From Ruditapes philippinarum (lineage: Eukaryota), in the NCBI RefSeq assembly GCF_026571515.1, contig NW_026860568.1:62001-126000 (forward strand): DNA of 64,000 nucleotides, read 5' to 3'. Positions within the stretch are counted from its first letter, which is position 1, and every line of letters starts with the position of its first letter. The translations under genes were made by a program, and so were the position numbers. Below the pieces are notes generated by a model. It made no database searches. It saw only the letters and a list, made by a program, of their open reading frames with translations, and was not told the origin of the DNA. Shown one piece after another: positions 1 to 64,000 of the stretch.

Positions 1-33
1 TGATTTTTACAAATACATTATTAAGCTTATTAA

Positions 34-657
34 CCCTTTCCCCTATGAGCATATTGTGAAAAATGGCCATTTTTACTGAAAAGCCTCCTCTTACAAGTTC
101 AAACTGCTATGAAACTATGAAAAATGCTTCAATACTAATCAAACTTTGCACAAATGTTGACTGGACCATTGCCTTTGTGACGACATGCTCAGTCTTAAAT
201 TTCCTGTTACCATGGCAACAAGGGGACATCTCAAAATTGCCAAAAATCACTATTTTGCCTCGATTTTTTCCATCAAAATTTATTTCAAAGTGCTGCAACT
301 TCTCAAGGGATTGATATAGAGTCAAAGGCTTTTCAGCGTTGGTTACACGTTATATTATGATCGACCTGGGGTCATTTTTAGCCTCTCACAAGTCCAAAAT
401 TTTCTTGGCGATGAGGGGGACTCCGCCCCCCTTCAAACCCCCCCTAACAGAAGGGGGCACATCCCCCTTCTGGCAACCCCCTGATGTATCTTTTGGATGG
501 GGGGCGGCGCCGAAAAAGTGCTCAATTTTTTGACCAACATTTCTCAAACGAAAACATGTGTTTGGGGCCCAAATAGGACATTTTTTCACTATTTGAGGCC
601 TAAAAAAAGGGGGGGGGGTCGAAAATGCGTTGTTTCGCGTATATATGTGGTAAAGGG
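34..657. mobile_element. piggyBac-type non-autonomous element (MITE), copy 1
   Basis: TTAA at 30-33 and 658-661 flanking CCCTTT...AAAGGG termini with imperfect TIRs; near-identical to 784-1406. TTAA TSD plus CCC/GGG ends is the piggyBac signature. Confidence 0.8.
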
Positions 658-783
658 TTAACAAAAAATGATGAAAAACTTTGGAATCACCTAAAAACTA
701 GTTTTTCCATGTTAAAATGTGGTCTTTCACCTAATTTTGGTGAAATATTGTTGTTTTGTAACATTTATAATTTTTTTAGTTAA

Positions 784-1406
784 CCCTTTCCCCCATGAGC
801 ATATTGTGAAAAATGGCCATTTTTACTGAAAAGCCTCCTCTTACAAGTTCAAACTGCTATGAAACTATGAAAAATGCTTCAATACTAATCAAACTTTGCA
901 CAAATGTTGACTGGACCATTGCCTTTGTGACGACATGCTCAGTCTTAAATTTCCTGTTACCATGGCAACAAGGGGACATCTCAAAATTGCCAAAAATCAC
1001 TATTTTGCCTCGATTTTTTTCATCAAAATTTATTTCAAAGTGCTGCAACTTCTCAAGGGATTGATATAGAGTCAAAGGCTTTTCAGCGTTGGTTACACGT
1101 TATATTATGATCGACCTGGGGTCATTTTTAGCCTCTCACAAGTCCAAAATTTTCTTGGCGATGAGGGGGACTCCGCCCCCCTTCAAACCCCCCCTAACAG
1201 AAGGGGGCACATCCCCCTTCTGGCAACCCCCTGATGTATCTTTTGGATGGGGGGCGGCGCCGAAAAAGTGCTCAATTTTTTGACCAACATTTCTCAAACG
1301 AAAACATGTGTTTGGGGCCCAAATAGGACATTTTTTCACTATTTGAGGCCTAAAAAGGGGGGGGGGGTCGAAAATGCGTTGTTTCGCGTATATATGTGGT
1401 AACGGG
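784..1406. mobile_element. piggyBac-type non-autonomous element (MITE), copy 2
   Basis: TTAA at 780-783 and 1407-1410; CCCTTT...AACGGG ends; differs from copy 1 by only a few bases. Confidence 0.8.
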
Positions 1407-2083
1407 TTAACAAACTTTGGTATTTTGTAACGTCCGCCAGAGGCTTTTTTTATGGGAAATCTTACATACTTCTTCGATACCCCACAATTCCCTCTTTACC
1501 CCCAGTGAGAATTTTACATTATTCTGAAGCTCCGCTCTTAATGTGCGACTACTAAAATAATTGATATTTTTAGTACTGCCTGTACGGACTACTACTTAAA
1601 GCCGGATCTACACCTAGTCAAGATTCTTATATGTCACATTTAGCTAAATAAATGGCTCTTTCAACATATTATCAGGCACATTTTTTTTTTACTGAAACGT
1701 CTTTCTAAAATTTCCCAGAAGTTATACCTTTGTCTATGCTAAGACTATCATATTTCTATAAAATGTGACTAAATTAAATAAAAAACGGGAAAATAATGCA
1801 TTTAGCTAAAAACAATGGAGTTAATGAAAGGTGTACATTCTTTTAAAATAAATGGAAAATTTGAGAAAAATATTTTTAGCTTAATAATTGATACAAATTC
1901 TTTATTTGGTGATTTATGTGGTGAAAGTTCTTCACTTACTAATCAAGACCATTTAAATCCCTATTCATTCTACTATAATTCAGGGCACATGTTTGTGTCT
2001 ATTGAATACCTTGATTTTTTGTTTTTACCATTGGCTTTGGCTACAATATATTATTTAAAACATAATGAACTTTAATTTTCTAT

Positions 2084-2262
2084 GACCCCAAAGTGCGGTC
2101 GTTTGCCTGATGTTAAAAAATTCATATGTACCTGTTTAACGCACTTTGGGGTCGAAATTGGACCCCAAAGTGCGTAACGCACTCTGGGGTCGGACCCCAA
2201 AGTACGTAACGCACTTTGGGGTTTAACCCCAAAGTGCGTTTGACCCCAAAGTGCGGTGTTAC
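2084..2262. repeat. Array of 8 direct/inverted copies of the 14-bp motif GACCCCAAAGTGCG; probable transposon subterminal repeats
   Basis: Copies near 2084(+), 2140(-), 2161(+), 2178(-), 2193(+), 2210(-), 2226(+), 2242(+), forming palindromes such as GACCCCAAAGTGCG-TAA-CGCACTCTGGGGTC. Confidence 0.7.
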
Positions 2263-3271
2263 AGAGCTGCATGAACAAATAAGTCGAAATTGTTATTCAT
2301 TTTCGATTATTTATCAGTTGTGCAGTATGTAACGTATATAAATATTGTGATTTCAATATGATTACTTCGTAACCAGTATACATTGTATCGATATTTATAC
2401 AGTATATAATAAAAGTATAATTATTATGATTAAGATAAAAGATCTTTATGGGTTAATCACAATAAAATATCATAATTTCTGAGCTATCATAACAAAGTCT
2501 TTAATTGTTGGCAAGATTATCAGTACAAAATAGTAACAAAAGTCAAATATAACAATCTTTGCTGTATAATTTGTTAAGAAAACGGATTAAATCAAAGTTA
2601 AATGGGTCATTTACTGTAAATATTAGTGTAAAATATTTACATAGGATTAACTGCTAAAGTAAACGTTATTCTAATTTAATCTTATCTAAATCACTTATTA
2701 CTTATGTATTACTTTTGTGTTTATTTATTTATTATAAAAAATGATGAATTTATTAGTGTATTATTTAAGATTTCCTGTTAGTAAAGCTTATGATATTCAT
2801 GTATTTTTGACAAGAAATTGTTTTGTGGGTTTAAAAAGTAGGGTTGTAAACTGTAATGTGAAGAAACGATGCTTCCAGCGTACCCACTCATATAATTACT
2901 GAACACCTTAATTAGATCGTACTACGCCAGTAGCGTAGAAGTTTGAGACTTTAGAAAAAATAACAATAAAAATGTAGGAATGAAGTCCGTATTTTAATAT
3001 GGTGTACTGTATTGGCTTATTGTGTTTTCTACTGACTATAAGATTTCAATGTCGAGTTGGCAAAAAGTTATAGCATGATAAGTGTCGTTGTGTATTCATG
3101 TTTTTTTAAACATCAAAAAGCTCTTTTTAAACATATTTTTGGTAATGTTTCAATTAATAATTGCAGGATTTTCGCTATAAGAGATTGTTCCAAACTATGC
3201 GTTGATAGCAGGGTTATAAGTATACCTAATGGGAATTATTTGTCTTATATTAAAATTGTCGTTTTTTTCAG

Positions 3272-4592
3272 ATGATGACTGCATAACGTTCGATGAATTC
3301 TTCCCGTTTTTAAAAAGTCTTAAAGATCCATCTGGAGAGCTAATGGACGCATTTAGACTTCATGATAAGAATGGAGATGGTTTTCTTGACGAAAAGGAAC
3401 TAAAAGGTAAATCTTACGTGTTTATTAAGATAATATGTTATAACATATATATTTTTTTCATAACTTTTTATAAAGTAGAAATTATTGGAATAATTTGTGC
3501 AAACGTTATTTGTAAAACGAAAAGAAATTTATGATTTTTGCAAAGCTGTTCAACATGGAATGGTTTTCATTTCAGCCATTTTTACCAGTGGAAATTTCAA
3601 CCCAAATGAGATTGATGATTTATTCAAACTAGTAGATTCAAACAACGACGGTAAAATTGAGTTCAAAGGTAATAAAATTTCCAGGGTTTGCTGTTCATTT
3701 TCATATTTATTACAGTACAAATATTAACAACATTAAAATCGTCATCGGATACAGCCCGTAACGCCGGAGTTTGACAGAAGTGGAGAAATTGTGCAAAAGT
3801 AACACCGAGTTGTACAAACATATTGCTGAAACGAGCAACAAGTAAACGAAATAATATGGTTCTAAACTAATTAAATTGAAAGAAATGAATAAACGCACCC
3901 GGCTGGTAAGCCATTACATGTTAAACATCAATACAAATACTTCAAGAAAATCGTTAATTTTCATGATGATTCGTTAAAATGACGACAAGGCTGTAGTATG
4001 CGTTTCGTTGAATAACTCATATGCGGTATACCTGAGACATTTGCCGACATTCTGTTTATAAAATATTATAATTCAGACATTTTATGCCGTAACGCTTAAA
4101 CATGTAAACGTCGCCTACAATAAGATAGTTAGGTCGTCATTTTCACGATTGATTTTGAAAGCAATCACTTCTTTGAACATTTTGTAATGAGGGTTAACAT
4201 AAAATGTCTACTAATAAAGTGATATATTTCCATTTGATTTACGATATATAAGATATTTGTCTGTTAAATTGCGTGCTTTACACAAGCACAGTTCGGCGGC
4301 GTTACTTTTCTATGGCTGCTGCGTTATTCTCACATCCTTATTCGTTCCGGGATATATACGGTGCTTAATGTACTTGAAGAAAATATATTTTTAATTGTTT
4401 GTGACATTATCTTCTATAATTGATAGACATTTGATAGATAAGTGAATATAGATTGTGTTTTAAGAGATTCTTTAAAAGATTTCATATATGATAATATCAT
4501 TTTTATTGTTCACTATAATAAACAGACAGTCCTAAATTTAAACATGTTTTTCCTTTTCAGAATTTGTCGAACTTTTCACAGAAATGATGTGA
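3272..4592 (+). CDS. Calmodulin-like EF-hand protein 1 (3' part; 5' exons not found, probably upstream of the window)
   Basis: Exons 3272-3406, 3576-3668, 4561-4592 with GT-AG junctions give ...DDCITFDEFFPFLKSLKDPSGELMDAFRLHDKNGDGFLDEKELKAIFTSGNFNPNEIDDLFKLVDSNNDGKIEFKEFVELFTEMM*; canonical EF3 and EF4 loops; closest to gene 2. Confidence 0.88.
3740..4340. mobile_element. Degraded foldback (MITE-like) element in the last intron of gene 1
   Basis: Nested imperfect inverted matches: AAAAGTAACACCGAG (~3795) vs TTCGGCGGCGTTACTTTT (~4292); TCGTTAAAATGACGAC (~3971) vs GTCGTCATTTTCACGA (~4133). Confidence 0.45.
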
Positions 4593-7500
4593 AGCAGGCA
4601 TGACATAGTTAACCAGATCGCAAACATAACTTTTCAAACACGCAATACGTGAATACATTCATCAGCCGTTCATACGTTCACCGCCAGTTGATAATAATAA
4701 CTACTCACTGATATTCCCCAATCCTGTCATCACTTAAAAAAACTAAATCTTTGTGTGTGCCTGAGCAACTTTCGAAAGTTTCTTCTGGACGTTGAGAAAT
4801 TTATTTTGTAAATAAATGGAAAGCGCACGACATTTAAGACAATATTTGATATTATAGAAGAAAATGAAGCTTTATTCTTTCATAAATCTCACAATACACA
4901 ATTAACAAAGCCATTATAGCTCATAGTCACATTTTGGTATATACCCTTATGAATTAATAGTACCATTAGTCAACAGTAAATCTGTCAATAAAGTAAACAA
5001 AATATATGTAAAAATAGTAAGATGCAAGAAACAAGATACACTACTCTTACAAGATTTAAATGCATTTGATTCGTAATTACTTCCCTTACATTTCAAAATA
5101 TCTAATACAAAAGAATATGTCTGAGACTCGTTCCTAAAAAATGTGACTGTTTTAAAAATGTTTTTGTTCATAATTGAATCTTAAATGTTTATTAAGATCC
5201 ATATAAAATATAAACTAAGTATAAAACATTATTTTGCATCTTCTTATTTTTGGTATTATTTGTATAAACAATGTTCCAACATGTCAGTACCTATTTACGT
5301 ACGCACGTAAAACGGTTAACGGTGATTAGGTCAAAAGATATCTGGTAAATAATTTTTTAGATTTCCTTCATGAACCTGTTCTCTGGTAAATTTTCCTATA
5401 AATTTTATTTGAAAAATAGTACTAGCACGATTATATGTGCAATATTACGACTATGTGCATTTGTATCTTATTATTTGTAATGGCATAATAATATTACAAT
5501 TGTTAAGTCTGAATTTGAGTTTCTCTCCAGTTTTGTTATTTACGTACTTCATATTTTTTTAAATATATTTAAATGAACATTTTATTGAAAAGGAGTGAGT
5601 GTGTTTTTGTTGTTTTTCCCCCTGCTTATTGCATTGCATGTTGTCGTTTTCCTCGACTTATATGCAGCATTTCCTAAAACCTTGTATAAAACAATGTGTC
5701 CAGATTTTCTACCAAGTTGAACTCTGATTGATTTTAAAATCTTACTTTGAGCCAGAACGACTGCATACTGTTTTACTTTACTATCCTTTTCAAGAACAAG
5801 GTTAATAAAACTGACTCGTGAATATTTTCTATTTAACTTTAATTATCTTACCAGCGTAATGATAAGTTTCTGTGTTATAGGGGTAATGAAAGAAGAAATG
5901 TTTTCATCTTTTTATATTTTTAATGCAAGTTATATTACAACTGATATTTATAACAACGAATTTTACTTTTTGTTAGATCTATCTGAATTTTATTCATAAA
6001 ATAAAAAGTAATACCGGTCTTATTGTTTCAAAAATTCGGGAGTCAAATGCTAAACATGTTATAGCGAGGCCAAGTGTCTATTGTCTGTAAGTGAACGGTG
6101 GTAGTTACCCTTCGGTCACGGGTCAGGTGGTCAATTTGTGCATCCCTAGCAAGGTACAAGCGAATAGCCGTGGAAAGGATTTCATAATCAATCACACCAA
6201 AATGTCACCTGCACCGTCCGGGGATTCGAAACCGGGTCGCCCGTTCTCTGTTTAAGATAGTAACCTCATTATATTACACACGAAAATTGACACGTATATT
6301 CACACATTTGCATTTTTCCGACAGATGGGTAGAGCAAAGTATAGTTTGCAATAAAATATACAGAGATGAATTGTACAAAAATAGAAAACTTTGCCTGAGA
6401 AGTACTTAAAATTGTTATTATTCAAGCTTCAATAGTGTATACGTTTCAGAACTGAAAACAAATTTTCTTGTCGACCTTTCAAAAGGATTTCTACAGGGCA
6501 TGTTAAATTTAGTCATATAGTTTGGTTTCTTTTCGTTGTAACAAAACTGACAATGTGAAACTAAGCTTAACTTATACTTCATTAGTCTTTGAATTTGTGT
6601 AATGGATTTGCGTTGTTCGTATAAATAGTCCAAAATATTGCCAACAGTTAAGAGCCTGATCAGACTGATCCAGTGTACAGGCTGACTAGACGCTGGGCTA
6701 GCATAACCACCCTTACCCCCCCCCCCCGGGTATTTATGTACACCTTTATAGTATTGAAGCTTAGGGTATGTGCTATCAATTGGCACTTGTTGTTTAGCTG
6801 AAACGTTTACCATGAGAACAAGTTGATTATCACCCCTTGTATCATATTTTTTCTATATAAGTTTTATAAGAGTTCTTCAGATATCTTCTCTATGATATTT
6901 GAAGTTTGTGATCTAAACATTGTTTTGAGTTGTAAATATATGTTTTATGATTTATACAAAAAGTTTTAAGTTTTAACATAAAAATAACATAATTAATGGT
7001 GTCCGCCATTTTAAAATGGCCGCCAATTATTGAACAGATAAACAATTCATAACAATATTTAATGTGTTTATACCCATTTATAAATAGTTTGATGTCATTA
7101 TTAATTATATATGATATGCTTAGTGAAACTAACTCTATGCTGGGTAGAATTTTAAATAGTCTGCTCTTGAATATTATTTCAATTTTATAGAGATATGAAC
7201 ATAATTGTTTGGGGTCGATTTGAGCTGCCTTTAGAGTTCGATATACATGTACTTTTAATTGAATTTCATGCGAATATTGACTTTTTGTCCTCTCTAGAAA
7301 CTTAATATACTCTCACTTATATGAAATACAATTTAAAAAGTTGGTAGTTGACTTATCCGTTCGTTCCTGCTTCTGTATCTTCATATGACTATATTGAATT
7401 GTAAAGCTTACCCGCACCAAAATGACTATTTGACAGAAAGGCTGCTCGTTGAGTTCCACCAAAGGAAACTGTTCTTACTCTTATTTTATTTAGTTGGTAG

Positions 7501-7753
7501 TTTTTCATTATTATTATTATAATAATAATTGAGATTAATGCATTACATTTCATTATCATTGTTACTCCCCTTTAAAAAACATTATAAAGTTACTTCCCCT
7601 ATTTTCATTGCGCCATTAGAAAAAAAGCAGAAGTACAATAGTATGCTTCTCCCTTAAAATCAATTGTTTTATAGTGATTTTGTTGATAAAATCTTTTTTG
7701 AAATGCAACACAGCATATGACAGCATAAGACACTGATGAATCATTTCGGACAT

Positions 7754-7893
7754 TGTCAGTCATACTCTCAGATTTTGGAGTTGGAAACTGTGTAACAGTA
7801 CCCTTTATCAGGACATTATTCTCGTGTCAGTCATACTCTCAGATTTTGGAGTTGGAAACTGTGTAACAGTACCCTTTATCAGGACATTATTCT
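7754..7893. repeat. 71-bp tandem duplication inside the Academ-like element
   Basis: TGTCAGTCATACTCTCAGATTTTGGAGTTGG...GGACATTATTCTC at 7754 and 7825. Confidence 0.9.
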
Positions 7894-7899
7894 CCCTGA

Positions 7900-10800
7900 T
7901 GCAAATTTTGCAAAAAGCAATTTGATAGCACATTTGTGCTGGGACCATTTCCATCTCATCCGTCTAAATAACAACCCATACTGCACTTCAAGAAAGAGAA
8001 CAGCCGTAAGATGATGACACTAAAAGAGAACAAACATCTTCTAATATATCAAATATACAGGCGACTAAGGCACGCACTGTTAAATACAAACCTGAAGAAT
8101 TGGCTAAATGCTTAATTATTGGGAAATAAGAACCATTTATCAATACTTTTCGACAAAGGAAATGTTTCGGGTTTTGCTGTTTCATCTGACTTTCTATGGT
8201 TCATGTGTACATGACAAGCAGATTGTTCTAAGTTGGGCTGGCTGGATCTCTCTTATTATAAACATCTGAGTTGCAAGATCAAACATCCTCTATAGAAGAG
8301 CACATTTATACCAATGTACTTTATTGCCCAAAGTACAAAAAATGCCAATGTTCAGAAAATTCTAGAAATTTCAAGTGTTTCAAGAGCTGTAAACCAACAG
8401 TACACATTTGTGACCTTTGATTTCGCTGCTGCTAAAAGGCATATTCTTTAGTATGGAAAATCCAACTAAGTACAGTGATACTATCAAACATTTAGGGGCT
8501 TTTCGCTTGCTAGGTTAATACCTAGGGGGGATTGGCAAACGGCATCGTGGAAGTCGTTTCTCAGAAATCTGATAGAGAAGAGTAAATGTGTTAATGTGTT
8601 CACAGTTGAAGCTCTCGAAAGACTGCTTTTGAAGATTTTGTAGCAGCAGTTATCCAAATCCATAACTCTAGTGCATTGGAAGATATTAACCAAGCGTTAA
8701 ATGTGCTAGCTGAGAATCAAAGACGTGAACACCTTGTAGATGTGTTAGCTAATGATTCTGTTTTTGAACTTTACAAGAGGTATCAAGAGTTCAAGGAAGA
8801 CTTCGGAAAAGGTCACTTAGGGAAGACGGCACAGTTTTGAATGGATCTATTGTTAACATTTGGCTGGTTCTTTGTTTTATGAGAGCAACGAAGGAAAACG
8901 ATCTTGACCTATACATATCAACATTATAAAATATGCTACAATTATTCTTTGCATATGATCATCAAAACTATGCAAAATATCTATCTGTATATGTTCTTAT
9001 GCAACACACCCAGGATCAAGAGAGCTTATTCAAAAATTCTGTAAATATAACTATTTAGCAAAAAATATACATTCATGCAAAGTCTCGTAGAGGCATAATA
9101 GGATTCAGGAGAAACTTTGCTGCCTACTACAGATGGAGTCAAACACAACACTCGAGATCCAGCTATGTTGAGGCTACATTCCGCATGGCCGGCATATCTT
9201 CAGTGGATTATTCTACACACATTGATACACAATTAGCAAATATAGCTGCATTTGAAAAAAAAATGTCACGAAACTCAAAGAATCAATAACTAACTTTATG
9301 AATCCATTTGTTACAGATAATAGGGATGTGTTGTTCTGTTTCAGTTCAGGGGCTCCTGCACCAGAACAGATCGAAAAGAGTCTGCTTGATGCCTATCGAA
9401 ATGGACTTGAGGCACACAAAAAGCTCGCCCAAGAACCTCTGGTTGATAAAACTGTTAGTTTTATGCGCCACTGAAGAAGCAAAACTGAAAAACCTTTGCC
9501 GATACAAAGAAAGTTAAGAAAGTGACATAAACTCAGAACAATCTTATCGAAGTTAAGATCGCTGGCAATGTCTTCGGTCAGCTTATCATGCTATCAGAAG
9601 GAAATGACATTATCCTTAAAAAGATACTAACGTACCCGCTTGGACCAGTCCCTTGGTCTCTAGCTTCAGCAGATGGCTTACCAACAAAGACTGCCAAGGC
9701 AAAACTAATTCATGATCTCGAAGGCGATTATACAATGAACAGAGGCCAGGTAACAAAAACATAATATACATATATCTTGAAGCACTTTCTTGTCTCCCTT
9801 CAACCTTTTAATACGCGCTGAAAAAGATTTTGAGATTTTGCCAAAATGTGTGCGTGCAGACTTTGTGACAGATACGTACAAAGCAGAATTTATCAAATCT
9901 GCAGAAAGGTCATGAAGAGGAATGAGTGATACATACCTGATAAAATGCAGCAAAACCAAAGTTTTGGTAAACTGGAAAGGTTTTTTTGTAATAATAATAA
10001 AAATAAGAAACAATTGATAAGATTTATATTACAGGAATTGTCTAAAGTTAAATCATATGCAGGGAAATTGGACGGAAGGAGAATCTTGTGCTTATTTGTT
10101 TGTTTGTTTGTTTGTTTCATTTTACGCCTTTACCCAACAGTATTTCAGTCATATAGGCGGGTAGTTTCTTAACCATCGTTCCTAGAGAGATACACCAATA
10201 CTAGACTACCTTCCTCCGTGCTAAACTACCAAAGCATCTCCCGGGGATCAAACCCAGACATGTGTATTCCTCCAATGTAAAGACGGAAAAGTAGAAGTAA
10301 TACCAGATCTACATACGTCTCAGGAGGAAGAATTATGCTACATATGCAACATGCGACTAAAAATGATGACAAAGCAATAATTGTACTTTCTCCTGATACT
10401 AATGTTATGGTATTACTTCTAACGTAAGCACAGTCTATCAACAGTTTAATACTATTTGACACAGGTGTGGCTAATAATAGAAGACTGTTTGAAGTAAATA
10501 AAATCATTGATAGACTAGGACAAGATCTTTGCAAAGCATTGATTGGGCTACTTAGTTTCACTGGATCTGATACCACGAGCCTTTTTTATGAGGAGGGGGG
10601 AATAATAACCAGTTCTCAAGAGAATGGGCAAGAGTGTTGATATTCAAGAATAAGATTTCAAAATTTTAGAACAGTTTGTTTGCATTTTATACAGGAAAGA
10701 CAAATAAAGTGTCATAAATAAGTTGCGCGTTGACATTTTCAGACAAAAGTTTAGACCAAATGCAGACATACTTACAATTACCTATGTTATTGACTTGCGT

Positions 10801-11130
10801 TCAATACCTGTTACCACCATATCTTTCCACATTAAAGATGCATATTATTTTTAGATCAAATTACCAAGTATTTGTGTGGTGAAATGCATTTTGTCAATTC
10901 CCAACTATTCCAAGTCCTGATAGATATGGGTGGAATACTAGTACAACCGGAGGTCTCACATATACATTGTACCTGGACAGAGGGAAATATACTACCACCA
11001 GAATTAATTGAAATCATAGCTAATACGAATGCAAGTGAAGTGTTAGAAGATGATTAAAATGAAGAAGGTGATCTAGAGGAAATTGAGATGGAAATGTATA
11101 TTGATGTCATTTTCGAAGAAGATTTCGAGT
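7900..11130 (+). pseudogene. Disrupted transposase/XPG-like nuclease ORF of the Academ-like element
   Basis: Motif remnants at ~8410, ~8945, ~9632, ~10389 and ~10554 (FTGSDTTS resembles the FTGCDTTS H3TH motif) lie in different frames with many stops; boundaries approximate. Confidence 0.65.
10090..10255 (-). mobile_element. Truncated SINE-like insertion within the Academ-like ORF
   Basis: (TTTG)n tail followed by TTACGCC...CAACAGTATTTCAGTCATAT, interrupting the coding remnants; same layout as other SINE 3' ends in the window. Confidence 0.45.
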
Positions 11131-12180
11131 AATAATTAATATGTGACTAAAAAGTTATTTTGGAAAAAGGGGGGGGGGGGTAATTTATATCCTTAAATAG
11201 CATTATAAATAAACCAAATTGAACATCAAAAAGTATATTTAACTTCTATAATATTTATACAAACAATTTTTTTATAATTAAGAAATGTTTTGCTTTTTTT
11301 CAAACAAAACCACAAAGTTTATATTAAAATGTTAATAAAATAACAGGCAAATGGCGGCCATTTTGAATTTCGCGGCCATTTTGAAAAGTAATAACATCAA
11401 TTAATTATGAAGTAAATCATTTTAGAAACCTTGTCTATGATCTAAAACAAAAACCGACCACATAATTCATTTGGTTAAAAAATTAATGGTTATTTCAATT
11501 AGGATGTTTATTAAGAAATTGTGACAGGGGCAGATAATTCACATTGGCTTGTGTCTTAATGGTAAACGTTTCAGTCAGACAACAACTTGCAAATGTCCTC
11601 CTATATGTTTATTTTTAAAACTACATGGGTCCCATAAAGTACCCAGAGGGGATAACCTTTTCCATTTCTAGCTCATACTCTAGAATTGGAACTTGACTTG
11701 TGACAAAATCCAGTCACTTTTGGTTTTGGTTCCTGCATGTTAGGGAATTTTAAACTTCTCTGTTTGTACTGAATTATTGATTCGTTTTGCACTAGTAAAC
11801 ACATTTTTTATGGTTACAAATATAATTAATACTAAATCCATTTAACAATTTCACAACTTACTTACTTTATAATTAAACAGCATGTTTTGAAGTTTCCGGC
11901 ATTATCTGACATTCGGGATTTTACAATGTGTCAGGGTTAAATCGTATACATATACATGCACAGTGCGTTAACTGGAGTGCGGGTATTAGTTACCCGCACT
12001 GCAGAGCGTGCCCATTGATTGGCTCATTTTTGCTGGGGTTTACATATTGTGACGGCAGAGAAAGGAAAAGCGACAGAAATATCATATTCAGATGTTCGTT
12101 CATTGGTTCATTTTTGCCGGGGTTTCATATTGTGACAACAGGGAACGTGTTTTTATGTTTGACTATGATACAAAAGAGAA

Positions 12181-12270
12181 AAAACACCAAAACACTCGGT
12201 AATCTGATTAATACTCGGGGGCTACGCCCCCGAGTACAAATCAGATAACCTCGTGTTTCGGTGCTCTTTC
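12181..12270. repeat. Long hairpin centred on CTCGGGGGCTACGCCCCCGAG (probable non-autonomous element)
   Basis: Arms ACACTCGGTAATCTGATT..TACTCGGGGG / CCCCCGAGTA..AATCAGATAACCTCGTGT; an upstream ~100-bp-spaced duplication lies at 12010-12140. Confidence 0.6.
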
Positions 12271-13151
12271 TATTACATAACCTTAAAATGATTCCCACCC
12301 TGTAATCAGACTTAGTGATAAAATATGTTCGTAATGATCCATTCTTACACGCTTCACATTATCTAAGGAAAAGCACAAAGTACTGAGGACATCATAGCAA
12401 TACAGTACCGGTCAGTGAGCTGGCAAACATCCGAGGGTTGAGGCCCGTTCAATGCTTTGGGCTGACTGGGAGGTCTGCGTCGTAGAACGATAATGCACGG
12501 TTTATCGGACAAATGTTTTGTAAATATTTTAATATTGGCCTTTGTGATTATACTCCTGCACATTTAAACTCGAAACATGTTCTGTTCTACAACAACTTAC
12601 TCAAAATTAATATCTATTTCCTTAATAAAAGTTCAACTTTAAACTATATTTCGCACTTGCATATGTTAAAAGCGTAATTATCAACAAAAAAAGAATTTCA
12701 AAGTAAACTTACAATAAGTGTTTAGATCTACGCTAAACGTTGAAGCTTTCAAGTGAAAATAATGTATCAAAGCTCGCATAATATATTCAAAAGGTATGAT
12801 ACATATCATAGTAATAATTAAAATACATAAATAAAAAATAAATAAATTTCGTTAAATTTCTATCATTAATATTCTTAACCACGTTCTGCTTGCACTTGCA
12901 TTTTGAGAATCATCAATTACTCCACGGTTGCCAAAACTAATCAATATTGATCATCGATCAATCTTGACTGAAAGTAAAATTTAATAAATGAATTATTTGA
13001 AAATTATTCACTCATCAATTTAGTTCGTATACAGCACTGCGTAAATTATGTATCCGTTACAGATAAGTGTATACATTTTGATACAGTTAAGTATTCTTTA
13101 AAGAATTTATCAAAACATTCATTCACACAGGTTTAGAGACTACATTAAATA

Positions 13152-13269
13152 TATAAAACTACTGTCACTTTTTAATATCATTCCACAACTTCGATCATTA
13201 GAAAAAATATAAGCGGACTAGTAAGGATATAAAATAAAAGTGTAAAGACTATTTAGATTTTTTAAAAAG
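13152..13269 (+). promoter_or_regulatory. Candidate TATA box and non-coding first exon of gene 2
   Basis: TATAAAA at 13152-13158; donor AAG|GTAAAT at 13269/13270 resembles the ATG|GTAAAA donor of gene 3. TATA motifs are weak evidence in AT-rich DNA. Confidence 0.35.
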
Positions 13270-14518
13270 GTAAATTTTATTCACAACCTATGTATTTCTG
13301 TATTTCATTTTGGAACGACGGAAACTTAATATTAATTTATTAACTTAATATATATTAATTTATGTATTAATTTAAAATATATCTTATTTTTGCTGGTTTT
13401 CGTGAAGTTGGTATCCATGTTAAGTCACTTCTACTTCAAACTTCACCAAGTTATAAACAGCCTATGAGATTATATTTTGTATATTTGGTTGTATTTCCTT
13501 AAATAAAATGTACGTAAGGAGAGCTTTTATCATGCACTATCTCGTTCGTCAGGTTTCCATGGACACATCTATGATATCACTAATTACAAAATTGTGCCAT
13601 TTACACTCATGTTGCAAGATGAGTGAAAGATGGTTTAAACCTGTGCCATCCATGAACAGGCTCGACAAATTCGGGTCTGCAACATTTTCATATTGTTTAG
13701 GTTTGAAGCCCTTTGATGTGTTAGTTCACATTTCACTATTTTAAGACATCTCTACACTGTTAGTCAGAGTTGTTTTGATATTTTGATTAATGAAATAATA
13801 CAAGAATGATGTTATACATTATATTAGGTCGAGTCTAAATTTGCTCTTTGGATAGCTTATTGACTCGAAAGACATTAAAACATCTAAAGACAGTGTTCAC
13901 TCTATGAAATAAAGCATGACTTAAAATGTATTGTTACATTATACAAACAATAAATTCGAAGTTTATGTGTACGAGGGATATATGTACACAACGTTTCGAA
14001 GCGTTTGTATGCAACAAAACTAGGAATTTAGTATGGTTAATTGACTGTTATTTCAATATATCTAGGTTGTTTCATATCTTTGGTATGAATGCTTAGACAT
14101 AAGATTGATACCTTTAGAATTTAAAATACAATGCTTGATTTTAAAACAAGAGCCTGAATAAAGTAAACGATTCTACGTTCAAAAGGGCCTTAATTCTATC
14201 AAAATCCATCTATAGACAGTGATCTCTATTATTCTCTCAAAGAAGTGTGTTTCAATCAATGCCCTTAAGTATTTTTCAATGCAATCGTATTCTATTCTAT
14301 TATACGTATAACCGACATGCGTGCAAAATAACTTAACCAAAGTTTGACGCCGACGCCTTATTGCGGTACAATAGCTTGCCCAAATTCTTCGGATAGTCGA
14401 GCTACTAATGTTCAATTTTCATTGAAATCAATATGTTTTATTTCGATTTTCCATCCCTATCTCGTCTTTGAGTATTAATCTGACCTTGAAAATTGCACAC
14501 AGTACGTTTATATTGCAG

Positions 14519-17284
14519 ATGGAGTTCGATGAAGAGGGTGAGTTATACATTTGAACTATAAGTATTAATTTTGTTTTCCTTAACTCATTTTGATATTATC
14601 ACGTAAGAGTCTTAACATTCTAATAGTTATTTAATTAAAATTAGTTAAAATTACAAGGACTAATGACAGTAGAAATATATACACAGCTAATGTAACTTAA
14701 TAACCAAAATTATAACATGATATGTTGATATTAATTTCATATAGAATGGAGAAGAAAGTTTGACAACTATGATATGAATAAAGATGGGGTAATATCTGGT
14801 GAGGAAATTACACGCTTGATGCAATATGTAGGATTTAATCCAACAAAAGCAGACGAGGAAGACTTTTTGCAAAGACTTGGAAAATCAAAATGCAGTAATT
14901 ATTATTTTCATACGTTTTAGCTATATTGTCTTGTTAACAAAACACCAACGTGAAGTACATAAAAGATTCTTTAAAATAGCTAGTATGTTGAAATTGCAAT
15001 TTATGTTTTAATAAAGTTTAAACACATTTCTGACAATTTATGGGTTTATAAAGTTTAAACACATTTCTGGCAATTTATGGCTTAATAAAGTTTAAAAACA
15101 TTCCTGGCAGTTTTATTGGATTAACTACACCATGACAATGACGTAAAAGTCTACATGTTCTCATTTATCAGTACAAGCGGTTACGGAGGAAACATTGTGT
15201 ATAACTAAAATACTGGGTTTTAGAAGCAGTCACCATTACCACTAGATCACCTTATCATTTAAAATGCCGGCGGCAACTGATACTATTCATTCTTACGGTG
15301 CAGACCCAGATAAGCTGTATTATCATAGTCTGCACTGTTCGCTTGTTAGTCAGTACATATTTGGAAAATTTTCCTAAAATTGATGAATGGTGTTGTCCAG
15401 ATTGAAAGCTCATTTAAAATATTTAGCGTAGTAAGGGAAAGTATATGTCTTAAGTGGCCATTTATCCAGCCATAGTTGAGTTGATATATTCAGAGCTTTT
15501 CCGTTCCTTATCATTTATAACGTAAAATGTGATAAACAAGATCAGCAAGGAAAGGCGGCGTTCAATGAACGCAACCCCCACGAAAAGCAACAAGAGCCAG
15601 CGGCAAGGAGCCCAGGAGGACCCCAAACAAAAACAGGACAGGGCACAAGGGAGATCATGGGCAGGCTAATCACTAAATCATAAATAAGAAGAAATAATAA
15701 GTAACTGTAACACTTTGTATGAATAAATTGTTGAAGAGTTCAAAACATCAAACATTAAACACCAATAACTTACAATAAATAACTATAACGACCAGCAAGT
15801 TATATGCACAAAATCTTGTCATCAAAAGTTCGCTATTTCAGAGGAAGAGGAAATAATAACTTTCGAGGAGTTCTTTGAGCTGGTAAAGACACTTCCCGAT
15901 CCGAGTGGAGAGTTGTACGTGGCTTTCAAATGCTTTGATAAAGATGACAGTGGTTATATTGATAAAGAAGAATTAAAAGGTGACTATATTTACGCAAAGA
16001 TTCGTGTCTTATTGAAACTTTTACACTCAAAAAGAACGAAGATGGTAATACCTGTAGTTTGCACTTAGAAATACTACATGTTTCCCTAAAAATGATTACA
16101 GGATGCAAAAAAACTTAGATATTGCAAGTTTTTTGTAAACTTTGACAAGGCTGTAATGAAAATACTTGACTTTTATCATTTCATTTATTTCTCATATGAT
16201 TAATTTGTTGAGGTTATTGCATTTAATCTTGAAATTGACAAATATCTTTGCAGAAATATTGACAAGTGGATACATGGATCCTAATGATATTGATGAAATT
16301 TTTGCACTGGTGGATGACGATAAAAACGGGAAAATTGAATTTAAGGGTACTTGTATACTTTTCTTATTTAACCTGCTAATTAGCCCTCTTTTAAGTGGAA
16401 CTGAACAGATGAGGCTATAAAAATGTAAAGGAAATGTTTTAATGCATTGTTTTACATCTAATTGTAATAAATCCGCTAACGCGGAGCTAGAATCGCGAAA
16501 ATATTTAAAATCGGGCCACATTAAACGTCTGAAAGGGTCTTAGTCAGTATCTTATATTTCTTCGGGCAATGTGACTGTTTCTTTAAAAGTGCCGATAATG
16601 TAAACGGAACTCAAAATGAAGTGTACACGAATAAAATCACATATGTATGACAAAGCGAAGTCAAATGGGCGCAATGCAGTCATTTATTTAGAATCTTTCT
16701 TATAATTATACAAAATGTAATTAATCGTTTAAATTTCAAAATTGATAATTTTGGTAAATTCATTTAAGGATAGCATTATTATATTTTCATGCTATTTTAC
16801 TTTATTTTCATAGTAATACATGTAGTACTCTAATTGAGATATTGAAAAATGATTATCTGGTACTTTTTTTAAGTTAATTTTAAAGATATACTGTGCTCAA
16901 ATTTGATTTTAGAAAATATGATAATTGCTTCACAGTCTCTTTGTAAATATTAAATAAACATGTTATGACATGTATTCACACGAAGTAAAAACGTTATGTT
17001 AAAATTATACACACCGTTGGTGATCACACAACATGAATATAGTGTCCTTAAAACTGACAGGTGTTTTTTAGAAAATACCAACTTTACTTGACCTGTAATA
17101 GGTAACACAGCTTCAAGACAAATTTAGTACGAATTTCATAGATTTCGTTTAAAATATTTTACTCAATTATGAGCATAGTATATCTTTAAAGAAAAAATGT
17201 GCAGTGAAAAAATCACGACAATAATTTAAAGTATAGAAAATGATCTCGTTCTTCTTTTCAGAGTTCATTACGCTTTTCAAGTAA
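14519..17284 (+). CDS. Calmodulin-like EF-hand protein 2 (140 aa)
   Basis: Exons 14519-14537, 14745-14894, 15842-15979, 16254-16346, 17262-17284 (423 nt): MEFDEEEWRRKFDNYDMNKDGVISGEEITRLMQYVGFNPTKADEEDFLQRLGKSKCKEEEIITFEEFFELVKTLPDPSGELYVAFKCFDKDDSGYIDKEELKEILTSGYMDPNDIDEIFALVDDDKNGKIEFKEFITLFK*. EF1, 3 and 4 canonical; EF2 degenerate. Confidence 0.88.
14997..15110. repeat. 37-bp minisatellite x3
   Basis: CAATTTATGTTTTAATAAAGTTTAAACACATTTCTGA variants at 14997, 15034, 15071. Confidence 0.85.
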
Positions 17285-19686
17285 AGATCATAGTTGCTAA
17301 GAAGCCAGCATTGTTGTTTCAACTTTGGTCATCAATAAAGAATTCAATATATCCAATATACATGTATCAGTATTGACTACCTGATTAGAAAATCTGATAT
17401 TGTTTGGTGCGATCAATTATAATCTGTATATTATTGTATGTTAATATCATAACCATATTTTACACGTCAAAAGAACATAACTCTACAATTTGTTAAACAT
17501 TTAGCCCGCTGCAGTCCAAAGTGTGTAGTCTTTGCCACCAGTGCACCACTAGAATAAATCCAGGAATATCATTTTGATAATCTCAAAATGATAATGGACT
17601 GTTCAAAACAAGGAAGTTGTACAAGTCTTATTCACTAGGTTTAGGATTAATTTAATACATGTACAATGATGATATAGCCAGTTTATGTTGTGACATTCAA
17701 AGATAGACAAATACAAAGACATGTTCAATATGGTCAAACATTTTTATCTCAATAATTAGTTTTTATCCATTGGCACATTTCGATTGAATCCTTGCTTGAA
17801 TATTACTGCATATATATGGATATACACATTGCCTTTTGTCAAATTTTTCTATGACAATTCAATATTACATAATTATATACTTCATTGAATAAATTTTGTA
17901 AAAAACGAAATTTTCTTTTAAATCAATTCTTGTCTTCTATCTGTTAATAGTGACCTACCGTTTTATGAGTAATAGAACTGGACATACAAAACAAGATCCG
18001 TTCATTTTGTTACATCCGTTTTTAAATAATAGCTGCAACTGGTATAGGAATTACTCCTGTTTTAGAGATCACTGAGTGTAAATAATGTCTTAACCCAGGA
18101 TGGAGAGTTTTTCTTAGTTATCGACATGTGCAAAGTTATTACATTCAGATATAGGAAAACATGGTAAACAAAGATTCAAAGCTATAGTTTGTTTTAACAA
18201 CTTGGCAACTGTAACAAAGTTCTAATAATTTAAAATTAGATTCCGCAATTATAATTGGTCTGCTAAACAACTTACTTGACAAGTGCCTTGTACATTGATG
18301 ATAAACGGTAGTTTTGTGTTCAGACAAGTATTTTGATTATTAGGGAGCTTTATCAGTGTTTTAATAATAGATTTTGCACCTTCAGCAAACTATACGTTTT
18401 CTCTTTATTTACCGTGACTCCTATCATTTTTGAATATTATATACCAGTTCTGACCAGTACTCTCAGATTCTTTTAGCACCAGCAGTCAAAATGACTTTTT
18501 ACGATCGATTCTTTTATTTCCTGTACAGTATTCCATTTATAGTCAAGGGAGTGAATGTTTTGATGCCGCAGTTGAGAAAAGAAAATAATAATAACTTCAT
18601 TGCTGTATATAAAACTTGTTTTACTTTTATTACTTCTGAATACATTTCTAATTCAATACCTGGTAATGTTATTGTTATGTTTTGTGAGATAAGCAAACTG
18701 TAAAAGCAAATCTTCTCTAATACACACGATCCTTTTTAAAAATACAAAGTCCTAATCATGATAGTCCTGACATATATAATTCCATCACACTACTTAATTT
18801 ATATAAAATAGAAAAAATGTTTTTATTGAATCAGTATTTTGTTTTATAGCTGCGCCGAGATGTAAGAAAATATTCAGATTGTGTCGGACATTAGCGTCCT
18901 TGAATTGCTGGTATAAGTTTTATTTCTATACAGTATCGCGATCTTGATCGGACAATTATTTTACAAATATGTAATAGAGGAAAATGAAACAAAGATCACA
19001 TTATTGATTTCAGCAAGTGAAAATAAGCAAAACTTAAAGGTATGCAATGTGTCTTTTTTAACAATATCATCGACACTGACAATTTCGAAGACAATCTTAT
19101 CATATGAAGATGGAATAACACATTTAAGATATTTGTGATTTTTAAAATGAAAAATGCATATAAACTTTAAAATGAAAAATACATATATACTTTAAAAGCA
19201 AATCATAACAATCATATAGTATTCGGATGTGCATCTTTAAGTATTTCTTTTTTATCCTGTAACGTTATTTACGTGAAAATATCCTTATATTCTTTACTCT
19301 TACAGTGATAAATAATGTAACGTATATTCTAGTACTATAATTTTTGTGAACACTTCATGCTGTCAAAGCTTATCACTTAGTTATATCGATAGATCTTTAG
19401 CTGTAGGTATTGATTGACCATGAAACCGAACTGTTTTCTTTTAGACATTAATGATATACATATTGATCTTAGTTAGATCTCTTTCATCTTTCCTTCTTGA
19501 GAATAACTTTGAAATATTGGATCTGGAGAGAATGTCAATCAGCATCAACTTGCACGGCCAGATTTCAGAAATATTTTAATTGATTTCTGATTAGAAGTTC
19601 TTTAAGAGGATTACGCATCGTAAATTATACTTTACTATTTTTTAACAAGGTTGGCAAACGGTGAGAAATACTTGGTCATCCAGCAC

Positions 19687-19804
19687 GAACCTTTGAAAAA
19701 TGGTAAAATATATTTTTATACATTTATATGTTATGATTTTATTAAGAACCTTTGAAAAATGGTAAAATATATTTTTATATATTTATATGTTATGATTTTA
19801 TTAA
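19687..19804 (+). repeat. 59-bp tandem duplication containing the ATG and first splice donor of gene 3
   Basis: GAACCTTTGAAAAATG|GTAAAATATATTTTTATA...ATTAA at 19687 and 19746, one mismatch. Confidence 0.9.
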
Positions 19805-22800
19805 GAATTCTAAAATATGTTTTTGTTATAATTTATTTATTTATTTATCTATTTAGATCTATTTATTTTCATTTTTCTACTTATTGAGTGTTTTCTTTCT
19901 TATCAGGAAAATATTTGTGTTATTTTAATTGAAATTTAATGTAAAGGTGGTTAATTCATATACGGAAGAAAAGTTTATTTGGGCTATTCACATGAAAATG
20001 CTTAGAGTTTGAGCGTGAAGCAACTGAAATACAAGCGCATTGTGAAACATGCCAATAATATCGCGATGAATAACTTTTTTGTTTCCTTCACTTGCGCAAA
20101 TAAATTCATTACGCTAGTTCTAACACGAATTTACAATCAATCTAAAATATGTTTAAACTGAGTTCTACATTATTCCGTGTGTAAAGAGGTTATTATGGTA
20201 GCTTACTGCTGTTGTTTTCTGTTCTGTTTAGAAAATGCCATGTTTATGTATGATGTATGAATTGTACCGTTTACGTCAGTAATAATTTCTTGTAAATACT
20301 AAGTAAAATATTGAAAATATATAGCTAAATTTTATACACAGTTTGAAAAATACTTGAAGTTTTGGATAAAAGCGCTACCAACTTTAAGCATATCTTATTA
20401 TAAATATTATCTTAAAAACTGAATATTCTGTTCCAGGCCCAACCTAACGATATAAATTCGCGACAGGGTAAGTGAATTTATTTATATGTCATTTGAAGCA
20501 ACAAAAATGAAAAAAAGTACCAAAAAGCATGCTGGAAGTTGACATGAGTATGCATTTTCTAAATTCAGTTTAGCGCATTTCATGAAGAGACCACTTTCTT
20601 TGATTTGATTATTTTGTTAATGCAACATACCCTGTGGTCAGCCATAATGATGATTTTTTTTTTGTTATTGTTTTTGTTTTCGAGTAAAGACATCACAGTG
20701 AAAAACAGCGGTTTCGAGGGTCATTACGACAAAAGTCAATATTTATACTTTATTTACAAAGGACTTCATACACACTCAAGCAGAAAATATATATTTGATG
20801 TTCGAAAACTAAAATGTATCAAACCATATACAATTATATTGTCTTTAGTTTACAAAGTTATTGTTTAAACTATAATTTAAATTTTTCTCTCTAAAGATAT
20901 AATTTAATTCTTTTTCTGTCTATTCTTTGATCAAAATTTTATTAAAGTAAAATTGGATTTAAAGGTATGGAAAGTACAACTGCTTTATTGCAACAGGTAT
21001 CTAATGATATACCTTCTCTCTGTTTCATTTTTTTCAGAATGGATTGAGCTTTTTAATGAATTCGATACAAATAAGGACGGTGAGTTGTGTAAAGACGAAA
21101 TTAAATGTCTAATGAGAGTGTTAGGGACTAATCCGACTGATGAAGAAGTTGACGAATACATAAAGGAAGTTGATAAAAATGGTAAGATGTCTTCGTTATA
21201 TAAGTTGGGTAAATATCACAAATCTGTTGGTTGTAGAAAAAAAGCAAAAAATTGAAAATTGAATTCTTACTAGCCGTGCCTAATTCTAACGGTTACAAAC
21301 ATGAAGAAAAAAAATTTTCTTTGAATAGCTTGGTTCACATGGGTTTTGAACAAAGTTCATACAAATATACCATTTTGACTGACACAGTACAGAAACTAGG
21401 AAAACTGTGGTGTACATGTAACACTACCATCCGTAATTCTGTGGAAGGACCTTTTTGTTCATCTTGGAAATCAATGGTTATACTTTAGGCATTACCACTG
21501 GCTCCTCCAGACGGATTAGTTAATAAACGAATCACCTAGCCGCTTTCTCCTCCCTTTTTCTATGTAGATGCATTATAGGCTTATCATGTTCAAACTAGTG
21601 GTACACAATTCGCGTATTTGGTTTATAATATGATTGCCTGTTTCTCAGAGAAATAACAAACAAATGTTATTTAAAATTGTGTTTTTGAAACCCGTCTTTA
21701 AGGTCATTCCCGGTGCTGAAATTGAGCATGATATGAACCAATTCTGTACAAGAAGGTACTGATATATTTATGCCGTTCCTGCAAGTGATATGTCAATAAA
21801 GATGCATCACTTCATTATACATCAACTTGAATATCATCAATAAAAAGTCGATCGTCTGATCCAAACAAATAACATTAATATTCAGATTATTCTAGGTCAG
21901 TCACAGATTACAAATACTCTTTCACATTTATAAATAATTGTCTATTACATAAAATTGATTAAATTACACAGTGATTCTGTGGAGCACTTAACGAAATATG
22001 CGTTCAGGAAGAAGTAAATCACTTGCTTCTTTCTAAAGTCGATTTCTAAAATGACATTTTGCTCATTTTTTATTGTCAAGTTGAGCTGAATTAAGGATTG
22101 ACATTTATAATGCTGCTTGACCAACAGTTGATACTTGAAAATGTTAAGAAAAAATATAAATTAGCTTAAAATATAAAAATACTGCCCCGCTCCTTCTAAT
22201 AAATTAAACGGTATGGTAAATTCTGATGGAATTTCCTTGGGCCACCATCGTTCATGCGAAGAAAATTATAAAAACTGAAAGAAATAGCAAAATGTCAACT
22301 TATTGTGACTGTTCACTCAGTATATACCCCTTGGGTAGGCATGATTTCACTTATAACCAACAAATGTCTTGTTTGGTTTGTCAGTATTAGTTATAGATAA
22401 CCTACTGTTTCTGTAATTGATTTATGAAACACTCTAAGCCATTGTCTCGGAATATTCTCTGAGAGATAGGCGGTGGTTACCCTGTCAATTTGTCTCTGTT
22501 TTAATGTTTTAATTGTACATAATGAACTTAAATTTTTACTTCCCATCGTAACACAATTCACTTTTAAGTATCATAATTCACTTTTCAGTAACATTATTAA
22601 CTCTCAAATTATAAGTACCATCAAGTCATAATCAGAAATCAATTGTTGGATTGAACCATATAGATGAAGATTTTGACAAATGCGACAATTGTTTTATGTT
22701 GAATAATACGAGTATCACTAGGGACTTGTGCATGATTGACATCTTATGTGATAATGACTATTATTGTTGTTCCTATCCAGATGATGAGAAAGTTAACTGT

Positions 22801-24317
22801 GAAGAGTTTTGTACGTTCATGGAAAAGCAGCTAGCTAGCGGAGATCCAAAGGAGAAATTACGAGAGGCTTTTGACTACTATGACATAGACAAGAACGGAA
22901 AAATAGACAGGAGAGAACTCAAACGTAAGTTTATCCATGCGAAGATTTATCTTGCATACTATATGTAAATAAATGACTTGAATAAACTATTCTAATTTGA
23001 GACAGTTATAAATAAAATATGTCTAAGCTGTATTTATCGGCTATTTTATACTAGTTTGGACTTTTAATGTTAAGAAATTGACCACGATATAATTACGACT
23101 ATAAAAAGAAATAAAAAGAGATCTATACCACTAACGCTATATATTTCCGCTGCCGATTTTCGTATCTGGCTATTCTTTTTCGCACCTAACTGTCGCGGAA
23201 GTAAAAAAGAAACGAAATTACAAGTTTCAATATCTCTTTATTTTCAATAATTATTTTATTTATCTTAACAATGTATCCGACTGGATTGTATAGTGTTAAT
23301 AACACCATCTATGTAATTTTATATGACGTCTTTCAGGCGCATTTTATGAGCGAGTTACATGTTGGATGAGGTCATTATGCTGCTTATGAACGGTCATTTA
23401 AATTCCATTTTATAGGAGGGAGTATATGTTAACAAAACCAGACATTGTTTAATTGCAGTTCTACATCGTTTGTGTTTGTTTGTTTGTTTTTGTTTTGTTG
23501 CTTTTTGGTTGTCGGTTTTTTTTGTGAATAGCCAATTAACTATCTTTGCACATGGTATCACGTGAAAGTCGGAATAGGAATTTGAATCAATATACTTCCT
23601 TGCTTTAAATTACTTTTTGACCGTACATCTGCTTTCACTTTGGAAACTTCAAAACCAGTTAAAGCATAGTAAACAGGGGATTCTATAAAACTTGCTGTAT
23701 ATTGGATATTTAGCATCTATAATATCAGTTATTTAACATTTAGGCATTCTGATGGACTGTAGAGAAGACCCCAATGATGAAGATCTGATTGACGAGATAA
23801 TTAAAACTGCTGATATAAATAAAGACGGCATGATTGACCTGGATGGTAAATGACCAGTTTTATTTTATACAAAATGTACTGTAGTTCGATAATGTAGGAA
23901 GCTATACGCTTATGTTTTTGCATCTGTTCCTGGAACAAGCCATTGCCAAGTAATGAATGAAAAATACCTTGTTCAAAGAAAAAACGATCTGCTCCAAACA
24001 TCAGATAATACCTTGAATATTGAATATATTGAATATAACCTTGTAAAAACATAACTTGTCGGGAAATAATTGGCTTGCTTTTTTGTGGTTCGATTATAAA
24101 TAATAATAAAAAGACGCATACTTAAAAAGAGTGATATTCGAATTTAGAAAAAAGGCTATCATTAATCACCAGTTGTTCATTCTAAAGTGATTTTACAACA
24201 AGAAAAAATCTTTTTTGTAATATACACATGTACAAGATAAGATTTATATGTGAAAGTTTACAATTTTATCATTCATCTTTCATTTCAGAATTTGTACAGC
24301 ATCTACAGAATGTCTGA
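19700..24317 (+). CDS. Calmodulin-like EF-hand protein 3 (150 aa), the most calmodulin-like member
   Basis: Exons 19700-19702 (ATG), 20437-20467, 21038-21181, 22781-22924, 23744-23845, 24289-24317 (453 nt): MAQPNDINSRQEWIELFNEFDTNKDGELCKDEIKCLMRVLGTNPTDEEVDEYIKEVDKNDDEKVNCEEFCTFMEKQLASGDPKEKLREAFDYYDIDKNGKIDRRELKRILMDCREDPNDEDLIDEIIKTADINKDGMIDLDEFVQHLQNV*. Confidence 0.9.
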
Positions 24318-25909
24318 AATAAAGGAGAGAAAACGACAATAAAACCATTGGATTTATATACATCGTGTAGCAAACACTACTACAGTAGTAATAGTCGTAT
24401 ATGTTTTGTGGAATAATGAAAGATCTTACATCCCGGTCCGCAAAAGTTGTTTCTTAAATAATAGAAGCCATCTCATACAAAATCATGACAACAGATTCTT
24501 ATCTAGTATAATAATGAGGAAGTTTGACCGGGAAAATGTTTCTTGTTTCAGTATGATGCAATTTATTTTTAGAACAGTGCTTATACGTATTTAGTCTTGT
24601 ATATAAAATACAATCATCACCGCAGAAAAGTTGGAAACTTATATTATAGAATATTTCTAAAAGTGGCCATATTAAAGAATGTTTTATTTCTGTGTTCTTT
24701 TGAGGCATAAGTCATTATTCAGCTTTAATCTGTTCATGTAGGAGGGCAAGAGTGCCGTTACCGAAATGTGGCAAAAACACTATACAACATTGCATAATTT
24801 CCCATCGTGTAACTGCTGCTTTCAAATAGAAAACTACGTGACTTCGGTCGTACTATTAGCCTAATAGGCTGATATTCCTAATGGTATTGTCAAACTTCCA
24901 TTTTATAATGTTCATTACCAAAATTGAGTGTATAATGATGGTCAGACTGCGCGTATGTGCAGGCGGAGATATAACTGGTAATTAAAGCTATTCATTAACG
25001 GTTTAAGTAGATTAAGAGATAAAGGCCCGTTATGCCGCAGAATGTTTTAATTTCTCAAAAGCTTCTTCATTTTTTTGTACTTTTAAAGTATCTAAAAAGT
25101 CATCTGCTCAGTGGTCATCTGTTTCTTTTTGGCAGTAATATTACGTTCATCTTGTGATTCTTTGTTGAGCATGTACTACTTTTCATTTTTCTAGTTACAT
25201 GTTATCAACTTGAATTAGTATTCACATATACGCTCTATTAGACATAGAACGTTTTTCTCAAAATATACTAAACAATTTAATTTATGTTGGACCATTTTAA
25301 AATAAAACATATTCAGAGGTCTAATGTGACGTTAGAACGTTGAAGTGATGTGTTCAATATGGAACACGTAGTAAATCTGCTGGCTATGTACCATGTCAAT
25401 ATTAAGAATTATTTATTTGTCAAAAACCATTCTCAGTAATTTTATACAATACAGAGTCTCATATAAGTTCATCATATTCCATACATTTATACTGAATTCA
25501 CCGTTGATACCTGTGTTTGAATAATCGGTGTGTAATCTTACATTTCAAGAAAACTCCCAAATATTTCAGCGGACTGATTAAAACGGGTTAAGTTTACACT
25601 AACATTATCATCAGTATGTTATTATATATTTTCATGTAATAAAATGTAGGTAATTAAAAAGCTGCCTTCGTAAAATTGGAGTTCATATTACAAACAAGTA
25701 TAGACCAGCCAATAACTATATATAGTTCGATATCGAAATATCTTTTGTATTGCTAGGATCTATTGATACTTCAATATACAATCACGTTGATTATAAAGTT
25801 ACTCGTTCTATATTTATGCTATTTTACGTTTATGTATAAATGTGATAAAGACCTGTGACGAGATTATAGTTGTAGTCAGTATAAAGGATATTCATCAATA
25901 GAAAAGAAG

Positions 25910-28879
25910 ATGGTAAGCCTTTTTGTTATATTTGGACGTTTTATCTGTTTATTTGTTTATAAGATTTGGTTGGTCTGTCTACCCGTATGTACAGATATAC
26001 AATGCATTGTTTCTCATAGTAAGCACTTGTAAATATGAAATGAGGTTTAACAAGAATATTGATATTTATTTTCAACGAAAAGACCTTGATGTTTGGTTAA
26101 AAATCTTAGTCTACGTTAGTATCAGTATTTATCGAAAAATTATAACTACCTTTACACAATCGCACTGGGGGTTATAAATGCTTGAAATATAATATAAAAG
26201 GGGTGTACCAATGATCCAAAATATGTAATTGATAACGTTTAAAAATGGTAACAATAACTTCAATAAGGATCATACGGTTGAGATGTTCATTGAGAAGTAT
26301 TGTATAGCATTTGTTATGTTTATTGATTTGGTGTATAACATAACCAATATTAACTCTCTTTCATATCACAATGATTTTATGAGAAAACAAAACCCCAAAA
26401 AAACAAAACCAAGGTGAGGATACCGGTTTAAATTTAAATATAAAATCTTAAACTTAACGAGATATTTTGAGATGAAGCTGCATGTTTGTCAAAATTGCGT
26501 CTATATTGCATTTCAAATTCATAAAGATATTTAAATATTCCATCAATATATCATATTTCTCATATCCCCTTATCAAATGCTTTTCATACAACATTTATTT
26601 TAGTTTGATTGTGTAGAGCTTACTGTACAGGCTAACTCTCGAATCCGTTCCTTGAACTAAACAGAATTAAGCGATTGGTATGATATTCTTTCTCAAGGAG
26701 ACAACGGCTATTGTCCCTAATGATGTTTGAAGCCATGCGGCAGCAATCCCTAGATTACTAGTCCGACGCGTTAACCACGTTACCACTCATTCACTTTGAT
26801 ATCTCCTTTGTAACACACTGATTAAAACAGTAATAGTATTTATTAGAAATGAAGTGTTGTTGATTTCTCATAATTCTTTCTTTGGCAGGATGAAGAGACT
26901 ATTGCCAGGAAAGCTGGTAGGATACATCTTTCGTAATCATTTTAGTTATACAATGATACCTTAGTTTGGCAAGTATATTTTTTCCATTGTCTTCTTATAT
27001 TGACATTGATGAATGACCATTCGTGATCTGATTGTTTAAAATTGTATGGTTGTTGTTTAGTGTGGTGATGTTGAATTAAAGTGTTCCTTTATAAGAACGC
27101 TTTATTATTTCTAAAACATTTGATCAAGTTGAATCTTCAAACTGTTTCTCGAGAATAAACATTATCTAAATGTTTTGATATGTCCTCTAAATTAATTTAC
27201 ATTTATTTGGCAAAGATTGGCAGGCAGTTCTAGATGATATGGATTTGGACCAAGACGGAGCTCTGAACAGAGAAGAAATACGTGTAGCAATGAGCCGAGG
27301 TGGCTATAATCCAACCGATGAAGAAATAGAATCAATGTTCAGAGAAGGCGGTATATCCTTGCTAAAATATTGAAAATTTATAAAGAAAAACTTTTAAATT
27401 GAGCTCATTTAAATTTTGGTACAGTATTGAATATAGTACTACTATCCATTTATATTATCAGATACATTGTATATAAAACCTCTTTAAATTGAACCACCAA
27501 AGAATAGTTTACCGCTCGGTTAAGCTATACAGAGGCTTAACATTTATGTCGTTATTTACTTTTGTTTTTAAATACCGACTGAAACAAAAGGGTAAATAAT
27601 GCAACTATAGCTTTCTGAGACAACATTTGCCTTTGAATGCAGTATGTAAGTGTGCTTACGTGGGTAGTGATATACACAAAGTGTAGATGTTTCGATGTCC
27701 CTAAAAAAACAAAATGTTTCCATGCATGTCATAATCCCAGCATTTGACATCAAATATTCAGTGCAATCGCTATAAAATATAAAGTTAAAATGACAAAGAT
27801 GAAATATTTATTTTTAACCACAAAAGTGTTTCAATGGATCTAAACCGTTCTGAAAGTGCTATTTGTATTACATGGTGATGTTGCAATGCATTTGTTTTCT
27901 ATAACTTGACTGAAAAGTAGTTAATATAAGATATTGATTCATCATTTTCTGCAAGTATTGGTACTTCATGTTGTATGACTATCAGACTGTATAAAGAATT
28001 ATCTATCATTGATATATTACAGCTTTTGATGATGGAAAGATTACATTTGAAGAATATTTTGCCTTCATGGAAGATATGCCTGACCCGAAGGAAAATCTAA
28101 GGGAAGCCCTTGATGTGTTTACTGAACACGCAGGTGAAGATGGAGCAATCGAAAAAGAAAAGCTAAGAGGTTTAAATCGGTGTTTCCTTTCTTTCAAAAA
28201 CAAAAACAAACAAAAAAATCAATGATTTTATAAAAGGAAACGTAATGTTAAGCTGAGCATAGAAAAACATATGTTTGTAGTTTTGATTTTCAAAACTGAT
28301 TTATCACAAATTATTGCACATGTACGTTATTCTTCTACCAGCATACGAGCCTACTCAATATTTCAGAGATCCTCATGAAGGGAATTCCTGAGGATGACGC
28401 AAATGAACTTCTAGACGCTGTAGACGTGAATACTGACGGGCTTATAGACAAAGAAGGTAGGCATATTGTATGGTAGCGATACATTAAAATTTGGTTCTGG
28501 AGTATCAACAGTAATGTCGTTGAATTCATAAAATAAATGTATTAGTACGATACATGCTTTGAATGGTAGAAATTTATTAAAAGTCATGGCCATGAATATT
28601 GATCAAGTGTTGATTTGAGTACGAAATGTTATTGAATCTGTAAGGTATGTGAACGCCTAATAGAAAATTATGGTAACTGACAAATTTTGATGGAATGTCC
28701 CGGATTAAGACAGGTAACGGTACAAATAAGTATGCTTAAATAGAGGAGCTCAATTGATTAAAATAGCTTTGAATTTATATTACTTATTCACTTTGTTGTT
28801 GTTCTTATACATTAATTTGTATTTACTTTTTTCCTTTCTTTTTTCTTTAGAATTTATCACACTTTTAATGAATGTGTAG
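25910..28879 (+). CDS. Calmodulin-like EF-hand protein 4 (143 aa)
   Basis: Exons 25910-25912 (ATG), 26889-26916, 27216-27350, 28023-28169, 28367-28456, 28851-28879 (432 nt): MDEETIARKADWQAVLDDMDLDQDGALNREEIRVAMSRGGYNPTDEEIESMFREGAFDDGKITFEEYFAFMEDMPDPKENLREALDVFTEHAGEDGAIEKEKLREILMKGIPEDDANELLDAVDVNTDGLIDKEEFITLLMNV*. EF1 and EF4 canonical; TATAAAT at 25835; exon 3 acceptor is a weak AAG. Confidence 0.85.
26600..26790 (-). mobile_element. Degraded tRNA-derived SINE remnant
   Basis: Ends with ...CGACGCGTTAACCAC, resembling the reverse-complemented A-box head of other SINE copies in the window. Confidence 0.35.
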
Positions 28880-30847
28880 TCCTTACGGTTGCCGAGTAAC
28901 AGCTCCTCATGAACAATTTTCTAGGAAGGTTTTGAAACAAGGATAACGCAAGTGTATTCTTACACTATTTCATGACACTGACGTGTTGTCTCTCTTTAAC
29001 TGAACGTCGTGTTAAGCCGCTAATTGCATTTGTATCATGATAACATGTTTACGTGAAACCTTTGATATCTTAGCATGAATTCACATTTTTTTTTTCTTTT
29101 CATATTTTGTTAAAATAATGCTTCATCACTCAAACATAGTCTTTTCATATCGTTTGTTATTCACAAAGTTGTCCATCTCTTTCACGTGGTCATGTAATGG
29201 CAAGACATGGATTTTTACTCTCTATAGTTTATGATTTTATACGGACTTGAAAATTGCATGAACGCAAATTACTTATTTCGCAAGCGGAATACAAGTGTTT
29301 TATTTTCATGTCGGATAAACAATCTCAACGTGAAAAGCAGAAACGTGCTGAGAAATGGCCAGTGGGTCACCTGAATTTGAGAATGGCTTCGATCACACAC
29401 CTGAGTGTGGCTTGGGCACAAAGGCGTGACGAACTCTCAGGATTATGTATTATCAGTTATGATGAATAGCAATACACCCGCTATGACACACTTATCATTG
29501 AGAGAACAGATATATAATTCAACCGAATACACCGTCTGGGAAGTAATCGTGCAAAAAAGTAAACACAGCTAATTGTCCGAAATTTCCCGAAAGAAAAAAC
29601 AACTGATGACTACAACAAACACTCAATTGTTGAGTAACTTTGTATATATATTTTTTATTCGAAGAATAAAGAATAACAACAGTTAGTATCTTCAATTCAT
29701 TCAAGTTTTGAGGCATCAATAACTTTCTCTGTAAAACATTTAAATTTTGTTATGGTCTATATATAATGTAAAATGTTCTTCCATTACATGATTGTTAATT
29801 GTAATTTCTATAAATGTACATTGTCATTTTATGCCAAATAAAGAATGTTATGTTATGCTTAAACGTTTGATATTTCAGGGGCATATCTATGGTGTTTTTG
29901 TTTGCTTGTTGTTGTTGTTGCTGTTGTTATGCAATCGATTATAAACCTATGAAATAGCCGAGATGCAGAAGTATCTACGTTTAGTGTTTCGAATGTGGTA
30001 AAAATCGAATTTGTTCAACAATACGGACTCAAATCTCAAACAAATTTTCTGCTTTTCATCGGAACTTGATAACCCGAATCAGTCGAAAATAAGCAAATAA
30101 AATTCCACTCTGCTTGTATTTCATTGGAATGTCAATTGCATAAACAAACTTCTGCAGAAAGTATTCAAGTCGTTCAAAATTAGGATACATCTTCAATTTA
30201 TTTAAAATTTTAGCGTAAAAGCACAAACAAAGAAAGCCAAATTTAAATTATGATAATTATTATTTACATTTATTGACAAGTTTAACTGATTCCGATGTTT
30301 CATAGAAGTGAGTTTGCCATTTTGATGCCGTTTTCCGATGTTTAAGATAATCAAGAACTGAATTTTAATATAAAACATGCTTATTTCTATTATTGCATAC
30401 ACAACTTAGGACATAAGTTGAACATATCATCATTTCTATAAATAATTATGTACACGAAAGCTTGATTATACTTTAAAAATTAAAATCAATGTACTGGAAG
30501 ACTTATAAGTAGCTTTTTATAACTTAAAGTATCGTGATATTCACATGAAACCGGCAAATATGACCGAATATCATTGTGCTTTTCCTATCCATATTATTTG
30601 GAAATGCGAATCGAATAATTTTGGCTTTTACGTGGGGAAAAAACTGTCAGATGAGCTGTAATATTGTCTGATGCGTATGAATTTCTTTATTATATAAAAA
30701 ATTTAAAAATTACAACAAAGCTTCAAATATCTTTCCGTTTTCGTTTGTATCAAATCGTTTGCGTATTGGTTAAGTACAAAACTACTGACGTATATATTTG
30801 AATTTTAAAGCTTTCAAATTTGTATGACATTGCATATTGCACACCAA

Positions 30848-30962
30848 AAATTATAATTTTTATGTCAACACGTCTAATATCGGTGAAATTATAATGTTTA
30901 TGTCAACACGTCTAATATCGGTGAAATTATAATGTTTATGTCAACACATCTAATATCGGTGA
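30848..30962. repeat. 38-bp minisatellite x3
   Basis: AAATTATAATGTTTATGTCAACACGTCTAATATCGGTG variants at 30848, 30886, 30924, downstream of the gene 5 stop. Confidence 0.9.
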
Positions 30963-31114
30963 TTCTCCATTTTTTTAAATCTTGACTTCATTATATCAAT
31001 CGCCACACATGCAGTGAAAGATTCCGATAAAAAGTGTTTGTATATCAATTTAAAACACACGATAAATGTCTTAATAGAAATAGCTGTTGGAAGATCCGTA
31101 TGCTGCTCCATGCG

Positions 31115-34100
31115 TTAACATTCAGGGTCCAGTGTATCAACATCTAAGACTTGGTTTGTTATCAGATAGGTTGCAAGTTCTGAAATGGAAAGTAATTGTT
31201 GCACACATGGTCAAAGATATATGACATTATAATATTAAATTATTATAATTATTATTATTATTATGACCCATCTTTGAGAACTTGATACAAAAAGTTAATG
31301 ACGTAAGATATAGGCAATATTATAATACTGCACGTTTGTAACGTCGCTTTTCATTGGATAATCGTGAGGTTTATATAGTTTAATATACACGGCTGTTGTC
31401 GATTCATGAAGAAATCTTACGGATTTTTTTTCTATAAAAATGATGCTTGCAGTATTATTAATTCGTTATAAAGATTGTTGACAGGTTATATGGCCGTATA
31501 TAAACGGCGGTTTGCAATATAACACTCGCCCAACGGCTCATGTTATATTTACAAATAGCCGTTTATATATGACCATATAACCTGTCAACGATCTTTATAA
31601 CTAATAGTAAACCAGGCATTATGCATGTCCTATGCTATGAGTAAAATAATATGCAGCTTGTCTTCAATGAATAGAATAAAATATGCACGCACACTTACTT
31701 TAATTGCCTTTAACATTTTCAAAATAAACTTACATAGATATAAGAAACCTTACCTTTGCAGCTCAATAGCCCGTCCTCATTCTCATCAGCTTCTCCTAAG
31801 ATTCTATTTAATATTTTCTCAACATATTCTTCATTGAGGTCCACATCAATTCCTCTGACACTATGACTGCTCTTTAGGATATTTTTGAGCTCATCTACGC
31901 TGATCTGACCTAGAAATGGAATTTATTACATCAAATCAATATGGTTAAAGCCTTTGTTGTTTTTTTTTCAACATATGTCCCAAACTTCATCGTTGTAACA
32001 AGATCATTCCTTACAAATAATAAAAACTATACTAACTTGTCATTTAGCTGTTAACCGTCAAGAGACTGGTTATGATGAAATTGGCATAAAGTGGCATTGT
32101 TAAATATTGGGTCCAAAGACTACACATTATTTTTTTCCTTAAAGTAAGGGCGTTAATATCAAGAAATAATAACAAGAAAGAAATACAGACAGATTCATAT
32201 CATTTACTTAAAAGCATCATGAAAACTTTACACTCTACCATCATCGTCGGTATCAAAGACTTTGAGAGCTTGTTCTAAGTCCTCCACAGTTGGAGTGGCA
32301 AATTGATTATAAAGCTCTTCAAACAGTTCAAATGTGATTGTACCCTCAGGGTCTGCTGTAATATGTAAAAATGTTTCTATGGTATACCACTTGTGATACA
32401 TAAGTATCATATTGAATTTTGAGAACATAGCAATATTTTTTAATAAATGAAAAAGATTGTTGATGACTTTGTGTCGTGGTTTCAAGTTAACTTAGATTTT
32501 GTAAAAATATAATATCTAGCATGTCATTTGCCTTTGTCAAATTAGTAATTTAGTAATTACATTCCTAGTCGAATTTATTATATTTAAGTATAGGAATTAA
32601 ATATTTTTGCATTTTGGGCAATGCCTTATTAAATGGGTTATGTCTTATTCATTTTAATAATCACCTTGATATTTGATTTGAAAAAAACCGTCGAAAGGTC
32701 TTAAATAAATGTTGATATTGCAAAGGCTTTCTTAAAAGACTTAATAATTATGTAACTTATATTTCATATCTATACAATTTAACAATAATTGAAATATGTT
32801 AAGATAGAAAACAGTTGTATTACTTATGTCATGTTCATTGAAGAAATTGTCTATTTCCACGGCTGGAGGATTTTTGTTTAATTGACAAATAGCCGAGTAA
32901 GCTTGCTGCCTTGTTACCCCTTCTCCATCATCACTGAAGATACTAAATTCTTCACGAAGGTCTCCCTAGTAAGACAGGAAAATAGATATGAGCCGTGTCA
33001 CGACAAAACCAACGTAATGTGTTTGCTACCAGCATGGATCCAGAACTGCCTGCGCATCCGCGGATGCGCAGGCTGGTCTGGATCCATGCTGGTCGCCAAC
33101 GCACTATGTTGATTTTGTCGTGACACGGCTCATATATGTTTCTAGTTGAAACAAACTTTAACTTCAACTTTTACAAGATGCTTATCTTAAATGAGATACC
33201 ATACAATTACATATTATAGAATATTTCACTAGTCTTTCTCCCTCTGTCTTCAACAACATCCTGTTATAGTTTAAACTGTTCAATGATGTTCTTCCTATGA
33301 ACTGATTACATAAATAGGAAATTTATTTAGATCTACATCTATCATTCTGAATTATGAAAATCTTTCAAAAGCAATAACAGTGGAAGAGGACAAAACTTTA
33401 ACGTCGCGGGTTTTCTTATTTTCCTTCCCATGCTTTATATCTTAAAATGACTTGTTCATCTAGCAATCTGTGGCCGTATCAACTACTGATCTTAAGTAAT
33501 TTCTTAAGTTTGGACAATTTATTTTTTTCATTTTTTAAAAAAAAATGTAAGTTAGCCAAGATAAATCTTATATCTAAGTAAAAAATAACTTAAGATCAGT
33601 TGTGAATACGCCCCTGGACTAATAAGTCATTTATCAGTCAAATGTTTCGTTTTGGATCAAAATGTCTGTGTATATCTTCCGATGGGCGGGTACCCGAGGG
33701 ACGGATATTTCGATCTGAACCACAGACATATGTAAGATATCTTTTTGACGGTGTTGTATAGCACGCGACTCATCTGGTACCCGCAAGCCAAATAAAATCT
33801 CATGAATGGGTTAAACTAACGGAAACGCCAGTCTTCTATGCAAGAATACCTATTTATTTCGATATCTGATACATCGAAAGAGGAAATAGAATTAATGTAG
33901 TTTCCATGCCTGTTAAATAAATTGAGATCATTAGAGCTTTACGAATATGTTTTATTTATCATATACCCGGAAAAAGAACAGTCGAGTAAGAACAATTTCT
34001 TTAATTTACTTTTAAATTAACATTTATTGTGTTTTACGCTATGTTTGTATAACATTCATGATTACGTCATGAACAACCGTAATTTTTAAGTAACATGTGT

Positions 34101-34356
34101 ATGTATTAAACGATGCTTCACTGATTAAAGCATATTTACTTTAAAGTATACTTCATGTTCTGATCTTATGTTAAAAAAAATACACTTATAATTGACACAA
34201 AGTGTGAGATAGAAATTAAAAAGTCATTATTTACTTGACAATTGTATGATAAAAAGGTTCTTGATATATATGAATTGTCATATAACTGAATAGTTCATAC
34301 TTTTTTATCTTAATTTTATTATAACTTAATCTATCAAAAGAAAAAAGTCTTACCAT
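31115..34356 (-). CDS. Calmodulin-like EF-hand protein 5 (160 aa), N-lobe degenerate
   Basis: Exons 34354-34356 (ATG), 32824-32965, 32239-32355, 31754-31909, 31115-31179 (483 nt): MGDLREEFSIFSDDGEGVTRQQAYSAICQLNKNPPAVEIDNFFNEHDITDPEGTITFELFEELYNQFATPTVEDLEQALKVFDTDDDGQISVDELKNILKSSHSVRGIDVDLNEEYVEKILNRILGEADENEDGLLSCKELATYLITNQVLDVDTLDPEC*. TATAAAA on the - strand at 34485-34491. Confidence 0.87.
31465..31601. repeat. ~137-bp near-perfect inverted repeat in the last intron of gene 5
   Basis: GTTATAAAGATTGTTGACAGGTTATATGG... / ...CCATATAACCTGTCAACGATCTTTATAAC with a central CTCGCCCAACGGCTC loop. Confidence 0.85.
32989..33132. mobile_element. Palindromic MITE (TGAGCCGTGTCACGAC family), short form
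   Basis: TIRs TGAGCCGTGTCACGACAAAA / TTTTGTCGTGACACGGCTCA; TA flanks; central GCGCATCCGCGGATGCGC palindrome; related to 37835-38063. Confidence 0.85.
33471..33613. mobile_element. Small foldback MITE, PIF/Harbinger-like
   Basis: TGGCCGTATCAACTACTGATCTTAAGT / ACTTAAGATCAGTTGTGAATACGCCC with CTG on both flanks (3-bp TSD). Confidence 0.6.
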
Positions 34357-34894
34357 GTTTGTTAATCAACGGTATTGTTAAATACATAAACTTCACTAAA
34401 TGAACAATTAAAAGTGAAATAAAATTGTAAATTTGATAGCAATTTGCACAAAGACGTGACATGGTCTTTGATTTTGAAAGAGTATTTTATAGGTGAACAA
34501 TGGTAACAAGTATACCTTGACAATATATTAATTGTTCAGGGTAACTCTATTTTAAACGACAAAGCATTAAAAACAATCAATAGAACCAAAAATTTAAATA
34601 ATAATTTAAGCGCTATTTTTGATCATTAAGTCTCTGGAAGACTGAAAGGGTGAAGTTAAAACGCCAAAACCACTCTCCATTAAAATTTTATTCTTAACGA
34701 AGTGTATGATCCTGGAAGCATATATTATTAACAATTATCCGACCATTAGTATAATAGTTTGATTGATTCCAAGTTAGTGTGCACGCAGTCTCTGAATCCA
34801 TTCAAATGTAAAAAAATGTCTTTGTTCTTCAATGTACAACAGAATCTGATATTCGCCTGGATCCCCTTTAAGGTGACACAACATGAGGACATCG

Positions 34895-36778
34895 TCAGCG
34901 TTTGATAAGTCCGTCTTGAATCATCGTAACCAATTCTGTTGGAATAAAAAAGTATTTTAAATCGCCTGTGTTCGTGACAACAGTACGATTGACANNNNNN
35001 NNNNNNNNNNNNNNNNNNNNNNNNNNNNNNNNNNNNNNNNNNNNNNNNNNNNNNNNNNNNNNNNNNNNNNNNNNNNNNNNNNNNNNNNNNNNNNNNNNNN
35101 NNNNNNNNNNNNNNNNNNNNNNNNNNNNNNNNNNNNNNNNNNNNNNNNNNNNNNNNNNNNNNNNNNNNNNNNNNNNNNNNNNNNNNNNNNNNNNNNNNNN
35201 NNNNNNNNNNNNNNNNNAAAAATCATGTTATAGTTAAATTTATGTCTCGTCGGCGAAGGGAATATAAGTTCATTATTTATAATTTGACACGGAAACAAAT
35301 TTATTGTTTGATTTTATTAACCTGTCAATTCCATACTGATTATACGCTTAATGCACAGAATATATTAATATTCGATAAATGTTCGGTAAATTCCGTGAGA
35401 GGTTTGCAGTAAGATGTGATTAAACTTATCTAGTTTCGATGAATAAGTTACACTGACCGTTATAGCGCAATAGGGTACGGGTATATTTTATCTGAATGTC
35501 CAACGTGTTGCAAGATCGAGACAGAGTATGTCCAGGTTTTTTTCTTATTCATAATTATTTTCAACATTTTTGAAGTTATGGTTGTTCCGTTTTTAATATG
35601 TTTTGCACTTTTTTATAAATACTATACTTTTGTATATAACATTGTTATATTATAACTGTTTGTTATAATAGAATTAATTCTGAAAATTCAGTCGGATTAA
35701 AATCAATAAATGTAATTTCGGTACCGTAAAATACAATAGAAAATGTGATAATTCAGTGTTTCTTACGTGTTTCATATCCGTGTAGAAAATTTTGCAGGCG
35801 CTTGACCATTTAATACAAAATTTCTTAAAAATAAAGAAAAAATAAGTCTAAAAAGAATGTCGAAAGAAGGGATCGAACCTAAGACCTCTCATGCATTAGG
35901 TAATCACTTAACCGACTGCGCTATTGCGGATGTTACGAGAACCTGTAAAAGAACCTGTCAAGCTAGTGGGAGTTATCCAAACGTTATTTATATGCTCCAT
36001 ATTAATTCTCGTAAAATAAACGGACACAAACGAAGTGGGACCGAATATTTAAATGAGTGCTATAATGTATTCAAAATTGACAGGTCAATAAAATCAGACT
36101 ATACTTAAATTATAAAATATGAAATATTTTATAACATTTCAAAAAGCAATGTGATAAAAACATCATTAAAATTTTATCATTTCTAAAATAATTTACAAAA
36201 ACAAAATGAGCTGATTAATATTTTGTTAATAATTTTCAATGTTACCATCTATTTCTAGTTCATGATTTTTGTTTCTATCTCCAATACTAAGTATTAATGC
36301 GACATAACTATCTTCCGTCACTTGACTGGTATTTTCCAATTCACCAGCTGCCTTAAGAATTTCTCGTAACTCGTCGCTGTCTATTTTCCCTGAAAATAAG
36401 ATATTCAAATATAAAGCTACGTATATTAGTAAATCCTTTCCTAAATCGAGATAAAATATGAAAATGAGAACCGTCAGTAAAATATTCAACACTCGAAGAA
36501 AAATCGGATTGGAAAAAAGAATGTTCAATGTAAAGATGGTCGCAAATATGTACCAGTTTAATTAATAAGTATGTAGCACGACTAAAACCTCTTCTGTCGA
36601 TTGTATATACGAATGCATATAAAATACATGTACATATTCAGGAAATAAACGATAACAATAAGTTCTTCTATTCAATGATTTACATTGTATTTATCTATAA
36701 ATAAATATGTGCTGGAAATTGAAATATGAATTAGATGAATGAATTGATGAATGAATGAATGATGGTGGGTGGTGGTGG

Positions 36779-36823
<45 letters not shown>

Positions 36824-39203
36824 GGGACAACGTTTATAAAGACTACCAAGAATACATATGGAAGCAAACTTGATTAAATACTTACCATTTTCGTTTGCAT
36901 CAAAATGTTTAAGTGCATTTCTAATGACATCCCTGGGGTTTCCAAGTTGAATAAATAATTCTTCAAATTCTTCAAAACCTAATGTATCGGTATCTGAAAT
37001 TAAACAAACATAATATTTGATTTTTTGCAATGAAAGAGCTTAAAATCCCATCTTTTTCATGTACTTTGTTGGAACATAATCATATTCATTTTCGAACCAA
37101 ATATATTATCTTTTCATACATTGTATATCATTCTCAAAGGTACCTGTTCAGGTTTGTTTGTTTGTTTGATTGGGTTTTACGTCACACCGACCCAGTATAG
37201 GTCATTTGGCGACGTTCCAGCTTTACTGGAGTTGGAAGACCTCGGGTGCCCTTCCGTGCATTATTTTCGTGCATTATTTTAGGCACGAACAGGCACCTGA
37301 GTAGTACCACCGACGTTCCGTAGGCTAGCTAAATAGCTTCCTCACATGAAAGAATCCAAAGCGCCTGTCGGAATTCGAACCCACAGCGGTGAGGGACAAG
37401 TGGTTTAAAGTCAACGACCTTAACCACTCGGCCACGGTTCAGGTTTGTATTCCAAGCCATATGTTTAGAAATTTCTAGAGTATCATGTATTTTTTCTTTT
37501 GTTAATGCCCATTATGCCTAAGAAAAGCCTTTATTTTATATTTTTCAAAAACTTTATATTTTTCGTATACTTTTATAACTTCCAAAATGTTACTCATTGG
37601 CCAATTTTTTTCATCTGCTGTTTTTAACTGTTTGTACAATTATGGTGATGGAAGTCAAAATACTACATTTTACTACATACTTTTATAACACATTATTTTA
37701 CATTTATTGCTACTTTATTCAGGTTATAAGCATCTAACTTGCTCTAAAATCATTATTTTAATGTTAAAAAAATTATTCATGTACCCTTTTTAAAGAAGTA
37801 AAAATGTATTCATTTCTGTGGCATAATGTCTATTTGAGCAGTGTCACGACAAAACCAACATAATGGATTTGCGACCAGCATGGATCCAGACAGTCCGCGC
37901 AGTCTGATCAGGATCCATGCTGTTCGCTTACAGACCCTATAACAAGTAAAGAGACTGAAAGCGAACAGCATGGATTACCGATCAGACTGCGCGAATGCGC
38001 ATGCTGGTCTGGATCCATGCTGGTCGCAAACCCATTATGTTGGTTTTGTCGTGACACGGCTCATTTAATCCGTATAAGGCTGCTGGCGGAAACTGATCCA
38101 ACCAACGATACCACCAGTGCAGATCATGAACAATCGGCACATCATGGTCTGTATAGTTCGAAATTCAGTAAGTACATACATAATGCATTTCAAAATTGTA
38201 CCTCCTAAAATGATGAATGGTTTTGTCAAGATTGACAGATGGACAAAAGTATATTTAAGAAATTTGGCTTGGCGAGTATTAACATTTACACTAACTAAGA
38301 TATTAAAAAAAGTCAGACAAAAAGCAGATAAGTTCTTACCTGATTTGCCTTTTTTCTTCCAAAACATATTTATATCACGCTCGATTGGATTTTGTCCTGC
38401 TTCAAATAGTGCATTTAAAGTCTTGCTCTTGGTCAAACAGTTTGATTGTTTGTCCTTCCACTCGTCAAATGCTTCTCTTATTGTGCTCTAGAAAAAAAAC
38501 ACAGAGTTAGTGAAATACGGCTAAACTTTAAAGCATTTTGATTTTGTATCAAAAAATAAAATGTTAAGAATTATTTCAATAAACTTTGATCTTCATCTGA
38601 CATCTTCAACCAAATTGGTGTCTTACTCAGCAAAACAGGTAGTAACAGCCAAAGCATTGTTTGTGAAATACAGTTTAATTTGTGCACGTTAATAACCGTT
38701 GTAACAAGAGCTCGGATTGTATGCCTATAGAATCTCTTTTGAATTGGAAACCGAGCCTGGAATATGTTTAATCTTGTCGTTTTGTGCGTTCTTTATGAAT
38801 TCCGTTTTTCTCTATTTTTTTCTCCTTCTTTTATAAGCAATACTTTCATAGACGCACTCCTAATGTTTCAAAATGCTGTATCATGTTTTTTTTACCATTT
38901 CTAGGTTGTTAACTCGTGGAGATTACGATGCAAATTGCAAACTTTAGATCTTATCTATGTAAAAAAGTTAAGCTCTGTTGAACTGTCTTACTGTATGAAA
39001 TTGATCGCTTCTTTATTTCTCTATGTAATTGTCTTGTTAGTATTTTTCCCACTAACCACCTTCTTCTTTATAAAGAATGTGAAACCACTGAGTATTTTAT
39101 TATTCTATTTATTTACATACGCACTGTTGAAAATATAAACTCTGTTGTAAAAGAAAAAAATAAAACTTACCGGTGCTCTTATTCCTTTCAACGTTTTTTC
39201 CAT
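34895..39203 (-). CDS. Calmodulin-like EF-hand protein 6 (157 aa), basic degenerate N-lobe
   Basis: Exons 39171-39203, 38340-38487, 36886-36993, 36246-36389, 34895-34935 (474 nt): MEKTLKGIRAPSTIREAFDEWKDKQSNCLTKSKTLNALFEAGQNPIERDINMFWKKKGKSDTDTLGFEEFEELFIQLGNPRDVIRNALKHFDANENGKIDSDELREILKAAGELENTSQVTEDSYVALILSIGDRNKNHELEIDELVTMIQDGLIKR*. The last intron spans the assembly gap. Confidence 0.83.
34995..35217. other. Assembly gap (223 N)
   Basis: Run of N. Confidence 1.
35865..35926 (-). mobile_element. tRNA-like SINE head / tRNA pseudogene fragment
   Basis: Reverse strand reads TAGCGCAGTCGG (A box)...GGTTCGATCCC (B box); no convincing acceptor stem. Confidence 0.45.
36735..36823. repeat. Compound microsatellite (TGAA)n(GGT)n(GAT)n
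   Basis: Seen directly; explains the poly-Ser/Pro in ORF 36731..37030. Confidence 0.95.
37158..37436 (-). mobile_element. tRNA-derived SINE with 12-bp target-site duplication
   Basis: Minus strand: A box TGGCCGAGTGG, B box GGTTCGAATTCC, (AAAC)n tail; GTTCAGGTTTGT at 37146-37157 and 37437-37448. Confidence 0.85.
37835..38063. mobile_element. Palindromic MITE (TGAGCCGTGTCACGAC family), long form
   Basis: Same TIRs as 32989-33132 with an extra internal segment; TT flanks. Confidence 0.85.
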
Positions 39204-40194
39204 ATTTAGTATTAGAAATCTTCATGAAATATTTTAAGTAATGAAGAACTAAGACAAAATACGCACATGTACTTATCTTTAGTAAATCATTTTGAAAATG
39301 TACTTTCCTACGCTGTATAAATACACAAACAATAAGCTATGGTTTGTAAGGAAGAAGTATTAAACCAGTTCTTAAATAAACAATGAAATATCGTTTAAAA
39401 TCAATTGAGTTAAAAATTTGTATTGTCTTCGAACAATTTGCTATCATATCTATAATCTTCATTTTTGTATTTGACCGAGTATTGATATTTTGTGACAATA
39501 AAGTAAGTAGTAAATATTTTTGTTTGGATTTAAAGTCACGTCGACATTGTAGCCTAACTGTTTGAAAAGTCCTTAGCTACCCCGCTGTGCATTATTTCAA
39601 AGACACAAGTTAAATAATGTCTAAAAGGGATCTACACTGAAAGTGTTTAAGTTATTAAAAACGATATTATTTGAATTGAGTATATTATATTTACGTTTTT
39701 ATTTCATTTACTTTAGATTTTGTAAGTGAACAGTATTATAATATCAGTACGTTTTGTATCAGAATGTTGGACACGGGTATAAACATTGCATTTATTTAAT
39801 TATCCGACATCTTCAATTTACATGAGAATAGAAACCAACAAGCAAAGCAGCGAACAAAAGAAGAGAAAATTCTAATTTCAAACAGCCGGATAACAAAAAA
39901 AAAACATTCCACAACCCATGGTTCATGTATTTATTTTATTGACGCGATGTGAAAGTACTGTTGGTTATGCATTACAATATTGTAAAATCAAAACACAAAT
40001 TGATGTTTCAACGCAATGTCAATTTGAAAATGTATCTACATTGTCTATAATTATTGTTAGAAATAGTCAACATAAAAAAAGTTTGTAAAACTATCAGGTT
40101 CAGTCCGCCATCACATTTGGCTAAGTAAAAGTTCGATACAATAACATATATGCAATTTTGATAAAGCATCTTGTAGTTTTGTTTGTATTTGGTT

Positions 40195-43100
40195 CTATTC
40201 TTGATCTTCTGAAGGTTCTACTCGAAACGTTTTGTTTTCGATCAAGAAGGTTGCCAGCTCTGAAAAAAAATTCAATATTAAAAATGAAATTTTCTGCATA
40301 ATGTATATAAAATTATTTATATGTTGTAGGTGTAAGAGTTCAAAACAATAAGTTTCCAAAATAAAAGGTGACAAGTGTTCAAAGAAAATCTGTAAGTGTC
40401 TAAAGAAAAGAGGGAACTGTTTAAAGAGAAGCAGTAAGTGTTCAAAGGGAAGTAACAAAATGCTGTCGAATATTCAGTCTTTACCAAATGTAGTAAGTTA
40501 CTCATGTTAGGCCGTTTTGGTTTTATCTATGTTAGTATTTACGCAACAAGAAAATCAAGTGATTAAATGATGTTTAATCCTGTCATTTTTAACATATTCT
40601 AGCCAGTGTGTAGTAGTCCTGGGACTAATTTCCAGACTCCAAATAACAAAAGGTCCACATTACAGAACATTCAATGAGGCAAGAAAATTAAAAAAAGTAA
40701 ATCCAATCCAACGAAATAAAACTCACCAGTGCAACTTATATAACCGTCGTTGTCTCCAAAACTGTCTACAGCGTTAAATATTGCGTCGATAGTTTCATCA
40801 TCCAGATCTCCTGTGATATCGGACGATACATCATCCCTTCGCAATAAGATTTCCCTCAGTTCTTCTTTATCAATAGTTCCTGAAATAAGACATAACGTTT
40901 CACTAGAGTAGAACTACAAGTTGAGATCAGTAACATAGAATTATATATAATTAGTCATGAAAGAAAATAATACAATTTCAGACTTGACACGCTCTGGAGG
41001 AAGATAAGTCGGACATACATTAGAAGTTATTTAGAAATATTGATTACTTCGTCACATCTCTAAATTTCATTTCACTTTCATTTACTCGTGTGAATTGACT
41101 CGTATACTAGATGGTGTGCTTACATCGACTGAGTATTCAATTTTACATTATTAAACATGCATATTGATACATAAAACTAGTTTCACTCTACCAAGACAGG
41201 GATGTAGAACATAACGCCAAGAACACCAGAGTAAGGCTGGTAATATTAATTTTAAAAAATGAAAGGCCAATAAAGTTGTGCGCATATATGACCTGATCAG
41301 CCAGGGGAGAGATATATAGCTGCCGAACGTTTACATAATGTCGTACAATCTTTCAAACATGTTTATGCTGAACAATTACTGTCTTTGATTAAAAATCTAA
41401 TTTATCAAAATAAATTTGCAATTTTGAACAAGCTATGTACTTGTACCGGCCAATAATAACATGCCGTATTTTAAGTTTTATATATAAAAACTGCCTACGC
41501 TTTTATACATTGATTTAAAGAGAAGAAAGCATGCATTGCCAGACAAAATCACGAGAGCACGCTCCGGTGTTGCCCTTCAGGCTCGGGCTTTGAATATGTC
41601 CTCGTGCTTATGCAGGTATTAATGCACGAAAACAGCTGCATCATTCCTCTATGTTTATTACTATTTCACATAGAATGCGAATTAATGATCTAGTTTATAG
41701 TCACAATATTCACTTCTCTTTTTAATGCAATTTGTTCTACAAAATATGGTAAGCTAGTTCAGATATTAAGTATGATAATAGGGTTACGATAAAAAGATTT
41801 AAGATTGTTAATATATGAACGTTTCAGTTATAGAAAAATGCAAAGAAAGACATGTAAATTCACCATCTTCATTTCTGTCGAAAACTTTTAATGCTTCTGC
41901 TAAATCTTCCACTGTTGGATCTGCTATTGAATCATACAGACGTTTGAACTGCTCAAATGTTATCGTTCCGCCAGGACCTGTAATTGAGAGGTTCCTCAAT
42001 TTTCATACCTCTATATGTTTTGTATAGGTATATATCTATGTAATAAACTCTTTTTAACTCAATTTTTATCAAAAATATTGCCAAAGGTTCAAGACTGCAG
42101 CTGAATCTGTTGCGTAGCAACGTACAGAGAAAATATTTACGTCCTAAGACGTTCTTCTACAACATGGCTTCAGGTCTCATTAGAACATTTTTAAATAATT
42201 TTCGCTGATATCCTAATTATAAAACAATTGGTTCCCTTCTAATTACATCGTTTGAAATGAAATTACTTAGATTTCTTAGATGAACAATTATCAAAACTAA
42301 CCTAGTCCCTCGTTCTCAAAGAAAACAACGACTTCAGTTGGAAGCGGATTTTTCTCACATGTGCACAGAACATTATTTGCTTGCTTGGCCGTCAGTTCGT
42401 CTCCACCATTCTCATCATTAAAATGTTCCTGTAGCTCCTCTTCTGTCAATCCCTGTGTGGAAAAATAATTCAGTTATATCCCAGGGCTTGGGCGACTGAC
42501 TTTAAGAATGTGTTTAAAGCTGAATTAATTTACGCCGTTCAAACCGTGCATTTCATTACTAGTACGCATTGCTTTCCAGTGAGGTCTCTTCTCGGTAATT
42601 GCACTATTTTCAGTATTATTGATATTTATGACCTACGAGATAGCGGTAAAAATCTGATCTTTTTTTTCATTCCCATAGATGCAAGTTTAAATGCTCCATT
42701 TAAAACAGCGCAATCAGTAACGGGTTTTAAACAAGAGCTGTCCGTAAGACAGCGCGCTCGACTTTTTTATTGCTTGCCAATAAAAAAAGTTTTTGCAGTA
42801 AAAGGCAATACAAGAATCTCTGTATTTTTAAAGTGAACAATGGCCATGAGCATTAAGATATTTAGTGAAGAATTATTTTACTGAATTGTGTGATACCCTT
42901 GAACACTGCAGCCATAATTCAAATAAAATCTTTGACAGAATTACCTTCTCCTGGACATGTTTGGGAATCATGATTGTAAACAAGTATTCCAACTTTCAAA
43001 TTAATATCTCAAACAGTTCAGTCAAAAAGTGGACTGGTACTAAAAACTTAACCAAGATTGTAAGTCGATAAAAGGCCTTAATTTTTAAAACAAATCCTTG

Positions 43101-43574
43101 ACAGAGTTACCTTCTCTTGCGTACAGATGGGGGTAATGATGTGAAATAGCATTAAAAGTTTCAAAGCAATATCTCAAAGGGTTAAGGCAATAAGTGGATT
43201 TTTACCCATATTCAATGTATTTTCTAAGTCAAAAAGGGGCATAATTCTGTCAAAAACCTTGACAGAGTTATGTCCTCTTGTCTGTTGATGAAGGTCGTGA
43301 TGGTAAACAAGTATGGTCAGTTTCAAAGCAATACCTCCAATGGTTTTGAAATAAAGTGAGGTGGTACAAAAAACTTAACCAAGCTCAATACACTTTCTAA
43401 GTCAAAAAGGGCCATAATTCTGTCAAAAAACCTTGACAGAGTTATGTACTCTTGTCTGTAGATGGAGGTTATGATGGTGAACAAGTATGGTAAGTTTCAA
43501 AGCCATACTTGTAATACTTCTGAAATAAAGTGGGGTGGTACGAAAAACTTAACCAAGGTGTGACGCCAACGCCA

Positions 43575-43611
<37 letters not shown>

Positions 43612-44354
43612 GGCGAGTAGGATAGCTCCCCTTTTCATAGAAAAGTCGAGCTAAAAACTTTCTTCCCCACCGTTTTGCACTAAATTATTTGAAATGTAAA
43701 ATATATGTCGTTTCATAGTTTGATCTTTTTAAATTCTTTAAAATTAAACAGATATTTCTACGAATATAGTTAGCATAGAAAAGATACTCGTATTTGATAA
43801 GAGATATTAAAATTATTCCTGTCACAATTAAAATACTTCCTGAATTAAGAAAACGTTTATTAAAACAATGAATCGTATATTAAAAATGTAAGAAATACCA
43901 TGGTGTCAAATTCCAAAATCCCACAAATGGAGCACAGTTTTTCGTATCGAACAGTATACAGATATGATGTTTAATATTTAGACAGGTTTCTCTGTACGTT
44001 GTTAAGGTCTTTAGGGTATACAGTTAAATAACACGCACTTAAAATGCGATAGAATCATCAGAGCGAATTTATAAACTCCTTCATTCATTACACTCAATAT
44101 CACTGAATGGCATGAATACTGAAATTTAAAGAAAGATATAAAACGAGATTTACATCATTTCATTTAGACCTATAAGTCCTACATACAAGCAAAGTTTAAA
44201 TCACGTATTTTGTATTATTCGATTTTTTTTTAAAGATGGGGACTTAGTTTTACAAGTAAACAAAATACTCTTTGGATTGTATTTGAGACAATTAGAAATC
44301 TGTACGTTTCCCTCATTGAAATATTACTTTACTTGATTACTTTATCTTAACCAT
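40195..44354 (-). CDS. Calmodulin-like EF-hand protein 7 (161 aa), N-lobe degenerate, paralog of gene 5
   Basis: Exons 44352-44354 (ATG; alternative ATG|GT at 43899-43901), 42302-42452, 41864-41977, 40727-40879, 40195-40259 (486 nt): MGLTEEELQEHFNDENGGDELTAKQANNVLCTCEKNPLPTEVVVFFENEGLGPGGTITFEQFKRLYDSIADPTVEDLAEALKVFDRNEDGTIDKEELREILLRRDDVSSDITGDLDDETIDAIFNAVDSFGDNDGYISCTELATFLIENKTFRVEPSEDQE*. Confidence 0.85.
42729..43656 (-). mobile_element. Non-autonomous Helentron/HINE-type element with internal tandem repeats
   Basis: AACAAGA end with hairpin GCTGTCCGTAAGACAGC; subTIR GCTCGACT/AGTCGAGC; ~4 units of 163-172 bp; (GACGCC)n microsatellite; A-run insertion site. Confidence 0.8.
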
Positions 44355-46646
44355 GTCGTTGGTGATTGATATAACAGAAGTTTGAATATATATTAAATTG
44401 GAGAAAGAAAATTATTTATATTAATTATTCCGAAAGGCGCAAATTCAAGGTTGACACTAAAACAAAGCTTTAAGGGAGCCTATGATTTTTATTACTATTA
44501 TTATTTTCTTATAACTAAAAGGCACATGAGCACGGTCGTTGCTATAAATCCATATATTCCCCATTCATAGACATCCTTTAGCAGAAATGCCCAAAGTATG
44601 CGAACTGTTACAAATATGCATTATGTCGTTGACAATGTTAAAATTCATAAAATTGCGCATTGAAAGGTTATTATACATTGTCGAGTACAATACTGATTTC
44701 TATAAGACCTCTATAGGACGAGGTGCTAGACAATATAGGGATTTGATATGGACTTTTTGTACTCTGAAGATGGAAATGAGACTTAATGGAGTGCGATATG
44801 CATTTGATATAGATTGTTTGGCTCTGGAAATAAAAACGAGGCTATTATAATAACATTCAATATTGATTTATTTTGGAACATTACAAGATGCAAACATTGA
44901 TTGTTCATTGGTTATATTTTTATAAAATGTGAAATGAACTTGTATATTGATCGGTGTTAGAATGCGTTTGTACCGAGACAGACATGCAAATTCCATAGGA
45001 ACTACATGTAGACATGGCCGTGACCATGGAATAACATTTTCATTAACCACTTAAACATGATGGAGCAGGGATCTGCATAATTACACCAACTAAACTTTAG
45101 ACAAATTTAATTGTTTATTTTGCTGTTTACATTATTTACAAAAACTTTTAAACTCCAATAAAACATTACTTGAGGGGAAAGTCAATAAACGTAAATTAAC
45201 ATGTACCTATACCCTGAATAGTTAATTCTAAATATCTTATAGATGTAAGATGTATTAAAATAGTTGTAAATATAAATCGATGACAGGTAGAATTGATAGA
45301 TCAATACATCCACGAATTAGACTACGGAAAGTATAAAAGGTTCATAATGGACTGAAATTTTTAAATATATATTGTATACATTCACACGCTGTTAAATCCG
45401 ATATACAATTTATCTTTACAGTGATTTAGAATTGTTGGTAGCATGTGATATTTATTTTTATTTAAACATTTTAAATTTTCTACAGCAAAGTTCAGTGACG
45501 TAAAACAAACAAAAAGAAGACATTCAAACAGCAAAAAGTCATATATTTTTAGATATACCTTTCAAGATTTTGGTCTGTTGGTATTCCATTACAAATGCAC
45601 TGTGAGAGAGGATAGAAGATAAATCTAGTGAACATTGTTTCTGCTTGTTGATCTTTACTTTCATGTAATCTTTGTTTTTTTTTGTTGTAATCTTTAAAAC
45701 TATGTGCAATTGTCCATAAAATAATCACCATTTACTACATATTTGAAATATTTTATTCATACTTTTCCTACACAAATAAGTGACATTAAAGCTCTTCAAT
45801 AGAAAATCTTTCATCTAAATAATTTTTTAAAATTAAAAGGTTCACTTATTTCAAACCAAGATTACAAATCATACATGTGACATATTCACTTCACCTGAAA
45901 CACGAACAAATAAATAAATTGTATTAGGAAACGCACATTCGGAATGAAAACATTGTTTTAAAGGTATTTATATAAGTCCTCAATCAAGCGACACTTAAAT
46001 TATACTAGTCTCAAGTTATTATAAAAGGGCAGCAAAGTACAACAGCCTTAATTTCAATAAATTTTTTAACTTGGAATCTAAAGTCATTACCCTTTGCCAG
46101 GTTCTATACTGTTTGACTAACTAAATTTTCAGCTTCGTATCACCATAATAAGTTTATTGACAGTTCCATAAATGAAAGCTGGACAAATCCATTTAAGAAA
46201 ATAAGAAAGTAAGCAGTAAGAAACCTTAGCAACGTGTTTCCACTTTTAGTCGGCTTTGTTAACATCCATTACAAGTTAACTTATTTGCACAATGCTGGTG
46301 TTTCAAAAACTTTGAATTACTCATAATTCACTGCACTGCATTTACAAAATAAGTATTGGCAACAGACAATTCAAGCTTAGAGGTTAGGGCAAGTTTTCTT
46401 TTCCTAGCATGAATATATGATTGAAAATGTTTGAAAATAGCACATATTCTATTCTTTTAAAGGATAATTCAACAAAAATTTTCAACTTTGGAACATGTCC
46501 ATTTTATTATTACATAAAAGAATTTCTTTTGACAGTAATGTTCCATATTGGTACAACCAAAATGTAAAATCAGGTCTAAAAAGAATCTTAACAAGATCTT
46601 GTGAATCTCAAAATAATGTAAACTAAAACATATGAACAACAAATCA

Positions 46647-49600
46647 TCATGGAACATTATCTCTCTTCTTTAACTTGATGGTGAGAGATTTACGCCCAGT
46701 ACCGCTATCTGAACTTCCTTCCCCCTCCGACGAATATAATCCAAGATGGGAGAATGATGAAGGTCCAGCCTCATAATTTGAAATATCAAAATCAGGACTT
46801 AGAGAACTATGTTTCCTTTTTCTACTTTTTGATTCCTTCTCCCTATAGTCACCAAAATCACTGAACGGAGAATCTCCGCTAAACTGCGTCAGTTTTGGTC
46901 GTTTTGTAAATGTTAATTTGATTCCTTGTCCAGGTTCACCTATTGAGCTTTTCACAGCAACAGACATATCTCCATTCAGATCTTCCTCTGACTTCTCGGA
47001 ATTGAAAGAGTTATCGGACTTGTCATTATCTCCCTCTACATCTATCTCAGCATCGCTGTCACCTGCGGCACTTATCAGCTGACGTTGCTGAGCTATTTGT
47101 AACTGTTGACGACGATCAGCTTGACGATTCTCTAGCTCTCTTTTTTGTCTCACTGATCGCTGTTTAAAGTCAAGCTCTTTTTTCACCTGTAAATAAAAGG
47201 CATAATCTTCAGGTTCATTAACTGTGGCTTACACCAAATCTTTATTGCATAAATAAGAACATTATGTTTAAGAACCAATGATTTGTACAAGTGTGACATA
47301 TTCTGTGAGCTAGTTGGTAGAAGACAATAGATCAAAATTCATTTATCCTCTAATGCTACTTCCATTCATAAATGAATGTAAGTTACTAAGTGAGTTGGAA
47401 ATTATTTTCCGAAAAAAATATATCTGTTAAAGTATTAAATTCCACGGGCAATCCTAATGCAGATTTCAACAAGTATATAGCTGAAATATTGAATCAAAGA
47501 AATTCAAGTCAAAAACAATACAATAAAAACACTATGTACCATTAGTTAAAATAGACAAGCAATAAGTTTTTCAAAATGATAGCTCATTCAGCAAATGGGT
47601 AACCTTGAAAAACAACAATACATCTTCATGTTATACTGGTATGGTGTTTAAAGACCATTGATTTAATAAAAATACAGAATACATACTTTATGATAACTGT
47701 CCTTATGCCGTAATTTCTTTTCTTGCTCTTCCTGTTTAACTTGTTCTTCTAACTCTGCCAGTAATTCCTCCCCAGATTTCTGACTTTCTACATCTGTGAG
47801 GAACGTTTTTACTTCCCTTGTTGATGGTGTGAACACATCTCTCTTTAGTTCTAATATCTCAGGAATTTTCAATGTCAAACTATCACCAAAATATTCAATC
47901 ATTTCTATGTAAAATGTCACTGGGGATTTGTGAAACATAGACATAAATGAACTACTTCCCAAATGTCCTTGACTTTTGACCTTGACAGGTTGAAGAACAC
48001 TTGCACTGTCATGAACTGTCTTAGTTTTATTCGGTAAATGCTGGTCTTTAAATTGTTTGATGTATTTTCGTAGAATGTGTTCAACACTCAGCTGCATATG
48101 AAACAGAATGTAAAAATAATATCAACATTCAATATATGTTTTGATTAAAACAATTTGACTTATTTAATTAGGATTATACAATTACTTTCAGTACAATAAC
48201 ACATAGAACATTAGAAATATGCACATAGGAAAAGGATGCTGTTTTTCCAGTCTATAGACAGACAATAGGAAAGTCTGACAGGGGCAAACCACCCCTACTC
48301 CTCCCAATCATTCTATATCATATGTATTTCCTACGGAAATGCAACACATTAAAAATATTAGCAATATTTACTGCAATTTCATTTTATATTTTGATAGTTG
48401 GAAGGAAAATTGCTAAATGATAGTTGGAAGTAAAATTGCTAAAACACAATGAGCAGGAATGATAATATACAATAGTATAACAAGATATTGCTGTTAAGGA
48501 GTGTTTATTGGTGTTAAGGTTTACAAAGTAAGCAATTGATAGTGTGAATGAAGCAGTTTTTCACTGCAACATGCAGATTAAATTTACTAATACTGTAAAA
48601 AAAACTTCCTTACTAACCAGAAGAGCACCATATACCATGGAAGCACTGTGTTGTAGTTGTGAAGTCTGGGGACTTGATTTGTTCAGTCCAGACATTAGAA
48701 ACGGCCAATATATGCCTAGATGGGGTAATACTACTCTCTCAATGTTCTAAAAATAAATGTTAACAGTATGTTATGGCTGCTTTTAAAGGTTAAGTTAAAA
48801 TATCTGTAATAATACAAGTTTGAACATACATGTAATTATCAACCAGAGCTATTTTAAGTGAATAAAATTACTAAAAATTACATCTAAATAGATCGGTCTG
48901 TCTTTAAAATTAATATTAAACTACAACCGGATATCAAAGAAAGCTATTTTCCTTTTTATATTATTATTGTTGCACAAGTCTAAGAATATTTAAGAAATAA
49001 AGATGTAAAGTACAAATGAACATAAAATTCTTTGTGACTTTAATAATGAAACATTTCATTTGATAAATGTAAATTTGACCTTCATAATTAAGATCACTGA
49101 CCTCTGATCCAAGGTAGAGTAATCCCATGATAGCTCCATAATGTGCTGTATATGGTTTATTATGATCATATAATGTTTCTCGTAATGTTTTCTCTGTAAA
49201 TCTCTCCAGGTGGTTCACAGAATTACCCCAGATACTGAAACATATGGTAAAACAATAACCATTATCAAACTTGAGTTTTATTCTGGTATTTTTTACTTAA
49301 ATAGTAAAATTAATGTGTTTCCAAAGAAAATCTCCAAAAAGTTATTCACAGAAACCCTCATATCATAGAATAAGCTTATAGAGGAGCATAATTCTTTTTA
49401 TATTATAAATAGGGTTTTAAGTTGCACCAACACTGTCAAGGTCATATTGCAACTTTCCAACTTTACTGATGAAAGACCCGTCTTTGAATTATTTCAGGTA
49501 CAAATTGGTACCTGAGTGAAACCAAAGACATTCCCATAAGCTAGCTGACGTAAACAAAAATCAAAATAAAAGGTTTCAGGGGCAAGTGGTTTGAAGACAA

Positions 49601-52600
49601 CAACCTTAACTACTTGTTCAAGACATTATTTGACCTTTGCTTTGATATTTAATACTGGCACATGAAATATGCTTCCAATCAATGATGTCTTTCAAAAACG
49701 TTAAGAGGAAACAAATTGCTGTAAGACAAACAGATGGCATTTGTGTGAATGTTTATGAACTCAAATAGTTTTCATTCAGAAAATGGTTAAGAAGAAGAAA
49801 CGAAATGACTCACCTAATAACATGTGACAGTAATCTAGCAGCATAATCTTTGACTGACCACTGGTCACTAGTGGTGCTACCATTGACTGGCAGAGGTTGG
49901 AGTAGACAATATTCAATACTTTGTATTAACTGGGCAAGCTGGATGATGTAATACAAGTATATTGATGATAATGTACATAAACAAATGTGCAAATTTTGAT
50001 GGAAACTTAACAAATTTTACAATTTTGTTGAATTACTAATTGACAATTATGTCCGCACTTCATCAGTCATACTTATGCAGGTTTTATTAAGTTACATAAA
50101 ACACAGCTTATACCTAAAGAAATTGAAATCCAGATATGACAAGTATACCAGGGTGTACAGATGAATGAAAGATCAAACCACACTTTTTTTAGTGGGGACA
50201 TAAAAAATAAACTGTTTAAATCAAACAAGAATTTATCAAGATCCAAAGTCTGTTAAATTCTGACTCATCAGACAAGATAGCAAGTAAATACATCTTGAAA
50301 ATAGCTAAGTAAATAAATGTATGTCTATTACAAAATGTAATTCACTTACAAATGGCTGTGCCTCTAGGAATAGAGAACTGTTATATACTAGGCTCTGTAT
50401 CAGATATAGAAGCTGGCTAAGTTGACGTAGATCATAACTCACAATCTTTACCTAAGATAAGAAAATCAACAGAGTAAATTAATATAATTATAACATTATA
50501 CATTTTCTCAAAGTGTTCAGTTACAATAAGCTTTATTGTCTGGCTTTAGATATTATAATTGTAAAGTTCATTCTTTATGAACTCACGAAACACTTCAATA
50601 ATATGATAATGAAACTCTATCTTCTCAAAAGCCTAAAAATTAAATCATTTTACCATTTTCAAACAAATCCTTATTCTAGAGCTGACTCTTAACACTTTCA
50701 TTACACATAAAAACATGTTTTTCAACAAAACATAAAAAGTGCAAAGAAAGATAAGAACACCTCATAGCTTAAACTGGAAAGCAGCATGTACTAACAGTAT
50801 CGCATCATCCTATTCTTGCATATCAGCAGGAATTTCTACTGTTTACACTAGAAACAAGAGGGCCATGATGGCCCTGAGGTCGCTCACCTGTATATAGGCC
50901 CCCCCCAACCCCCACCCCCCCCCAACGTTGCAGAGCCAATTTAACCCAAGGGCTTTTATTTGCACAAACTTGGTAGACACCCATAAGAAGATGTTTCATG
51001 CTAAAAATTTAAGCTCTAGCTCATTGGGCTTTTTAAAAGAAGATTTTTTTTAAGTTTTTACTATACACATATAGTTAAAAACAATGACACCCCTGGGGCC
51101 GGGCCAGTTTTGACCCCAGGGCTTTTATTTGAACAAACTTTGTAGACACTTACTAGAAGATTTTTCATGCTTAATATCTAAACTCTAGCTATTTGGGTTT
51201 TTTCAAAGAAGATTTAAACTTTTTGCTAAACACATATAAAGAAAATCAATGACCCCCGGGGCGGGGCCAATTTTGACCCCTGGGCTTGTATTTGAACAAA
51301 CTTTGTAGACACCTATTAGAACATGTTTGATGCTCAATATTTTAGCCATAGCTCTTTGAGTTCTTTAAAAGAAGATTTTTTAAGTTTTTACTATATGCAT
51401 ATAGGGAAAATCAATGACCCCCCAGGGCGGGGCCAATTTTCGCCCCAGGGCTTTTATTTGAACAAACTTGGTAGACACCCATTAGAACATGTTTCATGCT
51501 AAATATCTTAGCTCTAGCTCTTTGGGTTCTTTAAAAGAAGATTTTTTAAGTTTTTACTATATGCATATAGGGGAAATCAATGACCCCCCGGGGCGGGGCC
51601 AATTTTGACCCCAGGGCTTTTATTTGAACAAACTTGGTATACACACACTAGAAGATGTTTCATGCCAAATATCTAAGCTCTAGCTCCTTGAGTTCTTTAA
51701 AAGAAGATTTTTAAGTTTTTACTAATTATGCATGTAGGGAAAATCAATGACCCCCGGGGCGGGGCCAATTTTCGCCCCAGGGCTTTTATTTGAACAAACT
51801 TGGTAGACACCCATTAGAACATGTTTCATGCTAAATATCTTAGCTCTAGCTCTTTGGGTTCTTTAAAAGAAGATTTTTTAAGTTTTTACTATATGCATAT
51901 AGGGAAAATCAATGACCCCCGGGGCGGGGCCAATTTTCACCCCAGGGCTTTTATTTGAACAAACTTGGTAGACACCCATTAGAACATGTTTCATGCTAAA
52001 TATCTTAGCTCTAGCTCTTTGGGTTCTTTAAAAGAAGATTTTTTAAGTTTTTACTATATGCATATAGGGAAAATCAATGACCCCCCGGGGCAGGGCCAAT
52101 TTTGACCCCAGGGCTTTTATTTGAACAAACTTGGTAGACACTCACTAGAAGATGTTTCATGCCAAATATCTAAGCTCTAGCTCTTATGGTTTTTTAAAAG
52201 AAGATATTTAAAGTTTTTTCTTTCGGTTGCCATGGCAACCAGAGTTTTGCATGGAATTCAATTCTTTGAACAATTTTTAAAGGTGACCACCAAAGGAACA
52301 TTCCTGTGAAGTTTGGATGAAATTGGCTTAGTGGTTTATGAGGAGATGTCATTTAAAGTAAAAGTTTACGGATGGACGGACGACGGACGGACGACGGACG
52401 GACGGACGGACGCCGGACGAAAAGCGATCACAAAAGCTCACCCTGTCACTTTGTGACAGGTGAGCTAAAAATCAGCATAAACTGCTGTGTAAGACAAGTC
52501 AAAGGCTTTAAAAATGCTTCATTTCCCACACATTTAAATAATGAAATACATGCTTATGATGACGTAATTTTGTCAGTTGTAAAGTCACAAGCTGGTCTGA

Positions 52601-55600
52601 GAAAAAAGTGCTGAACAAACATTTTAGTTTCCTAAATTCTTTCCAGAATAAGATAATATTTTATATGTAAGAAAAAGAATCAAACACTGTCTGTTGTTAC
52701 AGACAGGAATATCCAGCTTTCAGGTAATAGTTTTGCATAAACTTGACAAAGCCTCATTTCAGCAGTTAACAGCAACAGTTAACCTCGAACCCTATTTTCA
52801 AGTCTGTACCAGCAACCAGTGTAAGAGCCTTAGTTTACATATCTGTAAAATCTGTAACATTTACATTCAGGTGTTGATTACTCAATTTTTTAAATTTTTT
52901 TTTAATCCTTTATAAAGCTGTTAATTTTATAATTTGATATTTAAAATCCATAAATAACACTGAACAATCTAAAACAAGACAAGTTAGTTAACAAAAACTG
53001 ATACAGAAACACCATACTTACTCCATTGGCTACAAAGCTGACAAAATGTGGTAACAGTGGTGATATATTAGCATTGGTTCTAACATCTGACAATGCTGTC
53101 TGAAATTAAATATTAACACAAATCACACAGTTATTATGTATCTACATATAAATATAATAAACAAACTGGCCATAGATTAACACCCTGAAGTAAAAATATA
53201 ATTTTAAAATTTCTTTTCTCCTAAAAATAGAAAAGTACAGACTTAACTTCTATATTAATGCTCTAGTAAATAAACCAATAAAAAGCATTCTTAAGAGTCA
53301 AAGAGTATTTAAGTGAATATTCTGGAATAAGTGAATATTACTGGAAAAGAAAAACTTAAAACTCACAATTTAACAGTTTTGTTTGATATGGTGATACTGA
53401 TTCTGGTTAAATTGAGAATGTCTACCTATTTACTCTATCAGTAACAAAACATCAAACATTTTTATTCTAGCATGATAGCTTGCTAGATAGGCTTTAATTC
53501 TCAAAACGGAAGCAAAAGTTAATATGAGTCAGAGGCACTGCCATTATGATTATGCTCTGAACTGACAGTACATCAAGATTAAGTAATGTTTTACATACAT
53601 TGATTGTTGGATTTATAAGTCATATTGAAACTATAAAAGTTGATTGGCAATTTTTCAGCTTTACTGACGGATGAAGACCTCACGTGTCCTTTCTTGCATT
53701 ATTTCAGGCATAAACTGGCACCTGAGTAGAACCACCAACCTTCCTTAAACTTTTTTATTTTTGGTTGGATTGTACGTCACACCCACACAGTAAAAGCCAT
53801 ATGACAATTTTTCAGCTTCCATGCATCCTTAAACAAGCTAGCTTACAAACATGAAAAAAATCCAAAGTACTTGATAGGATTCAAATCACACAGGTATAAG
53901 GAAAGTTATTTGTAGTTGGAGACCTAAACCACTTAGTCACAGGGGGCCGGTGTTACAAACAAAACATGAGATTTCTATTATAGGTAGTTAAACTCAGATG
54001 TTTACCTTATTCTAGAGCTTTAAGTTATTAATAAAGAAATACCTTCATCATTTCAGAGTCCAGTCCCAGGACAGCTTGTGTAATTTTATCGAAATATTTC
54101 ATCAATGCTGCACTCAGCTCTATTTTGTTACCTTCAATATAGTAGAAAATATAGTAGCTACTTTCATAGAGAATAAAATAATATCAGTTATTGAAATCTT
54201 AAAATTTCAAATACAAATTATTATCAACTAAATACACATGACAAACCCATACACATTGCCTTGGCATTTAGAATGAAATTTATACCTTTAGTTGTATTTA
54301 AAAAAAATTATCAAGAAATTAGATTTATATCCGCAGTGTTATATTACTCCAGTATAGTGTTCACCACAAAGATCTAACTATCTAAATTGTTCATTCTATC
54401 ACTATATTTAAAAGATAACAGACACTTTAAAATATTTCAAACAGTTAAACTTTACCTTGTGGATTCTGTGTTGTTTTTTGAACACCTTCAACTGCAAGCC
54501 AATGAACTACAGAAGAAAAAAAATATTTGGTAAGCAAAGAATTTGTAAGAATGACATAGATATTCAATACATTTCTGTCATATTTTTATGAAAACCAAAA
54601 ATTGTACAGAAAATTCGCTTTCAGAATGGGCGTAACTCTTTCAATAATGTTGATTGCAGTGAAAAACAAACTTAGCCAGTGTTTTGATATAACATCCCTA
54701 CATTCCAAATGTAAACACAATATATGAAAATTCTTCACAAGCTATCCTGTGGAAACCAAAAATTTTACAGAAAATTTGCTTTAAAAAGGGGCATAACTCT
54801 ATCGATAATAATTAGATTGCTACGAAAACTGAACTTGACCTGTGTATACCTACATGCCAAACATAAAGACAATCAATAAAATCTTTGGTTTTGTTTAAAC
54901 ATATGTATTTAAGCTCAAAATTTAATGCGAAACAAGTTCTTGCAACTGATATTAATCACTTTCCGCTTCCTGGAGCCAACCAGTACTGGTGTCACGTCAT
55001 GACCTGATAAGGGCTCAAAACCATGATCCCTGGGTTGAGATGCTGACACCTTAACCACTATGCCACCACCTAAAAGTTATCCTGATAAAACTAATAATGT
55101 CACAGAAAATTTGGTTAATAAAGAGCACAACTCTTACCAATAAAAATTTGATGGCAGCAAAAATCATACTTTACTTGCGTTCTGATATAGCATACTTACA
55201 AGCCAAATATAAAGATAATCACAGAAATCCTTCAAAAGCGAGTCTACAGTCAGATTGACAAACATGCAACCAGATAACAGGCCATTTCTTTTTTTGTTAT
55301 TATCTTTTGTTTAATAAAGGGTCTTTGATCGAAGGAATGAACTCTAGAGTGGACAGATTCACAGGTGGACAGACAACACCATACTGATACCATAATACAT
55401 CCTGAAGTTTCTTAGGGCATATAAAAAGCACTGACTATTAACCTTTAATTGTTGTATCACCAAGTTGTTTAGGCATATAATCATTAACTGCAGCACTTGC
55501 TAGATTTTGTTCAGCATCATCAGTGAAATGTATGGACTCTCCTATATCTGTCTTAATGTGATGGAAAGGTGCCGGTGGGTCACTAGATCCATGACCATGT

Positions 55601-56410
55601 ACTGGCTGTAAAATAAAACGTTGATATTTTCTTCATTTATTGCCTTACAATTCAGAATACCTGTATCTCATTCCTTCAAAGTGTCTCTCTACAAAATAAT
55701 GGAACTTTGTATATTCATATTTATCGTAATTTCCCTTACAATTGTTCTATAAACTGCCTCATAATTACAAAGAGAATCCATTATTGAAGATATAAAACGT
55801 ATAATTAATTAATACTAATATAAAATGTGTCACTCATATATATGTTACTGCTTTATATCAAAGAATATGGATAAAGGTATACCTGTATATCACTAAATTT
55901 GCATGCCTTGTTGAAGTCATCTGTATGTAGACATTTCCTCCGTGAATGTCTCATAAACTGTGCACTTTTCTGTAATTTATAAATGTAGGAAAAAAGTTCT
56001 TATCTATAATATCCAAATGGATGAGTTTACAATTAAGCTACTAGCATAGGACATACAATACTTTGGAAAAAATGGGTTTTCTTTCTTCTTAATAAACTAG
56101 GTTGAGAAGTTAATTATGCAAGTCTTTAGGACAGCTAGTTCATAACTCATTAGCAAATAAAACAGACTTACCTTCAGCAGATACTTTGAAAAGTTACTTC
56201 TACAAATTCAAGTTTTCTTCATGAATATATTTATATGATTACCTGAGTAATTTCTCTTAATCTATAGCTGACATCTTCACCAAGTATACCAGCAATAGTG
56301 TCATCAATATCGTCATGGCCACCAGATTCTGCCATCATTGATATTGATTCCTTCGTTACAATGGCATACCTCCTTTCATCTACAACAGAACGTCTCTCAC
56401 CCTCTGCCAT
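46647..56410 (-). CDS. TAF6L: TAF6-like RNA polymerase II p300/CBP-associated factor-associated factor 65 kDa subunit 6L (SAGA subunit), 689 aa
   Basis: Exons 56243-56410, 55883-55969, 55443-55605, 54456-54506, 54043-54131, 53022-53099, 50350-50451, 49814-49938, 49102-49234, 48618-48746, 47687-48091, 46647-47186 (2070 nt, in frame). Histone-fold N-terminus (MMAESGG...LGEDVSYRLREITQKSAQFMRHSRRKCLHTDDFNKA), HWLAVEGVQ and HEAT-region motifs (LMKYFDKITQAVLG, LLPHFVSFV, IEYCLLQPL, HYGAIMGL, IERVVLPHL) match TAF6L from recall. Confidence 0.92.
49408..49620 (-). mobile_element. Degraded SINE copy (same family as 37158-37436)
   Basis: Shared blocks AGGTCATATTGCAACTTTCC, TACCTGAGT, GGGCAAGTGGTTTGAAG..CAACCTTAAC. 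Confidence 0.7.
50853..52470 (-). mobile_element. Non-autonomous Helentron/HINE-type element carrying ~8 tandem 165-167 bp repeats (TAF6L intron)
   Basis: AACAAG end with hairpin AGGGCCATGATGGCCCT; subTIR GCTCACCTG/CAGGTGAGC; palindrome CTGTCACTTTGTGACAG; (GGAC/GAC)n microsatellite at 52370-52420; AATGAC unit anchors at 51083, 51248, 51413, 51579, 51746, 51911, 52076. Confidence 0.85.
53600..53946 (-). mobile_element. Two nested/adjacent degraded SINE copies (family of 37158-37436)
   Basis: TTCAGCTTTACTG..GAAGACCTC..GCATTATTTCAGGCA..GGCACCTGAGTAGAACCACC; a second 3' end at ~53760; head remnant AACCACTTAGTCACAG. Confidence 0.65.
54590..55428. mobile_element. Degraded HINE-like element with ~160-bp repeats, interrupted by a SINE fragment (~54890-55070)
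   Basis: Recurrent CAGAAAATTTGCTTT..GGGCATAACTCT units near 54608, 54769, 55103; GGACAGAC remnant; terminal CATAATACATCC..GGGCATATAAAAA. Confidence 0.5.
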
Positions 56411-56824
56411 TGTTAAACCTGATAAAGAGTTTAAAATTAGATATGTATTTATGTTCTAATAAAAATATAAGTAAACTGATTTAGATTATTTATTGAAACT
56501 TACACTCTTACACTAATGGCCTCAGTGGCTCACTTTGAATAGTTCAGTAGTGCATGTCTATGAATGAATTTTTTTTAACATAAAGGAATCAGAACAGCTC
56601 AGGTGTATGTACCATGATTAACATAAATGCATTAAAAGTTAAACAACAAGGGGTTTCAAGTTTATCCTTTTAACCAGGCTTGGTCAGTTTTTAGGTAAAA
56701 AAGCAGTTAGAGAATTCAATAACTGGTTTCTGAGGTTACTGAAGTTTTCAATAATATGCTATAGTTTAGGCTTATGCATGTACATGCTCTATCTTTTAGA
56801 GTTATGCTCTGGATTTTTTTTCCA

Positions 56825-57110
56825 AGTGAATCTGATAAAGGGAAATAACTCTAAAAATAGGCAAGGTAGAGTTATTGTTCTTGCACAATGCACTTCCTAC
56901 CAATGTGCTTTGTCAGTGTACACATTAAATTTGAAGAAAATCCCTCAACTAATTTGGAGGCTAAGCTTCAGACAAAGTTTTTCAAGTAAATCTGATAGAG
57001 TGGAATAACTCTAAAATACACAATTAAGAGTTATTGTACTTGCACTGTGCACTTCCTCCTAATGTTCTCTGTCAGTGTATGAAGTTTTAATAAAATTGTT
57101 CAAGTAGTCT
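56825..57110. repeat. Two degenerate ~160-bp repeat units (HINE-like remnant)
   Basis: ATAACTCTAAAA..AGAGTTATTGT.CTTGCAC..TGCACTTCCT at ~56845 and ~57005. Confidence 0.6.
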
Positions 57111-59288
57111 ATGCTTAAAATAAAGGTCCATCCACTGTTAAGTCACTAAATGCAGCTTTCGCTGTTGAATACAGACTCAAGACATGTCGCTAGTAAGTCA
57201 TGCCCTTAAAGGGTTAATATTGAAGCACAAGGTTATGATAATTTAGCTTTAAGCAATTTCTATGGAGTATTAGCCAAAGATACATGTATGAATTTTTAGT
57301 ACGTCACTGTATGGCGGCCAATAAGTACCTTAATGTATGATGGCCTGAGACAATATGAAAAAGAGAAGGTAGCTCTGAAAAGGGCTGTTATGCCAGCTTA
57401 GGGCCTGCCTTTCATGTCGTCCTTCATTGTGCTATGGGCACACTAGCACATCACCTCGATCTCTTGTTCCTGCCAACAATTAATGTAGGCAAACTGTAGG
57501 GCTACCCCATAGGCATTAGTCAGGACATCAGCAGCTGGGTAATGATGCCGATAGAAGCTTAACTCCCCATCAGTGCCCGGGAAGTCTGGTCTCAAGGACC
57601 TACCCTACATGTAACACAACAGCATTTGCGACATGCACGCTCCGAGGGGAAGAGAAAAGAAATATCTCTCATTTATGCACAATTTTACACTGTTTTATCC
57701 TTTTCACTAATGACCCACACAAAAAAGTTAGTTCCCAGCAAAGATAGCAAGGGCTCAACTAAAACGATGATATATAAAAGTTAATTAGTTATAGAGAGAG
57801 CTACGAAATCAGTTGCTTAATATAATATCCAAAAAAATGTAACGAGCACTATGACACTTATAATGGTTGTATACCTAGACACAATATTTTTTTAACATTG
57901 ATGACATAATTTAAATAATGTATGTTTGCATACCTAGAATATTAGCAAAATCACTTTTATTCAAATGAATAAGTAAAATGTCTTAAAAATGAGCATAAGA
58001 AAAGTTATTATTTTTTTGTGTGTCGCGTCTAAACTCTGTACTGTTGTCCGTACCAATACCGTACAATTAACGAAATTGCTTGTTACCGTATGTTATTATG
58101 AATATTTGATCTATTAACAAATAAGCAGCATACAATTCAATTTTGTTTTGTTGTGAAATACATTGTTATTTCTAATATTTGATATATTTAAGAAGTTTTT
58201 TAAAAAGGCAAATTAATTCGAATCTAAACAAAAAAGGTGAAGGCCGAATCGGCAAGCTGGAAGTTCACTGAATGTCAAGGGATTTTGTTTTGAAAAGGTT
58301 TGTACGTGATGTAGTATTTGTCATTCATCAAATGTCTGACAAATTCACTCATTATAGTTTCAAATATGAAATGCAATCTAACTGATTCTTTTTAGTCTAT
58401 CAATTTGCTTCCAAATTCTTTCTGAAACTACCAATTTAGCAAATTGCATAAATTAGTATTGTAGTAATATGTTATTTCTGTTCCAGCCTTGTGAAGCAAC
58501 CATATTTTGGTATTTGTTAATTATTTTTTTCAAATTGATTATTGATTTATTAAGGTTAGTGAGTATAATGTTATTAAATAATTTTGCAAGGCTATTGTTA
58601 ATGATTGACTGTACATGCACATAGTCTATGGGCTAAGGCAATTCTGAGCCAAAACAAAAAAAATCTAAAATTTACGCTTACGATATCAAATTATTTTGAC
58701 AAAATGTAACGTAAGATCAAATTTCATCTCAATTCATCATCTTTTGACTTAATCATAGCATGTATTTTGTCTTTGATTTTATGTAAGACCAGTATCTGTG
58801 TCAAGACGGCTATATCCTGGAATAGACCCCAGGGTCTTAACCAGGAGTATATATAAGGTTCATTCCGTTTTCTTTAGTGTATTACATACAAATTTTACTT
58901 CTGAAATATACATAGGGGTCTAATTCAGGTGATTGCCGTCAAGGCCTCATTTAATGATATAACATTACATACATGTATAATGAAAAAGCTGTAGAGACAA
59001 AAAAACTTGGTGTGGCCTCAAATTGAATACGCATTCACTGTTTGTTGCCCTTAAACAAACTCCAACAAAGAAGGTCAAAGGGGAATACCATATTTATTCC
59101 TAAGTTTGGTGAATTACATGTATGTTTGTTTGCATTCTCTTGAACATCATAGATGTGACTGTAGAACAGATCTACATTGTACGTCAACCAAGAAGCATTT
59201 ATGTTTAAAACCCAACCAAGCAACATGTGGAAAATGCAATCTTACAGCCAACTAATATTTAATCATTATAAATACTCGTACATAACAC

Positions 59289-60305
59289 CCACAAGTACAC
59301 TATCTTGTTATACCCCCACCAAATAATGTGGCGATACTTAATGCCACATGAACACTATCTAGTTATACCCCACCAAATAATGTGGCGATACTTAATGCCA
59401 CAAGTACACTATCTTGTTATACCCCACCAAATAATGTGGCGATACTTAATGCCACAAGTACACTATCTTGTTATACCCCACCAAATAATGTGGCGATACT
59501 TAATGCCACAAGTACACTATCTTGTTATACCCCACCAAATAATGTAGCGATACTTAATGCCACAAGTACACTATCTTGTTATACCCCACCAAATAATGTG
59601 GCGATACTTAATGCCACAAGTATACTATCTTGTTATACCCCACCAAATAATGTGGCGATACTTAATGCCACATGTACACTATCTAGTTATACCCCATCAA
59701 ATAATGTGGCGATACTTAATGCCACAAGTACACTATCTTGTTATACCCCACCAAATAATGTGGCGATACTTAATGCCACAAGTACACTATCTTGTTATAC
59801 CCCACCAAATAATGTAGTGATACTTAATGCCACAAGTACACTATCTTGTAATACCCCCACCAAATAATGTGGCGATACTTAATGCCACAAGTACACTATC
59901 TTGTTATACCCCACCAAATAATGTGGCGATACTTAATGCCACAAGTACACTATCTTGTTATACCCCACCAAATAATGTGGCGATACTTATGCCACAAGTA
60001 CACTATCTTGTTATACCCCACCAAATAATGTGGCGATACTTAATGCCACAAGTACACTATCTTGTTATACCCCCACCAAATAATGTGGCGATACTTAATG
60101 CCACAAGTACACTATCTTGTTATACCCCACCAAATAATGTGGCGATATTTAATGCCACAAGTACACTATCTTGTTATACCCCCACCAAATAATGTGGCGA
60201 TACTTAATGCCACAAGTACACTATCTTGTTATACCCCACCAAATAATGTGGCGATACTTAATGCCACATGTACACTATTTTGTTATACCCCACCAAATAA
60301 TGTGG
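59289..60305. repeat. 54-bp tandem array, ~19 copies, highly homogeneous
   Basis: Unit GCCACAAGTACACTATCTTGTTATACCCCACCAAATAATGTGGCGATACTTAAT; accounts for the repetitive ORFs at 59305-60448. Confidence 0.97.
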
Positions 60306-62324
60306 AGGAGGATATAGTGGGACCACTTTGTTGTGTTGCTTTTTCTGTTGAAGTTTTCTTCAAACTTGACTCATTAAGACATATTAATTTTCATTATCTC
60401 TTTAATATGCACATACTCAGTCAAACAGAGTCTGCAATTTTCATGTAATTTTGTTGTGATTATTACTTCTGAAGGATCACCTTTTTTCCAGATTTTCATA
60501 TATTCACCTCAGTGAACAGCAAGGTAATATGCAGAACCTGTATGATGCCTTTGTGGCGGTTCAAGATCAAGGTCCCTCTTGTAGGTAAAAGATCAGGCAA
60601 TTTTGTATCTGCTCTGAATAAATTTATGTAGAATTAGCTTAAATGTTCACCTCAACATGGCAAAAATGCAGAGCACATTCTGCTGCAATCATGCCAACTA
60701 AAGGTCAAGGATATGAAGTCCAGACAGTCTTGTGTAAATCTATAACTCCTATACCCCTATAATGATTTTTTTTTAAACTTCCGAGGGATCACTTTGTTTC
60801 CAGATTTTTTCGGCTGAAATGTTCACCAAAACCCCAAAAGGTCAAGGTCATAATTTAAACTCAAATGTCAGACAAAGTTGTGTTCACACTATGAATTTTA
60901 TACTTCTTGCAGGGCTTTCATCAGAGTTGGTTAATATACTAGTAATTAACTTCCAAAATGATAATAAATGGACCTTTTTAAAATCCTTGTTTCACAGAGA
61001 TGATGGGGGTACTGGTAATGCCTCTGACAGCTCTATTAATAACCCTGTTAAACAGCCACTCTGCCACCCCTGCACTTGAGGCCAAACATGGCCTTTACAG
61101 AGGTTACTTTGTATCTTTTTATTAAATGAAGGATTGTCAAAGTGTGGCCTTTATTTACAGTATGATCTTTATTCAGAGATGATTTTCAACACAGGTTTGA
61201 CTGTACTTCCTAATTAGGTGAAGTTTTTTACTTTTTTTTTTTTCAATATTAACTTTAGTCACAAGTGTAATTTGCGTCTTTCTAAACTCCAAAACTCTTT
61301 GTTTTAATAGATTATACAATGTTAGAATGTTACATAATATCAAATATATATACATGTTTATATGTATTAAAGTGTTTCTGTGACTGAATAATGGTCAAGG
61401 TCATAGATCTCTGAAGGTGCTTGAAGTAAATCAGAATGTGGCACCTCACTGCAGAGGTCATCTGTCACTAGTAAAGCTGGCATTTAGGTTCTGTATGAAC
61501 TTTACCAGCATCATTGTAAAATATACATATGGTAGAAATTAGGAAAAGATCTACTATAACTGAATTGATTTTAATTCCTCAAGGAATTTCTCCTCTATGT
61601 TACTTAATCAATAAAGTCTTAACAGTAATTGATTGTTTCCAGAAATGTGACATGCCTTCTTCTTTTTTTCCATACCCTTAATTTCATTTATGCTTTTTTA
61701 GATGATGACTTAGCTACATGTTATTTAGATGTTCACAATATTTTCCACATAATCATAAATATCATGAAGCAGATTTAAATGTCATATTCATATAGGAAAC
61801 AAATATATTTAACTTGAAATTTTGTTAATGTTTTGGTAGTTGTTAAATTTGCCAGAAATTGGCTGTGGAAGAGATTAGGTATTTCATTTGTTTTAATGAT
61901 CATTTAAGCAAGGATGTGGTACATGTATTTGTTTGATTATTTTGCTGTAAGTTAAAACTTCCTTATCAATTGTTGTGAGTTACACACATTAAATTTTTTC
62001 TATAGTACACAGTTTGAAAATTTTTAAACAGTTTAGGTCTGCCTAATTTGCCATAAATAAATAAATGTTAAATTAAACTGAAAATGGATAAAGCCATTGC
62101 CAATATTTGTTAAATACTTGAGAAAACAGAGAAGTGAAAAGGATATTGGTTGATACATGTATCTTTTAATTTGAATAAGTTTTGTGGTAACTTAAACAGG
62201 ATCTTTATGTAAAATAAAAATTATATGTCGCTTGGTTTAATCCACTTAAGTCATGTAACTTTCAGTGTTGCATGTAGTACATGATCTGGATGATAAAAAT
62301 ATTGTCAAAAGAAGAGTGCATGTA

Positions 62325-62778
62325 TCTTAGGCACTGTGCTTATCATACTGATAAGGCACTGTGTTAAATAATACAGGTAAGACACTGTGTTATTATTGTA
62401 CATTTAAGTCACTGTCTTATTAAACAGGTAAGGCACTGTGTTAAATTTTAATTATACAGGCAAGGCACTGTTTATTATGATTATTTTAACAATAAGGCAT
62501 TGTGTTAAATTTATATTATACTGGCAAGACAATGTGTTATTATAATTATTATACCAATAAGGCACTGTGTTATAATTATACCAATAAGGCACTGTGTTAT
62601 TATTATACCAATAAGGCACTGTGTTATTATTATACCACTAAGGCACTCACTGTGTTAAATTTATATTAAACAGGCAAAGCACTGTGTTATTATAATTATT
62701 ATACCAATAAGGCACTGTGTTATTATTATACCACTAAGGCACTGTGTTGTTATCAAACAGGTAAGGCATTGTGTTAAA
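62325..62778. repeat. Degenerate minisatellite with core AAGGCACTGTGTTA
   Basis: About 14 copies at variable 24-40 bp spacing. Confidence 0.85.
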
Positions 62779-64000
62779 AATGAGAAAAAGGTTCTTCCCA
62801 AGTTGAACGATAGACTAGTCCATTTAAGGTATTGAACTTGGTAGGGATTTATAATATGTATAATTTTTTGAAGTTACATATGACTTGCATGTTCAGATAA
62901 TCCTCTCTGTGAAAGCATTAAATTTAGCTGATATAATAAAAATCATTCAGTTCACACTTCCATGAAAGATTACCCATCATCAGACCATCTTTGAGTTTTA
63001 CAAAGTGTACTTAAATAGAAAACTGAATATTAAGTAGAGTCTTGTGTTCAGGAGCAGGGATTTTCTTCCTATATTTACAAGCCGAATAAAGGCTCTTTCC
63101 AGTTTCCCCTAGCCCAAAATAGATATATATTTTCCCCTAAAAATGTTATATTTTTCCTGAAATGCCTTGTGCAGATATTTGACCTATATCAGCTTAAAAG
63201 TTGATGAAAGATAAAAACCTGTCCCTCATAATAATAGATACCCACTGCTATGCACCATGCATTGAAATTGAAAATGTTATTAAATGTGTGGGTAAATTCT
63301 ATTCTCAGCTGTTAAAAGTGATATGAAAGTGCAAAAAAGCAAAATGTATATATAGATGCTAAGTGACTAATAAATGTCAGTAACCCATATGTACTACAAG
63401 TTATTTATTCAACAATTATGTATTATATACTTCTAGATTTCTAGACTCCTCTAGATTTATCATTAAGAAAATATTAGAAAACAAGAAGTTTCACTTTAAG
63501 AGAATTGGAAAATATTATTCAAGAAAAAAATAATTTTCTTTTAAAATTTATAATATTATGAAATGAAAAAAAAAGATTTAGATTGATCTTTTTAAATGTG
63601 AGGTTAATTGTTCTGGCTGATAAATATGAAAAAAACAACAAATAAATAGAAAAAAAACCAAACTGACTTTTAGTATAGAATTAAATTCTTTGAAATGATA
63701 TTAGAATCATATGAATGAGGAAAATATATTCATTAAAAACACTGTAATTTAGTTTTTTGCTATTGTCACAAGTCATGTTCATTTGCAAATCTTCTTAATT
63801 TTTTGTCTTTCCCAGGTTTTACAGGGGAAAAATACGCATGCATTCTAAAATTAGTCATAGATTCATACAAATTCATGAAGGAAATTTAAGTTCATGAAGG
63901 AAATTTAACAGCCTATTTTATGAACTCAAAAGCATTCAAAACTTTTGTATTCATGCAAATAGTCATCAGTTTTTATCACTTAAACCGTAAAGATCAGTGT

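Follow-up and report, generated by a model that had tools for sequence, protein, structure and literature searches.

Calmodulin is a near-invariant sequence of 149 residues with four canonical EF-hand loops, and in vertebrates its genes are interrupted by introns within the EF2 loop and at the Glu-12 position of EF4. The same fold is found in the vertebrate CALML proteins and the myosin essential light chains, where some or all of the loops are blind to Ca2+ and one lobe holds the partner constitutively; most myosin essential light chains bind no Ca2+ at all. In molluscs, the calmodulin genes of abalone have only four introns and a first exon that encodes the start codon alone (PMC6171432), and the reported hallmark of CaLP from the pearl oyster Pinctada fucata is an extra hydrophilic C-terminal tail (PMC5040781). 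An EF-hand/calmodulin orthogroup averages 38.2 genes in bivalves, while the mean for the remaining molluscs is 19.5 (Regan et al. 2021, PMC8382680).

Here we describe a group of EF-hand genes in a stretch of 64,000 nucleotides from the Manila clam, Ruditapes philippinarum, the whole of which is referred to as the window. The region is very probably part of a cluster of calmodulin-derived genes extending over ~70 kb, in which two old, locally duplicated subfamilies converge on one another.

Organisation and extent of the cluster

Exon models rebuilt from the sequence recover the seven spliced EF-hand genes that a first-pass annotation had placed in the window, between positions 3272 and 42452. 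All 25 of the internal splice sites modelled are AG/GT, and the Pfam domains EF-hand_1, 5, 6, 7 and 8 match the exons as well as the full g5 protein (P0004). The genes do not form the one tandem array that had been described: g1 to g4 (subfamily A) are encoded on the + strand and g5 to g7 (subfamily B) on the - strand, in convergent orientation. The features are as follows, where exons given as candidate or putative are predicted from the sequence only.

3272-3406, 3576-3668, 4561-4592 (with stop), + strand: g1 (A), exons with AG/GT splice sites
C9055:56373-56516, upstream of the window, + strand: EF1 exon of g1, found by in-cluster tblastn, AG/GT sites
14519-14537, + strand: candidate first coding exon of g2 (ATG, six codons, strong donor); the next exon follows after 207 bases
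14745-14894, 15842-15979, 16254-16346, 17262-17284, + strand: g2 (A), exons supported by splice sites and Pfam EF-hand
21038-21181, 22781-22924, 23744-23845, 24289-24317, + strand: g3 (A), exons supported by splice sites, Pfam and PDB matches
27216-27350, 28023-28169, 28367-28456, 28851-28879, + strand: g4 (A), exons supported by splice sites and spliced contigs
32965-32824, 32355-32239, 31909-31754, 31179-31115, - strand: g5 (B), exons supported by splice sites, an RNA joint and the RefSeq protein
34995-35217, no strand: assembly gap, Ns between g5 and g6, outside every modelled exon
38487-38340, 36993-36886, 36389-36246, - strand: g6 (B), exons supported by splice sites
36007-35988, - strand: putative last exon of g6
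42452-42302, 41977-41864, 40879-40727, 40259-40195, - strand: g7 (B), exons supported by splice sites, the last one identified by resemblance to its g5 counterpart, which is RNA-verified
44354-44352, - strand: candidate first exon of g7 (ATG, then GT)

The cluster continues outside the window. Although g1 had been regarded as incomplete, it is not truncated, since its EF1 exon sits 5.5 kb before the window start. Beyond that exon, still further upstream, are g0, a twin of g1 with 95% identity, and one other EF-hand gene. Members of the cluster are 23-55% identical in pairwise comparisons, and identity between subfamilies A and B is 23-34%. The A proteins (g0 and g1 to g4) have ~140 residues and are colinear with calmodulin; those of B have ~140-160 residues and a longer linker between EF3 and EF4, with g5 and g7 (160-161 residues) carrying an extra hydrophilic, acidic C-terminal tail.

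Six of the genes had been described as complete. Completeness is demonstrated for g5 alone, where the RefSeq protein XP_060608636.1 (P0004, 160 aa, annotated as “calmodulin-like isoform X1 [Ruditapes philippinarum]”) equals Met plus our model; start codons in the other genes are candidates at most. In the B genes exon 2 begins in phase 0 immediately after the initiator Met, as seen in P0004; the ATG-only first exon of g5 and the first exon of g6 were not located, and sequence comparison gave no confirmation of the g6 last exon. For the A genes, tblastx and blastn comparisons between upstream regions, together with scans for mini-exons and ATG exons, gave a single convincing candidate for a first exon, that of g2, and none for g3 or g4. 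The assembly gap is crossed by no modelled reading frame. On the g5 side the closest exon is 2030 bases away, and on the g6 side the putative last exon is at a distance of 771 bases. The gap could conceal the ATG-only first exon of g5, or a last exon of g6 other than the putative one. At the 3' ends, the UTR of g4 extends to at least ~29110, and g5 probably has a long 3' UTR reaching down to ~29470.

Two junctions are common to A and B. Both are phase-1 introns, one interrupting the EF2 loop and the other the codon for Glu-12 of EF4. The third intron lies after the EF3 loop in group A and within the EF3 loop, at position 6, in group B. The conservation of junctions reported in the first-pass annotation is thus a property of each group, and between the groups it is limited to these two sites. 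A single recent tandem burst is ruled out by the opposite strands, the differing third intron and the saturation of synonymous sites.

Calcium-binding loops

A loop was scored as intact (1) if it carries the full ligand set, that is, Asp at position 1, Asp, Asn or Ser at positions 3 and 5, and Glu at position 12, and otherwise as degenerate (0). Our reading agrees site by site with the earlier table of intact and degenerate Ca2+ sites. From EF1 to EF4, g1 reads 1-1-1-1 once its upstream EF1 exon is added, with Asp at EF2 position 6, and g3 reads 1-1-1-1 with Glu at that position, which is altered in g0 as well. The models of g2, g4 and g5 read 1-0-1-1, 1-0-0-1 and 0-0-1-1, respectively. For g6 the pattern is 0-0-1-1 with His at EF4 position 6, and for g7 it is 0-0-1 over EF1 to EF3, followed by an EF4 loop 14 residues long. 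Subfamily A therefore has members with four (g0, g1 and g3), three (g2) and two (g4) full-ligand loops, and subfamily B members with two (g5, and g6 with its His at EF4 position 6) and one (g7). The B proteins combine an N-terminal lobe without Ca2+ ligands with a canonical EF3 and an EF4 that is either canonical or altered.

Selection and expression

Reading frames are uninterrupted in all seven genes. Given a stop frequency of 0.070 per codon in the introns, the probability of ~133-160 stop-free codons arising by chance is 1e-5 to 7e-5 per gene. The ratio dN/dS for g0 and g1 is 0.18, and for older pairs pN is 0.28-0.50 with a saturated pS of 0.72-0.93. Two allelic differences are seen in exon 3 of g4, both of them synonymous. 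The genes are intact paralogues under purifying selection, as had been proposed from their open frames.

The RNA check of the junctions was made with reads placed on one 6-kb stretch, that of g4 and g5, and the evidence for expression is restricted to these two genes. The RNA label of the runs that gave spliced contigs is a guess, but the runs are probably RNA since their contigs are spliced. In run X5 a spliced contig covers g4 (27257-27349, 28022-28149, 28365-28454, 28849-29052), and in run X11 the g4 joint 28151/28365 is found at a depth of 191 and the last junction of g5, 31179/31754, at a depth of 200. Exons 2 and 3 of g5 fall outside the high-depth X11 contigs and have thin raw-read cover in X21. 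Two genes of the cluster, if not more, are transcribed and spliced: g4 exactly as modelled, and g5 as modelled at its last junction. Both chance ORFs and an array of pseudogenes are ruled out by the canonical splicing, the open frames, pN below saturated pS and the expression of g4 and g5.

It is unlikely that the cluster includes decaying duplicates (g6 being the foremost candidate), i.e. unprocessed pseudogenes that still look open. As the most degenerate copy of the cluster, g6 could be non-functional: it has no canonical loop in the N-lobe, carries His at EF4 position 6, ends in a very short C-terminus that is putative and read from the sequence alone, shares only 27-30% identity with g5 and g7, and falls outside the RNA evidence. 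However, every one of its splice sites is canonical, its ~139 codons are stop-free (p ~4e-5), its EF3 is fully canonical, and in comparison with g5 its pN of 0.50 is below the saturated pS of 0.72; its cluster mates g4 and g5 are, moreover, demonstrably expressed.

Comparison with calmodulin and its relatives

The cluster genes have in common with calmodulin the layout of four EF-hands, a colinear alignment and their best sequence matches, and the two phase-1 introns common to A and B lie at sites where vertebrate calmodulin genes have introns. They share only about a third of their residues with calmodulin, most members have between one and three degenerate loops, and the B proteins have in addition the longer EF3-EF4 linker and a C-terminal tail. 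The partly dead loops of the B proteins and g4 match, in pattern, what is seen in CALML proteins and essential light chains; unlike most essential light chains, the B proteins keep a canonical EF3. The B genes are like abalone calmodulin genes, which have only four introns (PMC6171432), in placing the initiator Met alone on its own exon. The cluster genes differ from calmodulin genes in their third intron, which follows EF3 in A and interrupts the EF3 loop in B.

In their extra C-terminal tail, g5 and g7 resemble P. fucata CaLP, compared here by description only (PMC5040781), although the B proteins differ from it in their degenerate N-lobe. That tail would also suit Ca2+ buffers or shell-matrix-associated proteins of the CaLP kind, as opposed to intracellular switches. 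We consider such a role for the cluster genes rather improbable, given that the full g5 protein starts straight at the EF-hand domain, without a signal peptide.

The eight models, of 132-160 residues, align throughout and consist of two EF-hand pairs without other domains. When full-length g5 is compared with solved structures, the best 60 matches listed are all calmodulin (E ~1e-14 over residues 3-145). Calmodulin also provides the best PDB matches of g2 and ranks first for A exon 3, which spans EF2 and EF3; these comparisons were made exon by exon for the A genes, and g5 alone (P0004) was searched at full length. It is very unlikely that the genes are instead 1:1 orthologues of characterised, conserved EF-hand proteins (troponin C, myosin essential or regulatory light chains, centrin), and hence housekeeping equipment. 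Troponin C does come close behind calmodulin in the PDB matches of the g3 EF1 exon (A exon 2, E ~1e-13), the weak matches with B exon 3 include myosin essential light chains, and an arthropod essential-light-chain cluster heads the list of Atlas structural neighbours. Against this stand the calmodulin matches of g5 and of A exon 3, and the divergence among members, which is unlike that of conserved single-copy orthologues. Exon 4 of g5, searched against 1.84 billion representatives, brought up besides g5 only a fragment and a bacterial repeat protein that is unrelated, and full-length g5 found only itself above threshold in a word index, a type of search that is weak on orthologues for short or diverged queries. 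Single-exon database searches returned only unspliced clam ORF fragments (P0001, P0002), from a collection with few spliced eukaryote proteins of suitable length.

On the sequence evidence the cluster genes appear to be calmodulin-like (CaM/CML) EF-hand proteins, with calmodulin as their closest characterised and colinear relative. None of them is calmodulin itself, as the first-pass annotation rightly held, since the score of g5 is 58 bits with calmodulin and 346 bits with itself, loops are degenerate in g2 and g4 to g7, and EF2 position 6 is altered in g0, g1 and g3.

When the whole clam genome is considered, g2 and g5 both have their nearest relatives inside the cluster. The genome contains no fewer than 60 strong EF-hand-pair exons, spread over many comparable arrays. 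The suggestion that the genes are lineage-specific is doubtful, because the duplicates are old apart from g0 and g1, their synonymous sites being saturated, and because an Atlas cluster of look-alike EF-hand proteins with 161 residues, to be taken as a lead only, is molluscan. Nor do they make up an undescribed system, as had been suspected: g5 is already calmodulin-like in RefSeq, and the cluster fits the EF-hand/calmodulin orthogroup whose enrichment in bivalves has been published, although that study counts at the orthogroup level and describes neither this cluster with its two subfamilies nor the loop patterns (PMC8382680). The cluster consists of further members of the known bivalve calmodulin-like expansion. 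It is no new kind of system and opens no new category, because such expansions in bivalves and partly Ca2+-blind relatives of calmodulin were both known.

Possible function and significance

By analogy with calmodulin, calmodulin-like proteins and myosin light chains, the two EF-hand lobes of each protein would grip helical target segments. Lobes with intact loops would switch on Ca2+, and lobes with dead loops would hold their partner constitutively. Given the live and dead lobes of each paralogue, the number of Ca2+ ions bound would vary from protein to protein, and so, probably, would targets and tissue. The predicted numbers of sites are four in g0, g1 and g3, with EF2 weakened, three in g2, two in g4 (EF1 and EF4) and in g5, and one or two in g6 and g7. 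One could go further and see a deliberately diversified decoding panel, in which long-kept paralogues with different sets of live sites (all four; EF1, EF3 and EF4; EF1 and EF4; C-lobe only) read different Ca2+ amplitudes or act as Ca2+-switched light chains for bivalve-specific partners. We think this improbable; if it were true, subfamily B would represent mollusc-specific “C-lobe-only” sensors with a CaLP-like tail.

Read as two old, convergent subfamilies of calmodulin-derived genes, the cluster now has a clean and partly RNA-verified annotation, in a commercially important clam, with gene orientation, subfamily structure and extent corrected. In its members live and dead EF-hands occur in defined natural combinations, and these variants could serve studies of Ca2+-sensor diversification after duplication.

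Gene models and organisation of the cluster

Exon models were built by six-frame reading with inspection of each junction and were checked by coordinates, and the whole 248-kb contig of which the window forms part (C9055:62001-126000, in a 1.41-Gb assembly) was read. What the first-pass annotation had described as a single tandem array of seven calmodulin-like genes is actually two convergent subfamilies, A (g1-g4, + strand) and B (g5-g7, - strand).

Features of the cluster (window coordinates unless prefixed with the contig handle C9055; model spans leave out the first exons of g1, g3, g4, g6 and g7)
about C9055:35290-37100, about 25 kb upstream of the window start, at the cluster head: another EF-hand gene, differing in exon structure
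C9055:41006-46629, 19-21 kb upstream of the window start: g0, near-duplicate of g1
3272-4592, + strand: g1, exon model (in-window part)
14519-14537, + strand: good candidate for the first exon of g2, the one gene with such a candidate
14745-17284, + strand: g2, exon model
21038-24317, + strand: g3, exon model
27216-28879, + strand: g4, exon model
32965-31115, - strand: g5, exon model
34995-35217: assembly gap between g5 and g6
38487-35988, - strand: g6, exon model, last exon putative
42452-40195, - strand: g7, exon model
46650-56455, - strand: TAF6 or TAF6L-like gene, whose exons match Pfam TAF and TAF6_C

All modelled internal junctions of g1-g7 carry AG/GT, and at the stop frequency of the cluster's own introns (0.070 per codon) 133-160 stop-free codons have, for each gene, a chance probability between about 1e-5 and 7e-5. 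Pfam finds EF-hands in the exons as well as in the full g5 protein, and the earlier site-by-site scoring of loops as intact or degenerate holds for the exon models of g2-g7. The earlier view of g1 as incomplete, with EF1 and EF2 unscored, does not hold: its EF1 exon lies 5.5 kb upstream of the window start and g1 is therefore complete. The intervening 8.7-kb intron holds a tandem repeat, seen at window 60-1400 as units of about 750 bases (ORF strings recur at 60-311 and 810-1061).

In the gene at the cluster head a single exon carries EF2 to EF4, with a possible acidic N-terminal exon at C9055:34872-35123; apart from the cluster, the contig has no more EF-hand genes of the type seen here. The assembly gap is separated by 2030 bases from the closest exon of g5 and by 771 bases from the last exon of g6, itself putative. 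No modelled frame runs through the gap, which could conceal either the first, ATG-only exon of g5 or the true last exon of g6.

Protein identity is 28-55% within A, 27-42% within B and 23-34% between them. Both subfamilies have phase-1 introns in the EF2 loop and in the EF4 Glu-12 codon; the remaining internal intron falls directly after the EF3 loop in A and inside it, at position 6, in B, and exon 2 starts in phase 1 in A and phase 0 in B. The initiator Met stands alone on its own exon in B genes, as in abalone calmodulin genes (PMC6171432). In the whole-genome search the nearest relatives of g2 and g5 were fellow cluster members, which points to local duplication.

Selection and age

Among the duplications that made the cluster only that of g0 and g1 is recent; these two genes share 95% protein identity and 87-95% DNA identity, introns counted. 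The genes had been proposed to be under selection, a dN/dS near 1 being the sign to the contrary; this pair (7 synonymous and 6 non-synonymous changes) gives 0.18. For every older pair the synonymous proportion falls within 0.72-0.93, a saturation that precludes a ratio, and the non-synonymous proportion within 0.28-0.50; these duplicates are thus old and under constraint. Exon 3 of g4 shows two allelic differences, both synonymous.

Transcription and database support

RNA evidence covers one 6-kb stretch (27100-33099, g4 and g5), to which four sequencing runs were aligned. Two of these, X5 and X11, are labelled RNA only by guess, and are likely to be RNA because their contigs skip introns at GT..AG. 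A 534-base X5 contig aligns to g4 in four pieces whose ends are those of the four modelled exons, and in X11 the joint between exons 3 and 4 of g4 has a depth of 191. X11 also has a joint at 31179/31754 (depth 200, GT..AG on the - strand), which is the junction of g5 exon 4 with the last exon, exactly as predicted beforehand from g5/g7 similarity. The proposed splicing was in this stretch borne out for g4 and for the last g5 junction; g5 exons 2 and 3 lack cover in the high-depth X11 contigs, possibly because the alleles diverge by more than the 8% cut-off or because the isoform is a different one. In X21, raw RNA reads thinly cover the exons of both genes, and X23 has no reads on them, so expression is sample-dependent. 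At 28950-29470 the 3' ends of the convergent pair g4/g5 apparently abut or overlap: contigs of X5 and X11 extend past the g4 stop as far as about 29320, and those of X11 reach from the last g5 exon down to about 29470.

An exhaustive protein search returned XP_060608636.1 (P0004, 'calmodulin-like isoform X1 [Ruditapes philippinarum]'), whose 160 residues are Met plus the g5 model, and which is independent support for that model. JGI metagenome contigs of 1-1.7 kb (P0001, P0003) carry unspliced ORF fragments with 98-100% identity to exons of g3 and g5, presumably clam DNA in those environmental samples.

Neighbouring gene and repeats

The TAF6 or TAF6L-like gene directly adjoins g7 and could serve as an anchor in synteny comparisons. 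Near it, at 59270-60450, lies a long minisatellite whose unit leaves all three + frames open, with recurring peptide strings. A block of higher G+C between g1 and g2 (8600-11100), in which each strand has several longer ORFs, is probably what remains of a transposon. An inverted-repeat element of high copy number is present at 32950-33130 and 37810-38140; over 32986-33096 the depth in the RNA runs goes from thousands up to about 140,000, and opposite-strand joints are numerous, as would be expected of a repeat, for instance a MITE, that is expressed and forms hairpins. The last g5 intron holds a repeat (31300-31700) that shows strand-switch joints and is very deeply covered in each of the four runs, with a maximum of about 13,600; this has nothing to do with g5 expression.

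Relationship to calmodulin and to known EF-hand arrays

Solved structures were searched with full-length g5 (as P0004) and with single exons of A and B. Calmodulin makes up all 60 best matches listed for g5 (E about 1e-14), with g5 residues 3-145 aligned to calmodulin 12-146. Exons of A match calmodulin at colinear positions, troponin C following close behind for the EF1 exon; single B exons give weak matches only, to calmodulin or light chains. The proteins are probably two-lobe adaptors of the calmodulin type, in which lobes with complete ligand sets would be Ca2+-switched and those that have degenerated would stay bound to their partners constitutively, as happens in myosin light chains and in relatives of calmodulin that are blind to Ca2+. 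On this reading the B subfamily would consist of C-lobe-only sensors. In g5 and g7 the EF3-EF4 linker is longer and the protein ends in an acidic tail, roughly twelve residues long, which recalls the pearl-oyster calmodulin-like protein CaLP (PMC5040781).

The clam genome holds at least 60 strong EF-hand-pair exons across many arrays, a bivalve-enriched EF-hand/calmodulin orthogroup has been published (PMC8382680), and g5 already goes by the name "calmodulin-like" in RefSeq. Hence the cluster is of a known sort, and adds a well-resolved example to the known calmodulin-like arrays.
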